Shown here one piece after another: positions 1-64,000 of a DNA stretch of 64,000 nucleotides (position 1 is its first letter; each line of letters begins with the position of its first letter). The notes below the pieces were generated by a model. That model worked only from the letters and a program-made list of their open reading frames with translations. It was not told the DNA's origin and did no database searches. The translations under genes and the position numbers were made by a program. The stretch is from Bacteroidota bacterium (GTDB lineage Bacteria; Bacteroidota; Ignavibacteria; UBA10030; SZUA-254), in NCBI GenBank assembly GCA_049515655.1, contig JBEKTW010000007.1:64648-128647 (forward strand), read 5' to 3'.

Positions 1-41
1 TCACCGGACGCTTCCCCTGCGATTATCATAATTCGCATGAG

Positions 42-623
42 TTATCCCCGGATGCACCACAGTGCAATCACCACCGCCGTCAGCAACGTGATCGCCTGCA
101 GTGTGCGTTTCTCCGAGATGAACCCACGCCTCCAATCGATCTCCGGCTGAGGGTTGTTTTCAGCCGTGTATTTTTTTAGCGTCGGAACGAATTTTGGTAC
201 CGACCGGCAGTACCGTGCATATTCACCCTCGAACTTGACTGCAAGATGTTGCTCTTCGAGACTGACGATCATACAGTATTCCCAGGTAAAGAACACGAGA
301 GCCAAAACCGGCAGCCAGGGAAACAACGCGAACGACATGATGCCGAAACCGACATACACGATAATGTTGCCGAGGTAGAGTGGATTCCGCACGTAGGCAA
401 ACGGTCCCGTCGTAATGAGGAATGTGCCACCGACACGGTCGGTCGTGCGTGTTTCACTGCCTGCAATGGCGACACCCCATAACCTCAGGAACTCTCCGGC
501 GAGAACAGCCGCCAATCCGGCAACAATGCTCTTCAACGACGGCTCCGCAAAAATCACCATCACGAGGAGAAACGGAAAAGGGATGTAACTTCGATACTGA
601 AATAGTCGTTCACGAATGTCCAT
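42..623 (-). CDS. ICMT/PEMT-family membrane methyltransferase
   Basis: 193-aa polytopic ORF. The C-terminal half carries the family signature GPFAYVRNPLYLG followed by EEQHL..FEGEYARY. Confidence 0.7.
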   Translation of the reverse strand: MDIRERLFQYRSYIPFPFLLVMVIFAEPSLKSIVAGLAAVLAGEFLRLWGVAIAGSETRTTDRVGGTFLITTGPFAYVRNPLYLGNIIVYVGFGIMSFALFPWLPVLALVFFTWEYCMIVSLEEQHLAVKFEGEYARYCRSVPKFVPTLKKYTAENNPQPEIDWRRGFISEKRTLQAITLLTAVVIALWCIRG

Positions 624-635
624 AGTGCCACGACA

Positions 636-1409
636 TTATTCACCCATGAAAACTTCGCGGCGTGCAAGCTCAGCCCGACGTCGCTTTCGGAAACCGAGGC
701 GATTCGCATGAGTTCCATGAGCGGCGAGCAACTCCTCGAAACGTTGCCTGATTTCGCCAAATGTCCGGTACTCGAAATACGGGATATTCTCCTGACGACA
801 GTGCTTCAACAATTCATCCTTAGCGAACACGATATCGGCATACCGCGCCGGGCATCGGTCGGAATATCCTTCGCCGATGTAGACGAGCACGTCGTCATCG
901 CCCGTGAGACTAAGCATATGATTGCGTTTACAGCAGGCGCATCGGTCGCAGACTTCGTCCGTGTGGGGAAACGACGGAACGAGTCGGATATTTGGCGAAC
1001 CTTCCTCGGGAACCAGGTCGAGCGTGTTTGCAAAAAATGGAACATGACCGAGACTGTGACGCTTGAGTATCCGTTGAATGTAGTAGTCCATTCCATCGCT
1101 CACGATCGTGCATGTAAAACCTTTCGCACGGCAAAAATCGATGAATGAAGCAAACGCTGAGTCAATTTCCCGGGAATCGAGAAACGCATCCAGGTCGGTC
1201 TTGTCGACCAGACCGCACGCATTCGACTCACGACGAAAACACTCTATCGCCGAAAGCCTTTCTTCACGGTAGAGTCGAATGAATTCCAGACACTTCTTGC
1301 CTCCGAACGTCTCAAACAGGGCGTCGCCAACGTCTTCATGGGTGATGGTGCCGTCGAAATCAATGAAGATCTTGATCTTTGACGGGGATGTCGTTGTTCC
1401 ATGGTTCAA
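636..1409 (-). CDS. HAD-IB phosphatase, MtnX-like
   Basis: 257 aa. HAD motif I FIDFDGTIT, motif IV GEGYSD, and Cys cluster CDRCACCK as in MtnX-type enzymes. Confidence 0.6.
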   Translation of the reverse strand: MNHGTTTSPSKIKIFIDFDGTITHEDVGDALFETFGGKKCLEFIRLYREERLSAIECFRRESNACGLVDKTDLDAFLDSREIDSAFASFIDFCRAKGFTCTIVSDGMDYYIQRILKRHSLGHVPFFANTLDLVPEEGSPNIRLVPSFPHTDEVCDRCACCKRNHMLSLTGDDDVLVYIGEGYSDRCPARYADIVFAKDELLKHCRQENIPYFEYRTFGEIRQRFEELLAAHGTHANRLGFRKRRRAELARREVFMGE

Positions 1410-1411
1410 CG

Positions 1412-4400
1412 CTACAACCCGCTGGTGACTGTCGCAGACTGGACGCGGGCTTCTTCGTTGAAGCGAACGGTGACGATTTTGGACACACCCTCTTCTTCCA
1501 TCGTGACACCGTACAATGCCTGGGCCGATTCCATCGTCCGCTTATTGTGGGTGACGACGATAAACTGCGTGTTATTTGAAAACTTTTTCAGAATCCGCGT
1601 GAACCGATCAATGTTTGAATCGTCGAGCGGCGCGTCCACTTCGTCGAGGATGCAAAATGGGCTCGGTTTGACGAGGTAGATCGCGAAGAGCAACGCAATC
1701 GCCGTCAGTGTTTTTTCGCCGCCCGAGAGAAGGTCGATCGAGGTGGGGCGTTTGCCCCGCGGTTTGGCGATGATCTCAATGTTTGCTTCGAGCGGGTCGA
1801 CGCCTTCTTCGAGTTTCAGATCGCATTCGTCGCCTTCCTGGAACAATTCTTTGAAAGTTTTAATGAAGTTCTCACGAATTTTTGTGAATGTCTCCAAAAA
1901 TTTCCTTTGTGCGGTGTTGTTGATTTCCTCGATGGTGTTGAGGAGCGTTTTTTCCGCCTCGATGAGGTCGTCGCGCTGCTGCGTCAGAAACGTGTAGCGT
2001 TCGCTTTCCGATTTGAATTCATCGAACGCGGCAAAATTGATGGCGCCGAGCGTACGGATTCGTTCCTCAAGGCTCTTCACTTCATCGCGCAACTGGGCGA
2101 AGTCGACCCATTCATCTTCGGCGTATGTCTTGAGCTGAAGGTCGATTTTAAATTCCTCCATTGCCCGCAGTTTCAGATGCTCCATGTTCGACTTCAGTTC
2201 CGAAATCTTCATCTCGAGATCGTGAACCGCGGAGAGGGACGAATCATGCATCCTTCTTTCGTCCTTGATCGTTAACTCTATGCGATGGAGATCATTGCGC
2301 TTGGTCGTGTACCCGTTCTCGATTTCCTGTCTTCGCTGCTCTTGTGTATCGAATTCGTTTTGAAGTGCGCCTAATTCTCTCGTCTGCGTTTCAACGTCGG
2401 CGCTCAGGCGTGAGATTTCTTCGCTTGCCCATGTGATTTCTTCGTCGCGGCGGGCGAGAGTAGTGTGGATGTCCGATAGCGTGGCAACGGCCCGCTCAAT
2501 ATCGCGCTCGGTGTTGCGCGCATCGCTCTGCGATCTCACTACTTTGATTTCAAGCTCGTTGACGACCTTCGTCTTTTCCGTCAGATGGAATTCCGCCGCT
2601 TCCAGCTGGTGAACGGCGACGGCGGACTGAGCGTCGGAGTCTGATTTGCGTTGCTCAAGTCCGCGCAGCTCAAGCACAACAGCGGAGTGCTCGTGCTGAA
2701 GTCCTTCAACCTCATTCTCGAGAATTCCCTTTTCCTGGAGGTTACGGTCGATACCGTCCTGTGCGCGCTTCTTCTCGAATTCTACCTGAGCGATCCGCAT
2801 TTCTATCGTGGTCATTTCTTTCTCGATAGCTTTAACGGCAGCCACGTAGGGTTGCATGTCGCGGGCATCGTACGTTTGGACGGCCGTGGTGTATTGCGCG
2901 TTAAGAGTGTTGAGTTCGCTTTGCAGCCGCTCGATTTCTTGTTCGATGATCGCGATCTGATCCTCTTTTCCGATCCAACCGACTTCGTCGGGGCGCTGAC
3001 CGCCGCCGCGCATCAATCCGGCACTTGTTACCATCTGACCGTCCTGCGTCACGCAGCAGACCTGCGTCATCGAGCGAAGAATGGCTTCTGCTTCCTGGAG
3101 TGTTTTTACGAGAATGATGTCCTTCAGGAGGAACTCGACTAGGTTGCGATACGGGGCGGGAGCTTCGACGACGGCGGCTGCCCAGGTAAGACCCCGGGCC
3201 TTCTTCGAAGAGCGTCGAACTTTCGGAATACGCGGTAGACAAATAAACGTCGCTTTGCCCTTGTCTTGTTTTCTCAGCTCTTCGATTGCGGCAAACGCGT
3301 CTTCCTCTCGTGGAGCAACGAGGAACGAGGCGATTTCGCCCAACACCGATTCGACGGCAACGCGATAGAGCTCAGGGACCTTGACGACATCGGCAACGGC
3401 AACGAGTTTCTTCTTCTTCCAATTTTCACCGGAGAGGAGGTACTTTGCCGCTTCCGAAAACCCTTCGTTGCTGACAATCAATCCACGGAGAAAAACGACT
3501 TTTTCTTTTCTCCGTTGAATCTCATTCCTCGCCTCGAGAATTTTCTTCTGCAGTCGGTCGATCTCGTCTTTTAACTGCTTTTTCGAATTCTCCTGCTCGA
3601 ACATCTGCATTTCCGATTCAACATACCGGCGTCGAAGTTCCCTGTCTTCGTTCGTCAGTTGCGCGACGAGCTCCTCATTTTTCTGAATGTCGACTTGGTA
3701 CAACTGGATTTCCTCGGCCGAACGTTCAATCCGCCCTTTCAAATTATCGATCCGTGCCTTGAGCCGTTCCTGCTCGCCACGCTTCTCGACCGTTGCGTGA
3801 GCGAGGCCGAGAAGAGCGTCATTGAGAGATTGTACGCGGGACCGTGTTGTTTCGACCTGTTTAGCAGCCTCGAGATAGTATTGTTTCGACAGTTCATACA
3901 GGGCCTGCGATTCTTGCACCTCGCGTCCAAGCTGTTCCTGCCGCCCCTGCAGGGCTGCGCGTTCCTGTTCAAGCTTTTCCTTCTGCGCGAAGAGAGCGGT
4001 CTTTTCCTGTTCGTACCGCTCGAGGTTGTTTTGGAGAGAAGCCCTGCGCTCTTTGGCAATCAGGATCTGGTCTTCATGGAAATGGAGTGTTTCTCGTTGT
4101 TTTTCGAGGACGGCATTTGCCTCCGATAATTCTCGCTCTGTTTCATTGAGAGCAGAACGCAATCGATCGAGCTGGTCTTCCTCGAGCTGTAGTGTCTCAT
4201 CGATCTTGGTTTTGTCGGAAGCAGCAAGCCCATATTTCTGTTCAAGCGGCTGTAAGCGTGTGTGAATGTACGCGTATTCGCGTTCCAGAAGGTCGACCTG
4301 GAGTGTCTTCAACCGTTGGGAGACATCGTTGTACTGTTCTGCCTTTTTTGCCTGGCGTTCCAGTGAATTGACGGTTTTCTGAACTTCCTTCACGATGTCG

Positions 4401-4975
4401 TTGACCCGCACGAGATCCTGCTGAACGCTTTCGAGTTTCCGGATGGCTGCTTTTCTACGGAACTTGTACTTGGTGACGCCCGCGGCTTCTTCAAAGAGTC
4501 TTCTCCGTTCGTCGGTCTTGTCGCTGAGGATCGTCTCCACCATTTTCAGCTCAATGACGGAATAAGCATCGGCGCCCATGCCGGTATCCATGAACAGATC
4601 CAGGATGTCCTTCAGGCGGCAGGGGACCTTGTTCAGGAGATATTCGCTTTCACCCGAGCGGAAGACCCTACGCGTGATGGTCACTTCAGAGTACTCCGTC
4701 GGCAGGATGCCCTTGGTGTTTTGTATTGTCAGTGAAACTTCCGCCAGGCCGAGGGGCTTGCGGCTTTTTGTGCCGTTGAAAATCACGTCTTCCATCGTAT
4801 CGCTGCGGAGCGTACTGTACCGCTGTTCGCCCAGCGCCCATCGGATCGCGTCGACGATATTCGTCTTCCCGCAGCCGTTCGGACCGACAATCGCCGTCAC
4901 GCCGGCATCGTACTTCAGAATGACGCGCTGCGCGAACGACTTAAATCCGATAATTTCAAGATTTGACAGATACAT
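1412..4975 (-). CDS. smc: chromosome segregation ATPase SMC
   Basis: 1187 aa. Walker A GPNGCGKTN, long coiled coils with a central hinge, C-terminal LSGGEKTLTAIALLFA signature and ILDEVDAPLD Walker B. Confidence 0.95.
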   Translation of the reverse strand: MYLSNLEIIGFKSFAQRVILKYDAGVTAIVGPNGCGKTNIVDAIRWALGEQRYSTLRSDTMEDVIFNGTKSRKPLGLAEVSLTIQNTKGILPTEYSEVTITRRVFRSGESEYLLNKVPCRLKDILDLFMDTGMGADAYSVIELKMVETILSDKTDERRRLFEEAAGVTKYKFRRKAAIRKLESVQQDLVRVNDIVKEVQKTVNSLERQAKKAEQYNDVSQRLKTLQVDLLEREYAYIHTRLQPLEQKYGLAASDKTKIDETLQLEEDQLDRLRSALNETERELSEANAVLEKQRETLHFHEDQILIAKERRASLQNNLERYEQEKTALFAQKEKLEQERAALQGRQEQLGREVQESQALYELSKQYYLEAAKQVETTRSRVQSLNDALLGLAHATVEKRGEQERLKARIDNLKGRIERSAEEIQLYQVDIQKNEELVAQLTNEDRELRRRYVESEMQMFEQENSKKQLKDEIDRLQKKILEARNEIQRRKEKVVFLRGLIVSNEGFSEAAKYLLSGENWKKKKLVAVADVVKVPELYRVAVESVLGEIASFLVAPREEDAFAAIEELRKQDKGKATFICLPRIPKVRRSSKKARGLTWAAAVVEAPAPYRNLVEFLLKDIILVKTLQEAEAILRSMTQVCCVTQDGQMVTSAGLMRGGGQRPDEVGWIGKEDQIAIIEQEIERLQSELNTLNAQYTTAVQTYDARDMQPYVAAVKAIEKEMTTIEMRIAQVEFEKKRAQDGIDRNLQEKGILENEVEGLQHEHSAVVLELRGLEQRKSDSDAQSAVAVHQLEAAEFHLTEKTKVVNELEIKVVRSQSDARNTERDIERAVATLSDIHTTLARRDEEITWASEEISRLSADVETQTRELGALQNEFDTQEQRRQEIENGYTTKRNDLHRIELTIKDERRMHDSSLSAVHDLEMKISELKSNMEHLKLRAMEEFKIDLQLKTYAEDEWVDFAQLRDEVKSLEERIRTLGAINFAAFDEFKSESERYTFLTQQRDDLIEAEKTLLNTIEEINNTAQRKFLETFTKIRENFIKTFKELFQEGDECDLKLEEGVDPLEANIEIIAKPRGKRPTSIDLLSGGEKTLTAIALLFAIYLVKPSPFCILDEVDAPLDDSNIDRFTRILKKFSNNTQFIVVTHNKRTMESAQALYGVTMEEEGVSKIVTVRFNEEARVQSATVTSGL

Positions 4976-4984
4976 GGCGTTCCT

Positions 4985-7561
4985 TTACATGGAGGCATGG
5001 GCAGATTGAAAAAGATATCTTAGGTACACAGATGTCGACCGCGTATAATCGAAGTACCCGTACACCGCGGCTGCGCAAACGAGAACCAACAAGATTCCTA
5101 CCGCATAAACCTTCAACGGAAACACGTCGTAGATGATTGACACTCCTTTGAGCAATCTCATGAAGACCCAGACGTTCATGAGAATCAGCAGAACGGCCAC
5201 CGGAAAAACGTACATTTCGCTTTCCATGATGCGGTAGAGGATCATGGCAAGCGGAATGAGGATGACATACGGCAACATGGACCATATCGTGATGGAAACC
5301 GCGTGATAAAAGTAGACATGTGTCCGCACGATCATGGCAAGCAATTTTACCAATGCGATCAAGACGAGAATTTTCAACAAGACAAGTCCGGAAATGATAA
5401 GAATGAACATTGTCGGATGCCAGACCAGTTGAACGAACCAGGCCTTAAGATTGTCGTTCATGAACTGACTGAGAATGTTGTCCCAGAGGACATTTTCCCG
5501 GTAATGGGAGAAAATGCTTGAGAGTATGATTCCCCATGTCACCGATATGACGACCGCCAGGAAAAGAGAATGTGTGGTGGCAATGACCCTCTGGTCGCGC
5601 ACATCCGCAAAAAAATTGTACGTTCGGAAAAGCGACCGGTTGACACACTCCCGGAACCGGCGATTACTGTTGTACAAAAATGCAAATGACAGCAACACCA
5701 CAAGCCCTGCGAGTACATAGGAGATCGGCGCGCTGGGTGCGTAATTGCCGACGGGAAGCGCCTGCAATTTCTCTCCGTTGAAGAGCGCGCGTGTAACTTC
5801 AAACGCAGGACGCTTCTCGCGTTCGTAGCTTACAATTCCAATTGATTGAAGATACGGGTCGGTCGCATGCGTCGTGAGGGCGGGTCGGTCGTCGCGCCAA
5901 TCACTGAACGACCAGAGAACACTGCCGGCGACTCTTGAATCCTTCATTGCCTCGTAGAATTGCATGACGGTCCGGGCCTGAGCTTCCATCGAGTTAGGGT
6001 CGCTGTACCCGTTTCGATTATCCGGTTCGATGTTCCTGCCGTATCTACCGACGACAATCGGCTTGTCCGGGTACCGTGATTGACTCTGCTTCAGGAATTC
6101 CCGGAACTCCTTCGCGTCGTCGCTATAGGTGTTGAGGACGACGAGATCGACATACTCAAAACAACGGTCGTGCAGATTGTTCGTCGCAAAGTAGACATAC
6201 CGGTCGTCTGCGGATTTGATAGCGTTCCTCGCGTTGTTGACGTAATCGCACGCCGAAGAGGATGTTTGCTCAAACTCGTTTCCGATTCCCCATGCCGCTA
6301 CTGACACGTGATGCTTGTCGCGGCTGACCATTTCCTTGATGTAATTCAGCGCCTCGTCCTGAAAATACTCCTTCGATAAAATTTCCGCCGGGACGCCAGC
6401 CAGAGGTATTTCCTCCATCACGAGAAGCCCGTACCGGTCGCACAGGTTTAACATGTAGGGATGAGGAGGATAAAGAAAACGGACAAGATTCGCGCCAAGG
6501 GATTTTACCATCGCGATGTCACGCTCCATCGCATCGTACGTCATCGCCGACCCAAAACTCGGGTGGTCTTCGTGCCACAAGATTCCTTTAAGGGGCGTGA
6601 GCGTATTGTTGACGTAGAGTTTGCCGTCTCCCCACCGCAGGTCGCGCACGCCGATATCAAAATCATACTCATCGAGCAAGGTGACTTCCTTGTTCATGAC
6701 CCGCACGATCCTGCACTTCAGAACATACAGATCGGGAATCTCCGGTGACCAGAGTTTCAGGGTGCCGATAGAGACCTGCCCGTTCACGGGAACAGACTTG
6801 TTCGGCTGGGGTACGAACGGAACGATTCCGCCCTGACCGGTGAGATTGCCGCTCAACTTATCGAAGGCTTCAACCTGGAAGCCGATAAATGAATTTGCCT
6901 CGGCCTTGATTCCGGAACCGCGGTCCGTAATCTCCGCGTGAACGCTGACGGTCGCCGCCGACCGGTCGGCGGATAAATTGGTTCTCGCTTCCGCCAGCTC
7001 AACATACAATTTCGGCGTTGCAAGGAAGTAAATGTCGCGGAAGATTCCGCCGTATGTTCTCCATGCGCCCACATGCTGGTGCAGCGGAAGTGTCGTCCTC
7101 GGCGTCAGCTCATTATCGACGGAAATCTGAATGGTGTTTTCCTTCCCCACCTGCAATGTATTCTGGGGGATGGGCTGCACGAAGGAAGAGTATCCGCCGG
7201 TATGACGACCGACGAAGTTTCCGTTAATGGTCACCTCGCTCTGGTAATTGATGCCGTAAGCGACTACCGAGAAGGAAAACCTATCGAGCATTTCGGACGT
7301 GATATTGAACGTCCGTCGAAAGCTGACTTTGCCGGTCCAATCATACGCACTGGGCACGGTCACCGTGCGCCATTCTTTCCCGTCGGTTGAATAATGCCAC
7401 TCGCCGGAAAGGTCAATTTTGGTCCTTGTCGGTGTGTCGGCAAACAGACCGGCATCTGGTCCGGTTCGAGTGGCCTGACCATTCTCAAAGAATCTTACCT
7501 GCGAAAATCCCGCTGTGGAAAGGAGGGTGAAAATCAGCGCGGCGTGAGAAAACCTGCGCAA
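4985..7561 (-). CDS. secreted glycoside hydrolase family 2-like enzyme fused to a C-terminal polytopic membrane domain
   Basis: 858 aa. Signal peptide MRRFSHAALIFTLLSTAGFSQ; GH2-like N-terminal sugar-binding, Ig and TIM-barrel order with WHEDHP and WGIGNEFE (acid/base-type NE). The last ~270 aa (nt 4988-5794) contain about 6 hydrophobic helices. Confidence 0.7.
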   Translation of the reverse strand: MRRFSHAALIFTLLSTAGFSQVRFFENGQATRTGPDAGLFADTPTRTKIDLSGEWHYSTDGKEWRTVTVPSAYDWTGKVSFRRTFNITSEMLDRFSFSVVAYGINYQSEVTINGNFVGRHTGGYSSFVQPIPQNTLQVGKENTIQISVDNELTPRTTLPLHQHVGAWRTYGGIFRDIYFLATPKLYVELAEARTNLSADRSAATVSVHAEITDRGSGIKAEANSFIGFQVEAFDKLSGNLTGQGGIVPFVPQPNKSVPVNGQVSIGTLKLWSPEIPDLYVLKCRIVRVMNKEVTLLDEYDFDIGVRDLRWGDGKLYVNNTLTPLKGILWHEDHPSFGSAMTYDAMERDIAMVKSLGANLVRFLYPPHPYMLNLCDRYGLLVMEEIPLAGVPAEILSKEYFQDEALNYIKEMVSRDKHHVSVAAWGIGNEFEQTSSSACDYVNNARNAIKSADDRYVYFATNNLHDRCFEYVDLVVLNTYSDDAKEFREFLKQSQSRYPDKPIVVGRYGRNIEPDNRNGYSDPNSMEAQARTVMQFYEAMKDSRVAGSVLWSFSDWRDDRPALTTHATDPYLQSIGIVSYEREKRPAFEVTRALFNGEKLQALPVGNYAPSAPISYVLAGLVVLLSFAFLYNSNRRFRECVNRSLFRTYNFFADVRDQRVIATTHSLFLAVVISVTWGIILSSIFSHYRENVLWDNILSQFMNDNLKAWFVQLVWHPTMFILIISGLVLLKILVLIALVKLLAMIVRTHVYFYHAVSITIWSMLPYVILIPLAMILYRIMESEMYVFPVAVLLILMNVWVFMRLLKGVSIIYDVFPLKVYAVGILLVLVCAAAVYGYFDYTRSTSVYLRYLFQSAHASM

Positions 7562-7813
7562 TGCGCGTCTATATGAGTTGATATCGATATCTATGAGTCT
7601 CTGACTCTTATCAGGTATCTAATTTGGCCCCAAAAAGGCAATTTCCCTGTTAAATATAACAAAAACCGAAGCGGAAAGCAATGAAAATATGAAGAATATG
7701 AAGAAAATCTTGAGGGAAGGCACCGTTTCCCCTCGATCCATAGGGGGAATGGTCTGGCAATTGGCCGAGGAGCCGGGCGCTTTGCCGGCCACCCTATCCC
7801 GAAAGCGGGAATC

Positions 7814-7846
7814 AACCTTACGAAGGCTGCAAACCTTCGTAAGGTT
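7814..7846 (-). terminator. 13-bp stem hairpin immediately after the tpiA stop (terminator-like, no clear U-tract)
   Basis: AACCTTACGAAGG (7814-7826) pairs perfectly with CCTTCGTAAGGTT (7834-7846); 7-nt loop. Confidence 0.5.
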
Positions 7847-7853
7847 TCCCATT

Positions 7854-8624
7854 TCAGGAACGAGCCTCCACCGCCGCCTGTACGATCCTGACAAACGCAT
7901 CCGCCTTCAAGCTCGCTCCGCCCACGAGTGCCCCGTCAATATCAGATTGTGAGAGCAGGTCCACTGCGTTTTTGTCGTTGACGCTTCCTCCGTATTGTAT
8001 GACGATTCTCTCCGCAATTGCCCAGGAATATAGCTGGCTGACGAGTTTCCGGATCAACTTGTGGACCTGATTCGCTTGGTCGGGCGTTGCGGTCTTGCCG
8101 GTCCCGATCGCCCACACCGGCTCATAGGCGATCACGCACTTTTCCATTTCTTCCGATGAAAGTTCGTTCAGCACGCCCTTCACCTCCGTGGTAATGATGC
8201 GGTCGGTGACGCCGCCTTCACGTTCTTCGAGAGTCTCGCCAACGCATACGATCGGCGTGAGCGAATTCTTCAGCGCTTGTTTCACCTTGATGTTGACCAG
8301 TTCGTTGGTCTCGCCAAAATACTGCCGGCGTTCAGAATGACCAAGGATGACATAGTCGCATCCTATTGCCCGGAGCATCTTCGCGGAAACTTCTCCCGTG
8401 TAGGCTCCTTCGTCATGCTGCGACATGTTCTGGGCGCCGAGCTTCATCGGTGAGTCGCTCATGAGCGACTTTGCGACGATGAGTGAAGTGAAGGGAGGGC
8501 AAATGATAACGCCGGCTTCCTTCTTGAAATCTTTCAGCCGCTCTTTGAGTTCGGTCACCAGCACGGCTGTTTCGTGAAAGTCCCTGTTCATTTTCCAGTT
8601 GCCGGCGATTAGTTTTTTTCGCAT
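7854..8624 (-). CDS. tpiA: triosephosphate isomerase
   Basis: 256 aa. N-terminal LIAGNWKMN, active-site region ILGHSERR and AYEPVWAIGTGKTA. Confidence 0.95.
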   Translation of the reverse strand: MRKKLIAGNWKMNRDFHETAVLVTELKERLKDFKKEAGVIICPPFTSLIVAKSLMSDSPMKLGAQNMSQHDEGAYTGEVSAKMLRAIGCDYVILGHSERRQYFGETNELVNIKVKQALKNSLTPIVCVGETLEEREGGVTDRIITTEVKGVLNELSSEEMEKCVIAYEPVWAIGTGKTATPDQANQVHKLIRKLVSQLYSWAIAERIVIQYGGSVNDKNAVDLLSQSDIDGALVGGASLKADAFVRIVQAAVEARS

Positions 8625-8766
8625 AGGAGTTAAGGTTATGAAATGTTGAGATTATGAGAAAATAAGATGTTGAGAAAATTGAGAAATTGAGAGAATTGAG
8701 ATGTTAAGGTTACTTAATGAACCGATTTCTTAGGCCATCTAGTGCCTTGTCTCGGGAATATATTGA

Positions 8767-9222
8767 TTAAGTCTTTCGGCTTTTTACCCTCACCCCCTTC
8801 CCCTCTCCCAAATTTGGGAGAGGGGAATTGAAGGGGAGAGGGTTGCAAATGACATCACGATCCAAGGACTTCTTGAAGCTATTTGAGTGACACGACACTA
8901 GCATGGCGATGATTTCATTTGTCCGGCAGTTCAAAGTCTCGTGAACCTCGGAGCTGATGTAGCCGTTCGAACAAGCAAAATCCGTGCAACCGATACATTC
9001 AAAACCAAACCGAATCGAGTAATCAAGGAACTTGGAGAATTCTTTTCCCGACGAGTTCCTGGCCCTTTCCGCAAGATTCAGCACGATTGAACCTGCTGCA
9101 CGGGTGAACTGATTGGTGAGCCCGAATATTTCTTGTCGCGGGAAACTCCCGGTGACTTTCCTTACAGCCTTAGTAAAATCAAGAGATTTCCGATAAACTT
9201 TTAGTTCCCTAAGTTTGTGCAC
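8767..9222 (-). CDS. four-helix-bundle protein (TIGR02436 / 23S rRNA intervening-sequence protein family), C-terminus read through a palindromic repeat
   Basis: GTG start. Shares the motif NLAE....S.KEFSKFLDYSIRFGFECIGC with the paralog at 10694-11047. The last ~35 aa (..NPLPFNSPLPNLGEGKGVRV..) are encoded by the REP-like element at 8786-8843. Confidence 0.8.
   Translation of the reverse strand: MHKLRELKVYRKSLDFTKAVRKVTGSFPRQEIFGLTNQFTRAAGSIVLNLAERARNSSGKEFSKFLDYSIRFGFECIGCTDFACSNGYISSEVHETLNCRTNEIIAMLVSCHSNSFKKSLDRDVICNPLPFNSPLPNLGEGKGVRVKSRKT
8786..8843. repeat. GC-rich palindromic REP/MITE-like element, copy R1
   Basis: ACCCTCACCCCCTTCCCCTCTCCC-AAATTT-GGGAGAGGGGAATTGAAGGGGAGAGGGT. Near-identical arms recur at 25833-25913. 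Confidence 0.8.
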
Positions 9223-9265
9223 GCTCGCCTGCTTCCTATCTCAACTACTCAACTATCTCGCCCCG

Positions 9266-9460
9266 GCAACTACCAGCCTTTCTCCACATGGCCACTACCT
9301 GTCCATCTCATGATCTCAACCGTGCCATTACCCGTCTATCTCACCGTTGCCACTACCCGCTTATCTCATCATCTCACCTCGGCCACTACCTGTCTTTCTC
9401 ACCATCGCCACTCCCCCCGTATCTTACCCTGCCACTACCCGTCTATCTCAACATCTCAAC
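9266..9460 (-). repeat. degenerate tandem array (~7 units of 24-33 nt, plus-strand unit GCCACTACCYGTCTATCTCA..)
   Basis: Units start at about 9266, 9291, 9324, 9349, 9382, 9407 and 9431. The last unit overlaps the final codons and TAG stop of sucC. Confidence 0.75.
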
Positions 9461-10603
9461 TACTGTCTGGGCTGCATCTTGCAAACTCTTTGCGACTGCA
9501 AAATTCAATCCGGAGCCTGCAAGGATCTCCCGTGCTTCTTTGGCATTCGTTCCTTCGAGCCGGACGACGACGGGGACGTTGACCCGGACGTTCCTCGCCG
9601 CTTCGACGATGCCGTTCGCGACGCGGTCACAACGGACGATGCCGCCAAAGATGTTGACCAGCACCGCTTTCACGTTCTTGTCTGAAAGAATGATCTTGAA
9701 GCCGTTGGAAACGGTTTCCACGTTCGCTCCGCCGCCGACGTCGAGGAAGTTCGCGGGCTCGCCGCCCGCAAGCTTTATGATGTCCATGGTAGCCATAGCA
9801 AGTCCGGCGCCATTGACCATGCACCCGACGTTACCGTCGAGCTTGATGTAATTCAAATTGTACCTTGAGGCCTCGATTTCGAGCGATTCCTCCTCATCGA
9901 GGTCGCGCATCCGGACCATATCGGGATGTCGATAGAGGGCGTTGTCGTCGAAATTCATTTTCGCATCGAGCGCGAGGATCTGGCCCTCCGTGGTCAGGAC
10001 GAGGGGGTTGATCTCCGCGAGTGTGGCGTCGGACTCGTCGTATGCCCGGTAAAGCGCCAGCAAGAATTTGACGGCATTCTTGAAGGCATCGCCGCTGAGA
10101 CCGAGCCCGAAAACCAGTTTTCGCGCCTGGAATTCGCGTAGGCCGATTGTGGGGTTTACCGTTTCCTTGAGAATCAGGTGAGGTGCTTCGGCAGCAACTT
10201 TTTCGATTTCAACCCCGCCTTCCGTCGATGCCATGACCACGTTTTGTGATTTCGCGCGGTCGAGCGTAATCCCCACGTACAGTTCCTTCGCGATCGAGAT
10301 ACCCTGCTCAACAAGCAGCCGCTTGACGATCCTTCCTTCCGGACCCGTTTGATGCGTGACGAGACGCATGCCGAGAATTTGGGACGCAAAGGTCCGGACG
10401 TGTTCCAAGCTCTTCGCGACCTTGACACCACCGCCTTTGCCTCGGCCGCCGGCGTGAATCTGTGCCTTGACGACCCATGCGGTTCCTCCGAGGTTTTCGG
10501 CAATTCTCACTGCTTCCTCCGCTGTGAATGCCGGGCCGCCATTCGGAACTGCCACACCGAAATTCTTTAAGATCTCTTTTGCCTGATACTCGTGGATTTT
10601 CAT
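9443..10603 (-). CDS. sucC: succinyl-CoA synthetase (ADP-forming) beta subunit
   Basis: 386 aa. [18 protein letters not shown]-terminus, ATP-grasp region and C-terminal CoA-ligase domain (GGIVRCD). No sucD is adjacent. Confidence 0.95.
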
Positions 10604-10693
10604 GTCGGGATTTTGAGATAATTAAGATTATGAGATTGTGAGATGTTGAGATTATGAGAAAATTGAGATGGTGAGAAATTTGAGATCATGAGA

Positions 10694-11047
10694 TTACTTC
10701 CTAAGTCGTTTTTGCAAGCCGTCAAGCATCGCGATGATCTCATTGATAGCAGAAACAATTTGATTATATGACTCCTGACTAAGATACTTGTTGGATAACG
10801 CAACATCTGCGCAACCAATGCATTCGAAACCAGAACGAATCGAGTAATCGAGGAACCTGGAGAATTCCTTGTTCGACGTGTTACCCGCTCCTTCAGCGAT
10901 ATTCAGTACGACCGAGTCAGAAGCACGACGAAATTGCACAGTAAGAACAAAGAATTCGTCTTTTGGGAATGACTTTGTCGTTTTCCTTACCAATCCTGTG
11001 AAACTCAAAGCCTTCTGATAAACTATCAGGTCCTTTAGTTTATGCAC
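10694..11047 (-). CDS. four-helix-bundle protein (TIGR02436 / 23S rRNA IVS protein family)
   Basis: 117 aa, GTG start preceded by AGGAGG. Family pattern L.VYQKA..F......T..FP..E...L..Q.RRA..S...NIAEG.G..S.KEF..FL.YS..S..E. Confidence 0.85.
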   Translation of the reverse strand: MHKLKDLIVYQKALSFTGLVRKTTKSFPKDEFFVLTVQFRRASDSVVLNIAEGAGNTSNKEFSRFLDYSIRSGFECIGCADVALSNKYLSQESYNQIVSAINEIIAMLDGLQKRLRK

Positions 11048-11095
11048 GTCCGCCTCCTTCCTTTCTCAACTACTCACCCTAGCAATCTCACATCT

Positions 11096-11292
11096 GCCAC
11101 TATCTGTCTATCTCAACATCTTACCCCGCCACTACCCGCCTTTCTCATCATCTCACCTGCGCCACTACCCGCCTATCTCACCATCTCACCCGCGCCACTA
11201 CCCGCCTATCTCACCATCTCACCCGCGCCACTACCCGCCTATCTCATCATCTTACCCCTGCCACTACCTGTCTTTCTCATCATCTCATCTAC
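11096..11292 (-). repeat. tandem array, 6 units of 32-33 nt (GCCACTACCCGCCTATCTCACCATCTCACCCGC)
   Basis: Units at 11096, 11128, 11161, 11194, 11227 and 11260. Units 11161-11193 and 11194-11226 are identical. Confidence 0.9.
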
Positions 11293-11734
11293 TTTCTTTC
11301 CTTGCCATCGCCTCATCCTGCCACTCGTGTACCAGCTTTATTGCTTCAACATAATCCGGGATCGGGACGAAGACTCTCGCAAGTCTTCCCCGGGCGCCCC
11401 ATACCGGAGCAACAACTTCGAAGCCCGATCCCTTCAGCATGGCAGCTATGGATTCCGCTTCGGCGATGTAGTTTGATTCGTACACTCTGGCAAAGTCTTC
11501 CTGTACCACGACGTCCTGATGCTCGGCACAGAACAACCGTTTATGAATGACGATTGCGCAACTGTCACAGACGAATTTGCGGCAGATGATACAAACTCCT
11601 TCTGCTTCCCGGTCCCGGTGAAAATCGCAAACCGTGAACGGAGCTTGCTCGAACAGCACGCCGCAGTGAGGGCAAAAATCGCTGTCGGTCGATGCTTCCT
11701 CGCCGCAATTTCCGCAATTGTCGACTTCCGGCAT
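11285..11734 (-). CDS. zinc-ribbon protein with C-terminal DUF2007-like domain
   Basis: 149 aa. N-terminal CGNCG..CPHCG and further Cys/His clusters. The C-terminal part (YESNYIAEAESIAAMLKGSGFEVV..VPIPDYVEAIKLV) resembles DUF2007. Confidence 0.6.
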   Translation of the reverse strand: MPEVDNCGNCGEEASTDSDFCPHCGVLFEQAPFTVCDFHRDREAEGVCIICRKFVCDSCAIVIHKRLFCAEHQDVVVQEDFARVYESNYIAEAESIAAMLKGSGFEVVAPVWGARGRLARVFVPIPDYVEAIKLVHEWQDEAMARKESR

Positions 11735-11758
11735 ATGCCAATTGCAGGATGTTCGACC

Positions 11759-13315
11759 CTACTTGATCTTCTCGGCCAGGGATTTAGCCTGCAGGAAAAG
11801 TCCGAGATAGTCCCGGCCGCCGGCTTTTGAATCGGTCCCGCTCATGTTGAAGCCGCCGAAGGGATGCGCGCCGACCATCGCGCCCGTGCACTTGCGGTTG
11901 AGGTACAGATTACCGCAATAGAACTCACGCTTCGCCCGGTCGAGCTTTTTCCGGTTCTTTGAAAACACTGCACCTGTCAAGCCAAACTCGGTGTTGTTGG
12001 CAATTTCAAGCGCATGGTCGAAGTCCTTCGCTTTGATGACGGCAAGAACCGGTCCGAAGATCTCTTCCTGCGCAATCGTTCCTTTGGGGTCGATATCGGC
12101 GATGACGGTCGGACGGAGAAAATAACCCTTTCCTTCTGCCCGCAGGCCGCCTGCAACCAGACGCCCGCCTTCGCGCAGGGCGGTCTCGACATACTGGAGG
12201 ATCTTCTCCATCGAGCTCTTGTTGACGATGGGTCCCATGTAATTCGTTAGAACCTTGGCCGGGCCGACTGTGATGGATTCTGCCCGCTTGACCAGCAAGT
12301 CGACCATCCTGTCGTAAATTTTTTCGTCGATGATTACCCGTGAACACGCGGAACATTTCTGTCCCTGGAACCCGAACGCGGAAACGGTCACGGCAGCCGC
12401 AGCTTCATCAACATTTGTTTCATGGTCGACGATAATGGAATCTTTGCCGCCCATTTCAGCGATGACGCGCTTCAGCCAGATTTGTCCTGGACGGACCTTC
12501 GCCGCCTCTTCGTTGATATGAATGCCGATTTCCTTGGAGCCCGTGAATGCAATGAATCTTGTCTGTGGGTGGGTCACGATCGTATCGCCGACGGCGCCTC
12601 CGGGACCCGCGACGAAATTGATGACTCCAGGCGGAAGTCCGGCTTCTTCCATCACCTCCATGAACTTGTATCCGATGAAGGGAGAATCGCTCGACGGTTT
12701 GAGAACGACCGTATTGCCGGTCACCGCCGCCGCCGTTGTCATGCCGCACAGGATCGCAAGCGGGAAATTCCACGGCGGAATGACCGCTCCCACACCGAGC
12801 GGGATGTAGGCCACCTCGTCCTTTTCGCCCAGAAGCTGGATCGCGGGTTTCTGGTCGGCGTATCGGAGCATTTCGCGGGCGTAGAATTCAAGGAAGTCAA
12901 TCGCCTCGGCAACGTCGGCGTCGGCTTCGGGCCAGGTCTTGCCGACTTCGAGAATCTCCGCCGCGTTCAACTCGAACCGGCGCTTGCGCATGATCTTAGC
13001 GGCCTTGAAGACGTACCCCGCGCGTTTCGCCGGAGGCACCCATTGCCATTCCTCATACTTTTTGAGGGCAACGTCGAGGGCGTGGAGCGCGTCGTCGTCG
13101 GTTCCTTTTTGAAAAACGCCAACAACCTGGTCGGGATCGGAGGGGTTGAGCGAGTTGAACTTAATCTGAGAGGTTACCCGTTCGCCGCCAATGATGCTCG
13201 GGTATTCCCTGCCGAGCACGGCTTCGAGTGTGGCAATTGCGTCTTCCTGTTTTTTTCGATTGGCGAATTTCGACCAATCGGTGTAGGATTCATTTTTGAA
13301 TTTTGAGGTGTTCAT
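11759..13315 (-). CDS. pruA: L-glutamate gamma-semialdehyde (1-pyrroline-5-carboxylate) dehydrogenase
   Basis: 518 aa aldehyde dehydrogenase. Catalytic Cys context FGFQGQKCSACSR, Glu context EMGGKD, EEIFGPVLAV. Size and N-terminus fit PruA/RocA-type enzymes. Confidence 0.85.
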   Translation of the reverse strand: MNTSKFKNESYTDWSKFANRKKQEDAIATLEAVLGREYPSIIGGERVTSQIKFNSLNPSDPDQVVGVFQKGTDDDALHALDVALKKYEEWQWVPPAKRAGYVFKAAKIMRKRRFELNAAEILEVGKTWPEADADVAEAIDFLEFYAREMLRYADQKPAIQLLGEKDEVAYIPLGVGAVIPPWNFPLAILCGMTTAAAVTGNTVVLKPSSDSPFIGYKFMEVMEEAGLPPGVINFVAGPGGAVGDTIVTHPQTRFIAFTGSKEIGIHINEEAAKVRPGQIWLKRVIAEMGGKDSIIVDHETNVDEAAAAVTVSAFGFQGQKCSACSRVIIDEKIYDRMVDLLVKRAESITVGPAKVLTNYMGPIVNKSSMEKILQYVETALREGGRLVAGGLRAEGKGYFLRPTVIADIDPKGTIAQEEIFGPVLAVIKAKDFDHALEIANNTEFGLTGAVFSKNRKKLDRAKREFYCGNLYLNRKCTGAMVGAHPFGGFNMSGTDSKAGGRDYLGLFLQAKSLAEKIK

Positions 13316-13342
13316 AATGATTGACTTTGTCTCAAGTGATAT

Positions 13343-13564
13343 TCAGATTGATTTCACAAATTTTTCAACGTCGATCCCCGCTTGACGCAAGATCGCCCGA
13401 AGCGTTCCCGTGTCAAGCTCCTTGTGGTCGGGGACAACAACTTGACAAAAAGGACTGTCCTTTCTCAGGATGATATGACTCCCGTGTTGACGCTTTGCGT
13501 AAAAGCCGAACTTACTGAGAACGTTAACGCAATCTCTTCCCGAGATCCTCGGAAGCTTGCTCAT
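13343..13564 (-). CDS. hicA: HicA-family mRNA interferase toxin
   Basis: 73 aa. YcfA/HicA pattern ..SGRD..NVLSKFGF...RQHGSHIILRK. ATGA overlap with the upstream hicB. Confidence 0.8.
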   Translation of the reverse strand: MSKLPRISGRDCVNVLSKFGFYAKRQHGSHIILRKDSPFCQVVVPDHKELDTGTLRAILRQAGIDVEKFVKSI

Positions 13565-13767
13565 ACAGCAACGACAAAGGCTTCAAACCGCTCTTCAGGA
13601 ATTGGCAACTTATCTTCTTTGAGTGCCTCAATATACCCTTCAATGGCTTCCCGGATATTCGTGAGAGCTTTTTCTTTCGTTTTGCCCTGACTAATACAAC
13701 CGGGAAGGCTGGGACACTCCGCGACCCAATAACCTTGTTCGCCGGGATAAACGATTACTTGACGCAT
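13561..13767 (-). CDS. hicB: HicB-family antitoxin (UPF0150-type)
   Basis: 68 aa. YWVAECPSLPGCISQGKTKEKALTNIREAIEGYIEAL is typical of the HicB N-domain. 4-nt overlap with hicA. Confidence 0.8.
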   Translation of the reverse strand: MRQVIVYPGEQGYWVAECPSLPGCISQGKTKEKALTNIREAIEGYIEALKEDKLPIPEERFEAFVVAV

Positions 13768-14219
13768 AACCAGTCCTATTTTAGATGATAGAATTTTATG
13801 GATAATCTCTAATGAAATTCAAACTACGAACATTCTCTCTCCCTGCGAATTTTACATATCTTTCACCTACGAGAACTGTCACGCATGCATTAATGCTTCC
13901 AGATTCTTTGAATCCTTCTTGAATTTAATGCTTGGCGGTTCTTCGGAAAAAGACAATTCAAATCTCAAGTTTCGCGTTAATTGAACAATGAGGATTCATC
14001 GTGAAGAAAAGCAAAATCCTCAACAATTTGGTAGTTTTTGGAGTGATTTCCAAATCCGGGAAGACGTCATTCTCATTACGCACTGCCAGACCTATTTTCC
14101 ATCTTCCCCTTGGTGAGGCGAGGTGACTTCTCCCCCTTATTCAAGGGGAGAATACAAGAGGGAGTTTGACCTGGACGATACGACGTTCATCTGAAACGCT
14201 CCCCCGATTCCAACGGACA

Positions 14220-15611
14220 TTAAATAATGTTATAGAGCATGCTGAATGAGATGGTGAATGTTGACGTTCGGTCATTCGAGGGAGAAGTGTAGTACTCGAG
14301 ATACTCCGTGTAATTCAAAGAAGTTTTGAAGGTGACCTGATCCTCAACGAAATAGACAAAAGAGCCTGAGACAGTGTGGGTGAATTCTCTGTCATAGCCC
14401 GGGAAGTAAATTCTTACCGTTGAGCTTTGGGTCTTCAGATACGAGTAACTCAGCTGGACGTTAAATTTCTCGCCGACCTGGTGCGTCAGCGTTGTGACAA
14501 AGTTCACCGTAGTAAAGAGATCAGCCCGGAAACGAGGGAATTCAAGCGTCAGGGCAGAATGAAGGTGGGTGTAGAGAGTGAAGGGATGGCCGAACTCAGC
14601 ACTTACCTGATGGAGATAATCGTCATCCGTGCTTCGATTCTGGAAGTGTTGAAGGGATCCTTCGTACTGTGAAGTGTGATCGATGTTCCCGTGAACGCCA
14701 AAACCGTAAGCCACGCGCCATCCGAAGAATCTCGGGTCGATAAGCTCACGCAATCCTTCCGCGACGCGGAGCGACGAATACGCGTTGACAAGGCTGGAGT
14801 CGATCGCACCGGAGGCAGCCAATTCCTCGACAATATCCCGGACGAGAAATTTCTCCGAGCGTTCGTAGTTTGTCGTGTACTCGCGGCTGTGCGCGACACG
14901 GTCGATGAGGGAGACCATTTGCGCATGGTTCAGCGGGCTTCTGATGGCGCCGTCTTCGCGCAGACGCTCAATGATGCGCACGGCCTGAAAGACGAATGTT
15001 CCATCCCGGATTCTGCCGTAGCCTATGCCCAGAATACCTTCGTCGTTGAAAGAAACGGTGCGCGTCGAATTCCCCTCGGCGTGGGATTGTGAGGACTGGC
15101 TGTACGAATGGTAGTCATATGCATAAGCGAGATTGTACGACCCGAAAATGTGGGGCCCGTCGCCATCGAAGTATCTCAGGTACGAACAGGCCACGGATAG
15201 ATTGCCGGTTTTATCGCTATTTGCCTCACTTGATACGTGCGAATAATTGTCGGACAAAGAGTAACTTCCCGAGGATGAGTATTTCGTGTACTGGAATGAC
15301 CCCGACGTCTTCAAATCGAATGTGTGAACATCGTTGACATGAAACAAAAGAAATGTGGAGTTGGCAACGATAGAGCCGTTGGCGTTCTGGTCGGTGGATG
15401 TCACAGCGTTTCCATTATAGATCTCGCTTATCATATAATCTTCGTTCTTGATCGTATTGTAGAAACTACCCGACATACCCCCCTTCAAATCGATCGCTCT
15501 CGTTTCCGGATATCGAAAGTCGGAGATGGAAATGCTGTCTTGTGCCGAAGCTGCAACGGCAAAAATGAGGAGCAAGGTGAGTTGAGAAATAAGTGTCTTA
15601 ATCATGCGCAC
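14220..15611 (-). CDS. secreted protein of unknown function (possible outer-membrane beta-barrel)
   Basis: 463 aa. Signal peptide ..LLLIFAVAASAQ; Ser/Tyr/Asn-rich alternating pattern. No family recognised. Confidence 0.55.
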   Translation of the reverse strand: MRMIKTLISQLTLLLIFAVAASAQDSISISDFRYPETRAIDLKGGMSGSFYNTIKNEDYMISEIYNGNAVTSTDQNANGSIVANSTFLLFHVNDVHTFDLKTSGSFQYTKYSSSGSYSLSDNYSHVSSEANSDKTGNLSVACSYLRYFDGDGPHIFGSYNLAYAYDYHSYSQSSQSHAEGNSTRTVSFNDEGILGIGYGRIRDGTFVFQAVRIIERLREDGAIRSPLNHAQMVSLIDRVAHSREYTTNYERSEKFLVRDIVEELAASGAIDSSLVNAYSSLRVAEGLRELIDPRFFGWRVAYGFGVHGNIDHTSQYEGSLQHFQNRSTDDDYLHQVSAEFGHPFTLYTHLHSALTLEFPRFRADLFTTVNFVTTLTHQVGEKFNVQLSYSYLKTQSSTVRIYFPGYDREFTHTVSGSFVYFVEDQVTFKTSLNYTEYLEYYTSPSNDRTSTFTISFSMLYNII

Positions 15612-15695
15612 TTCTCGGAACGATTGACAGATGTCTTACGTGAAAAACCTCTTAGCGCTTCCCGGCGATGACGATGTCCGGCAGGAAGAGCAGCA

Positions 15696-18629
15696 TCACT
15701 TCAACGCATGCATAACCGCATCTCCGACCGCAGGCCGGACTTGAGCAATCTTCATGTTGTTTCGCGTCGGATAGACGCGGTTCGTCAATAATATGACCAC
15801 GATCTTCTTATCAGGATCGGCCCAGATGGAAGTCCCCGTGAAACCCGTGTGGCCGAATGTTTTCTCCCCGAACAACGATCCTGCCGAGCTGTATCCCGTC
15901 ATGGATTTGGTGTCCCATCCGAGTGCGCGCGTGCTGGACGAGCTTTGCCTTGTCGTAAAAAGTTTGACGGTTTCAAGTTCCAGGTATTGCTTGCCGCCAT
16001 AATTTCCGCCATTCATCAGCATTTGCATAGAAACGGCGAGGTCGGAGGCGTTCGAGAACAACCCTGCATGCCCTGAAACACCACCCAGGGCGTAGGCATT
16101 TTCATCATGGACAGCCCCGTGGACAAGTGTCTTCCGGAAAACACTGTCATACTCGGTGGGGGCGATATCATCCCGGAGCGTCTCGGGCGGTCTGAACATT
16201 GTCCGCGACATCCCGAGCGGCTTGAAAAACGTCTCGTTGACATACTCGTCCAACGATTTGCCCGTTACCTTTTCAATAATTTTTCCGAGGAGTATGAAGT
16301 CAAAGTCGCTGTAGAGGGTGGAATCCCCGGCGCGGTAGATGGTTTCGGTTTGATACACCGAATCCAGCACTTCCTGCGGCGACTTGCACATCAGGTACAA
16401 TCTCTTGAATGGGGGCAAGCCGCCGTTGTGGAGCAGAAGATTCCGGAGAGTAATTCTCTCTTTCCCGTGATTTCCGAATTCAGGAATATATTTCACGACG
16501 GGATCGTCAAGCTTCAGTTTTCCTTCATCGTACAATTTCATGACCGCAGTCGTCGTCGCAATTACTTTCGTGAGGGAAGCGAGGTCGTACAACGTGCTGT
16601 TGCGTACCTGCCGGCTGGTGTCGGAATACTCGAATCTCCCGAACGATTTATTATAGACGACAGCGCCATCCTTTACAACGAGCACTTGCGCTCCCGGGAA
16701 GGCAGTGTCGCGTATCGCATTAGCGATAATCGAGTCAAGCCTCTCCAGACTGTCTCGTTTGAATCCGACATTCTCCGGAGCATCTTTGCGCAATGCCGAT
16801 TGGGACAACTCGATCCCGCTTCCGTACGCAAACATCCCGGGAACCGTCACCGGGAGCTTGCCGCTGGTGGCAATTTCACCGAAGAGAGCCTCGAGGGTGG
16901 CTTCGGTGATCGGTTCACAATCGGAATAGGAGCAAATGTAAGCATTTGCGTTCGGAATGGAATCAAGGATGTACGGACTTCCCATGGCGATCACAACCGT
17001 CGGAGTCCCCGTAGCGGTCAGATTTTTCAGGAAGCCGGTGATTTCATCGGGTAGTCCGAATTTGCCGGATCCTGAACGGGCTTTTGAAAAAATCGGGCAG
17101 AGAATGATTCCGGCATTCTTCGCTTTCTTGAGTGCGCCGTCAAAATCGAGGTCGTTGCTGGTGGGGTCGATGTGGATCGTTTCAATTCTGGCGTATCGCT
17201 TCCGGAACAGGGTGGTGAAGTAATCGCCCACCGGCTCATTGGGCCAGGGTGACGTCGTGCGGTGAATTTCTGTCCGGTAGTTTTCATTATCACTGACGAT
17301 GACGCTGAGGATTTTCTTGTTGCCAAAATGTTCCAGGGGAAGAAGCCCGTCATTTTTCAAAAGTGTAATTGATCTCCGTGCAATTTGTTTTGCCAGGGAA
17401 GAATGATCAACCGTTGCAACGACGTTTGGAATCTCATGAATATCGACTGAGCTGCGTGTCGAAAGTCCCAGGTCCCATTTGAGTCCGAGAATCTTCGTGA
17501 CCGATAGGTCAATGCGGCTTTCCGGAATCCTTCCGCTCCTCACGGCCATCGAGAGCGCACGTACTGCCGCATCCTCATCCGGAAGCATCAGGAGCATGTC
17601 GACTCCGGCCTCGACAGCCATGACTGCGGCGGAGTCCACACCGAACCGGCCGACAACAGCTCCCATTTCCATCGCATCCGTGACAACCAATCCCTTGAAC
17701 CCGAGCTGATTTTTCAGCAGATCGCCGACGACTTCGTGAGAAAGCGTCGCGGGGAGTTGTTTTGAATGCTCAACCGATGGGACTTCAAGATGCGCCACCA
17801 TCACCGACGCGATATTGCGTTGAATCAGATTCCGGTAGGGAAGGAGCTCGACACTGTCGAGTCGCTGGCGTGAAGCGTTGATGACCGGTACGTCCAGGTG
17901 CGAGTCGGTCTGCGTATCGCCGTGACCGGGAAAATGTTTCGCGGTTGCAAGGACGCCTCCGGATTGGAGACCGGTGACAAAGGCGCCGGCCATCCCTGCC
18001 ACCAGTTGTGGATTTTCGCCGAACGACCGTGTGTTGATGACGGGATTGTCCGGATTTACATTGACGTCAACGACGGGGGCAAAAACCTGCCAGATGCCGA
18101 TGGCGCGGGATTCTTCGGCAATCGCGTTTCCCATCCTGAAGGCGAGCGTTGTGTCGCGTGTCGCGCCAAGTGCCATAGCTTCCGGAAAGCGTGTCGCGCG
18201 CCTGATACGCATCGCCGACCCATATTCAAAGTCCGAGGCCGTCAGGAGTGGCACATCGGCCTCCTGCTGCATGTGGTTGATGATCATTGCGGTTTCATAC
18301 ACGTCTCCCTGGAGGAAAATCAGCCCGCCGACCTTGCGGTCCTTCACGAGATGCTCGAGCCGGCGGTACTCGTCCCCGGTCGAAGAGTAATAGTAGCCGT
18401 ACGCGGATGACATCATCATCTGGGCCAGCTTCTCTTCGAGCGTCATACGTCGTAGCGTGGACGCGACCCAGGAGTTCTTCGAGGGTGCTTCCCGGCGGAC
18501 TTCTTCCTTAACGGAGGGCGGCGGTGAAACGCAAGCGCTCAGCCAGAATGAAACTAAGCAGCAAAGAGGTGGTAGGGTGGAGAGAAGATGTTTCTTATTG
18601 AAACGCATTGAGTCCGATGATTGCTGCAC
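15696..18629 (-). CDS. lipoprotein fusing a GH3 beta-N-acetylhexosaminidase (NagZ-like) domain to a class-C beta-lactamase/serine hydrolase domain
   Basis: 977 aa. Lipobox FWLSAC; GH3 motif KHFPGHGDTQTDSH. The C-terminal domain has the SxxK motif (DLASLTKV) and HTGFTG. Confidence 0.85.
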   Translation of the reverse strand: MQQSSDSMRFNKKHLLSTLPPLCCLVSFWLSACVSPPPSVKEEVRREAPSKNSWVASTLRRMTLEEKLAQMMMSSAYGYYYSSTGDEYRRLEHLVKDRKVGGLIFLQGDVYETAMIINHMQQEADVPLLTASDFEYGSAMRIRRATRFPEAMALGATRDTTLAFRMGNAIAEESRAIGIWQVFAPVVDVNVNPDNPVINTRSFGENPQLVAGMAGAFVTGLQSGGVLATAKHFPGHGDTQTDSHLDVPVINASRQRLDSVELLPYRNLIQRNIASVMVAHLEVPSVEHSKQLPATLSHEVVGDLLKNQLGFKGLVVTDAMEMGAVVGRFGVDSAAVMAVEAGVDMLLMLPDEDAAVRALSMAVRSGRIPESRIDLSVTKILGLKWDLGLSTRSSVDIHEIPNVVATVDHSSLAKQIARRSITLLKNDGLLPLEHFGNKKILSVIVSDNENYRTEIHRTTSPWPNEPVGDYFTTLFRKRYARIETIHIDPTSNDLDFDGALKKAKNAGIILCPIFSKARSGSGKFGLPDEITGFLKNLTATGTPTVVIAMGSPYILDSIPNANAYICSYSDCEPITEATLEALFGEIATSGKLPVTVPGMFAYGSGIELSQSALRKDAPENVGFKRDSLERLDSIIANAIRDTAFPGAQVLVVKDGAVVYNKSFGRFEYSDTSRQVRNSTLYDLASLTKVIATTTAVMKLYDEGKLKLDDPVVKYIPEFGNHGKERITLRNLLLHNGGLPPFKRLYLMCKSPQEVLDSVYQTETIYRAGDSTLYSDFDFILLGKIIEKVTGKSLDEYVNETFFKPLGMSRTMFRPPETLRDDIAPTEYDSVFRKTLVHGAVHDENAYALGGVSGHAGLFSNASDLAVSMQMLMNGGNYGGKQYLELETVKLFTTRQSSSSTRALGWDTKSMTGYSSAGSLFGEKTFGHTGFTGTSIWADPDKKIVVILLTNRVYPTRNNMKIAQVRPAVGDAVMHALK

Positions 18630-19530
18630 CGAAAGCGGCAGTAAACTTTGGTTTCAACATGAGAACCTGCTGGGGGAAGGCGGCAACGATTTTCTCTTTC
18701 ACCATGGTTGAGTAGGCATTCTCTTCGGTGAGAAGTCCGCCCATGAGCGCAACGGCGGCTTTCTTCTGCGGCGGCGCATGCTTGAGGAGGGTTTGCACCA
18801 ATTCAACAAGGGCATCCGCGTTCTTGGAGAGAACCTCCCGGGCAACGTGGTCGTCTTCCGCTGCGAACAACACTTTCAGGGTGAATCCCGTGATATCGAC
18901 CGCATCCTGGTAGATTCTTGGAATCAAGTCTTCGACGGCTGTCACTCTGAATTGCTGAAATGCTTTTTCCGTCAGCACCGTTTTTTCGCCACGTTCGTCG
19001 TGGGCGCGCATGACGGCAGCAAGCGCGTCGCGTGCGATTGCGAAGCTGCTTCCCTCGTCGCCGAGAATTCGTCCCCACCCGCCGGCGCGATAGATCGTTC
19101 CTTCCTTCGTCCGGTAGAGCCCGATCGACCCTGTCCCGGCGATGATGACGATTCCGCTTCCGCCTGCAAACGCGGCTTCGAGTGCTACGCGCGCATCGGT
19201 TTCAACGATGACGTTTTTGATAGGGAAATTGTTTTGCTGACCGAGCGAGATGAGCGCGTCGACGAAACTCGTCTTATCCGCCGGTCTTCCGGCGCCAGCA
19301 AGTCCGACTACAATGCTCTGGACGGCATCCGCCTGGCAGGAAGCCCACTTGCAGCACTCGTCGGCGAGCTTGAAGACGGTTTCGGCCGCTTTCGGGATGC
19401 CCGCGATCTGAACATTGCTTGCTCCGCCGAATCGCTCGGCGACCACCGTACCGTCGAGTGCGGAAAGAACCGCGTGCGTTTTTGTTCCCCCTCCATCGAT
19501 CCCGAGAATAAATTGCTGTTGTTCACTCAT
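18595..19530 (-). CDS. BadF/BadG/BcrA/BcrD-type ATPase, N-acetylglucosamine kinase-like
   Basis: 311 aa. ILGIDGGGTKTH phosphate-1 motif, IIAGTGS, GGWGRILGDEGS. Confidence 0.8.
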   Translation of the reverse strand: MSEQQQFILGIDGGGTKTHAVLSALDGTVVAERFGGASNVQIAGIPKAAETVFKLADECCKWASCQADAVQSIVVGLAGAGRPADKTSFVDALISLGQQNNFPIKNVIVETDARVALEAAFAGGSGIVIIAGTGSIGLYRTKEGTIYRAGGWGRILGDEGSSFAIARDALAAVMRAHDERGEKTVLTEKAFQQFRVTAVEDLIPRIYQDAVDITGFTLKVLFAAEDDHVAREVLSKNADALVELVQTLLKHAPPQKKAAVALMGGLLTEENAYSTMVKEKIVAAFPQQVLMLKPKFTAAFGAAIIGLNAFQ

Positions 19531-19628
19531 AAGGGGTTCCGGAAATTGCGTTCAAGATGCACTTGAGAGACATCATTTGCACAAATTATCAAAAAACGGT
19601 ATGAGAAGCAAGGAAGTATGCGATTCCT

Positions 19629-19657
19629 TTGCTTTCCTTCCAAAAAAGGTTTATATT
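19629..19657 (+). promoter_or_regulatory. sigma70-type promoter
   Basis: TTGCTT (19629-19634), 17-nt spacer, TATATT (19652-19657); 27 nt upstream of the ATG at 19684. Confidence 0.55.
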
Positions 19658-19683
19658 TTCATGTCAAATCAGTAAAATCAGCG

Positions 19684-20358
19684 ATGAACATCACTTATTA
19701 CGGACATTCCGCCTTTCTCCTCGACGATGGAACCACAAAGCTCATCATCGACCCTTTTCTCGAGGGTAACCCCCTCGCGCCGGTGAAACCCGGCAGTGTC
19801 AAGGTTCAATATGTTGTCGTCACCCACGGGCACGGAGACCATCTCGGTGACGCGATTCCGATCGCGATGCGGTGCAACGCGACAATCGTTGCCGTCAACG
19901 AGCTGGCAAATTATGTTGCGGACAAGGGTGCAAAGGCGCATAACATGCACATCGGTGGCGGACATGATTTCCCGTTCGGCAGAATCAAATTTACCATTGC
20001 GCACCATGGTTCCGTGTCTCCTGATGGCGTCTACACCGGCAACCCCGCAGGCGCCTTGGTCACGATCGGCGGGAAAACAGTCTACCATACCGGGGACACA
20101 GGATTATTTTACGATATGAAACTCATCGGCGAGATGAACCCCGTCGACGTCATGCTCGTCCCGATTGGAGATAATTACACGATGGGTATCGACGATGCCG
20201 TCAAAGCCGTTGAGCTCGTCCATCCGAAGTTTGTCATCCCGATGCACTACAACACGTTTCCCATGATCAAGGCCGACCCCGAACTTTTTATCCGGAAAGT
20301 GTCCGCGAAAGGATTCAAGGGCAAAGTGCTCAAGGCCGGTGAAACGTACACTGTTTGA
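19684..20358 (+). CDS. UPF0173-family metallo-beta-lactamase-fold hydrolase
   Basis: Internal ATG chosen: MNITYYGHSAFLL..; THGHGDHLGD metal motif. Confidence 0.8.
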   Translation: MNITYYGHSAFLLDDGTTKLIIDPFLEGNPLAPVKPGSVKVQYVVVTHGHGDHLGDAIPIAMRCNATIVAVNELANYVADKGAKAHNMHIGGGHDFPFGRIKFTIAHHGSVSPDGVYTGNPAGALVTIGGKTVYHTGDTGLFYDMKLIGEMNPVDVMLVPIGDNYTMGIDDAVKAVELVHPKFVIPMHYNTFPMIKADPELFIRKVSAKGFKGKVLKAGETYTV

Positions 20359-20382
20359 CTGCGCAAAATTCGGAAAAACACA

Positions 20383-20862
20383 GTGGATTTCTTACTTTGG
20401 GTCTGTCGAAGCATGCATGTGTTTGGCGTCGTGACGTGGCTTGGCGGACTCATGTTCCAGAGCGCGGTGGTGATGCCGGTGATGGATGCAGAAGACGAAG
20501 CCGCCGCCAAAGCGATGCGGAAAGTGAATAAACGCTTTGTCGGTTTCATCTGGATGAGCGTGTGGATGATTCTTATCACCGGAGTGTTGATGATGCTGAT
20601 CGATCCGCGTTTCGTCTGGTTTCAGTATCACGACCGCTGGTCGATACTGCTGGGCTTCAAACAACTCATTTTCATATTGATGGTATTTTACGCATTTGGA
20701 TATGCACGCATGCTGCAGTACCTGGAGACACCGTCATCGAACGGCGGCTTCGATGAAAAAGTGGAATTGTACCGTCATCGTCTCCAACAATTTCGAAGAA
20801 TCAGTATTGTCTTCGGTATCGTGGCTCTTTTTCTCGCCGCAGGAATGAGGTACGGTGGCTAA
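20383..20862 (+). CDS. CopD-like 4-TM membrane protein
   Basis: 159 aa. [14 protein letters not shown] resembles the CopD-domain signature. 8-nt overlap with the parA start. Confidence 0.5.
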
Positions 20863-21667
20863 AGTCATTACCATAGCGAATCAAAAAGGCGGCGTCGGGA
20901 AAACGACCACTGCCGTCAACCTTGCCGCATCGATTGCCGTGGCGGAATTGCCGACGCTTCTGATCGATATCGATCCGCAGGCGAACGCGTCGAGCGGACT
21001 TGGCGTCGACCCCCGCGACACAAGGAAGAATATCTACGACGTGATAACCGCCTCGGTCGACCCGAACGACGTGATTGTCAAAACCGACATGCCGTATCTT
21101 TCACTGCTTCCCTCCAACATTAACCTCGTTGGGGCGGAAGTCGAGCTTGTGGACATTGAGAATCGCGAGCATATCATTGCGGGGATCGTCGAGAAGGTTC
21201 GCGGCAAGTATGAATACATGCTCATCGATTGTCCGCCGTCGCTCGGTTTGCTCACCTTGAACGGACTTGTTGCCGGGGATTCGGTTCTCATCCCCGTCCA
21301 ATGCGAATACTACGCGCTCGAAGGCCTGGGACAGCTTCTCAACACCATCACGATTGTTCAGCAGAATCTCAATCCCAAACTGGAAATCGAAGGCGTACTG
21401 CTAACAATGTTCGACGGGCGCCTCCGTCTCTCGAATCAAATCCTGGAAGAAGTGAGAAAATACTTCGGCGACAAGGTGTTTTCCACGGTGATCACGCGGA
21501 ATGTTCGGTTAAGTGAAGCGCCGAGTTACGGCAAACCGGTCTTGTTGTACGACGCGGTTTCATCCGGCTCAAAGAATTACATGGAGCTCGCGAAAGAATT
21601 TCTCAAACGTCAGCCGGCGCAGGATACGAAGAATCCACAGAATGTCCAACAGATACCGGTTTCATAG
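20855..21667 (+). CDS. parA: chromosome partitioning ATPase ParA/Soj
   Basis: GTG start. Deviant Walker [17 protein letters not shown]; LIDCPPSLG. Confidence 0.95.
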
Positions 21668-21673
21668 GCGGGT

Positions 21674-22609
21674 ATGTCCAAGGTAAAAGGAGGGTTAGGA
21701 AAAGGGTTGTCGGCGTTGATTCGCCCGCCGGCGAAGAGCGATGAGCCGCTCCGCCCGTCCGACCAACCGGCAAGTCCACCCGCGTCGACCCCGGCCAAAC
21801 CTTCGCCGGTCGGATCCATCACGCATCTCGAGATCGCGAGGATCCGTCCCAATCCGTTCCAGCCCCGCGCCGACTTCGACCAGCAGGCGCTCGACGAACT
21901 GAAACAATCGATTAAGCAAAAGGGCATCATCCAGCCTATCACGGTCCGCCGGGCGGACGACGGAATGTACGAGCTCATTTCCGGCGAGCGCCGCATCAGG
22001 GCGTCGACCGAGCTCGGACTGAAGACAATTCCGGCCTACGTTATTGAAGTCAGGACGCAGGTGGAAATGCTCGAGCTCGCGCTCATCGAAAACCTCCAGC
22101 GCGAACACCTGAATCCGATCGAGATCGCTATTTCCTATCAACGGCTCATGAACGACGTCGAGCTTTCCGTTGAAGATGTCGCCCGGAAGGTGAGCAAGGA
22201 TCGCACGACGGTCGTGAACTTCTTGCGTCTACTGAAGCTCCCGGACAAAATCCAGCACGCGCTGCGGAAGGGCGCGCTTACCGCCGGGCATGCCCGGGCG
22301 TTGCTTGCGCTCCCCGATGAATTGACCCAGTTGAAGTTTTTCGAAAAGATCACGAAGAGTGACCTCAATGTGCGCCAGGTCGAACGACTCGTCCGTGAGT
22401 TCTCCCAGAAGAAAGAGAAGAAGGTCTTCCATATAACCCCGGCTGCGCAAACTTCAGTGGGCAGTATTGAAGAAAAGATCCGGTACGCTCTCGGGACGAA
22501 AGTGAAAGTAAATGTTCACGAAGGGGGAAAAGGCGAGATCGTGATTGAGTTTTATTCGAACGATGACCTCGTACGGCTGCTCGACCTCATCACTTCCATC
22601 CAACAATAA
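21674..22609 (+). CDS. parB: chromosome partitioning protein ParB/Spo0J
   Basis: 311 aa. ParB box GERRIRAS, and an HTH region (ALIENLQREHLNPIE; TAGHARALL). Confidence 0.95.
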   Translation: MSKVKGGLGKGLSALIRPPAKSDEPLRPSDQPASPPASTPAKPSPVGSITHLEIARIRPNPFQPRADFDQQALDELKQSIKQKGIIQPITVRRADDGMYELISGERRIRASTELGLKTIPAYVIEVRTQVEMLELALIENLQREHLNPIEIAISYQRLMNDVELSVEDVARKVSKDRTTVVNFLRLLKLPDKIQHALRKGALTAGHARALLALPDELTQLKFFEKITKSDLNVRQVERLVREFSQKKEKKVFHITPAAQTSVGSIEEKIRYALGTKVKVNVHEGGKGEIVIEFYSNDDLVRLLDLITSIQQ

Positions 22610-22618
22610 ACGATTCGT

Positions 22619-23011
22619 ATGCCGAAGAAGATCGTTTTAACGAAAGCGGCTCCCGCGCCCATCGGTCCGTACAATCAGGGAATCGTCGCGAGCGGCACGA
22701 TGGTGTTTACGGCCGGGCAGATTCCGCTCGACCCGCAAACGGGGCAACTCGTCGCGGGCGATATCAAAGCGCAGACGCGACAGGTACTGAAGAACGTGCA
22801 GGCGATTCTCGAGGCTGGCGGCGCTTCGCTGCAGAGCGTTGTCAAGACCACCGTTTTTCTGAAAGACATGAATGAATTTCCCGCGATGAACGAGGTCTAC
22901 GGCGAATTCTTCAAGAGCGACCCGCCTGCGCGCTCGACCGTTGAAGTGGCACGGCTGCCGCGAGACGTCAGAGTTGAAATCGACGCGATCGCGATGGTGG
23001 AAAAGCCGTGA
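22619..23011 (+). CDS. ridA: RidA/YjgF-family reactive-intermediate deaminase
   Basis: 130 aa. [11 protein letters not shown].., [22 protein letters not shown]. Confidence 0.9.
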
Positions 23012-23040
23012 AAACTGCAACGACAGATGAGCATTGAGCA

Positions 23041-23604
23041 GTGAGTCGTTATTCTCTTCCGGCTGTTAAGTTTTCATGTCCTGTTGTTCTTGCCGTACTC
23101 ATCCACGCTTTTTGCCTCGCCCAGGTCGGTACCGGATCTGATAGTCTCAGGGCCATCCCCGATTCCGGCAGTAGAAGCTCCGTAGAGACAGGTTTCCATC
23201 CCAGTAAGTCCGCCTGGCTGGCGGTCGGATTATCTGCCGCCGCGCCGGGAGTCGGACAGCTCTATAATGGGAGCTACTGGAAGGCTCCTGTCATCTGGGC
23301 GCTCGGCACGTACTGGATTTCGGAGTGGATTCAACTCAACAAGTCGTACAAAGATTACCGCAACAGCTATAATGCGAGCATACAACCTTCCCAGACCTTG
23401 GGTGATCCGACCTTGCTCAGTCAGCGAAATTTCTACCGGGACGAGCGGGATAAGTTCGCGTGGTATCTCGGCGCCTTATATGCTCTCAATCTTCTCGACG
23501 CTTATGTGAGTGCGAATCTGTATGATTTTGACGTGGGGCAGGACCTGGGATTGGACGGGAGAGCGGCGCCGAGAGTAACGGCAACGATCCGATGGAAATT
23601 TTGA
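23041..23604 (+). CDS. DUF5683-like membrane-associated protein
   Basis: 187 aa, GTG start. PGVGQLYNGSYWKAPVIW and the C-terminal YALNLLDAYVSANLYDFDV resemble the Bacteroidota DUF5683 family often found near parAB. Confidence 0.5.
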   Translation: MSRYSLPAVKFSCPVVLAVLIHAFCLAQVGTGSDSLRAIPDSGSRSSVETGFHPSKSAWLAVGLSAAAPGVGQLYNGSYWKAPVIWALGTYWISEWIQLNKSYKDYRNSYNASIQPSQTLGDPTLLSQRNFYRDERDKFAWYLGALYALNLLDAYVSANLYDFDVGQDLGLDGRAAPRVTATIRWKF

Positions 23605-23650
23605 TTCACCGGTTGGTGAATCATCGGTAGAGACTTCAAACAGGAAGAAT

Positions 23651-23687
23651 GTGCGGCGCACTTTGGAAGTGCGTCGCACGTCTTTTC
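23651..23687. terminator. bidirectional rho-independent terminator between convergent genes
   Basis: GTGCGGCGCAC / GTGCGTCGCAC 11-bp stem (one G.U pair) followed by GTCTTTTCTG. Confidence 0.7.
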
Positions 23688-23693
23688 TGAAGC

Positions 23694-24362
23694 TTACTTG
23701 ACGGAGAGCAGCTCCACTTCAAAAATCAATGTTGCATTGGGTGGTATCACCTGACCCGCTCCACGCTCACCGTACGCAAGGTCGGGCGGAATGAACAACG
23801 TCCACTTTGACCCGACGGGCATCAACTGCAATGCCTCGGTCCAACCTCTTACGACGCCGTTGACCTGAAACGACGCGGGCTGGCCGCGTTTGTATGAGTT
23901 GTCGAACTCCGTTCCGTCGACGAGCTTTCCGATGTAGTGTACCGCCACGGTTTCTTCCGCCTTCGGTTTCTTTCCGGTGCCCATCTTCTCGACCTTGTAC
24001 TGCAAGCCGCTGGGGAGAGTAATGACACCGTCCTTTTTCTTGTTCTCGGCAAGGAATGCATCGCCTGCCGTTTTGTTCTTTTCGGCCTGTACATCCATCA
24101 TATGTTTCTGGTACGACATGATAGCCGCCTGGGATTGCGAATCATCCAACGCGGGTTTCACGTCGTTCAAGATGTCCTTCAAACCCTTCGCAAGAAGGTC
24201 CGGGTCGATGTCGAAAGATTGCTTCTTGAGATTCTTTGCTATGTCATGCCCGATGGCATAGCTCACGCTGTCCTTTTGAGTTTTTAGCTGTGCCTTCTCC
24301 TGTGTGTTGCCCTGACACGCTAACAGCATGAGACACAGAGCGGCTATTCCTGCGTATTTCAT
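23694..24362 (-). CDS. FKBP-type peptidyl-prolyl cis-trans isomerase lipoprotein (FklB/Mip-like)
   Basis: 222 aa. Lipobox LLACQ; C-terminal FKBP domain ..VHYIGKLVDGTEFDNSY..IPPNATLIFEVELLSVK. Confidence 0.9.
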   Translation of the reverse strand: MKYAGIAALCLMLLACQGNTQEKAQLKTQKDSVSYAIGHDIAKNLKKQSFDIDPDLLAKGLKDILNDVKPALDDSQSQAAIMSYQKHMMDVQAEKNKTAGDAFLAENKKKDGVITLPSGLQYKVEKMGTGKKPKAEETVAVHYIGKLVDGTEFDNSYKRGQPASFQVNGVVRGWTEALQLMPVGSKWTLFIPPDLAYGERGAGQVIPPNATLIFEVELLSVK

Positions 24363-24514
24363 TAACGAATCCTTTCTTGAGTGGTAATTGTTCCGGGGGA
24401 AGTTTGCCTGCTCGGCGGACAGGATGATTTGCCGGATACCCTGTAGGGCGGGCGTTTCCCGAAGTCATAATGGAATAAAATACGATTTTCGAGAGCGGAA
24501 TCCAAATGAGCATT

Positions 24515-24597
24515 TGTCATGTTGAGCGAAGCGAAACATCCCAATGCTCGAAAAGAAGCGAGATTCTTCACTTCACTTCGTTCCGTTCAGAATGACA
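24515..24597. repeat. palindromic REP/MITE-like element (TGTCAT..GAGCGAAGCGAA / TTCG..TCAGAATGACA type)
   Basis: Left arm TGTCATGTTGAGCGAAGCGAAACATC; right arm GATTCTTCACTTCACTTCGTTCCGTTCAGAATGACA, an imperfect inverted repeat. Confidence 0.6.
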
Positions 24598-24684
24598 ATC
24601 ATTTTTGATTTTTCAGATATCTCGGTCGAGTCGTTTGTAAACCACTGAAATACCTCTTACCTTACGTAAAATCAGGAACGGGAA

Positions 24685-25800
24685 ATGAAGAAAATCCTTG
24701 CCGTCATTCTTGCAACGATTGCTCTATCAACTGAGCCTGGAGCTGGGAGCAAAGAGTCAAACAGCGAGTTGTACAATACTTGGCTCAGCCGCGCATACGC
24801 GGTCGATGAGCTATTCCATACCGTCTACACCCCGGGCTGGGAGGGCGCAAACGGTGCGATTGGCGACGCGTACCTGTTTGCAGCCACCCATGACTCTTCT
24901 CTCCTACGTTTTCACCTCGAGCACGATATGAGAAACATGTTCAACGGGACGTGGGTCGACGACCGCGCCTGGATCTGCCTCGCGGAAATGTACTGGTGGG
25001 ATTTCACAGGCCGGCAAAACAGAATCTGGGTGGAAGATGCCCGGCAGCGCTACCTCGACGCCCGCAGCGAAGGGCGCCTCTCCAACCACGAAGGATTCTG
25101 GAGTTGGTACAACTGGCCCCCGGGCGCGAAAGTCAATGACCGGATTTTTACGAACAGCAACATGAATCAGATGATTGCAGTCGCGTGTTGGTTGTATGAA
25201 GCTACAGGCGATAAGCGATTTCTGAAAGACGCGCTCATGGTCTGGAACGGCGACAAGAAATATCCGGGCGTCGAGAAAACGTTCTATCGTGGCAACGGAC
25301 GGTGGGAAGGGAAACCCGGCCTGGCAGCGTTCGGCAAGCAGCTCCCGTGGGATGGAGTCGAGTACTCCATGGTGTGCGCCTCGCTGTACCGCGTGACAAA
25401 AGATCCGAAGTACAAGAAGATCATTGTTGCAAGCGTGAAACGGATCCTCGACCCGGCGACGGGCTGGGTCGACCCGCACGATTTTTATCAAATCCACATG
25501 GACGGCAACGGACACTTTGTGCATAATCTCCTCATCGCGTACCTGATTGCGCCCGACCAGCTCAGCGACGTTCCGGAAAAAGTCCGGAAGATGCTGGAAC
25601 ACGTCTGGACAAACCACGAAGGAACGGCAACGGTGACGCTGCATCGTGAAGCCGACAACGGCATCCGCAACGGCTGGAATCCTTACGGAGGCGAGGATGG
25701 GTACGGCGTTGACCAGGTCGGGACGGTGCATCCCCAGTCGCAGGCCGTGCGAGCGTTCGGGGTGTTTGTGTATGTTTTGAAGAAGATGGGGGAGAAGTGA
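24685..25800 (+). CDS. six-hairpin glycosidase-like secreted protein, GH76-like
   Basis: 371 aa with a signal peptide. WVDDRAWICLA and NSNMNQMIAVACWLYEATGDKRFLKDA resemble GH76 alpha-1,6-mannanase motifs. Confidence 0.5.
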   Translation: MKKILAVILATIALSTEPGAGSKESNSELYNTWLSRAYAVDELFHTVYTPGWEGANGAIGDAYLFAATHDSSLLRFHLEHDMRNMFNGTWVDDRAWICLAEMYWWDFTGRQNRIWVEDARQRYLDARSEGRLSNHEGFWSWYNWPPGAKVNDRIFTNSNMNQMIAVACWLYEATGDKRFLKDALMVWNGDKKYPGVEKTFYRGNGRWEGKPGLAAFGKQLPWDGVEYSMVCASLYRVTKDPKYKKIIVASVKRILDPATGWVDPHDFYQIHMDGNGHFVHNLLIAYLIAPDQLSDVPEKVRKMLEHVWTNHEGTATVTLHREADNGIRNGWNPYGGEDGYGVDQVGTVHPQSQAVRAFGVFVYVLKKMGEK

Positions 25801-25817
25801 GAATAGTAGGGCGATTC

Positions 25818-26204
25818 GTCTTTTGGCTTTTTACCCTCACCCCTTTCCCCTCTCCCGATCCTTCGACTTCGCTCAGGACAGGTTCGGGAGAGGGGAATTG
25901 AAGGGGAGAGGGTTGCGAGTGACGTGAAGATCCAGGAATTTATTCGAACTATTTGAAGGACACGATACTCGTTTCTAAATCCGAATTCGGAAATCTTAAA
26001 TTCCGCCTCTCAGAATCCCGCCGCCCAGCGGAATCCAAAGGCGGGACAAATCCTAAACTCAAAACTCAAACCCCAAACCCTAACACCTATCACCCACCAC
26101 CTATTACCTCCAACCCGAACCCCAACCCCAAACCCTAATATCTATCACCCATCACCTATTATCTGCCACCTAAACCCAAACCCCAAAACTCAAAACTCTA
26201 ACCC
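25818..26204 (-). mobile_element. decayed four-helix-bundle cassette (relic E): REP copy R2, ~60 nt of 4HB 3' end, CCTAAA/CTCAAAAC word flank
   Basis: 25818-25975 aligns at ~80% (by eye) with 8771-8905 of cassette A, apart from a ~29-nt loop insertion in relic E. 26026-26204 is a low-complexity word array that includes two ~56-nt direct repeats. Confidence 0.6.
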
Positions 26205-26909
26205 CTACTGCTTTGCAGAAGTATGCCAGGAGCGGATTTGCCACTCGCCTGCTTCGTTCCGACTGTACACAATGGTGTGATATCGCTCGTGCTTTCCTGA
26301 TGACGGTTTCATGCGGAGGATCAAAAAGCCCGACCTATCTGAGGAATCGACCTTCTGGATGGATAAGAGTTCTTTTGATTCGGGTCCTTCAACAAGCATC
26401 GATCTTTTCCCTTTGTCTGAGAGAAGACCACGCAAATGTTCCATTTTATTGCCGATCACGACGTATGCCTCAGGATCGATGAGAGACAGCATCTGTTCTC
26501 CGGTGTCTCCTCGGAGTAACCCGACAACTTTTTCCCTAAGCTTCATTTCGTCTTCGTATTCGGATTTCAAATCACCATTGAGTTTGAACCTGAAGGGGAT
26601 GATCACTTCAGCCTTAATGGGCTTCCCGTCCTTCAGTGCCGGCGTAAATTCCCATTGCTTCACTGCATCGAGGGCGGCATCGTCAAAATCCTTGTTGGAC
26701 GTCTTCTCCACCGTCGCTTTATCGACGCCTCCATTTTCATTCACAAATACCCTCACGCTGACCTCTCCTTCGATTCCCGCCGCTTTGAGAATTGACGGGT
26801 AGGAAGGGTTGACGCGTTTCTTCGCCTGCGGCATTTCCTGGGGTGAGTTTAGTGCTGCTGCCGGCAATGCACAGAGCAGCATCAAGAATATCCATGTATT
26901 TAATCGCAT
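26205..26909 (-). CDS. secreted TonB C-terminal-domain protein with an extra C-terminal domain
   Basis: Internal ATG at 26909 (MRLNTWIFLMLLCALPAAAL signal peptide). TonB_C motif YPSILKAAGIEGEVSVRVFV..DAALDAVKQWEFTPA. No N-terminal TM anchor or Pro-rich spacer. Confidence 0.7.
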   Translation of the reverse strand: MRLNTWIFLMLLCALPAAALNSPQEMPQAKKRVNPSYPSILKAAGIEGEVSVRVFVNENGGVDKATVEKTSNKDFDDAALDAVKQWEFTPALKDGKPIKAEVIIPFRFKLNGDLKSEYEDEMKLREKVVGLLRGDTGEQMLSLIDPEAYVVIGNKMEHLRGLLSDKGKRSMLVEGPESKELLSIQKVDSSDRSGFLILRMKPSSGKHERYHTIVYSRNEAGEWQIRSWHTSAKQ

Positions 26910-26920
26910 ATCGGGATCTC

Positions 26921-27322
26921 CTACTTTTGTTGTGGTGTCGAAGTCTTTTCGGGAGTGACAATGACTGTCGCGAGTTTTGTGACATAGACTGTCTCGGTGC
27001 TGCGGGGCCGTACCAACGAATAGATGACAACGGCCGCGACCAGGAGCGCCGCAAATGCAAGAGCGGGCACTCGCAGTGATATGCGGTGTTGCCACAATCT
27101 TTCCCTGTGGATGTCGTGCAATGGAAAAGATGGAACAGCAGGTGAAAAAGCCGGTGGTTCTGCGACGCGCTCCAACGCGGCATTCAGCGATTGCATCCGA
27201 TGGAACAACGACCGGCATTCACCGCACGAAGCCAAATGTGCGAACAACGTCGCGGAATCACCAGCTTGCAGCTCGCCATCCAGCAGCTTGCTAACCAAAA
27301 TTTCATAATTGGCACAGCTCAT
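26921..27322 (-). CDS. zf-HC2 anti-sigma factor, single TM
   Basis: 133 aa. C..YE..VS.LLDGEL......LF.HL..C..C; TM helix ALAFAALLVAAVVIYSLV. ATGA overlap with the sigma gene. Confidence 0.8.
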   Translation of the reverse strand: MSCANYEILVSKLLDGELQAGDSATLFAHLASCGECRSLFHRMQSLNAALERVAEPPAFSPAVPSFPLHDIHRERLWQHRISLRVPALAFAALLVAAVVIYSLVRPRSTETVYVTKLATVIVTPEKTSTPQQK

Positions 27323-27873
27323 GTCGCGGTCCTTTCTTGTAAAATCGGTTCCAGGTACTTAATTAATGCTTTTCTGGCTTTGTACAATCGTGATTCAACT
27401 GAACTGATCGTGCTGCCTGTGATGCTCGCGATATCCGCGTACGACAGTTTTTCGAACTGCCTCAGCACCAGCACCTCGCGATATTCAGGCTTAAGTCGTT
27501 GTAGTCCTTCTTCCACGAGGTCCGAATTTTCGCGCCTCACAAGAAGCTCATGCGGTGTTTCGGTATCCCACACTTCTTCGTCGGAAAGTCCGGCAACGTC
27601 CTTCCTACGTGCACGAAGCCAACCGAAGGCTTCGTTGCGGGCAATACTGAAGAGCCAGAAGTAGAATGATTCGGGCTTCTCAAGCGACTTCACAGATTCA
27701 AGAGCTTTGACAAAAACTGATTGGACAAGGTCTTCCGTGGCATCCCGGTCGCGCAGCAGCCGGTAGCAGTATCCGAACACCCGGCGGTAGTACTTGTGAT
27801 ATATTTCCCCGAAGGCTGCGCTGTCGCCACCGGCAAAGCGGCGGAGCAGCTCGCTGTCGTTCACTTCATCCAC
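27319..27873 (-). CDS. ECF (sigma-70 family group 4) sigma factor
   Basis: 184 aa, GTG start. Region 2 (..RVFGYCYRLLRDRDATEDLVQSVFVKA) and region 4 HTH (LSYADIASITGSTISSVESRLYKARKAL). Confidence 0.9.
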   Translation of the reverse strand: MDEVNDSELLRRFAGGDSAAFGEIYHKYYRRVFGYCYRLLRDRDATEDLVQSVFVKALESVKSLEKPESFYFWLFSIARNEAFGWLRARRKDVAGLSDEEVWDTETPHELLVRRENSDLVEEGLQRLKPEYREVLVLRQFEKLSYADIASITGSTISSVESRLYKARKALIKYLEPILQERTAT

Positions 27874-28026
27874 AGTTGGCCGAAATCATGACTGTCCATA
27901 GAGTAAGATGCAAAAAACGGGAAAAACTTGCTGTCTGCCACCCGGGGATTGAAAAACTACTTGAAAGAATGAAACCAAATTCGTAGGGAGTTCCCCTTCT
28001 TTCGTAGATGGCTCGCCGGCAACAGA

Positions 28027-28185
28027 TTTGAACCCACGGCTTCAGCCGTGGGAAAGAAAAACCCAAACGCGGAGGAACCGTTTCAACGGTTTAGAAGAAG
28101 GTTACCTTCTCCGAAGCGAGGACGAAGCTGAAGGTAACCTTCGCTCAAAGCTCTCGTGTCAGTTGGAAACCGCTAAAGCGGCTAC
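28027..28185. repeat. cluster of four short GC-rich hairpin elements
   Basis: CCCACGGC-TTCA-GCCGTGGG (28033-28052); AACCG-TTTCAA-CGGTT (28076-28091); GAAGGTTACCTTC/GAAGGTAACCTTC (28097-28142); ACCGC-TAAA-GCGGCT (about 28167-28183). Confidence 0.7.
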
Positions 28186-28279
28186 CGGGTTCTGGCTTCC
28201 GTACTGTCCTACGACTCAATTCGTGTATTTTCTCATCATCTCCCAATGCTCATCGTCAGGGTTCGTCGTTCGGCTTTTT

Positions 28280-28421
28280 ACCCTCATCCCTTTCCACTCT
28301 CCCCGTTTCGCCCCGCGGGAGAAGCGGGGCTCAACACCCCTCTCGCGATACTTCGACTTCGCTCAGGACAGGTTCGGGAGAGGGGTCACGGGGTGAGGGT
28401 AACTCAGCAGGCGCCCGTCAC
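28280..28421 (-). repeat. nested palindromic REP/MITE-like element, copy R3
   Basis: Its reverse complement is ~90% identical, outside the hairpin loops, to 56346-56448. Contains the GCCCCGC..GCGGGGC and CCCTCTC..GGGAGAGGGG stems. Confidence 0.85.
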
Positions 28422-28479
28422 CCCGAATTCTCATCTTTTTCTTAAACTTTCTGCCGCAAAGACGGTCAAAGGTGAGAAA

Positions 28480-31368
28480 ATGCGACGTAATAGCGTGATA
28501 AATAGGGTCGCCTTACCATTTCTGGCGATTTTCCTCCTCGCAGGTCACATGGCATCACAAACTGCCGCCGTCGAGGGGAAAGTCATTGACCACGGCAGGA
28601 ATCGACCCCTCGTCGGTGTGCACGTTCGTCTTACGGACCGCGACGACTCAACCGAGACATACGTAACTGCAACCGACACGAACGGCTATTTTCACTTTGC
28701 CAGTATTCCGCATGGAGCGTACGCGCTCGAAGTGACCCGCGTTGGCTATAAGTCGATCGGAAAAAATGTCGACATCGAACGGTCACTCGTCGGCCTGGGA
28801 ACTCTCGCCATGTCGGAGCAGACGATACCGCTGCATGAATACATCGTGGAAGGACGCCTTCCAACCGCAGTTCAGAAAGGCGACACCACCGAATACAATG
28901 CACGGGCGTTCAAGACAAACCCGGACGCCACGGCGGAAGACCTGGTGACAAAAATGCCCGGCGTTGTGGTTCAAAACGGCACGGTGCAGGCACAGGGCGA
29001 AAATGTGCAGCAGGTTCTTGTGGACGGAAGGCCGTTCTTCGGAAGCGACCCGACGCTTGCGCTTCGTAACATGCCGTCGGAAGTGATCGACAAAGTGCAG
29101 GTGTTCGACAAGCTAAGCGACCAGGCACAGCTCACCGGGTTTGACGATGGGCAGACCATCAAAACCATGAACATCGTGACACGGCCGGAACGGAGGACCG
29201 GAGAGTTCGGGCGCATCTACGGAGGATACGGTACCGATGACCGCTACGTGACAAGTGGAAACGTGAATTCCTTTGAGTCCGACCGTCGGCTTTCTCTCAT
29301 CGGACTCTCCAACAACATTAGCCAGCAAAACTTCTCAACCCAGGACCTGCTCGGCGTTATGAGCGGAGGAAATCAAAGGGGCGCCGGCGGCGGAGGAGGA
29401 GGGATGTTCACGCGCGGCAGAAGAGGCGGCTCGGGTCAAAACAGCGGAACGCCGGGGGGGGCCCCAAATCCCGGTTCGGCCGGGCCGGGGTCCGCGGGCA
29501 ATTTCCTGATCGGGCAGCAAAGCGGCGTTTTTTCGGCGAACTCCGTCGGTTTGAATGACGCCGATAGTCTTGCGAGAAACCTCTTCATGGCCGGGAGTTA
29601 TTTCTTTAACGAGACGGATAACCAAAATCCCCAGATCCTTCACCGGCAGTATGTTTATTCGCCCGACTCCAGCAGTTTTTACAATGAGAATAGTAATGCG
29701 GAAAAGACGAACTACAACCACCGTTTCAATTTCCGTTTCGACTACATGGCCGATTCTTCCAACTTCCTCGTCGCGACTCCGCAAATGTACATACAGAAAA
29801 ACAACTCCACAAGTTCGATAACGGGCATCAACACATCGTCAGGGAATGTGTTGCAGAGTCAGGCCCAAAACGACAACCAAACAAACACCGACGGCTACAC
29901 GATGCGAACCCACGTCATCTACCGGCATAAATTTCCCACGCAGGGCCGCACGCTCTCCATCGATGTCGGACTTGGACTCAACCGCAAGAACAGCACGAAC
30001 ACCCTCAACTCGCTCGATCAATATTATACGGCCCCGACCGGCGCGGATACCATCAACCAGCAGACGGGGATTGTAACGGACGGATACACCGCTTCTTCGA
30101 ATGTGGTCTACACCGAACCGGCCGGAACGATCGGGCTACTCCAGATCAACTACAGTCCATCGTATTCAAAAAACATATCGGATAACAGAACCTACAATTA
30201 CGATGCACTCGCGAGCGGCTATTCCGACCTTAATACCAAGCTCTCCAATTCTTTTAACAACGAATACCTGACCAACAACGGTGGTATTGGCTACCGTCTC
30301 CGGTTGGGTTCGTTGAATGGCTCGGCGGGCGTTTCGTATCAGATTGCGAGCCTGCAGGGTGAACAATCGTTTCCGAATACATCCTCGGTCTCGAAAATGT
30401 TCTATACGGTGCTGCCGAATGCTATCATCAATTATGAATTCTCGAACCGGCGAAGTCTGCGCGTGTTTTATCGCACTCTGACGAGTTCACCGACGATCAC
30501 ACAACTGCAAAATGTTGTCGACAACTCCAATCCGCTTATTCTGTCGATTGGTAACCCTGACCTCAAACAGTCGTACAGCCAAACGCTTCTCACGCGGCTT
30601 TCGCTCGCGGAAACGGAACGGGCACAGAGTCTCCTGCTCTTCTTCTACGCGAGCTCTACGCGGAATTACATCGGCAACTCGACGATTACAGCCGTGCATG
30701 ACACACTGCTCCCGGGCGGTGTTCAACTCACCAGGGGGACACAGCTTGTCAGTCCGGTAAACCTGGACGGCAACTGGAGTGTTCGTACCTTCTGCACGTA
30801 CGGATTCCCAATCGACTTTCTCGGGAGCAACCTGAATCTCAATGGAGGGGTTACGTACACCCGTTCGCCCGGGCTGATCGACAATCTCCTGAACGTGGCT
30901 AATGTGGTCGCTGTGAGTCCCGGCTTTGTCCTCGGAAGCAATATCAGCGAGAAAGTCGATTTTACAGTTTCGTACACCGCGAATTTCAACAATTCTAAAA
31001 ACTCGACGCAACCGACCCTCAACAATAACTACTTCAGCCATACGGCAGCTGTGAAACTCAATCTGATTTTCTGGCAAGGCATTGATATAAAGACGGACCT
31101 CGCAAACACCCTGTATAACGGATTGTCAAGCGACCTGAACCAGAATTACACACTCTGGAACCTGAGCTTGGGAAAGAAGCTCTTTGAAAACCAGCAGGGA
31201 GAAATCCTCTTCACGGTGTTCGACCTCCTCAATCAAAACCGGAGTATCAATCGGACGGTGACAGAAACCTATGTTCAGGATGCAACCACCCGCGTTCTCA
31301 GCCGCTACTATATGGTAACGTTTTCGTACAATCTGAGGCAATTTCACGAGTCGCGACCGGACATCTGA
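28480..31368 (+). CDS. TonB-dependent-receptor-like outer-membrane beta-barrel (CarboxypepD_reg + plug + barrel)
   Basis: Start moved to ATG 28480 (MRRNSVINRVALPFLAIFLL..). CarboxypepD_reg-like GKVID..PLVGVHV..TDTNGYFHF, then plug region KMPGVVVQNG..VLVDGRP, then a long Asn/Ser/Tyr-rich barrel. Gly-rich insert at about nt 29350-29500. Confidence 0.8.
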   Translation: MRRNSVINRVALPFLAIFLLAGHMASQTAAVEGKVIDHGRNRPLVGVHVRLTDRDDSTETYVTATDTNGYFHFASIPHGAYALEVTRVGYKSIGKNVDIERSLVGLGTLAMSEQTIPLHEYIVEGRLPTAVQKGDTTEYNARAFKTNPDATAEDLVTKMPGVVVQNGTVQAQGENVQQVLVDGRPFFGSDPTLALRNMPSEVIDKVQVFDKLSDQAQLTGFDDGQTIKTMNIVTRPERRTGEFGRIYGGYGTDDRYVTSGNVNSFESDRRLSLIGLSNNISQQNFSTQDLLGVMSGGNQRGAGGGGGGMFTRGRRGGSGQNSGTPGGAPNPGSAGPGSAGNFLIGQQSGVFSANSVGLNDADSLARNLFMAGSYFFNETDNQNPQILHRQYVYSPDSSSFYNENSNAEKTNYNHRFNFRFDYMADSSNFLVATPQMYIQKNNSTSSITGINTSSGNVLQSQAQNDNQTNTDGYTMRTHVIYRHKFPTQGRTLSIDVGLGLNRKNSTNTLNSLDQYYTAPTGADTINQQTGIVTDGYTASSNVVYTEPAGTIGLLQINYSPSYSKNISDNRTYNYDALASGYSDLNTKLSNSFNNEYLTNNGGIGYRLRLGSLNGSAGVSYQIASLQGEQSFPNTSSVSKMFYTVLPNAIINYEFSNRRSLRVFYRTLTSSPTITQLQNVVDNSNPLILSIGNPDLKQSYSQTLLTRLSLAETERAQSLLLFFYASSTRNYIGNSTITAVHDTLLPGGVQLTRGTQLVSPVNLDGNWSVRTFCTYGFPIDFLGSNLNLNGGVTYTRSPGLIDNLLNVANVVAVSPGFVLGSNISEKVDFTVSYTANFNNSKNSTQPTLNNNYFSHTAAVKLNLIFWQGIDIKTDLANTLYNGLSSDLNQNYTLWNLSLGKKLFENQQGEILFTVFDLLNQNRSINRTVTETYVQDATTRVLSRYYMVTFSYNLRQFHESRPDI

Positions 31369-31509
31369 CCTTTGATCTCATAGGGGCTGCACTATGATTG
31401 CCCGGTAGTTCTTAAACCTATCCATTTGGGGGGTGTCCAACCTGTGAAGTGCTCAGTCTTATTTAATAGCAGTTATTCCACAATCGTTCATTGTTTGAAA
31501 GGAAACAAG

Positions 31510-31899
31510 ATGATGACCAAATTCTTTCCCAGATTGGCGATGCTTGTCGTTGCGATCTGCTCTCTTACGCTCCTCATGCCGGGTGCAGGTCGTGCCCAGC
31601 GTGCACGGATGTCACTCGACGACCGTGTCAAGGCCATTACCGACAGCCTCTCGCTGACGAAAGTTCAATCCGACAGCGTGCGGATCATCTACATGGCCGC
31701 GGACTCGGAACGCAGCAAGATTTTCGAGAAAAATCAGGGTGACCGCAGTGCCATGCGCGCCGCGATGGGCGATATCATGAAGAGGGTAGATGCGAAAATC
31801 GAAGCGCTCCTCACGGACGAGCAGAAAGCTAAATACGAAAAAATGAAGCAGGAACGTCCCCAAATGGGTGGAGGCCGCGGAAGACAAAGGCAAGACTAA
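31510..31899 (+). CDS. Spy/CpxP-like periplasmic LTXXQ-motif protein
   Basis: 129 aa with a signal peptide. Two LTxxQ motifs (LTKVQ, LTDEQ); Gly/Arg tail. Confidence 0.65.
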   Translation: MMTKFFPRLAMLVVAICSLTLLMPGAGRAQRARMSLDDRVKAITDSLSLTKVQSDSVRIIYMAADSERSKIFEKNQGDRSAMRAAMGDIMKRVDAKIEALLTDEQKAKYEKMKQERPQMGGGRGRQRQD

Positions 31900-31946
31900 G
31901 CTGTAGATAAAGATCATATTGTCAACCTTCGAAAGAACGCATTAAC

Positions 31947-32843
31947 ATGATCACCCATAGACAGGAAAAGCTCCTGCACAGCATCGCGGTCAGTATGTTC
32001 TGGCTCGTGCCTTCGTTCTTGTGTTTGATGGCAGGATGCAAGACCCTGGAACTTGCCAGTCGGTGGAAGAACAAAGATGTCGTCATTGACGGAAAGAATA
32101 CGGAATGGAAGGATTCTTTGTACGCTCTCGATGAACACGAAACATCCATGGGTCTGCTCAATGATGAACATTTTCTCTATATCGGTTTGATCACCATAAA
32201 CCGGGATTACCAACGGCAGATCATGAGGTCGGGACTGACAGTTTGGTTCGACCGCAACGGTGGGGAGGATAAGAAATTCGGGATCCATTATCCTCTGGGC
32301 CTCGGCGGAGCCGGTTCAGAGCAGGGACGAAGGGAAAACACGGGGGATGTAGGCGGCTCCGGCGATGCGGGAGGAGAGCAGCCGGCGGGGTCTCAAATGG
32401 ATAATCCGCGACCGCTGGCCGATGAGCTGGAAGTGTACGGTCCAGGAGAGGGGGAGCATCATCGCATGACGACCGCTGAGACGGGCGGCATCGATGTCCG
32501 TGTCGGTATTACGAACGGCGTCCTTGTCTATGAGTTGAAGATCCCGCTCTCAGATACCGGACCCACAGCCTTTGCGATCGGAACAAAGCCGGGGATGCAA
32601 ATCGGCGTTGGCGTCGAATCCTCAAACGGGCGTGGCGCTGCATCGCAGGGCAATAGTGAAGGAGGAGAAGGTCGCGGCGGCGGTATGGGCGGAGGACGGG
32701 GTGGTGGCATGGGCGGACGCGGTGGCGGCGGCGGTCGCAGAGGTGGAGGTGGCGGCGGCGGTTCGAGAGCCGGAGGACAAACCGAACCTCTTCAGATTTG
32801 GGCGAAAGTACAACTAGCAGTTCAAGATTCATCCTCCCACTGA
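31947..32843 (+). CDS. lipoprotein of unknown function with a C-terminal Gly/Arg-rich (RGG-like) tail
   Basis: 298 aa. Lipobox LMAGC; about 60-aa tail GRGGGMGGGRGGGMGGRGGGGGRRGGGGGGGS. Confidence 0.6.
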   Translation: MITHRQEKLLHSIAVSMFWLVPSFLCLMAGCKTLELASRWKNKDVVIDGKNTEWKDSLYALDEHETSMGLLNDEHFLYIGLITINRDYQRQIMRSGLTVWFDRNGGEDKKFGIHYPLGLGGAGSEQGRRENTGDVGGSGDAGGEQPAGSQMDNPRPLADELEVYGPGEGEHHRMTTAETGGIDVRVGITNGVLVYELKIPLSDTGPTAFAIGTKPGMQIGVGVESSNGRGAASQGNSEGGEGRGGGMGGGRGGGMGGRGGGGGRRGGGGGGGSRAGGQTEPLQIWAKVQLAVQDSSSH

Positions 32844-33203
32844 ATGAGCCCCTAACGAACGTGAAGGGTGGCTTGGGCATCTTCAGTGCATTCGCAAGCG
32901 ACAGCTTGTATTTTACGGTGTCACTTGATTCAACCGGTGCCATCCCAGCTAATTTTGCCAAATCTTCCACCGGCGGATCCAGGTAAAATAATCCTGGAAG
33001 GAAAACTATTCGTGTCGATGCTCGGAATAAGCTCGGGAACGTCCTCGGGAAATCCGATGTTCTGTAATCGAATGATAGCTTGCCTAGTTCAATAGTTTCT
33101 TCGGGTCCGTCATTACACACTGGGAAATCGAAGCCGATGTGCCTCGGTGGACTTTGGCCCGATGAACTCGCAACGCCTTATCCATTAAAGTAGAAGGGAA
33201 CTG

Positions 33204-33617
33204 ATGAATAGAAAGGAATTCCTGTCAATATTCGGAATAGGCTCGGCGGTGCTCGCCTGCAGCTACTGCCTTGGCGGGTGTAAAGTGCCCGACGCGGGAA
33301 TCACTGCGCCTACGAATGTCGATTTCACGCTGAATCTCGCTGACCCAGCAAACGCTTCGTTGAAATCCGTCGGAGGTTATCTGTACAATGGCGGCGTTAT
33401 TGTGGCGCACGCCCCGAGTGGATACATTGCTGTCAGCTCGGCATGTACTCACCAGGGAAACGCCGTCCAATATGAACTGGCGAGCAACTCTTTTTACTGT
33501 CCGGCCCATGGCTCCCGATTTGCTACTAACGGGTCGGTGATCAATGGGCCAGCAGGCAGTGCCCTCGGGAAATACAACACCACATTGAACGGGACATCTC
33601 TCAGAGTCTTTTCTTAA
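33204..33617 (+). CDS. small exported Rieske [2Fe-2S] domain protein
   Basis: 137 aa. Cluster ligands CTHQG...CPAHGSRF. N-terminus NRKEFLSIFGIGSAVLAC looks like a Tat-type (RK variant) signal plus a possible lipobox. Confidence 0.85.
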   Translation: MNRKEFLSIFGIGSAVLACSYCLGGCKVPDAGITAPTNVDFTLNLADPANASLKSVGGYLYNGGVIVAHAPSGYIAVSSACTHQGNAVQYELASNSFYCPAHGSRFATNGSVINGPAGSALGKYNTTLNGTSLRVFS

Positions 33618-33744
33618 GACCTGCTTTTCTTTGCCTTTTTGCGTACCTTAAGTGAACCGTCGTTCTGGTTCTCCGCGGGGATTCCTCAATTTCCGTAAAA
33701 TGAACATCAACTACCAGGAATAGAATCATTAATAAAGAGGGACC

Positions 33745-34539
33745 ATGAAATCCATTCTCCGTATAGTTTCAATCGCGTGCCTCAGTTACGCCGCACTGCA
33801 CGCTCAGGAATCCGTCCCGGTTGACGATTTTGACAGCCAGGCGTTCTACACCTCCGGTACCGGCGAGGCAGAAGTAGTCATGCCGTTTGAAAGCCCGCTC
33901 TTCGCACAACGTCTGGATTCTTCACCTTCACTTGAACTCACTCCCGAATCATCGTCTTTTTCGGATTCTGCTCGGGCCGATTCGCTCCGCCCGGTTGTGA
34001 AACGCAAACTCTTGCCGGACAACATGAGTTTTGTAGAAAGAGGATTATGGGGCGAGAGCGGACTGCTGCGAAGCGTGGGTCTCGCATCACCGCTCACACC
34101 TGAAGTCCGGAAGAGTGAATTGTCGCTCCGCCGCACAATGCTGACCGTACACCAGATCGGCGGATTTGTAACCCTCGGTTTGTTGGCCACGACAGTGTAC
34201 TATGGTCAGAGGACTCTCGACAACTTTAACAACTCTCAGTTCAGAAGCCTGCGGCAAACACACTCGGAGTTCGTGACGTTTTCGATATTCTCGTACACGG
34301 CCACCGGTTTGCTGGCAGTGCTTTCACCCCCTCCGCTGATCCGGCGCAATGAGAACAGCACCACGACATTACACAAAACTCTGGCGTGGGTCCATGTTGC
34401 CGGTATGATCATCACGCCGATCATCGGGTCGCAGCTCCGGCACAACAAGAACGAGCTCCAGCTCGCGCACTACCATCAGGTCGCCGGCTACATAACGACG
34501 GGAGTGCTTGCCCTCTCACTCATTGTTGTCACATTTTGA
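33745..34539 (+). CDS. exported Ser-rich domain + 4-TM membrane protein with His at the start of every helix (possible b-type cytochrome)
   Basis: 264 aa with a signal peptide. Helices at about residues 137-153, 174-193, 211-229 and 245-264, preceded by H136, H173, H210/H217 and H242/H244. Confidence 0.5.
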   Translation: MKSILRIVSIACLSYAALHAQESVPVDDFDSQAFYTSGTGEAEVVMPFESPLFAQRLDSSPSLELTPESSSFSDSARADSLRPVVKRKLLPDNMSFVERGLWGESGLLRSVGLASPLTPEVRKSELSLRRTMLTVHQIGGFVTLGLLATTVYYGQRTLDNFNNSQFRSLRQTHSEFVTFSIFSYTATGLLAVLSPPPLIRRNENSTTTLHKTLAWVHVAGMIITPIIGSQLRHNKNELQLAHYHQVAGYITTGVLALSLIVVTF

Positions 34540-34549
34540 CGGAGCACGC

Positions 34550-35101
34550 ATGACCATAAGAAACCTCTCAATACTGGCCATGTTCCTGGTGTTCATCTCC
34601 GGCGCCAGATCACAATCCCAAGTTCTTGAAGCGGGAAAAGATGAGTCATCGGTGACCTATCGGCTCGTTCATCCTCTTCACGAGATCGAAGCGACAAGCA
34701 AGGAGGTCGCGTTTAAGCTTGAAGTCGACCCTCCGAAGAAGGAGATAAAAAGTGTTTCCGCCCAGGTGGACGTGACGACGTTCGACAGCGGGAACTCGAA
34801 CCGTGATTCCCATGCCATGGAAGTGATTGACGGTATCACGTATCCCGATGTGACGTTCTCGAGCACGGAAATCACCCAAACTGGCGACAGCCTCCAGGTG
34901 GCGGGAAAACTCACCTTTCACGGCGTGACGAACGATATTTCGGCAACGGCAATAGCGAACTGGACGGAACAAAAGATCGACGTTCAAGCAAGATTCTTTT
35001 TGAGTCTGACGGCATTCAAGATTGAACGGCCCTCCTTGCTCTTGATTCCCGTGAATGATACACTGTGGTTCACATTGAAAGCTGCGTTTAATCGGAACTA
35101 A
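34550..35101 (+). CDS. YceI-family periplasmic polyisoprenoid-binding protein
   Basis: Internal ATG 34550 with a signal peptide. YceI-like pattern ..SSVTYRLVHPLHEIEATSKEV..FDSGNSNRDSHAM..GKLTFHGVT. Confidence 0.75.
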   Translation: MTIRNLSILAMFLVFISGARSQSQVLEAGKDESSVTYRLVHPLHEIEATSKEVAFKLEVDPPKKEIKSVSAQVDVTTFDSGNSNRDSHAMEVIDGITYPDVTFSSTEITQTGDSLQVAGKLTFHGVTNDISATAIANWTEQKIDVQARFFLSLTAFKIERPSLLLIPVNDTLWFTLKAAFNRN

Positions 35102-35106
35102 CCCGG

Positions 35107-36678
35107 ATGTCTAGGTCGAAACTTGTCATATGTTTGCTGACCGCACTCTTGGCGACCGTTCCCGCAATCGGCGCTGAGTCGGGAGACCATCCCAAGAGCG
35201 TTGTTCTGAAGGATCGTTCTCAGCAGGTAAATCTGTTCTATCTGAAGGTTGATAACTCGATGGACCGAATCTGGGACGAGTTCATGCTGGTGAAGAGGGC
35301 AAACTCCGGCGACCCGGATGCAGAGCACGAGCTTGGTATCCGTTACCTCACCGGTAACGGGTTCGCCCGCGACACTGCGCGAGCAGCACTCTGGATTCGG
35401 AAGGCGGCCGAGCAGGACCTGGTGCCCGCACGGTACAACTATGGTATTCTCCTGAATAACGGACTGGGTGTCGGCTGGGACCCCTACGCGGCCTACAAGA
35501 ACTTCCGGTATGCCGCGGAACATGGACTGGCGGAAGGCGAGTATGCCTATGGCCTGCTCCTGACCGACAATCTGACCGTTCCCCGGAATTATTCCGAAGC
35601 GTATCGATGGCTTAAAATGGCGGCTGATTCGGGTTACAAGCCGGCGGGGGAAGTCCTGGCGGAATTCAAGGCGCGGGGCATTAAGGTTGCCAAGGATTCG
35701 CAGAACGAACCGGCCACCGGGGCCGGAAGCAAAAGGGATTCGGCGCGCTCGGAGCCAAACGGGCAGGCGGTCTCCGCGCCCGTGCACCCGGTGTTCCTCG
35801 ATTTTGATGCAGACTCGGTCTCCGAACCTGATGATAAAATGTTGGCTCAGGATGCGCTTCTCGAGAATCATCCCCGCCCGGATAGCACAGCAATCAACCA
35901 GTCCTCCGGCGACCTCGACAGTCTTCTATCTCCCTCGACCCAACGAGTCCTCCGCGATGCAGCGGAAGCCGGCAGCCCCGAAGCCCTCACGTTCATCGGC
36001 CGTATGTATGACCGGGGAATACAGGTCAAACGAAATTCTGTTACGGCATCAGTCTACTACCTCCGTGCGATCCGCTCCGAGTCGCCCTGGGCCTCCCTTC
36101 TGCTCTGGAATCTGACCCGCAAGAATGAATATTTTCCTTCCCTGAAAGCCCATGCTGAGCAGAAAGACCCCGCCGCCTTTTTTATCTGGGCGGAACTTGC
36201 AGATCTTGGTTTCGACCGTCAACTTACGGAAGAGCAGGCCATGGCGTTTCTCGAGCAAGCAGCCGCGATGGACTATCCTGAGGCGCTGGTTGAACTCGGC
36301 GTGCGCTATTACAGGGCAGATCACGGTTCTCGCGACCGCGAGCAGGCAGTGGAACTTCTGAAACGGGCACAACAATTGGGAAACAGGGAAGCTAAACTCA
36401 GGCTCTGCGTCGTAAAACTCAATGGTGAGAAACCGGCTCCGGAAGATAGCAGTATTGTCGCCATGTTCCGGCAAGCCGCGGCGGACGGTTCAGTCCTTGC
36501 GGAAGCGATGCTCGGGTATTGTTACGATAAAGGAAGGGGAGTCGCACAGAACATCCCGCAGGCAGTGGAACTGTACCGAAAAGCTTCTCAGCGTGGAAGC
36601 AAAATCGCCTACGACGCTCTACGAAATCTCTATGATGAATTGCGGCCAAAGGATGCAGGATTCCAGGTCCCGGACTAA
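35107..36678 (+). CDS. Sel1/TPR-like repeat protein, exported
   Basis: 523 aa. Repeated Sel1 units (GDPDAEHELGIRYLTGNGF.RD...A..W..KAA..G...A). Confidence 0.85.
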   Translation: MSRSKLVICLLTALLATVPAIGAESGDHPKSVVLKDRSQQVNLFYLKVDNSMDRIWDEFMLVKRANSGDPDAEHELGIRYLTGNGFARDTARAALWIRKAAEQDLVPARYNYGILLNNGLGVGWDPYAAYKNFRYAAEHGLAEGEYAYGLLLTDNLTVPRNYSEAYRWLKMAADSGYKPAGEVLAEFKARGIKVAKDSQNEPATGAGSKRDSARSEPNGQAVSAPVHPVFLDFDADSVSEPDDKMLAQDALLENHPRPDSTAINQSSGDLDSLLSPSTQRVLRDAAEAGSPEALTFIGRMYDRGIQVKRNSVTASVYYLRAIRSESPWASLLLWNLTRKNEYFPSLKAHAEQKDPAAFFIWAELADLGFDRQLTEEQAMAFLEQAAAMDYPEALVELGVRYYRADHGSRDREQAVELLKRAQQLGNREAKLRLCVVKLNGEKPAPEDSSIVAMFRQAAADGSVLAEAMLGYCYDKGRGVAQNIPQAVELYRKASQRGSKIAYDALRNLYDELRPKDAGFQVPD

Positions 36679-36857
36679 CGAAGAGGACCTGAATCGGGGG
36701 ATGGCGCATTCTTCATGATCACTTCCAACTGAAAGTCTCACCTGCCGGCAACCCTTAATTGTCTCCAGGCGTTCTTTAACGAGCCTCCTGTCTCGGGAAT
36801 AGATTGATTAACTGACGATACGCAAAACTATTCTCGATGATCGAAGCACAAAATCAT

Positions 36858-37088
36858 AGATAAATCCTAAGCACCAAATTCGAAATCCTAAACAAGCTCA
36901 AAACACTAATTTCGAAACCCTAAACCGTTTTGGCAACGATGCGACGGGAAGTTTTCCACATGTCTCGAAGGACAAAAAGCCCCCCCGGCAGAAGTCCTTG
37001 GCTTGGGGCCTTGCGAACGGGTTTAGGATTTAATGCTTCGAGTTTAGGATTTGCTTAGGATTTAGGAATTCGGATTTAGAATTTATCA
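36858..37088. mobile_element. gene-less long inverted repeat built from AAATCCTAA / TTAGGATTT words (relic F)
   Basis: Left arm 36858-36928 and right arm 37016-37088 are imperfect reverse complements. Shares TTCTAAATCCGAATTC (on its reverse complement) with relic E. Confidence 0.6.
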
Positions 37089-37147
37089 CTTTGTATAATG
37101 ACTCTGCGTACCATCAGTTATTAAAGCTATATTTGAGCGACACCATG

Positions 37148-37810
37148 CTAGCCGGTGACAACCGTCGTCGACCTGTGCCGGTCGATCCAGTATCCCCAGA
37201 GCACGAGCAACCATGCGAATGATGAGAAGTAAGCGAGGAACTTCGGGCTGGGCGGAGGCGGGCCGAAAATGTCTGCCAGATATGTCGTGAGAAGAAAAAT
37301 GATCAGCGCCCAGAACGCGACCGTCCCCGTTGCGTCTTTTGACCTTGTAGCCCAGAGGTAAATGAAAATTCCCGCCAGGAAGATTCCCCCCTCGACGATA
37401 ATTGTTCCCACCAGGGAGTTCCACAATCCGAAGCCAACGAGGGTAGTACCTCCGGGATACAGGGGAAGGTCGGCCCGGTGGGTGACGACATCAAGTATCC
37501 AGTGGCTGAAAACTGCGACCCAGAGCCACAGCGCGCCGGCCTTATCTTTGCGGACCCGGTAGTAAACGAAGGAGAACAGCGATGCCCAGACCGCCGTCAT
37601 GAGCAGGCTGTGGGAGAATGGATAATAAACGAACGCGAGAGGTGTGAAAACCGTATTACCGGGGTCGATCTCAACGCGCTCGATTCCCAGGAGAAGAAAG
37701 ACCGGCCAGAGCAGGTCAAGAAACGAGACAGCCATGAAATATGTCCCGAGCGAAGGTCGTGGCGCGATCTTCTTTGCGGCAAGTCCGACGGCGAAGTGAC
37801 CGATGTACAT
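37148..37810 (-). CDS. polytopic membrane protein of unknown function (possibly YdjM/DUF457-like)
   Basis: 220 aa, 6-7 hydrophobic helices, N-terminus MYIGHFAVGLAAKK. Confidence 0.5.
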   Translation of the reverse strand: MYIGHFAVGLAAKKIAPRPSLGTYFMAVSFLDLLWPVFLLLGIERVEIDPGNTVFTPLAFVYYPFSHSLLMTAVWASLFSFVYYRVRKDKAGALWLWVAVFSHWILDVVTHRADLPLYPGGTTLVGFGLWNSLVGTIIVEGGIFLAGIFIYLWATRSKDATGTVAFWALIIFLLTTYLADIFGPPPPSPKFLAYFSSFAWLLVLWGYWIDRHRSTTVVTG

Positions 37811-38151
37811 TCTACGTCCTCATATTATGATGGAATGGTATCGCCTCAAAGTTAAAGAAAGTTCGTTCGCCAGTCAAACGTCGCGGCCATCCGAAAGGTT
37901 GGCGGTTCGTCAATTCCGGTTTGTGTGCTGTGTCCTCCCTTGCTCATTTCAGCGTCCTCGCTGAAATGTCCTGAGCGTGGCTGTACATCCGACCGCGAGG
38001 ACGCGGTCGGGAGCAAGGCCGCGACTTCGAACTGAGGCATTACCGAAAGGTTGAGAATCTTCCAAAGAATTCCTACATTGATGAGATTCTCGAAGCCTTG
38101 CTGTTCTTTCGTCAAATGGTCTCATTTTCCTACTGAATAAAGGGTTGTACC

Positions 38152-39675
38152 ATGGCAATTGTACTGGATGGTTCGGGATTGACTGTCGAGAAGCTTGTCC
38201 GTATCGCGCGCGGGGGTGAAAAAGTCGAGCTTCATCCCGATGCTGTTGAGAGAATTAAGAAATGTCGTGCGATGCTGGAAGAGAAAGTCCTGGCACATGA
38301 AATAATGTACGGTGTCAACACCGGAATCGGAGAGCTCTCGGAGGTTGTGCTGACGGACGAGCAGGTCGGACAATTCCAGAGATACCTTATTTACAATCAT
38401 GCTGCCGGCATCGGCGACCCCGCGCCGGCTGAATACGTGCGCGGCGCAATGGCTGGGAGAATCAACGTCCACGCGCTGGGGCGGTCCGGATGTCGGCCGG
38501 AGATAACGCTCACGCTCGTTGAGATGCTGAACAAGGGCGTTACACCGTTCGTTTGCCAGAAAGGTTCCGTGGGTGCAAGCGGCGACCTTGCGCCGATGTC
38601 GCAGATCGCGCTCCTCATGATGGGGGAGGGAGAAGCGTACTATCGGGGTGAATTGCTGCCCGGTAATGTCGCCCTCGAGCGGGCGGGCATTCCGATTCCC
38701 GGCCTTCGTGCAAGAGACGGACTGGCGACCATCAACGGCTCCAACCTCCTGACGGCGATGAGCGCGATTCACCTCTACGACATCAACCGATGGCTCAAGC
38801 AGGCAGAGATCGCATGCGCGATGTCACTCGAGGCGCTGTTTGCGAATCTGAAACCCTATGACACCCGCCTGCATGAGCTCCGCGGATTCCCGGGAGCCGT
38901 TCGCAGTGCGAAGGCGATCATGGCGTGCATTAAAGGAAGCGACCTTCTCTCGGGCAAAATAAAAACGAAGGTGCAGGACGCCTATTCCATGCGATCGTCA
39001 CCGCAGGTCATCGGCACTGCGCATGATGCCGTCGCTTACGCAAAGAAACAGGTGGAAACGGAACTCAATGGAGTTGCCGATAACCCTATCTTCCTTTGCG
39101 AGAGTAAGCTCACCCTCACCGGAGCGAACTTCCAGGGTTCTCCAGTCTCTCTGCCGATGGATATGGTTGGAGCCGCGGTGACCATGGTCAGTGTCCTCTC
39201 CGAGCGGAGATTGAACAGACTTCTCAATCCGGCATTGAGCGTCGGATTGCCGGCGTTCCTCACGAAAGGCGCCGGCATGTTCTCGGGGCTCATGCTGAGC
39301 CAGTATACCGCCGACATGCTCATCGTTGAGCAACGATTGCTTTCCAGTCCCGCTTCCGTCGGTTCGATTCCCGCCGCGGCGGACCAGGAGGATTTTGTTT
39401 CGATGGGAATGAACACGGCAATCAAGAACGGGCAGATCATCGACAACGCGTACGGCGTATTGGGCATTGAGTGTATCGCGGCTGCCCAAGCACTCGACTT
39501 CCGGCAGTTTACTCCTGGAGCGGGAGTGCGGAAGGCAAAGGAGGTCATCAGAAAACACGTCAAGCATCTCGATGAAGATCGACCGCTGTACCCCGACCAT
39601 ACGAAAATCAAAGAAGTAGTCAAGTCATGCGAGATCCTTGAGGAGGTCGAGACGGCAGTGGGAAGTTTGGGATGA
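38152..39675 (+). CDS. hutH: histidine ammonia-lyase (aromatic amino acid lyase family)
   Basis: 507 aa. MIO-forming GSVGASGDLAPMS; YGVNTGIGEL; NHAAG. No hutU or hutI in the window. Confidence 0.8.
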   Translation: MAIVLDGSGLTVEKLVRIARGGEKVELHPDAVERIKKCRAMLEEKVLAHEIMYGVNTGIGELSEVVLTDEQVGQFQRYLIYNHAAGIGDPAPAEYVRGAMAGRINVHALGRSGCRPEITLTLVEMLNKGVTPFVCQKGSVGASGDLAPMSQIALLMMGEGEAYYRGELLPGNVALERAGIPIPGLRARDGLATINGSNLLTAMSAIHLYDINRWLKQAEIACAMSLEALFANLKPYDTRLHELRGFPGAVRSAKAIMACIKGSDLLSGKIKTKVQDAYSMRSSPQVIGTAHDAVAYAKKQVETELNGVADNPIFLCESKLTLTGANFQGSPVSLPMDMVGAAVTMVSVLSERRLNRLLNPALSVGLPAFLTKGAGMFSGLMLSQYTADMLIVEQRLLSSPASVGSIPAAADQEDFVSMGMNTAIKNGQIIDNAYGVLGIECIAAAQALDFRQFTPGAGVRKAKEVIRKHVKHLDEDRPLYPDHTKIKEVVKSCEILEEVETAVGSLG

Positions 39676-39705
39676 GTGTCGAGGTACCCGCTTCTGTAAA
39701 ATGAA

Positions 39706-39740
39706 AAACCCTGTCCCGAATTCTACCATGGACAGGGTTT
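39706..39740. terminator. bidirectional rho-independent terminator
   Basis: AAACCCTGTCC / GGACAGGGTTT 11-bp stem. T-run on the minus strand (GGGTTTTTCATTTT); GTTTGTT on the plus strand. Confidence 0.7.
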
Positions 39741-39842
39741 GTTGAGAAAACTGTACAATATCTGAAACCGCGCTAGTCTTTCTTCAATGGCGGTCAGCTC
39801 TTTTTCGTCGTGGCTGCGGCACATGAATCCACATTCGGGAGC

Positions 39843-40010
39843 TCATGAGACGGACCTCAGCGGACCCAAGGCCATTTCGACTTTCTTCATCGACTCTTCC
39901 TTTGATTCCTTCTTCATCCCTTGTTTCGCCGCCTCCTGTGCGAGCGCGAACGTGGAGAGGGTCAGGAATAGAACAGTTGCGAGCAATGTCGCAAACAAAC
40001 GTTGCACCAT
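39843..40010 (-). CDS. small secreted protein (55 aa to the TGA); the frame stays open for 39 more codons to 39723
   Basis: Below the 60-aa ORF-track cutoff. MVQRLFATLLATVLFLTLSTFALAQ signal peptide. The in-frame TGA is followed by APECGFMCRSHDEKELTAI. Confidence 0.45.
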   Translation of the reverse strand: MVQRLFATLLATVLFLTLSTFALAQEAAKQGMKKESKEESMKKVEMALGPLRSVS

Positions 40011-40269
40011 AAGATAACTTTTCTTGATGTGAAATTGTTATTGTGGAATGCAGACCGACTTACCATTATTGGTAAGAATGTCAACCGATAGCGTCTCCTT
40101 TTCTGGACATCATATTCGATTAAAGACATGTGAGCCTGATGTGTGTGCTGAAAAGGGCCAAAGCCAGCAAATATGACTTAATTTCAGTATCTTATAATGG
40201 TCGTATAAGGTGTATGGCATGGCACTTTTATTGTATAAGATTGTGTAGGCAGCTAATGGGGATACTAAA

Positions 40270-41121
40270 ATGAAGAACTCAATGCGTTACCGATACCTGA
40301 AATTCCTGGCCATGGCACTTTTGACGACTGCCATTTTCAGCGCGAAGGCGAATGCACAGGATGCATTCTCACCGGAATTGACGTTGACCCTGCTTCGCGG
40401 CACGTGGGAAGCTCACACGTTTTATGACAAATGGACATTGGTTTTCGACTGTGACCACAACATGTTCTTTGACCGCGAGCCGGTGCCGTACACTCTGCTA
40501 CCCGGTGTCATTCGCATACGGGATACCAAAGAGGAATCGGATTATCCGTACAAGCTGGATGGCAACAGTCTCACGCTGACATTGAAGAATGGTTCCGAAC
40601 GGACGTACCGGAGAACCGACCCGGGCGACGCGGAGCAAACGGCGCACGGGATCTTCTATCTCTCCGGTAATGCTCAATCGGCGAGGGCAAGTATCTCCTT
40701 CGATGGAGACCATTCATTCGTCATTTACGATCCTTCCGCCGCTAACAGCGTGAAGAACACTAATGGTATTTATCGTGTGGAAGGAGATGTGGTTGTCCTG
40801 ATATTTGATGATAGCACAAACTATGATGCTAAAATTCGCTTCCATGACGAAGACGGCTCCATTGCAGGCATCATGTACGACGACCAATTGTTTGAAACCG
40901 AGATGCCGGTGCAGACCCGGTCTGTTTCAGGATCGTATACTCCGACATTCGATCCGGGTGGCTATAATCCCCCACCTCCACCATATTTCCCGCCGCCGGC
41001 TGCGCCGACGTACCTTCCAACGGGTGGGGCAATGCCTGCTGCGAGCTCCGACAAAAAGACAGACAATAAGCCGCGCGATTTTGGGAGCACACGGGGGAAC
41101 CCCGGCGGTCGACAGCACTGA
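40270..41121 (+). CDS. secreted protein of unknown function with a Pro-rich C-terminus
   Basis: 283 aa, signal peptide ..AIFSAKANAQ. No family recognised. Confidence 0.6.
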   Translation: MKNSMRYRYLKFLAMALLTTAIFSAKANAQDAFSPELTLTLLRGTWEAHTFYDKWTLVFDCDHNMFFDREPVPYTLLPGVIRIRDTKEESDYPYKLDGNSLTLTLKNGSERTYRRTDPGDAEQTAHGIFYLSGNAQSARASISFDGDHSFVIYDPSAANSVKNTNGIYRVEGDVVVLIFDDSTNYDAKIRFHDEDGSIAGIMYDDQLFETEMPVQTRSVSGSYTPTFDPGGYNPPPPPYFPPPAAPTYLPTGGAMPAASSDKKTDNKPRDFGSTRGNPGGRQH

Positions 41122-41198
41122 GCATGTCCAGCCCATTCGATTGGCGAAGATAGGTGATCCTCTTCTACCACGATGAATATTCCTGAAAGGATTTTCGG

Positions 41199-41885
41199 AT
41201 GAAGTACATTGCGTGTGTAGTGTTCGCCCTTGCGTTACTTGGTTGCCAGGGGACAAAAGAAGACAAGGTGAAGCTGGAAAGCCACAAAGACAGTTTGAGC
41301 TATGCAGTCGGACTCGACATCGGGACGTGGCTGAAAGGCCAGTCACTCGATGTCAATTCCGAGATCGTTACCCGTGCCCTGAGGGACAAGTACTCCGGCA
41401 GCCAGACTGCAATCACAGATTCTGCATCCCGTCTTTTGACGGATGCGCTTCGGAGCGAAAGAAGGGCGAAACATGATGTTGAGCTGAAGGCGCAGGCAGA
41501 GAAAAACAAAAAGGAGGCAGATGTCTTTCTTGCCGAGAATAAGAAAAAACCGGGTGTCGTGACGCTCCCGAGCGGCCTGCAGTACAAGGTTCTCACGATG
41601 GGAACCGGCAGGAAACCGAAGGCATTTGAAAAAGTTGAAGTTAACTACCGTGGAACGTTCATTGATGGATCTGAATTCGAGAATTCCTCCAAACTTGCGC
41701 CGGCGACGTTTTCGCTGAGCGGCGTCATCCGTGGATGGAAGGATGCGCTCCAACTGATGCCGGTCGGGTCGAAATGGGTGCTGTATGTCCCCCCGGACCT
41801 CGCATACGGTGAGATCGGGTCGGGAAACGTCATCCCTCCGAATGCGCTGTTGATTTTTGAATTGGAATTGCTGGAGGTCAAGTAA
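41199..41885 (+). CDS. FKBP-type peptidyl-prolyl isomerase lipoprotein (paralog of 23694-24362)
   Basis: 228 aa. Lipobox LLGCQ; FKBP domain ..VNYRGTFIDGSEFENS..IPPNALLIFELELLEVK. Confidence 0.9.
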   Translation: MKYIACVVFALALLGCQGTKEDKVKLESHKDSLSYAVGLDIGTWLKGQSLDVNSEIVTRALRDKYSGSQTAITDSASRLLTDALRSERRAKHDVELKAQAEKNKKEADVFLAENKKKPGVVTLPSGLQYKVLTMGTGRKPKAFEKVEVNYRGTFIDGSEFENSSKLAPATFSLSGVIRGWKDALQLMPVGSKWVLYVPPDLAYGEIGSGNVIPPNALLIFELELLEVK

Positions 41886-41972
41886 ACCTATCCTCAAGGC
41901 AATACGTTAACTTGAAGCTCTCAGGAGCCCCTCCCAGGTGTCCAGTGAGCGAGTTGTCGTGGAGCGCACGAC

Positions 41973-42896
41973 TTACTTCAGCAAAACCAATTTCCTCACG
42001 GATGAATACGCTTGTGCTCGAAGTATGGCAAAATATATCCCGCTTGGAAAGCCCGCGGCATTCCACATTGCCTGGTACGATCCCGCTTGTTGTTCCTTGT
42101 CTACCAGAACTGTAACGTCTCTTCCGAGCACATCGATGACTTTCAACGTAACGAAACTCTTTGCCGGGATTTGATATCCGATAACGGTAGATGGATTAAA
42201 CGGGTTCGGATAGTTATGAAGCATATCATATGAATCCGTTACGAATTTTCTCGCCGGTGATCCCACCGATGTTACGAGCATGTATGAAGCCAAACGAAAA
42301 TCAATCAAGCCGGCGAAACTCTCCATCCACCGCCTTACCTCCCCGACACCTTTTGCAAACCATGAGCCATTCATACCTCCATCCATGCAACCTGGTTGGT
42401 GTTCAAAAACGTAACAATTGGTAAATGTACCTGCGGGTGTGATGACAGTATCGGTTTTGCTCGTAAGTTTGATTTTTACCCCATAGGTGCAAGAATATTG
42501 GGATGGCAATTCCCAACTGTCCCCAACGTTGGCGCCGAAATTGTATAGCAAGCTTTCAGTACCGTCGGTAGTATCTTCAAGCACATAAACGCTATCGTTC
42601 GATTTCCGCAACCAATCTCTCGATAGTTCCCCGATCGATAAAGCGTAATATAACTGTCCATGAATCCGGGCGGTATCGCTAATTCTCTCCGTATCTGATG
42701 AAGATTGGCTGACATACCTCCACTCATTACCGACTCGTATAGGGAAGTATGAAGAGTCATTCCCCCGGAGCTGTCCTTCGGATTGTTGGAAAGGATACAG
42801 GAAGATCATCAGGCAAATGACGCCTGCGATTCTGAGTGAAAGGGTATGGTTCTTCTTCATGCTTATCCTCCATGGATTGCCTGTGCTCATGTTCAC
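41973..42896 (-). CDS. secreted protein with a T9SS (Por) C-terminal sorting domain
   Basis: C-terminus YPNPFNPSTVIGYQIPAKSFVTLKVIDVLGRDV..LVDKEQQAGSY...WNA...PSGIYF. The true start may be the ATG at 42860 (MKKNHTLSL..). Confidence 0.75.
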   Translation of the reverse strand: MNMSTGNPWRISMKKNHTLSLRIAGVICLMIFLYPFQQSEGQLRGNDSSYFPIRVGNEWRYVSQSSSDTERISDTARIHGQLYYALSIGELSRDWLRKSNDSVYVLEDTTDGTESLLYNFGANVGDSWELPSQYSCTYGVKIKLTSKTDTVITPAGTFTNCYVFEHQPGCMDGGMNGSWFAKGVGEVRRWMESFAGLIDFRLASYMLVTSVGSPARKFVTDSYDMLHNYPNPFNPSTVIGYQIPAKSFVTLKVIDVLGRDVTVLVDKEQQAGSYQAMWNAAGFPSGIYFAILRAQAYSSVRKLVLLK

Positions 42897-43046
42897 GTTT
42901 CATACCCTTAAAGAAGGATCAGAACCCATGCCGACCCATGTCACTATTCTATGTAAGAATTTTCTGAATAATTGTCAATGTCGTTGGGCCCTTTCCATTG
43001 AGAAATCCTCAATCCAGGATCCCTTTGGCCGATTTCTTCATTTTTT

Positions 43047-43075
43047 TTGACATCTCGCCTAGAAACTACTATATT
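43047..43075 (+). promoter_or_regulatory. sigma70-type promoter of the spmA-like operon
   Basis: TTGACA (43047-43052), 17-nt spacer, TATATT (43070-43075). Confidence 0.6.
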
Positions 43076-43153
43076 GGTGTCATTCCTTTTACTTCCGGCT
43101 ATCAATAGAGTGGAATGTAGTTGATTGGTCGATTCTGAATTTAAAAACCGCCT

Positions 43154-44152
43154 ATGTTAAACTACATTTGGCTTGCCCTGATTGTCATCGGGATCTCTGT
43201 TGCCTTCTTCGGAGATGTGCACGATATCTCGACGAATAAGTACCACAATGGAGAAGAATTTCCCGGGAGCATTGATTTCCGGGGCGCTCCCATACCTTTC
43301 CTTGAAAAATCAAACAAGTATACCTGCTATCTTTCGGCAACTTCGGAACACCTTGGAACACAACAACCGTTTGAATCGAATCGGGAATACGTTCTGAAAG
43401 CAGAGCTCCTGCCGAATCTGGCGGACGGCGGGGTCCTCCACATTTTTGCCGACGACTCTTTCCCGGCACTGTGGAGAGAGATCATGAAAGGACAGGGCAG
43501 CACAGAGTATCTTACGGCGACTGCCCGCTGGGATTCCATCGACCATCGTGGGACTAAACTCCCCGTGCAGTTCCGGCTAGACCCGGCTAAGTTCCTGCGG
43601 CTTAACTCGGTCGTCAATGACGGCGTCGTTAAATCGGCAAAGACCGCGGTCGAGCTTTGCATCGGACTCATCGGCATCATGGCGCTGTGGCTCGGCATCA
43701 TGAGGATCGCGGAGCAATCCGGACTCATGGCGAAGATAGCTGGCGCGCTCAAACCTGTCATGAGACGATTATTCCCCGATGTGCCTCCGGAGCATCCGGC
43801 AATGGGCGCGATGATCATGAATATTTCCGCGAACATGCTCGGTCTTTCCAACGCTGCAACACCGTTCGGTCTGAAAGCGATGGAAGAGCTCAACAAACTC
43901 AATGCAAAAGCAGGCACAGCGACCGATGCGATGTGCACGTTTCTCGTCATTAACACGAGCAATGTGCAGCTTGTCCCCACAACGGTCATTGCAATCCGCG
44001 CGGCGGCAGGCTCGGCGAACCCGGCGGAAATCCTGGGCCCGGTTTTGGTTGCGACCTTTGTGTCGCTCGTTGTTGGAGTGACAACGGCCAAGCTCCTGGC
44101 GAAGTTGCCTGTTTACAGGCGGCAGATTGAAAGGACAAAGAATGAGCAATGA
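43154..44152 (+). CDS. nucleoside-recognition (Gate) domain membrane protein, SpmA-like, with a ~125-aa insertion after TM1
   Basis: MLNYIWLALIVIGI.. N-terminus, and ..ELCIGLIGIMALWLGIMRIAEQSGL...LFPDVP..HPA.GAM.MN.SANMLGL.NAATP. Confidence 0.75.
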   Translation: MLNYIWLALIVIGISVAFFGDVHDISTNKYHNGEEFPGSIDFRGAPIPFLEKSNKYTCYLSATSEHLGTQQPFESNREYVLKAELLPNLADGGVLHIFADDSFPALWREIMKGQGSTEYLTATARWDSIDHRGTKLPVQFRLDPAKFLRLNSVVNDGVVKSAKTAVELCIGLIGIMALWLGIMRIAEQSGLMAKIAGALKPVMRRLFPDVPPEHPAMGAMIMNISANMLGLSNAATPFGLKAMEELNKLNAKAGTATDAMCTFLVINTSNVQLVPTTVIAIRAAAGSANPAEILGPVLVATFVSLVVGVTTAKLLAKLPVYRRQIERTKNEQ

Positions 44153-44648
44153 GCGTGGAGCCGTGAGATGTGTGCTAGAACTGGAGAAAGCCGCGGTAGG
44201 CATAAAGACAGGCGGCTATATACGAACAAAACAAACGAATCATCGGGGGGTCCTATGTTCAGATTTGAGAACCTTGAAATTTGGAAAAGATCAATCGAGA
44301 TAACGGATAAAATGTTTGATCTGGCAGATCGACTCGAAGAGATGAAAAGATTTAGGTTTGCGGAACAGCTCCGGGGAACTGCGTTGTCAATCACCAACAA
44401 CATTTCCGAGGGTTCGGGAAGTTCTTCGAGACGTGAATTTCGTCAATTCTTGAATTATTCCCACAGATCAGTTTTTGAAACTGCCAACATCCTGATCGTT
44501 TGCCATCGGCGTAAGTACATCGGCGACAAGGAGCGGGACGATCAGCTACAGCAACTCGAAGAAATTAGCAAAATGGTTACCGGCTTCTCAAAATCACTTT
44601 AGTCTTTGTACCGATACTCAACGCCCATAACTCAAAGCTCATAGCTCC
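44153..44648 (+). mobile_element. four-helix-bundle gene cassette C splitting spmA-like and spmB-like genes
   Basis: Fills the whole spacer. Terminal pairing GGAGCCGTGAG (44157-44167) with CTCATAGCTCC (44638-44648): 9 Watson-Crick pairs, one G.U pair and one mismatch. Confidence 0.6.
44255..44602 (+). CDS. four-helix-bundle protein (TIGR02436 / 23S rRNA IVS protein family)
   Basis: Internal ATG 44255: MFRFENLEIWKRSIEIT..; motif ITNNISEGSGSSSRREFRQFLNYSHRSVFE. Confidence 0.85.
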   Translation: MFRFENLEIWKRSIEITDKMFDLADRLEEMKRFRFAEQLRGTALSITNNISEGSGSSSRREFRQFLNYSHRSVFETANILIVCHRRKYIGDKERDDQLQQLEEISKMVTGFSKSL

Positions 44649-45182
44649 ATGCTCAACGTCATCGAGATACTTTCCATCCTTGCCATTCCCGCGATCATAC
44701 TTTTCGTGGTTCTCTATGGAGCGGCGAGGAAGGTTAGAATCTACGAGGCGTTCGTCGAAGGCGCGAAGGAAGGCTTCAATGTGGGTGTGCGCATCATCCC
44801 GTATCTGGTTGCCATGCTCATTGCAATCGGAATTTTCCGTGCAGGCGGAGCGATGGAAATACTCTCGTCAATTCTATCGCCTATTACCCGCCTCATCGGC
44901 ATGCCTGCCGAGGCGATGCCGATGGCGCTCATCAGGCCGCTCTCGGGAAGCGGGGCTCTCGGTGTGATGTCGGAAACCATCAAGACAAACGGACCCGATT
45001 CGCTCATTGGGAGGATGGTCTCGGTGATGATGGGGAGCAGCGAAACGACGTTTTACGTCCTCGCAGTGTACTTTGGCGCGGCAAGTATTACAAGAACGCG
45101 CCAGGCAGTCCCCGCCGGGATCGTCGCCGACGTTGTTGCCGTTCTCATGTCGGTTTGGCTGGTGAATTTGATTTTTCACTAA
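44649..45182 (+). CDS. nucleoside-recognition domain membrane protein, SpmB-like
   Basis: 177 aa. ..VEGAKEGF.VGVRIIPYLVAMLIAIGIFR..GAM..L; RPLSGSGALGV. Confidence 0.75.
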   Translation: MLNVIEILSILAIPAIILFVVLYGAARKVRIYEAFVEGAKEGFNVGVRIIPYLVAMLIAIGIFRAGGAMEILSSILSPITRLIGMPAEAMPMALIRPLSGSGALGVMSETIKTNGPDSLIGRMVSVMMGSSETTFYVLAVYFGAASITRTRQAVPAGIVADVVAVLMSVWLVNLIFH

Positions 45183-45190
45183 TCCTTGCT

Positions 45191-45219
45191 TGATTTTTAG
45201 GCCGCTCTTGCCTATATTC
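45191..45219 (+). promoter_or_regulatory. sigma70-type promoter of the proline dehydrogenase gene
   Basis: TTGATT (45191-45196), 17-nt spacer, TATATT (45214-45219). Confidence 0.55.
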
Positions 45220-45297
45220 AGCAGACCTATTGTGATCACTGATGACCATTCGAATTCATACAATGACTCTTCACTCTGAAGTACATTCCTTTCCCCT

Positions 45298-46215
45298 TTG
45301 AACATGAACATTCTCAATAAACTTATCGTCGCTACTATTCCCGCTGTTCCCAGGCCGGTGGTCCGGTATTTTGCCAGTCGCTATATTGCGGGCGACCGGC
45401 TTGAAGACGCCGTGCGTGTTGTCAAGCAGCTCAACGCTGATGGCGTGTTGGCGACGGTGGATGTGCTGGGGGAAGATATCCATCGCAGCGAGGAAGCAGC
45501 CGCGGCGCGCGACAACATTCTTGAGGTCTTGAACTCGATATCGAGGGAGCGACTTGGCGCGAATATCTCCATCAAGCTTACTCAATTAGGATTGAAGCTT
45601 GACAAGGATTTTTGTCTCGAGAACGTCCGGGCGATCCTCCGATTGGCGAAGGTCTTGAGCAACTTCGTCCGCATCGACATGGAGGATTCCTCCTGCACGG
45701 ACGATACGATCTGGGTCTACCGCCAGATCAGGAAGGAGTTTTCGAACAGCGGTATCGTGCTCCAGGCGAAACTCCGCAGAACCGAGGACGATGCGGCATC
45801 AATGATGCGAGACGGGATGAACGGTTTTCGTCTCTGTAAAGGTATTTACATCGAGCCGGAGAGGATTGCTTATGTCGACCGCGACCAGCTCAATCAGAAT
45901 TTCCAGCGCGTTCTCGAAGTGATGTTCAAGCAGAAAGCCTATGTCGGCATTGCCACGCACGACGATGCTCTCATCGACGCCGCATGTAAGCTCATCGACA
46001 AGTATAAGCTTCAGAAAAACGAATATGAATTCCAGATGCTTCTCGGCGTCCGGCCGGAGTTGTGTGCAAAGCTCCATCGCGACGGGCACCGCGTCCGCAT
46101 CTACGTTCCGTTCGGCAAACATTGGTACCAGTACTCTATCAGACGGTTTAAGGAAAATCCGCAAATTGCAGGATATGTTTTCAAAGCGTTGTTTTCCCGA
46201 AATCAACTCAACTAA
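45298..46215 (+). CDS. proline dehydrogenase (monofunctional PutA-like)
   Basis: 305 aa. PRODH-family C-terminal pattern RIYVPFG.HWYQYSIRRFKENP. Confidence 0.85.
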   Translation: MNMNILNKLIVATIPAVPRPVVRYFASRYIAGDRLEDAVRVVKQLNADGVLATVDVLGEDIHRSEEAAAARDNILEVLNSISRERLGANISIKLTQLGLKLDKDFCLENVRAILRLAKVLSNFVRIDMEDSSCTDDTIWVYRQIRKEFSNSGIVLQAKLRRTEDDAASMMRDGMNGFRLCKGIYIEPERIAYVDRDQLNQNFQRVLEVMFKQKAYVGIATHDDALIDAACKLIDKYKLQKNEYEFQMLLGVRPELCAKLHRDGHRVRIYVPFGKHWYQYSIRRFKENPQIAGYVFKALFSRNQLN

Positions 46216-46244
46216 TCTTTAACGAAACGTAAAAGGAGACTTCA

Positions 46245-48332
46245 ATGGCGGATGTGCAATCCCCGGGTGAGAGTCAAAAATTTCGATCGTTCGTCCCGGC
46301 TGAGACGGACATGAAAGAATTCACGGTTCGGGCACTCCTGATCGGGTTGGTGATGTGCGTGGTGCTTGGTGCCGCAAACGCGTATCTTGGTTTGAAGGCG
46401 GGCATGACAATCGCGGCAACGTATCCGGCTGCGGTCATCGGCATGGCAGTTCTCAAGATGATGAAAGGTTCGCTCCTTGAAGAGAACTTCGCGCGTACTG
46501 TCGGTTCAATCGGAGAGTCGGTTGCCGCGGGTGCGATCTTCACAATACCGGCATTTGTTATCCTAGGGCTCTGGAAGTTTGACCCAGCGAACATGACGAG
46601 AGAATACATGCTTGCAACAGCGTTGATGATCTTAGGTGGTATTCTCGGAATTATGTTCGTCACCATTTTGCGCCGCGTAATGGTTGAGGATGCGTCGCTC
46701 CCCTTCCCCGAATCCGTGGCAGCAAGCTCCATCCACAAAGCCGGCCAGCGCGGTGCCGAGGCAGCGATGCAGCTGTTTCGAGCGATGGGTGTCGGCGCGG
46801 TCGTTAAACTCCTTGCCCGCCAAGATATCGACACCAAGGATGGATTCGGAGTGTTCTTCTACCAAAATGGATTTCAACTGGCAGTGGGGAAAATCAAGGA
46901 AGGCCTCGTTCGCCTCGGTTTAACGAAGGATGCGCATACCATCGATGCAGGCGGCATCACGTCGATCTTCGCGCCCGATGTTACTCCGGCGTACATCGGT
47001 GTCGGTTACATTATTGGTCCGGAGTTAGGCGCGCTGAACTTTGCAGGCGGGCTGCTTGCCTGGGGACTCTTTGTGCCGCTTCTTGTCTTTTTCCTTGGCC
47101 CCCATCTCATCGGTCAGTACACTGCACCCGACGGAACACAAAACTGGGCAGCGCTCACTTCACATATTTATCGGTTCATTGTCCGACCAATCGCAGTCGG
47201 AGGGATGCTCGTTGGTGCCTGTTACACTCTCTGGCGAATGCGGAAAAACCTCGTCCTCGGCATCAAGCGCGGGATTGCCGATGTTCGTAAGGCAGCCACA
47301 GCCGAAACGACTACGGTGCGCACGGAGCATGACCTTTCTTTCAAAGTCGTTCTCCTCGGCATAGCGGTGGTTTTCGTTCTCATGGTGGCCCTCTACTTCT
47401 ATTTCACACAAATGATGAGCGGTGCAATCCTGGCCGCGATTGTCATGCTTGTTACGGGATTCTTCTTTGCAGCCGTTTCGGGAAACCTCGTTGGAATGAT
47501 CGGCTCGTCAAACAACCCGATTTCCGGGCTCACTCTCGCGACGACAATCGTTGCTGCGCTCACGATGGTCATTGTGGGCACAACCGGTATTCAAGGTGTG
47601 GCAGCGGTGCTGGGTGTCGCAGCGGTCGTTTGCGTCTCGTCAGCTGTGGCCGGTGAGATGTTGCAAGACCTGAAAGTCGGGCATATCCTCGGAGGTACTC
47701 CATGGAAAATGCAGGTTGGGGATATTATCGGCGTAGTACTGGCAGGCATGGTCATGTTCTTTCCACTCTATGTCTTGCACAACGCCGACCTGGCGTCAAA
47801 TCCTCAGACGGGTGGGTTTGGAGGCAGAGCTCTCCCCGCGCCGCAGGCCGGACTCATGGCGGCACTTTCGCAAGGGATTGTTGGTGGAGAAATGGCCTGG
47901 CCATTGGTGATAGTTGGGATTGCCCTCGGCGTTTCGCTGATCCTCATTAGAGTGAAAAGCCCCATGCTATTCTCCGTCGGAATGTATCTCCCGCTCGGTA
48001 CGACATTCGCGATTTTCATGGGTGGATTGATTCGCGGTATCGTGGACAAGAGGAAGGCAAAGCGCGGCTTCAACGATGCGCAGAAAGCTCGCGTTGAAAA
48101 TGCTGGTGTGCTCGCCGCCTCCGGGTTCATTGCGGGTGAGGCATTGATGGGTCTTTTGATTGCCGCGGTAGTGTTTTTCACCGGCTCATTCCCATCGCTT
48201 TCGGTGTTTGACCCGTTTGCGGGGTGGATGGCTATACCTGTGTTCGGTTTACTTGCAGTCTATCTCGTGATTGTTCCGATGAGAAAAGCTGGTTCGCCCG
48301 ATGAACCCGCACCTCCCACGGCAATCATGTGA
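46245..48332 (+). CDS. OPT-family oligopeptide transporter
   Basis: 695 aa, about 16 TM. N-terminal FTVRALLIGLVMCVVLGAANAYLGLKAGMT is typical of bacterial OPT proteins. Confidence 0.85.
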   Translation: MADVQSPGESQKFRSFVPAETDMKEFTVRALLIGLVMCVVLGAANAYLGLKAGMTIAATYPAAVIGMAVLKMMKGSLLEENFARTVGSIGESVAAGAIFTIPAFVILGLWKFDPANMTREYMLATALMILGGILGIMFVTILRRVMVEDASLPFPESVAASSIHKAGQRGAEAAMQLFRAMGVGAVVKLLARQDIDTKDGFGVFFYQNGFQLAVGKIKEGLVRLGLTKDAHTIDAGGITSIFAPDVTPAYIGVGYIIGPELGALNFAGGLLAWGLFVPLLVFFLGPHLIGQYTAPDGTQNWAALTSHIYRFIVRPIAVGGMLVGACYTLWRMRKNLVLGIKRGIADVRKAATAETTTVRTEHDLSFKVVLLGIAVVFVLMVALYFYFTQMMSGAILAAIVMLVTGFFFAAVSGNLVGMIGSSNNPISGLTLATTIVAALTMVIVGTTGIQGVAAVLGVAAVVCVSSAVAGEMLQDLKVGHILGGTPWKMQVGDIIGVVLAGMVMFFPLYVLHNADLASNPQTGGFGGRALPAPQAGLMAALSQGIVGGEMAWPLVIVGIALGVSLILIRVKSPMLFSVGMYLPLGTTFAIFMGGLIRGIVDKRKAKRGFNDAQKARVENAGVLAASGFIAGEALMGLLIAAVVFFTGSFPSLSVFDPFAGWMAIPVFGLLAVYLVIVPMRKAGSPDEPAPPTAIM

Positions 48333-48495
48333 AAATGGTGCAGAAGCATGGAAGAGAGTCATCGCTCATCCAAGCTTCCGAGTGAAGCTTGATGTGCAGG
48401 GAAGCTTTGTGTGGAACCATTGCGAAGACTCATGCGCGACGGGTTTTTGATAATTGAAGAAACCGCAAACTAACAAATAGAAAAGGAGAAACATT

Positions 48496-49953
48496 GTGTC
48501 AAGTGCTATTGAAGGATTAAAACCAGAACTCGTGTGGAAATACTTTGCCGAAATTTCCCGCATCCCCCGCGGTTCCAAGAACGAGGCCGCGATATCAAAA
48601 CACATCGTTGAGACGGCGAAGAAACTCGGCCTGCAGGTCAAACAGGATCGCCTGGGGAATGTTGTGGTAAAGAAGCCGGCGTCGCCGGGCAAGCAGCAAG
48701 TCCATCCGATCTGTTTGCAGGGGCATCTCGATATGGTGTGCGAAAAAAATGCCGATAAGATCCACGACTTCACGAAGGATCCCATTGAGCTTGTGCGAAA
48801 AGGAAACTTAATGATGGCGAACGGCACAACGCTTGGGGCCGACAACGGTGTCGCCGTAGCTACGAATCTTGCCATCATGGAAGATAAATCCCTTGAACAT
48901 GGCCCCCTCGAACTGTTATTCACGATTGATGAAGAAACCGGTTTGACGGGCGCCAGCAACCTCGCCCACGATTTTCTCGAAAGCAAAACGCTGATGAATC
49001 TCGACTCCGAGGAAGAAGGAGCTCTCTACGTCGGCTGCTCGGGCGGCAAAGATACCGTGGCGACGTGGAAGGCGGGGTTCGAAAAAGCTCCCGCGCAAAC
49101 GGTGGCTGTCCGGCTGAAAGTCTCCGGGCTGCGGGGCGGACATTCAGGATTGGAGATCGAGAAGGGCCGCGGGAACGCGATAAAGATTATCAACAGGGTT
49201 CTGATAGAGCTTTCCTCTCTCGGTGCGCGGCTTTCGGCTATCGATGGCGGAAATAAACGTAATGCCATCCCGCGCGAGTGTGAGGCAATCCTTTTCATCC
49301 CGAAAAAGAACATCGACGGGGCGAAAAAGGTAGTCGCCCGTTACAACACGACCGTGAGATCGGAATTCGCAACCGTGGAAAAAGATCTTTCCATCGCCAT
49401 GACGGAAGTGTCGGGCGGGAAGAAGGAAAAGGTCGTTAAAAAAGCCATGCAGAAGAAACTTTGTCAGACCATTTCCGCCCTGCCTCACGGTGTCATCAAG
49501 ATGAGCGCGGATATTTCATGGCTGGTGGAGACATCGACGAATGTCGCCGTCATCAACACGACGAAGAACGCCATCGTGCTTGCAACGAGTCAGCGGAGCC
49601 CGGTCGCATCCGAGCTCGACGAGATCGTTCAAACGGTTGCGACTATTTTTGAGCTTGGCGCTGCCGCCGTGGAACAAACCGACGGATATCCCGGCTGGAA
49701 ACCCAATCTCGAGTCGCCTATCCTCAAGCTCGCGATCAACACTTACAAATCCCTCTACGGAAAAGAACCCGAAGTGAAAGCCGTCCACGCCGGACTCGAA
49801 TGCGGCATCATCGGCGAGAGGTTTCCCGGAATAGACATGGTCTCCCTCGGTCCGACGCTCGAGGCCGTGCATTCACCGGAGGAAAAGATTTTCATCGATA
49901 CCGTTGACAAGTTCTGGAAGTACTTGCTGGCGATTTTGAAATCGGTTACATAA
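48496..49953 (+). CDS. pepD: aminoacyl-histidine (Xaa-His) dipeptidase, M20C
   Basis: GTG start with AAGGAG 8 nt upstream. LKPELVWKYFAEISRIPRGS, GHLDMVCEKN, TIDEETGLTGA. Confidence 0.9.
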   Translation: MSSAIEGLKPELVWKYFAEISRIPRGSKNEAAISKHIVETAKKLGLQVKQDRLGNVVVKKPASPGKQQVHPICLQGHLDMVCEKNADKIHDFTKDPIELVRKGNLMMANGTTLGADNGVAVATNLAIMEDKSLEHGPLELLFTIDEETGLTGASNLAHDFLESKTLMNLDSEEEGALYVGCSGGKDTVATWKAGFEKAPAQTVAVRLKVSGLRGGHSGLEIEKGRGNAIKIINRVLIELSSLGARLSAIDGGNKRNAIPRECEAILFIPKKNIDGAKKVVARYNTTVRSEFATVEKDLSIAMTEVSGGKKEKVVKKAMQKKLCQTISALPHGVIKMSADISWLVETSTNVAVINTTKNAIVLATSQRSPVASELDEIVQTVATIFELGAAAVEQTDGYPGWKPNLESPILKLAINTYKSLYGKEPEVKAVHAGLECGIIGERFPGIDMVSLGPTLEAVHSPEEKIFIDTVDKFWKYLLAILKSVT

Positions 49954-49985
49954 CACGTACCCGGATCCCGAAGTAATCTGCTAAC

Positions 49986-50020
49986 GTGCGACGCCGTTTG
50001 CGCGTCGCACTGCTGTTTTT
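49986..50020 (+). terminator. rho-independent terminator after pepD
   Basis: GTGCGACGC / GCGTCGCAC 9-bp stem followed by TGCTGTTTTT. Confidence 0.8.
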
Positions 50021-50167
50021 GTCAATGATGTTGTCTTACATCAGGCATTTTGAACCTTGCCCCCCCGCGAAGACAAGGCAGGTCCCTTTCTTTGCTTCTT
50101 CCCATATTTTTCTCTATTTTGGTTTGTTTTTCAAAAACAGCTGTCTCACCACATAGGTGTCGAACGC

Positions 50168-51463
50168 ATGACTGATCCCAGTATCCAACCTCTCGCAACC
50201 GATCGTCCCACGCCCCCACGCTGGTATCGCTGGCTGGTGCTGATCTTCGTGAGTCTCACGATGTTCGGCAATTATTACGTGTACGATGCCCTGAGTCCGC
50301 TTGCGGATGTGCTGAAGCAGCAACTCGGCTTCAGCGATGAGAATATTGGACTGCTTCAGGCGTTGTACAGCTTTCCGAACATCTTTACCGTTCTGCTCGG
50401 TGGCGTCGTGATCGACCGGATCGGGGTCCGGAAATCCATCTTCATCTTTGGCGTCCTGTGCTTTGTGGGTGCCGTCATCACGGTTCTCACTCCGTCGCTT
50501 TGGGTCATGGGAGCGGGACGTCTGGTGTTCGGCATGGGCGCAGAATCGCTGATTGTTGCCGTGACAACCGCACTTGCCAAATGGTTCAGAGGCAAAGAAC
50601 TGAGCTTCGCGTTCGGAATCAACCTGTTGATCGCACGGGCCGGTTCATTCGCCGCGCTGAACTCCCCGTCATGGGCGAGCTGGGCATTCAAGGACTGGCG
50701 ACTGCCTTTCCTCATAGCGACAGGGATATCGACGCTGTGTGTGGTCGGCGCTGTCATCTACTGGGCGATGGAGGTACGTGCAGAGAAGCAGTACTCGCTT
50801 GGCGAAGCATCGACGGATAAGGTTGTGTTCGCCGACCTTTTTAAGTTTGGCGTTTCCTATTGGTACATTGTCATGTTGTGCATCGTGTTCTACTCGGCGA
50901 TCTTCCCCTTCCAGACATTTGCGGTGAAGTTCTTCATGGAGGCCCATGGTGCCTCGCGCGAGGAAGGCGGTTTCCTGTCGAGTATGCTAACCCTGTTTGC
51001 CATGTTTGCGACACCGCTGTTCGGATTGATGGCCGACAGGTTCGGAAAACGCTCGCTCATGATGATGTTCGGCTCATTCCTTCTCATCCCGGTCTACCTG
51101 ATGATGGCGTATACTCATATGACCCTGTACCTGCCGATGGCAATGATGGGAGTGGCCTTCTCGTTGATCCCTGCTGTGATGTGGCCCTCAGTCGCGTACA
51201 TCGTCGACCAGTCGAAGCTCGGAACTGCCTACGGTTTGATGACGATGATCCAGAACATCGGACTCTTCGGTTTTAATCTTCTGATCGGATGGGCGAATGA
51301 CTACTCCGGCGCAAGCCAGGCAAATCCTGGCGGATACTCGCTCGGCATGTGGATCTTCTCGTGTCTTGGATTTTTCGGAGTGCTCTTCGCTTTTCTCCTG
51401 AGAAGAAATGAAACGGGTCCGCATGCGCACGGATTGGAGACAATCACAACGACGAGCAAGTGA
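50168..51463 (+). CDS. MFS transporter (resembles MFSD1-type dipeptide transporters)
   Basis: Internal ATG 50168. 12 TM. WYRWLVLIFVSLTMFGNYYVYDALSPLADVL...ALYSFPNIF..LLGGVVIDRIG. Confidence 0.75.
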   Translation: MTDPSIQPLATDRPTPPRWYRWLVLIFVSLTMFGNYYVYDALSPLADVLKQQLGFSDENIGLLQALYSFPNIFTVLLGGVVIDRIGVRKSIFIFGVLCFVGAVITVLTPSLWVMGAGRLVFGMGAESLIVAVTTALAKWFRGKELSFAFGINLLIARAGSFAALNSPSWASWAFKDWRLPFLIATGISTLCVVGAVIYWAMEVRAEKQYSLGEASTDKVVFADLFKFGVSYWYIVMLCIVFYSAIFPFQTFAVKFFMEAHGASREEGGFLSSMLTLFAMFATPLFGLMADRFGKRSLMMMFGSFLLIPVYLMMAYTHMTLYLPMAMMGVAFSLIPAVMWPSVAYIVDQSKLGTAYGLMTMIQNIGLFGFNLLIGWANDYSGASQANPGGYSLGMWIFSCLGFFGVLFAFLLRRNETGPHAHGLETITTTSK

Positions 51464-51520
51464 AAGGGTATTTTCGATTTACGAATTGCGATTTACGATT
51501 CTAATAATGTCGGAGGCAGT

Positions 51521-51883
51521 ATGAATGAGGAGGAATTAAAACAACGGTGCAAGGCAATGGCCTTGCGAGTAATCAGACTTGTCATGGCGCTGCCGAAGAA
51601 TAATGTTGGTGCTGTATTGGGCAAACAACTCGCCCGGTCTGCAACATCTGTCGCAGCAAACTATCGGGCGACTTGCAAGGCACGGTCGAAGGCGGATTTC
51701 TTGTCGAAGCTTGGAGTTGTGGAGGAGGAGGCTGACGAGACACAGCTATGGATTGAATTGATTATTGATTCAGGTATAGTGAGAGCATCGCGTGCAGTCA
51801 ATTTGTTGGATGAAGTTAAACAATTGACAGCTATCTTCGCTGCTTCAAGAATCACTGCACGGAAGAACTCCGCGGAATTGTAA
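51521..51883 (+). CDS. four-helix-bundle protein (TIGR02436 family, divergent subgroup)
   Basis: 120 aa. ..LARSATSVAANYRATCKARSKADFLSKLGVVEEEADETQLWIELI. Confidence 0.8.
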   Translation: MNEEELKQRCKAMALRVIRLVMALPKNNVGAVLGKQLARSATSVAANYRATCKARSKADFLSKLGVVEEEADETQLWIELIIDSGIVRASRAVNLLDEVKQLTAIFAASRITARKNSAEL

Positions 51884-51920
51884 ATAGCAAAGCACTTTCA
51901 CGGCGAACGATTTACAATCG

Positions 51921-52031
51921 ACAAAGATTGAAAGTCTCTTGAATGAGGTCTGCCAGCTTACAGCAATAATGGCAGCGTCAAGGATTGCCGCTCGCCGAAA
52001 TCAAGATTCAGGACCAAGAAAACAAGTGTAA
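51921..52031 (+). pseudogene. C-terminal fragment of a second four-helix-bundle gene
   Basis: Translates to TKIESLLNEVCQLTAIMAASRIAARRNQDSGPRKQV*. About 65% identical (by eye) over ~26 aa to the C-terminus of 51521-51883 (NLLDEVKQLTAIFAASRITARKN). No N-terminal part. Confidence 0.7.
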
Positions 52032-52038
52032 CTTGTAA

Positions 52039-52434
52039 ATGCCAGAGTATTTGCACGAAAAGCATTTCAGCCTCGACCAGGCCCGGAGAATGCTGTCGGG
52101 AATCACGAAACTTGTCGAGGAGATCACGAGATTGAAGCACAGACTCAATGAGCTGGGATTCGACATCTATCGCCACCAGTACTTTGGCGGAAGTGGCCCG
52201 AACGGACTGAGATTTTTTCCCCGGGAAATGGAGCAACTTGTCGAGATCGCAAAGAAGCTCGATAAGAAGGGTATTCTGATCAAAAGTTTCGATGAAGGAC
52301 TCATCGATTTCCCGCATATTCGTTCCAACGGAGAGGAAGTCTATTTGTGCTGGAAAGTGGGCGAAGGTGATATTCAGTACTGGCACACTATCCCCGATGG
52401 CTTTGCGGGGAGAAGATCCATCAAAGAGCTGTGA
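52039..52434 (+). CDS. DUF2203-family protein
   Basis: 131 aa. The family call is from recollection of the conserved N-terminal helix and the GEEVYLCWKVGE..YWH segment. Confidence 0.45.
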   Translation: MPEYLHEKHFSLDQARRMLSGITKLVEEITRLKHRLNELGFDIYRHQYFGGSGPNGLRFFPREMEQLVEIAKKLDKKGILIKSFDEGLIDFPHIRSNGEEVYLCWKVGEGDIQYWHTIPDGFAGRRSIKEL

Positions 52435-52549
52435 AGGAATGCGGAAGAGCCAGGGGCCTACCGGTGCCGGACCATGCCGGAGTGAATGCGTGAATTATTG
52501 ACTTTCATTCAATTTTTCCTCAAATTTACGTAGACAAACGTACGCTCGA

Positions 52550-52939
52550 ATGGCACCTTTTGTACGAAAAAGAATCCTCGCCGTAGACGATAATATGACT
52601 ATGGTGAATGAAATCAAACGGTGGATCGTCATCGCGGGATACGATGCCGAGTGTGCTACCAGCGGGAAGGAAGCACTGGAGAAAATCCAGAAAGAATCTT
52701 TCGACCTTGTGATTCTTGACGCGATGATGCCGGAAATGAACGGCTTCGAAGTCGCGCGCCAGATTCGAACTCTTTACCCCGACGCGAAAATCCCGATCAT
52801 CATGCTCACCGGGCTGAAAGTTCAAGCAGACGTCATGTCGGCGCATTCTGCCGGGGTTAACGAGCTGATCACGAAACCCGTCGAGTTCGATGAGCTGGTT
52901 GGCAAGATTACCCACTATCTCAAGAGCCCATTCCGATGA
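52550..52939 (+). CDS. stand-alone response-regulator receiver (CheY-like)
   Basis: 129 aa. ILAVDDN.., phospho-acceptor context DLVILDAMMPEMNG, conserved K (ELITKP). No output domain. Confidence 0.85.
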   Translation: MAPFVRKRILAVDDNMTMVNEIKRWIVIAGYDAECATSGKEALEKIQKESFDLVILDAMMPEMNGFEVARQIRTLYPDAKIPIIMLTGLKVQADVMSAHSAGVNELITKPVEFDELVGKITHYLKSPFR

Positions 52940-52988
52940 CCCGTTTCGATGTATTGACCGTTGTGTTTTTTTCGCCCACATTCTTTAA

Positions 52989-53390
52989 ATGGAAAGGATA
53001 GGATGTATGGCAGAATCATGGAAGAAAAAGATTTTTGTCGTTGACGATGACCCGATGTTCATCATGTCGATCAAAGGTCTGCTCACTGGAGCAGGGTATG
53101 ACGTCGATACGGCGATGACCGGCAAGGACGCGTTGGAAAAACTCGGTAAGGGGATGCCGGATCTCATCATCATCGATGTCATCATGAAAGACATGAACGG
53201 GTTCGTGCTGACACGGGCGATCCGGGAGGTCGACAAGAAGGTTCCCATCATCATTTTGACGGGAATGAGAGCGGAGTCGGACAAGTTCGAAGCCAAATTG
53301 GCCGGCGCCAATGAATACATGAATAAACCCGTTGCCCCGGATGACCTCTTGCGGCGCATGAAGTCGCTCATGGGTCCGGTGATTCGATAG
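52989..53390 (+). CDS. stand-alone response-regulator receiver (CheY-like)
   Basis: IFVVDDDP.., DLIIIDVIMKDMNG, NEYMNKP. The start may instead be the ATG at 53007. Confidence 0.85.
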   Translation: MERIGCMAESWKKKIFVVDDDPMFIMSIKGLLTGAGYDVDTAMTGKDALEKLGKGMPDLIIIDVIMKDMNGFVLTRAIREVDKKVPIIILTGMRAESDKFEAKLAGANEYMNKPVAPDDLLRRMKSLMGPVIR

Positions 53391-53479
53391 TTGTAGACTG
53401 GGGAAGAGTTTCATCGATTTATGACACGGTTGATGATCGTGTCAAGTGAGAGGCGTTCCGTCAAAGAGAATCCGCACGC

Positions 53480-55495
53480 ATGCCATTCAAACTCATCACA
53501 GATCTAGCACCCAGCGGCGACCAGCCTGAAGCAATCCGTCAACTCATCGAAGGCGTGCGGCGGGGGGACAAGTACCAAACGCTTCTTGGCGTCACAGGGA
53601 GCGGCAAGACCTTCACCATCTCGAACGTCATCGCGACGCTGCAGAAGCCGGTGCTGGTCATGTCGCACAACAAGACGCTCGCAGCGCAATTGTACGGCGA
53701 ATTCAGGCAATTCTTTCCGCACGACCGGGTGGAGTTCTTCATCAGTTACTACGACTATTACCAGCCGGAAGCGTATATTCCCCATACCGACACCTACATT
53801 GCGAAGGACGCGTCGATCAATGACGAGATCGACCGGCTCCGGCTGCGAGCGACGAGTGCGCTGCTGGGTGAGCAGAAGAACGTGATCGTTGTCGCTTCGG
53901 TAAGCTGTATCTACGGCATCGGAGCACCCGAGGAATGGTTGGAGCAAATGGTGCCGGTTCGAAAAGGTCAGACCATCGAGCGCAACCAGCTCCTGCGCAA
54001 GTTGCTCGACATTCATTACCTTCGCAACGATTTTGAATTTACGCGCGGGACGTTTCGTGTACGCGGCGACATTGTTGAAATCATCCCCGCCGGCGAGAAT
54101 GAAGAGGCACTTCGCATTCAGTTCTTCGGTGACGAGATCGAGAAGATTTCATACATCAACCGCATGACTGGCGACGTCAGGGAGGAAACGGACTCCGAGA
54201 TCATTTATCCGGCGAAACATTTTGTGACTTCCCGGCCGACACTGGAGCGTGCTCTCACAGGCATCGAGGAGGAATTGCGGGAACGGCTGTCTGAATTTCG
54301 CCGTCAGGGGAAACTCCTCGAAGCACAGCGGCTTGAGCAGAGAACGCGTTTCGATATGGAAATGATGCGGGAAATAGGATACTGCAGCGGCATTGAAAAC
54401 TACTCCCGTCATATTGCGGGCCGTCAGCCCGGTTCCCGGCCATACTGTTTGTTCGATTACCTCCCGAAAGATTTTCTCCTCGTGATCGATGAATCCCACG
54501 TGACCGTTCCCCAGATAGGAGGTATGTGGCATGGAGACCGTTCGCGCAAGACGACACTTGTCGAACATGGATTCCGTCTGCCCTCGGCACTCGACAACCG
54601 TCCGCTGACGTTTGAAGAATGGGAGGCCAGCGTCAACCAGGTTATTTTCGTCAGTGCGACGCCCGGCCCCTACGAGCTGGAGAAGTGCAAAGGCGTCGTG
54701 GTGGAGCAGGTCATCCGCCCGACCGGCCTGGTGGATCCACCGGTCGAGGTGCGCGCCGTGAAAAACCAGATCGACGATTTGATCGCGGAGATCCGTTCAC
54801 GCACCAAGCTCCACGAACGCTGCCTTGTCACGACGCTGACCAAACGCATGGCGGAGGACCTGTCGAAGTATCTCAGCGACATCAATATCAAGGTGCGATA
54901 CATTCATTCTGAGATTGACGCCCTTGAGCGTGTGGAAATTCTGCGCGACCTGCGCCTTGGTGATTTCGATGTGCTTGTCGGCGTAAATCTCCTCAGGGAA
55001 GGTCTGGATTTGCCCGAGGTTTCCCTCGTCGCGATTCTCGATGCCGACAAAGAAGGCTTCCTGCGCTCGGAACGTTCCTTGATTCAAACCGCCGGGCGGA
55101 CGGCAAGAAACCTCAACGGGAAAGTCGTATTGTATGCGGATACCGTCACGGGTTCCATGGAAAGAATGTTGAGCGAAACGCGGCGGCGGAGATTGAAGCA
55201 AATCGAATTCAATACTGAGCACGGCATTACGCCTAAGACAATCTACAAAACGACGGAAGAGGTGCTCGCAAGCACCGCGGTTGCCGACATGAAGGCATCG
55301 TACGATGCCCGGCGCGAACGGGCTGCCGCGCCGAAAATTGAGGAAAACATCCTGCGTCACCTAACGGACGAGCAGCGAAGAGATATGATCGAGGAGTTGA
55401 AAGCTGCCATGCGCAGCGCCGCCCGCGACCTTGAGTTTGAGCGTGCCGCTAGGTTGCGCGACGAAATCGACCGGCTTGAGAAAATGAAAAAGTGA
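53480..55495 (+). CDS. uvrB: excinuclease ABC subunit B
   Basis: 671 aa. GVTGSGKTF Walker A, DESH box (VIDESHVT), C-terminal UVR domain ([11 protein letters not shown]). Confidence 0.97.
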
Positions 55496-55569
55496 TCCCG
55501 ACTCTGTCGGGACCCGACTACTGTTCGCAAATCTCTACGGTTCCAGGTTCTTCGGAGGCTGCCACCTTA

Positions 55570-56280
55570 ATGCTTCACACTCTCTATAAATCTTTCGCCG
55601 CTCCAGTACTGGAGTTTATCTATCCCCCAGTCTGCGCGGCGTGCGGGCAGCGACTGGATGGGGAAACGACAATCGTTTGCTCGCAGTGCTGGTTGTCCTT
55701 TCGGGAGGTTCACAGGAACGATGAAGTCTGGCTGGAGCTGGAAGCCCGGCTGGTCGCCGGAAACGCCGTTCAAGACATTCTCTCATGCTTTCTATTTGAA
55801 AAGGAGGGACCACTGCAGCTCACCATCCATTTACTTAAGTATCAGGGGATGAAATCGCTGGGCGTCCGGCTTGGAAGGGAGATAGGAAAACGCATTCAAT
55901 CAAACTGTTCCTTTTCGTCGGCTGATTATCTTGTGCCGGTTCCCTTGCACAGGTCAAAAGAGCGTGAGCGGGGCTATAATCAGAGTGACTATATCTGCAA
56001 AGGCATTGCAGAAACAACGCTTCTACGCGTGCATCCTTCTCTCCTCAAACGAAATAAATACACTCAATCCCAGACGCAGTTGAGTATTGAACAGCGGAAC
56101 GAAAACGTTGACGATGCCTTTGAGGTGCATCAGCCGTTCGAATCCGATGTCGGGGGAAAAATGTTTATCCTTGTTGATGACGTCATCACCACCGGCTCGA
56201 CGATCGCGGCGTGTGCGAGAGTTCTTACGGCACACGGAGCAAAGCGGGTTCTCGCCGCATCTGTTGCGCTGGCGCAGTAG
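55570..56280 (+). CDS. comF: ComF-family phosphoribosyltransferase-like protein
   Basis: ATG 55570 preferred over the GTG at 55492. Zinc-finger cysteines PPVCAACGQ..VCSQC; PRTase motif FILVDDVITTGSTI. Confidence 0.8.
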   Translation: MLHTLYKSFAAPVLEFIYPPVCAACGQRLDGETTIVCSQCWLSFREVHRNDEVWLELEARLVAGNAVQDILSCFLFEKEGPLQLTIHLLKYQGMKSLGVRLGREIGKRIQSNCSFSSADYLVPVPLHRSKERERGYNQSDYICKGIAETTLLRVHPSLLKRNKYTQSQTQLSIEQRNENVDDAFEVHQPFESDVGGKMFILVDDVITTGSTIAACARVLTAHGAKRVLAASVALAQ

Positions 56281-56345
56281 CCGTGTCCAGACCCGTCTCT
56301 TCCTTCTCCGTCTCCCTGAGTGGGCCACCGGAGGCGGCGAGTCGC

Positions 56346-56448
56346 GTGACAGGTGCCTGCTGAGTTACCCTCACCCCGTAACCCCTCTCCCAATTTTGGG
56401 AGAGAGGTGTTGAGCCCCGCTTCATGAGCGGGGCGAAACGCGGAGAGG
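56346..56448 (+). repeat. nested palindromic REP/MITE-like element, copy R4
   Basis: GTGACAGGTGCCTGCTGAGTTACCCTCACCCCGTAACCCCTCTCCC-AATTTT-GGGAGAGAGG..GCCCCGC-TTCATGA-GCGGGGC.. An inverted counterpart lies at 28280-28421. Confidence 0.85.
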
Positions 56449-56729
56449 ATCAAAGCGTCTCCTCCACTTTTCAACAATATCGTTGTCGGCTATCTACGGA
56501 AACTTCTTCTCTCGGCATTACCAAGGGGGACGCGATTTTCCTTTGATCGCAGGGAGTTACAATGCTTTTCACGTTGCGAGGGCTTCGCCATACCTGCTTC
56601 TTCATCATACTCAGCACACGGCTCCAAACAGGAGCTCGCATAATAGTTGATTTTCTGTTGATTTCTTGGTACATTTTAACGAACGGAAAATCGACCTTTA
56701 TTCTCTTTTCTTGAAATCTCATCCACTAA

Positions 56730-57761
<1,032 letters not shown>

Positions 57762-57835
57762 TGTAAACCAAAGTTCAACCGCGGCTAACGATGAACTTTC
57801 GTCGTTAGCCGTTTTCATTCTGAAGGGAATCAGCC

Positions 57836-59050
57836 ATGAACAAACTTACAATCGACGATATTCAACTCAAGAGCAAACGCGTGCTCGTGCGCGTGGATTT
57901 TAACGTCCCGATGGAAAATGGGAAAGTCACCGACGACACCCGCATCGTGGAATCTCTTCCTACAATAAAAAGGATCGTTCAGAACGGCGGAAGAGCGATT
58001 CTCATGAGTCACCTCGGACGCCCGAAAGGGAAACGAAATCTTGAATTTACACTCCAGCCCGTCGCGCAGCGATTGTCGGAACTCCTCGGCAAGCCGGTTC
58101 AGTTCGCTCCGGACTGCATTGGTGCCGAAGCGAAGACAGCAGTCGACAAACTGAAGGATGGCGATTGCCTGCTGCTGGAGAACCTGCGGTTCCATCCGGA
58201 AGAGGAGGCGAACGATGAGAACTTTTCGAAGTCGCTGGCTTCTCTCGGTGACGTGTATGTCAACGACGCTTTCGGCAGCGCACACCGTGCACACGCCTCG
58301 ACGGAAGGAATTACGCGCTTTCTGCAACCTGCCGTTGCCGGCTATCTCATGAAAAAGGAAATAGAATATCTCGGCAAAGCCACCGGCAAGCCAGATCGCC
58401 CCTACGTCGCGATTCTCGGCGGCGCAAAAATCTCTGGGAAGATCGACGTCATCCAAAATCTCATGAACATCGTCGACGTTCTACTCGTCGGCGGCGGAAT
58501 GATGTTCACGTTTTATAAAGCCCAGGGGCTTGAGATTGGCAATTCGCTGCTCGAAGCGGACAAAGTGGACCTGGCGAAGAAGATCCTGGCCGATGCCGCG
58601 AAACGTTCGATCAAACTTATCCTGCCCGTCGATTGCGTGGTCGCGGAAAAGGTCGAGGCGACCGCACCGTTTAAGACCGTTTCGGTTCGGCAGATTCCTT
58701 CCGGCTGGTCGGGCGTCGATATCGGTGAGGAAACCGTTCGGTTGTTCAAGGAGGAGCTCATGAAAGCTAAAACCGTCGTGTGGAACGGTCCGATGGGCGT
58801 TTTTGAGATGGACAACTTCGCAAAAGGAACGATGGCCATCGCCCGGACATTGGCCGAAATCACGAAACAGGGTGCAACGACGATCGTCGGCGGTGGAGAC
58901 TCAGCGGCGGCTATTGCGAAAGCCGGCCTGGCAAACGCCGTTTCGCATGTCTCGACCGGAGGCGGGGCATCGCTCGAATTCCTGGAGGGGAAAATTCTCC
59001 CCGGCGTGGCTGCGCTCAAGGATGCCGGCTCACAGGCAAGCGGTCGATAA
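57836..59050 (+). CDS. pgk: phosphoglycerate kinase
   Basis: 404 aa. [28 protein letters not shown]. Confidence 0.97.
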
Positions 59051-59087
59051 TGAAACGTTTTCCCGGTTATCGGCGTTAATACTCCAT

Positions 59088-59990
59088 ATGTCCTATTACC
59101 GATACCAAAATTCGAGTTATTATCGCCCGTCGCTGTTTGGCGGCTTCAAGTTCTTTCCGCCGGTGATCAAATACCTGTTGATTTCGAACGTTGCGATCTT
59201 TTTCCTGGCAGACTTCATCAGCGTCTTCCGGATTGAGGGATTCCCCGTCGCTCCCATCATCGGCTACATCTTCGCCCTCTATCCGATCGGCAATGGGTTT
59301 CACGTGTGGCAGCTCGTGACTTACCTGTTCATGCATGGCGGCTTCATGCATCTTTTCATGAATATGTTCGCCCTCTGGATGTTTGGAATGGAGCTCGAAA
59401 ACACCTGGGGGTCGCGAAAGTTCCTGGGCTATTATATGCTGTGCGGTATCGGCGCGGGCCTGTCGAATCTGTTCATCGGACCACTTTTCGGACCCGCCGG
59501 CCCAACGGTGGGAGCCTCGGGTGCGATCTATGGCGTCCTGCTTGCGTTCGGAATATTGTTCCCCGACCGGCCGATTTTCATTTACTTTCTCCTTCCCATC
59601 CGTGCGCGATACTTCGTTCTCTTCTATATTCTGATGGAAGTGTACGCGGGCGTGACTGGCAGCCCCGACGGCGTGGCGCACTTCGCGCATCTCGGCGGCG
59701 CTGCGGTGGGGTTTGTCTATTTGATGGTCGATCAGGAGCGGCTTCCGGGCAAGCAGTTGTGGAGCCGGACGAGACAGCGGTTCACGACTCCCGAATATGC
59801 AGGAAGATTTTCGCCGTATGAAAAGGAGAACATCATCGATGCCAAGTATGATGATGTTCATGGCGAAGAGGATCACGTGAACCAGGAACAAATCGATGAG
59901 ATCCTCGACAAAATCAGCCAGCGGGGATACCAGAGTCTGACGGAAGAAGAGAAAAAGATTCTCTTCGAAGCAAGTAAGAAACTGAATTAG
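59088..59990 (+). CDS. rhomboid-family intramembrane serine protease
   Basis: ATG 59088. HLFMNMFALWMFG, catalytic Ser GASGAIYG, catalytic His HLGGAAVG. Charged helical C-terminal tail. Confidence 0.9.
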   Translation: MSYYRYQNSSYYRPSLFGGFKFFPPVIKYLLISNVAIFFLADFISVFRIEGFPVAPIIGYIFALYPIGNGFHVWQLVTYLFMHGGFMHLFMNMFALWMFGMELENTWGSRKFLGYYMLCGIGAGLSNLFIGPLFGPAGPTVGASGAIYGVLLAFGILFPDRPIFIYFLLPIRARYFVLFYILMEVYAGVTGSPDGVAHFAHLGGAAVGFVYLMVDQERLPGKQLWSRTRQRFTTPEYAGRFSPYEKENIIDAKYDDVHGEEDHVNQEQIDEILDKISQRGYQSLTEEEKKILFEASKKLN

Positions 59991-60001
59991 TATGAGGTTG
60001 A

Positions 60002-61141
60002 ATGGATTTTAACCTTCCCGTTCTTAACAACGCTCCGGGAGTCGAAATCCCGGCGGCAAAGCATCCGACGTACAAAGTTGGCATGCGTCGGAAAACACGG
60101 CAGGTAAACGTCGGTGGAGTCATGGTGGGCGGCAACGCGCCCATTTCCGTTCAAACCATGACGAAGACGAAGACCTCCGACGTCGAAGCTACCGTCGCGC
60201 AGATCCGCCAGGCGGCGGACGCCGGATGTGATATCGTTCGCGTCACGGTCAATGATAAAGAAGCAGCCGATGCGATGGCGGAAATTGTGAAGCGATCGCC
60301 GGTACCGGTGGTGGCAGACATTCACTTCAACCATATTTTCGCTCTCAAAGCTGTTGAAGCCAGGGTCGCAAAAGTCCGGATCAATCCGGGCAATATCGGC
60401 TCGCGCGACCGCATACGGCAGGTACTTACCGCCGCGAAAGAAAAAAACATTCCTATCCGCATCGGCGTTAATTCCGGTTCCCTCGAACAAGACATACTCG
60501 AAAAACACGGCTATCCGACGGCCGAGGCGCTCTACGAGAGCGCCATGCGCCACGTGGAAATTTGCACTGATTTCGGATTCCACGATGTCATCATCTCCGT
60601 GAAATCCACGGACGTAAAATTGATGATCGAAGCATACAGGCTGGTTGCCGAGCGGACGGATATCCCGCTTCATCTCGGCGTTACCGAAGCCGGTCCGACC
60701 AAAGTTGGAACGATTAAGTCGGCTGTCGGCATCGGGACGCTGCTTGCTGAGGGAATTGGCGACACCATTCGCGTTTCTCTTACGGACGACCCGGTCAAAG
60801 AAGTTGAGGTGGGGAAGGAAATCCTGCGCTCGCTCAGTCTCGCGTCGCGAAATGTCGAGCTCATCGCCTGCCCGACCTGCGGACGGCTGGAGGTGGATCT
60901 GTTCGGCATTATGAAACAGCTTGAGGAAAAGCTCGAAGGCGTGAAGAAACCGGTGAAGATCGCCGTCCTCGGATGTGTCGTCAACGGACCGGGCGAAGCG
61001 AGCGAAGCGGATATCGGCATCGCGGCCGGAAAGGGAGTCGCGATTCTCTATCGCAAAGGCGAAGTGATCAAGCGTGTGAAAGAAGAAGATATCGTGAAAA
61101 CAGTTCTTGAAGAAGTGGATAAATTCCAGCCCCAATCATAA
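60002..61141 (+). CDS. ispG: 4-hydroxy-3-methylbut-2-en-1-yl diphosphate synthase
   Basis: 379 aa, GcpE family. Cluster ligands ACPTCGR and GCVVNGPGE. Confidence 0.95.
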   Translation: MDFNLPVLNNAPGVEIPAAKHPTYKVGMRRKTRQVNVGGVMVGGNAPISVQTMTKTKTSDVEATVAQIRQAADAGCDIVRVTVNDKEAADAMAEIVKRSPVPVVADIHFNHIFALKAVEARVAKVRINPGNIGSRDRIRQVLTAAKEKNIPIRIGVNSGSLEQDILEKHGYPTAEALYESAMRHVEICTDFGFHDVIISVKSTDVKLMIEAYRLVAERTDIPLHLGVTEAGPTKVGTIKSAVGIGTLLAEGIGDTIRVSLTDDPVKEVEVGKEILRSLSLASRNVELIACPTCGRLEVDLFGIMKQLEEKLEGVKKPVKIAVLGCVVNGPGEASEADIGIAAGKGVAILYRKGEVIKRVKEEDIVKTVLEEVDKFQPQS

Positions 61142-61157
61142 ACGAAGGAAAGCTCCG

Positions 61158-61745
61158 ATGACCCAACATATCGTAATATCGCTAGCAGTTTGTCTTGCCG
61201 TCGCTGCCGCCGGACAGGTGAACGCGAAATCAAAGAAAGCCGACAAAACCGCCGGCAATGGTGTTCTGAACTTCACCATGACCACCATTGACGGAAAGCC
61301 GAAACCGCTTGCGGACTATAAGGGAAAGGTGCTGATGATCGTCAACACCGCGTCGAAATGCGGCTACACGCCTCAGTACGAGACGTTGGAGAAACTCTAC
61401 GAAACGTACAAGGACAAAGGGTTCGCGATTCTTGCTTTCCCTGCAAACAACTTCGGTCAGCAGGAACCCGGCACCGACGATCAGATCAAAACGTTCTGTT
61501 CGACGAAGTACAATGTCACGTTCGACCTTTTTTCAAAGATCAGCGTCAAAGGAAATGACCAGCACCCGTTGTATAAGTACATCACGAAACAGTCTCCTTT
61601 CCGCGGTGACATAAAGTGGAATTTCCAGAAGTACCTTGTGGACCGCTCCGGCAAAATTGTGAACCGGTTCATGTCCGCTGTCGACCCGATGTCGCAGGAT
61701 GTCCGGGACGCGGTCGAAAAACTCCTTGCCGAACCGGCGAAATAA
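61158..61745 (+). CDS. glutathione peroxidase (Cys-type), exported
   Basis: ATG 61158 with a signal peptide. NTASKCGYT (Cys at the redox position), FPANNFGQQEPG, WNFQKYL. Confidence 0.9.
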   Translation: MTQHIVISLAVCLAVAAAGQVNAKSKKADKTAGNGVLNFTMTTIDGKPKPLADYKGKVLMIVNTASKCGYTPQYETLEKLYETYKDKGFAILAFPANNFGQQEPGTDDQIKTFCSTKYNVTFDLFSKISVKGNDQHPLYKYITKQSPFRGDIKWNFQKYLVDRSGKIVNRFMSAVDPMSQDVRDAVEKLLAEPAK

Positions 61746-61826
61746 CCGCTGATGTCGTGTGATAGGACAAATGGGGTAATGATGGTTGTTCCTGCCTCCG
61801 GTCGCCTATAGTCCCCTGCCTGACTT

Positions 61827-63095
61827 GTGCTGAACGAAGTCAAATCGTCTTCTTTCATCGCCGTTATTGCAGTATCGATTCTTCTGAGGATTGCTTTCGC
61901 GTTTGCCACGCCTAACTGGCAGGCGCCGGATGAGTACCCGCATTTTTACGTACTGAAGCATCTCGCGCTGACAGGAAGTCTTGTCAAGAGCAAGCCGGAG
62001 TTTCCGACCTACGAGGGTTTTCAACCGCCGCTGTACTACTTCATCACTGCGCAGTTGTACAAAATTGTCCTGCCTTGGGACAAGCTTCCACCCGACCCCA
62101 ATTACTCGATAGACCCCGATACCGATACGCAGTCCCGCAACGGCGCTCTTATATTTTTGCGGCTGTTTTCGGTCGCACTGGGGACGCTCACCCTTCTTGT
62201 AATTTTCAAGATCGGCTTGTTGATTTTTCCAAATACTCCGGACTGTTCCCTGCTTACCCTGGCATTGGCAGGTTTCCTGCCGACGTTTATCGTCAACAGC
62301 GCGTCGGTCACGAATGATGCGCTCGCCAATTTGATTGGAGCGGTTTTATTGTGGATGCTGCTGCTGCCGCCAGGACGGTTTGAAGCCCTCTGGGTCGGAA
62401 TTGTCCTCGGCCTCGGCATGCTCACGAAAGCGAGTATATGGATGTTCGTGCTTCTGGTGCCAGTGGCATTATTTCTCCGGCAGAAAGATCTTGTTGCCGT
62501 TGCAAGAAAATCCTTCATTGTACTGCTGGTCGCGTTGGTAATTTCGGGCTGGTTCTTTCTACGAAATTTCAACAGGTATGGGAATATCCTCGCGATACTT
62601 CCGGGGTTCGAGAAGGTCTCTCCGCTTTCGGATCACACGCTGGCAGATTTCTGGCGGGTTGTTCGCAATATGAACTGGAGCTTCTGGGCTGCGGCCGGGC
62701 GGACGTATGAGATCCATCTGGCGCCGGTTGTTTATGTGGTAGTTTTTCTTCCTCTCACGCTGCTTGCGCTTGCCGGAGTTGCGAGAATGGCTTTCAAAAG
62801 GATTCCGATGGACTCAGGAAAATTTCCTTTTGAGATCTCCGGACATGCATTCCTGACGTTGGGTATTATTCTTGCTGCCGAAGTTCTTGCCGCAATGTAT
62901 TACAGCTTGATGTATCCCATCAACTGCGCGTGGGGAAAGTACGTATACCCAGTATTGCCGGCGATAGCGATCTTGTTTGTTACCGGGATGTACCGGATGC
63001 TCGGTGAGGCAATCGCTGGAAGAGTATTGCAGATTTTTAATCTGGTATTGTTGGGGGTTTCAGGCTATCTATTGTGGATGTTGGCTTCCGCGTAG
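61827..63095 (+). CDS. GT-C fold glycosyltransferase, family 39/ArnT-like membrane protein
   Basis: 422 aa, GTG start, about 11 TM. The first periplasmic loop carries APDEYPHFY (DE motif position). Confidence 0.55.
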   Translation: MLNEVKSSSFIAVIAVSILLRIAFAFATPNWQAPDEYPHFYVLKHLALTGSLVKSKPEFPTYEGFQPPLYYFITAQLYKIVLPWDKLPPDPNYSIDPDTDTQSRNGALIFLRLFSVALGTLTLLVIFKIGLLIFPNTPDCSLLTLALAGFLPTFIVNSASVTNDALANLIGAVLLWMLLLPPGRFEALWVGIVLGLGMLTKASIWMFVLLVPVALFLRQKDLVAVARKSFIVLLVALVISGWFFLRNFNRYGNILAILPGFEKVSPLSDHTLADFWRVVRNMNWSFWAAAGRTYEIHLAPVVYVVVFLPLTLLALAGVARMAFKRIPMDSGKFPFEISGHAFLTLGIILAAEVLAAMYYSLMYPINCAWGKYVYPVLPAIAILFVTGMYRMLGEAIAGRVLQIFNLVLLGVSGYLLWMLASA

Positions 63096-63295
63096 AGTCC
63101 GATTCGCAATCGGACGACGCTGGAAGTCCGGTCAGTTGACAAGATTGGTTTCTTCCCAACTAAACTTGGGACATCTCCATCTCGGCTGGATCCCACCCAA
63201 AAGCCCCGCATTCTTGGAAAATGATATCAGCAAATGGCATTCCCGGTTATGCGGAATAATGAAGAAGAATTGAGGGTTTCTCCCCGAAAACGTGC

Positions 63296-63324
63296 TTGAC
63301 TCAAATTCGAAAATTCGTTATCTT
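63296..63324 (+). promoter_or_regulatory. sigma70-type promoter of a ~110-nt leader or small RNA
   Basis: TTGACT (63296-63301), 17-nt spacer, TATCTT (63319-63324). Confidence 0.5.
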
Positions 63325-63398
63325 TTTATGACATCAATTTGGGGCGAATCATGAGGCTATTACATCTTCCCGATGGCAAACCCGTGAGTTCGAAAAAG

Positions 63399-63440
63399 AA
63401 CCCGCTAGTGCTGTATATGGCCGAGCGGGTTTTGTTATTC
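63399..63440 (+). terminator. rho-independent terminator/attenuator 19 nt upstream of the next start codon
   Basis: AACCCGCT / AGCGGGTT 8-bp stem followed by TTGTTATTCTT. Confidence 0.6.
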
Positions 63441-63458
63441 TTGGAAAGGACCTGACCG

Positions 63459-64000
63459 ATGAAAAAAGGGACGAACATCTCGTTGCTCATCTTCGTGGCT
63501 GCCGTTGTAAGCAGCCTCAATGCGCAGCCCACCATCATAACGATGGTTCCAGATTCAGTAACGGCGACCTCCGCGGTACTGCGGGGCCGATGTAATCCTC
63601 ATGGATCAGACGTGACCGTACATTTTGAAATCGGGCCAACGACCTACTACGGGTTGAGCTATTTAACGACTCCGGTGCATATCGGCGCAGGCAGTCAGGA
63701 TATTATCGTGAGGCAGCTGATTCTCGGACTTTCTCCGACCACGACCTACCACGTCCGCACAAGTGCATACATTGGTAACAATAACTCGGCAGGAGGCGGC
63801 GACCTCGTTTTCCTCACGACACCTGATTCCGAATCTGTAGGGTTTGCCGTTCCTCTGTTGCTGAAAGATACAACAGGACGCCCCATTGCTCCGGCGGCCC
63901 TTTTTGGCGTTCATTCGTTTGCCACGTATTGCCTGGATCCGAATCTGGGAGAGCACGAACTTCCGCCGCCGCCGCCGGGGGGAATGTCGCAGATAAAATT
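63459..64000 (+). CDS. secreted protein with Fn3-like repeat, 5' partial (runs off the window)
   Basis: Open frame from ATG 63459 to the window end; not in the ORF track because there is no stop. Signal peptide MKKGTNISLLIFVAAVVSSLNAQ. VTATSAVLRGRCNPHGSDVTVHFEIGPTTYYG resembles a common Fn3-like secreted-repeat pattern. Confidence 0.65.
   Translation, partial: MKKGTNISLLIFVAAVVSSLNAQPTIITMVPDSVTATSAVLRGRCNPHGSDVTVHFEIGPTTYYGLSYLTTPVHIGAGSQDIIVRQLILGLSPTTTYHVRTSAYIGNNNSAGGGDLVFLTTPDSESVGFAVPLLLKDTTGRPIAPAALFGVHSFATYCLDPNLGEHELPPPPPGGMSQIK

Follow-up and report, generated by a model that had tools for sequence, protein, structure and literature searches.

Four-helix-bundle gene cassettes with complementary word-array arms in bacterial operon spacers: candidate mRNA-resident relatives of 23S rRNA intervening sequences

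Introduction

Correia/NEMIS elements of Neisseria and ERIC/IRU elements of enterobacteria are promoter-less, transposase-less palindromic insertions found in transcribed spacers, where they are co-transcribed with operons and where, as RNA hairpins, they serve as substrates of RNase III or determine stability. To our knowledge these elements carry no ORF, and their sequences are conserved family-wide. A protein gene is present in the intervening sequences (IVSs) of 23S rRNA from Leptospira, Coxiella, Xanthomonas and Brucella, which harbor the S23p ORF. In the Coxiella IVS this ORF is enclosed in a 28-bp terminal stem of inverted repeats, tandem GACAGAT heptamers lie ahead of its start codon, and RNase III cuts have been mapped in the stem (PMC4990558). 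Avd, the accessory protein of diversity-generating retroelements (DGRs), belongs to the same fold family. It forms a pentameric basic barrel and binds stem-loops of RNA in DGRs (bioRxiv 10.1101/2023.10.23.563531); in DGR RNA, too, an upstream and a downstream stretch pair around the core. Finally, intergenic heptamer arrays (the cyanobacterial STRR; TAACTGA of Beggiatoaceae, Cyanobacteria and Bacteroidetes) are genome-dispersed tandem 7-nt words that often end just ahead of a start codon (PMC4679880).

Here we analyse a 64,000-nucleotide stretch of a Bacteroidota genome (the window), in which an initial annotation had proposed that small four-helix-bundle (4HB) genes bracketed by repeated words occupy operon spacers in the manner of rRNA IVSs.

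Results

Four intact 4HB genes in co-oriented operon spacers

The four intact TIGR02436-like genes that had been proposed, A to D, are all members of the family, since in profile searches they passed the curated cut-offs of both TIGR02436 (72.7–94.1 bits versus 24) and PF05635 (56–102 bits versus 33.8). Gene A (8767-9222, minus strand) encodes 151 aa, of which residues 5-111 form the domain; it owes this length to the GGGAGAGGGG hairpin repeat inserted in its 3' end, through which the C-terminal tail reads. Gene B (10694-11047, minus strand, 117 aa) scored 94.1 bits with TIGR02436 and 102.3 bits with PF05635, and matched PDB 2GSC with an E value of 2e-9. Gene C (44255-44602, plus strand, 115 aa) lies between two Gate-domain (SpmA/SpmB-like) genes, and gene D (51521-51883, plus strand, 120 aa) between MFS and DUF2203 genes. 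The A and B proteins are 59% identical, within the 55-60% estimated by eye. The DivGenRetAVD model gave 22.9 bits on gene B, well below its cut-off of 80, and no match to A, C or D. Pentameric rings are seen in structures of family members (XCC0516, as cited in PMC4990558, and PDB matches).

Each cassette is compact, consisting of a 5' arm, a Shine-Dalgarno site, the ORF and a 3' arm, and is wedged in a spacer whose two flanking genes have its own orientation, so that the same-strand placement described for the intact copies holds for all four. Pfam recovered the named neighbors sucC, tpiA, the two Gate-domain proteins, MFS and DUF2203, but the gene labelled DUF2007 had no Pfam match at 1e-5. 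As had been claimed, the cassettes seem to have no promoter of their own: a flank scan found neither a sigma-70-like promoter nor a terminator in the cassette flanks. No reverse transcriptase was found among the neighbors and no template/variable repeat pair; likewise no transposase or recombinase was present and no target duplication was recognisable.

Arms of the cassettes

The 5' arm of cassette B (11048-11284, minus strand) is a tandem array of about six 33-nt units (coding strand, GTGAGATGGTGAGATAGGCGGGTAGTGGCGCGG; TRF period 33, 6.2 copies, 85% matches). It starts at the stop codon of the gene before it (11285-11734) and closes with AGGAGG 6 nt ahead of the GTG start. The 3' arm (10604-10693, minus strand), which reaches to 12 nt ahead of the sucC ATG, carries ATCTCA words on the coding strand (TRF periods 8/17/25) and contains a 15-nt stretch with 93% complementarity to the 5' arm. 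The two arms are very asymmetric (237 versus 90 nt). Both the MFE and the centroid predicted folds pair them with each other. In cassette A, the 5' arm (9223-9442, minus strand) lies between the sucC stop and the gene A start and contains TRF-detected 25/33-nt units that share the GAGAT..GGTAGTGGC family with those of B. This motif occurs 11 times in the window, always in the A and B 5' arms, with 0 copies expected, and direct-repeat families D1 and D2 cover both arms. The 3' arm of A (8625-8716, minus strand; TRF 8649-8701), with ATCTCA/TTCTCA words on the coding strand, stops 14 nt ahead of the tpiA ATG, shows 93% inverted matches to 9306-9320 and 9445-9458, and is 71% identical to the B 3' arm over 96 nt (family D4).

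Cassette C has a short 5' arm of GAGC/GAGCC words (44140-44170, plus strand) that overlaps the upstream Gate-domain gene in its final codons and stop, and a 3' arm of CTCA/GCTC words (44603-44648, plus strand; TRF 44616-44655, period 7/14) that ends at the downstream gene's start codon. Its own arm, with an inverted score of 10.5, ranked 2 of 80 candidate partners. The GAGC/GCTC word family was also found around the C homologues L171-L177, and the slot is likewise filled in L173 and L174. The 5' arm of cassette D (51470-51500, plus strand) is made of CGATTTACGA words (TRF period 7, 4.4 copies), and its ortholog L253 carries CGATTTACAACTTGCAATTTACAATT at this position. Gene D is followed by the remnant of a second D-type copy (51908-52031, plus strand), in which one 5'-arm word (CGATTTACAATCG) precedes a C-terminal gene fragment. 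The latter, correctly recognized in the initial annotation, gave no HMM match, but its segment 51912-52001 (translation ..LLNEVCQLTAIMAASRIAARRN..) is 57% identical to D residues 87-116 (tblastn, E 1.5e-5). The word that closes the 3' arm in the D slot (AACTTGTAAATG, 52030-52041, plus strand) overlaps the DUF2203 start codon; the same TTGTAAATG overlap is found in L253 and L259, two orthologs that have full inverted arms.

The flanks had been described as reverse complements at A, B, C and element F (see below). Compared with shuffled sequences, this is significant for B (duplex z -3.8, reached by 0/100 shuffles) and for F (z -4.8), whereas for A it is seen only locally (alignment score 12.5, just above the 99th percentile of shuffles; duplex z -1.2, reached by 13/100), and C is marginal (duplex z -0.8, local score 10.5). 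No complementarity above shuffles was found for the D flanks, where only the last word of the 3' arm is present; none had been claimed at that site. Judged singly, A, C and D make weak cases.

Relics and other repeats

Relic E (25815-26196, minus strand) combines a hairpin repeat, an A-like gene end and a one-sided word array (26049-26196). The relic reported at 25818-26204 is a genuine remnant: 25864-25968 (minus strand) matches A residues 109-143 with 66% identity (E 7e-8), so that some 15 terminal codons of an A-like 4HB gene survive, and 87 nt are 82% identical to 8813-8899 (family D5). Element F (36858-37088, no strand assigned) sits between convergent genes and has CCTAAA-word and TTTAGG-word arms around an ORF-less loop of about 65-90 nt. 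Its inverted word hairpin is real (13 nt at 100%, 24-26 nt at 71-81%), but no 4HB remnant was detectable by tblastn (E 0.16), which leaves the label of relic unproven. An F-like element occurs in the spacer between the DUF2007-like gene and sucC in L001.

The GC-rich, REP-like hairpin repeat inside the gene A 3' end (8776-8850, no strand assigned; CCCCTCTCCC..GGGAGAGGGG), a 15-nt perfect palindrome, has further copies at 25815-25925, 28262-28400 and 56360-56440 and lies outside the cassette proper. The 27-nt motif said to recur does so, its 23-nt core being found exactly twice with 0 expected, and all strings quoted in the initial annotation are where it had placed them. The intergenic word arrays detected by TRF in the window lie at the six sites described above, apart from one short array at 7681-7705.

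Complementary arms are a property of the 4HB locus family

We then considered 215 homologous loci, seeded from window proteins B, C and D, and counted as passing those whose inverted flank alignment exceeded the 99th percentile of shuffles. The predicted enrichment of inverted repeats near related genes was clear: 144/215 loci had complementary flanks (51/76 B-type, 44/76 C-type and 49/63 D-type) compared with 1/448 shifted-window controls (0/240 and 1/208), these loci being partly non-independent because the seeds are the window's own proteins and many loci share one slot. Outside the tpiA/sucC slots, 31/50 loci passed. Direct-repeat scores passed in just 4/80, 8/76 and 8/63 loci. Complementary flanks were also found in isolate genomes, among them Fibrisoma, Roseibacillus, Flavobacterium silvisoli and Patiriisocius.

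The arm words, with a period of 7-8 nt, vary between loci and match between both arms within a locus; upstream of tpiA, sucC or ftsZ, for example, they are GAGTA, GAGCC, GAGTCGTG, GAGAT or GCAGAT. When 80 candidate partners were compared, a locus's own 3' arm took first rank in 18 loci and fell within the top 10% in 54/80 (p about 1e-17). The first of the two arms is the G-rich one in 99 loci versus 12 (D set, 34 versus 8; controls, 33 versus 56). The duplexes are imperfect, with about 80% Watson-Crick pairs in the best local alignments, and in some loci, such as L136, the terminal part of the upstream ORF contains the 5' arm, meaning that ribosomes would melt the stem. Word arrays of the cassette modules also occur solo, devoid of a 4HB gene, as dispersed arrays of about 500 nt in the genome of a close relative (L003-L010). 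Altogether, arm complementarity is real and is a general property of the 4HB-locus family.

Slots are conserved while copies turn over

The bias towards co-orientation extends beyond the window: 119/139 loci (about 86%) match both neighbors, with a median gap of 64 nt between the upstream stop and the 4HB start. Conserved operon junctions are occupied, among them gatB or sucC/tpiA, aldh/sucC, ftsA/ftsZ, spmA/spmB and MFS/DUF2203, and about 26 loci lie upstream of tpiA or sucC. Many copies keep to one slot from genus to genus, which marks them as residents of long standing and not as recent arrivals. Empty sites, whose existence in relatives had been anticipated, do exist: in L011 sucC and tpiA are separated by 53 bp, and in L001 slot B has been remodelled, the gene and 5' arm being gone and the 3' arm kept.

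Across homologous loci, including same-slot copies, the ORFs share 55-76% amino-acid identity with dN/dS values of 0.10-0.19 (0.10 for gene B and 0.19 for gene A against their L099 copies). This purifying selection does not support the idea that conservation and propagation reside in the flanks and not in the ORF: the protein is conserved, whereas the arm words change between genomes and only their match within a locus is kept. For the same-slot copies of the window and L099, dS is 1.34, versus 0.64-0.73 for sucC and tpiA, and this excess suggests replacement. Thus, the slots are long conserved, yet copies are lost, remodelled or replaced.

Discussion

We lean, with somewhat better than even confidence, towards the view that cassettes A-D belong to a widespread class of rRNA-IVS-type elements resident in mRNA, whose arms would pair in the transcript and would probably be cut by RNase III. 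By analogy, the operon-spacer cassettes are best read as elements of one kind with the ORF-bearing 23S rRNA IVSs, and the parallel drawn in the initial annotation extends to the inverted repeats and heptamers of Coxiella: in both cases a homologous PF05635 ORF occupies the loop of a stem (predicted for the cassettes) with complementary termini, tandem heptamers lie by the ORF start, no transposase is present and the element is transcribed within a host RNA (by presumed read-through for the cassettes). RNase III cuts in the stem are known for the rRNA elements (PMC4990558); cleavage of the window cassettes would follow the same pattern. The host RNA differs, being a polycistronic mRNA spacer instead of helix 9, 25 or 45 of 23S rRNA; so do the arms, which are long degenerate word arrays (30-240 nt) as opposed to a 28-bp near-perfect stem, and the ORF, which has a strong SD and a dN/dS of 0.1-0.2, whereas that of Coxiella is decaying and probably untranslated. 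In the literature we found no published description of mRNA-resident IVS-like cassettes. Avd shares the fold and DGR RNA the pairing around a core, but gene B falls below the DivGenRetAVD cut-off and the cassettes lack the reverse transcriptase and template/variable repeats of DGRs. Element F is, among the window elements, the one most resembling Correia/NEMIS and ERIC/IRU, from which the cassettes differ by the conserved protein gene in the loop and the locus-specific arm sequence.

The arms could instead act at the DNA level, as terminal inverted repeats (TIRs) or as ends that form hairpins in a non-autonomous cassette that moves or recombines (MITE- or composite-like), or their complementarity could be kept by gene conversion between inverted repeats, RNA pairing then being incidental. 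We regard this as unlikely, but it is the alternative to which two sense-RNA signature tests lend weight: G.U-compatible mismatches in the arms were not in excess (177 G.U-type versus 195 A.C-type), and sense and antisense arm duplexes did not differ in energy (-41.9 versus -42.4 kcal/mol, n = 126, p = 0.7), so that nothing here favors sense RNA over DNA. The empty L011 site, the lone 3' arm in L001 slot B, the truncated copy beside D, relic E, the high dS that suggests replacement, the arm units common to A and B despite 59% protein identity and the dispersed word modules of the relative also fit such ends. However, neither a transposase or recombinase nor a recognisable target duplication accompanies the cassettes, and a TIR recognised by a protein would be conserved, whereas the arm sequence varies among copies. 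If the inverted arms recombined, the ORF would be flipped, yet co-orientation holds for 86% of the copies; this bias, the close packing against stop and start codons and the G-rich-first polarity suit a transcribed and translated context, not a symmetric DNA hairpin.

The regular 7-8-nt period of the words, often repeated 4-10 times, the purifying selection on the 4HB protein, the pentameric rings cited for XCC0516 and the binding of RNA stems by Avd would all be in keeping with the words being multivalent RNA or DNA sites for a pentameric 4HB protein (autoregulation or RNP assembly, TRAP/CsrA-like), with arm complementarity secondary. This seems rather improbable to us, as loci with proteins 60-75% identical have widely different words, and the words of the two arms, being complementary and not identical, would provide a single-strand site on one arm only. 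Such binding is compatible with the IVS-type reading if the ligand is the duplex. It is very improbable that the arrays are generic intergenic heptamer repeats of the lineage (STRR- or TAACTGA-like) with a role of their own, for example in downstream translation initiation, that share spacers with 4HB genes by chance. Arrays lacking a 4HB gene do exist, as in L003-L010, where the solo arrays fit this type, and in relic E, and published arrays end 1 nt ahead of start codons (PMC4679880), like many 3' arms here; but those are direct repeats in one orientation with no reported partner array or link to PF05635, while ours are complementary pairs around a PF05635 gene. Their frequency at 4HB loci relative to control windows, their locus-specific partner arm and the near restriction of TRF intergenic arrays in the window to the six sites, save the short one at 7681-7705, all argue against chance.

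If the cassettes are IVS-type elements in mRNA, as we favor, they would be transcribed by read-through from the operon, as befits a cassette with no promoter of its own, and in the transcript the arms would zip up as a long, imperfect duplex that leaves the ORF in its loop. This duplex would probably be an RNase III substrate, by analogy with the rRNA IVSs, and may be acted on by the pentameric 4HB protein, which is related to Avd, a binder of RNA stems. Cleavage, or the mere stem, would set the 4HB message apart and leave the host cistrons functional, and an insertion of about 0.5 kb would thereby be tolerable to the host operon.

Four-helix-bundle genes at operon junctions

The window derives from a JGI metagenome contig (sample 3300038425); the most closely related genome is an Ignavibacteriota MAG whose SucC is 95% identical. 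The initial annotation had proposed four intact TIGR02436-like genes, and profile searches agreed: A (8767-9222, minus strand), B (10694-11047, minus), C (44255-44602, plus) and D (51521-51883, plus) all score above the curated cut-offs of TIGR02436 (72.7-94.1 bits, cut-off 24) and PF05635 (56.4-102.3 bits, cut-off 33.8). In alignments, the amino-acid identity to B is 59% for A, 28% for C and 15% for D. Similarity to solved members of this four-helix-bundle (4HB) family, judged from sequence, extends to the pentameric protein XCC0516 (PDB 2GSC), matched by B with an E-value of 2e-9, and to 2RLD (1.6e-4). The family motif R-x3-S-x3-N-x2-E, quoted as GxxRxxxSxxxNxxE (PMC3936711), is present in the aligned A (RAAGSIVLNLAE), B (RASDSVVLNIAE) and C (RGTALSITNNISE) proteins; in D (RSATSVAANYRA) the final E is substituted, and the leading G is missing from all four. 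The gene calls stored for the source contig include A but have none for B (L251 1340-2022, the region of window 10604-11284), although B outscores all other family members of the window.

Every gene is co-oriented with its neighbours: B lies between a hypothetical gene (149 aa) and sucC, A between sucC and tpiA, C between two Gate-domain genes and D between an MFS gene and a DUF2203 gene. The GTG starts of A and B follow AGGAGG or GGAAGCAGG by a few bases, and on the coding strand the flanks of A-D contain no sigma-70-type promoter or intrinsic terminator recognisable by a consensus that may not suit this phylum. A C-terminal gene fragment had also been claimed downstream of D, and indeed, within a remnant at 51908-52031, positions 51912-52001 match the D C-terminus (E 1.5e-5); the 36-aa fragment gave no match in the HMM search.

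Word arms and relics in the window

About six 33-nt units (GTGAGATGGTGAGATAGGCGGGTAGTGGCGCGG) stand ahead of B on its coding strand, and behind it an array of ATCTCA words extends up to 12 nt before the sucC start. A carries the same two kinds of arm, and all the repeat strings quoted in the initial annotation were found where it had placed them. The flanks of several copies had been described as reverse complements of each other. When compared with mononucleotide shuffles, a conservative control since the arms are complementary in base composition, this held for the B 5'/3' arm duplex (z -3.8) and for F, an ORF-less word hairpin at 36858-37088 (z -4.8). The A arm duplex failed the control (z -1.2) and showed only local 14-15-nt matches, 93% complementary; the C flanks were marginal, and D had direct rather than inverted repeats, with only the last 3' word remaining. 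When the whole B cassette (5' arm, Shine-Dalgarno site, ORF and 3' arm) was folded, both the minimum-energy and the centroid structure paired the arms and left the ORF in the loop.

Two gene-less relics had been reported as well, one of which stands. Relic E (25815-26196) combines a one-sided word array and a dispersed GC-rich hairpin repeat with the end of an A-like gene, its last ~15 codons (E 7e-8); we rejected the idea that it is a mere copy of the hairpin repeat, since 50 nt that it has in common with the 3' coding end of A are missing from the other hairpin copies. In F, a clean hairpin built of words, no 4HB remnant was detectable. The hairpin repeat itself (..ACCCTCACCCC..CCCCTCTCCC-loop-GGGAGAGGGG..) is dispersed in at least four copies (8776-8850, 25815-25925, 28262-28400 and 56360-56440), is REP-like in appearance and lacks, whichever way it is read, the T-run of a terminator. 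The copy in the 3' end of A gives that protein a 34-aa foreign tail, and translation of the repeat yields spurious peptide matches. TRF placed intergenic word arrays at six sites, those of A to F, the sole other intergenic array of the window being a short one at 7681-7705, and direct repeats of at least 30 nt were confined to the arms, the E array and the hairpin repeat. An exact 23-nt motif, TGTCTCGGGAATA[T/G]ATTGATTAA, adjoins both cassette A (8748-8770) and hairpin F (36789-36811), two occurrences where none was expected; it was found in no genome but this one and a near-identical strain (L251, L252), the 95%-related MAG being among those without it.

Complementary arms are found across related loci

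Using the single proteins B, C and D as seeds, we gathered 80 loci each for B and C from the same collection of species-representative genomes and 80 for D from metagenome contigs. At each locus the 150 nt upstream of the gene were aligned to the reverse complement of the 150 nt downstream, with the 99th percentile of shuffled flanks (score 12) as threshold. Inverted flanks exceeded it in 51/76 B-type, 44/76 C-type and 49/63 D-type loci, or 144/215 over all related sets, compared with direct flanks in 4/80 (a set that includes the four window copies), 8/76 and 8/63, respectively. In shifted windows at the same loci, in which direct flanks were not scored, the inverted counts fell to 0/240 and 1/208. 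Short complementary words could be discerned by eye in many of the sub-threshold loci. The operon cassettes noticed in the window are confirmed and extend well beyond it, to Ignavibacteriota, Bacteroidota, Chloroflexota, Nitrospirota, Planctomycetota, Verrucomicrobiota, Patescibacteria and others. The carriers include isolates, and an assembly artefact was rejected on finding the same layout in isolate and complete genomes.

The arm words have a period of 7-8 nt and vary between loci, with pairs such as GAGTA/TACTC, GAGCC/GGCTC, GAGTCGTG/CACGACTC, GAGAT/ATCTC, GCAGAT/ATCTGC, CAGTAGT/ACTACTG and ATTTACAATT/AATTGTAAAT. When each 5' arm was confronted with 80 candidate partners, its own 3' arm was the best in 18 loci and in the top tenth in 54/80; it is therefore complementarity, not sequence, that is kept. 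Homologues of C carry GAGC/GCTC words, two of them in the same spmA|spmB slot, that is, the same cassette-holding junction. Where orthologs of D occupy the MFS|DUF2203 slot, the inverted arms are complete and their last word overlaps the DUF2203 start codon, exactly as at 52030-52041 in the window. The window D slot can therefore be read as a 5' arm, the ORF, the remnant of a second copy and the last 3' word, and C and D, weak in the window, are nonetheless consistent with their subfamilies.

Slots are conserved and their contents turn over

Both neighbours were co-oriented with the 4HB gene in 119/139 loci, and the 4HB start lay a median of 64 nt beyond the upstream stop codon. Slots are conserved across genera: in about 26 Ignavibacteriota loci the gene immediately precedes tpiA (with gatB or sucC before it) or sucC (with an aldehyde dehydrogenase gene before it). 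Six further Ignavibacteriota loci (L111, L122, L123, L124, L132 and L153) have a 4HB gene with complementary word arms between ftsA and ftsZ, a second conserved slot in an essential operon. In two Cytophagia-like genomes the cassette occupies the interdomain linker of metH (L136 2393-2945; L144 2390-2900), which is thereby split into two ORFs. The upstream ORF ends in ..GGCCGTTPxHI..PR.., from the homocysteine-binding domain, the downstream one begins with ..LKLSGLE.., from the pterin-binding domain, and in L136 translation of the first half runs on into the 5' arm, which forms its tail. In a WOR-3 genome (L210 ~2960-3050), the sequence directly downstream of the 4HB gene resembles by eye the start of a tRNA and not a protein gene; if the tRNA were confirmed, the element would also use stable-RNA transcription units outside rRNA.

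Comparison of orthologous spacers, which the initial annotation had proposed as a search for empty sites, brought to light one empty and one remodelled locus. In L011, sucC and tpiA are separated by 53 bp with neither cassette nor words; in L001, gene B and its 5' arm are missing, the 3' arm is kept beside sucC and an F-type hairpin replaces the rest. The same annotation took the flanks to be the conserved, propagating part, which the comparison does not support: it is the protein that is conserved, purifying selection acting on the ORFs with a dN/dS of 0.10-0.19, and the words of the two arms change in concert. Between the same-slot copies of the window and of L099, dS reached 1.34, as against 0.64-0.73 for the adjoining sucC and tpiA, and the L099 copy is nearer to B than to A, which together suggest replacement or exchange between copies. 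This copy in the sucC|tpiA slot of the closest relative (L099 / L001 2006-2354) has a 4HB frame of 101 codons with the last 14 residues in another frame, and is either a frameshifted pseudogene or the product of an indel error in a long-read assembly. Double-length members of 246-299 aa with two matched stretches each (P0021, P0032, P0038, P0057, P0061 and others) suggest tandem cassettes fused into one ORF, to be compared with the tandem of D and the fragment in the window.

Relation to known elements

Known rRNA intervening sequences (IVSs) are inserted in a helix of 23S (or 16S) rRNA, whereas the cassettes described here have sucC, tpiA, Gate-domain, MFS and DUF2203 genes for neighbours. 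Rfam, at the gathering threshold, found no rRNA or other RNA family in the whole window, and the cassettes are therefore not rRNA IVSs in the strict sense. Of the elements known, the ORF-bearing 23S rRNA IVS is the nearest by homology, and by analogy it is also the rRNA IVS that the cassettes would most resemble in their working. Complementary termini of the IVS kind occur in B, locally in A, marginally in C and as the last word in D, and in those 144 of 215 related loci. Hairpin repeats such as Correia/NEMIS or ERIC, which the cassettes resemble, are co-transcribed and cut by RNase III. The Coxiella IVS holds an S23p ORF inside a stem of terminal inverted repeats, with three tandem GACAGAT heptamers before the start codon, and RNase III cleavage has been mapped in the stem, at the first heptamer (PMC4990558). 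Avd, a relative of the 4HB proteins, binds RNA stem-loops (bioRxiv 10.1101/2023.10.23.563531). Membership in a DGR was rejected in view of the neighbours, which are housekeeping genes with no reverse transcriptase among them, and of a DivGenRetAVD score of 22.9 bits, obtained for B only (cut-off 80), and the direct repeats of at least 30 nt in the window include no template/variable repeat pair.

Word arrays also occur without a 4HB gene. In a close relative, an Ignavibacteriota MAG (MFD01476.bin.1.124; L003-L010), spacers contain composite arrays of about 500 nt (for example L004 620-1133, L007 1470-2003 and L005 5480-5760), in varied orientation to the neighbouring genes and with a recurring order of modules: GTTCTTGGTTGTCAG.., GGTCATTGGTCACTG.., GGCTTTTAGCTGTTGGC.., AATTAAAAATGAAAAA.., the 33-nt GAGAT/GGTAGTGGC unit, CTAACTATC.. 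and CACCTAACACCTAC... These arrays form a dispersed repeat family whose modules are common to the arms of A, B and E, so that the arms draw on, or feed, a genome-wide repeat pool. Cyanobacteria, Beggiatoaceae and Bacteroidetes are known to have intergenic arrays of tandem heptamers, which keep to one orientation and often abut a start codon (PMC4679880). The arms are likewise tandem words of period 7-8 nt, and 3' arms reach 0-25 nt before the next start codon; STRR/TAACTGA-type arrays, however, were described without complementary pairs or a link to PF05635 (PMC4679880), whereas the arms here are paired around such a gene.

Family members have been reported between cmr3 and cmr2, where they were read as Cas-associated (PMC3936711), and in a gmk|4HB|nadD arrangement with gaps of ~35 nt in Flavobacterium columnare, read as a phage gene (PMC5524665). 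Both cases fit an operon-spacer placement by position. Full-text searches, over a literature mostly outside the subscription journals, found no description of the cassette architecture. The proposal of an IVS-like mRNA cassette is upheld in its architecture, its embedding in operons and its IVS analogy, though not in having the flanks as the propagating unit. By that analogy, the cassettes would be IVS-type elements that reside in mRNA and whose word arms are specific to the locus.

Do the arms act in RNA or in DNA?

Three features speak for a role in the transcript: the cassettes fit closely to stop and start codons, they are co-oriented with their neighbours, and their arms have a marked polarity, the G-rich one leading in 99 loci against 12, and in 34 against 8 of the D set, compared with 33 against 56 in controls. 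By analogy with rRNA IVSs, we infer that the cassettes may be excised from mRNA by RNase III. A serious rival is that the arms work at the DNA level, as a hairpin or terminal inverted repeat (TIR), or are homogenised by gene conversion. Two tests for a sense-RNA signature came out flat and leave this rival standing: G.U-compatible mismatches in the arms were no commoner than A.C (177 vs 195), and sense and antisense arm duplexes were equally stable. These tests may lack power, since each arm has many redundant words and selection on single positions could be correspondingly weak. Set against the conserved terminal repeats, target duplication and transposase of a MITE or IS, A and B have common arm units and those of C and D differ; no transposase lies within or beside any of the four cassettes, and no target duplication was recognisable against the empty L011 site, which is too diverged to align.

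Implications for the PF05635 family

To our knowledge, PF05635/TIGR02436 is a very large family without an established function, whose only established contexts are a handful of rRNA IVSs and the Avd of DGRs. One sequence search matched more than 8,000 family clusters at 50% identity, so the cassette rule would cover a very large set of unexplained genes. It is possible, though we rather doubt it, that the whole family marks pan-bacterial RNA-level intervening sequences for any transcribed junction, with processed arms, a duplex-acting protein and concerted arm evolution. The junctions would be rRNA helices, operon spacers (ftsA|ftsZ, gatB|tpiA), cas operons and the metH interdomain linker. 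Insertions there would be tolerated because their word arms, complementary to each other, would pair and undergo processing in the transcribed RNA; the 4HB protein would act on the arm duplex, and the concerted evolution of the arms would explain part of the heptamer arrays in Cyanobacteria, Bacteroidota and relatives.

If most members proved to be cargo of operon cassettes with complementary word arms, the family would gain a testable biology, with RNase III processing, insulation or coupling of cistrons, and action of the protein on its own flanking duplex as candidate roles. Such a result would change how annotations are read, suggesting that the cmr3/cmr2 and gmk/nadD genes are operon passengers, and would connect two long-standing puzzles: how ORF-bearing rRNA IVSs originated, and the tandem repetition of short words in bacterial spacers.
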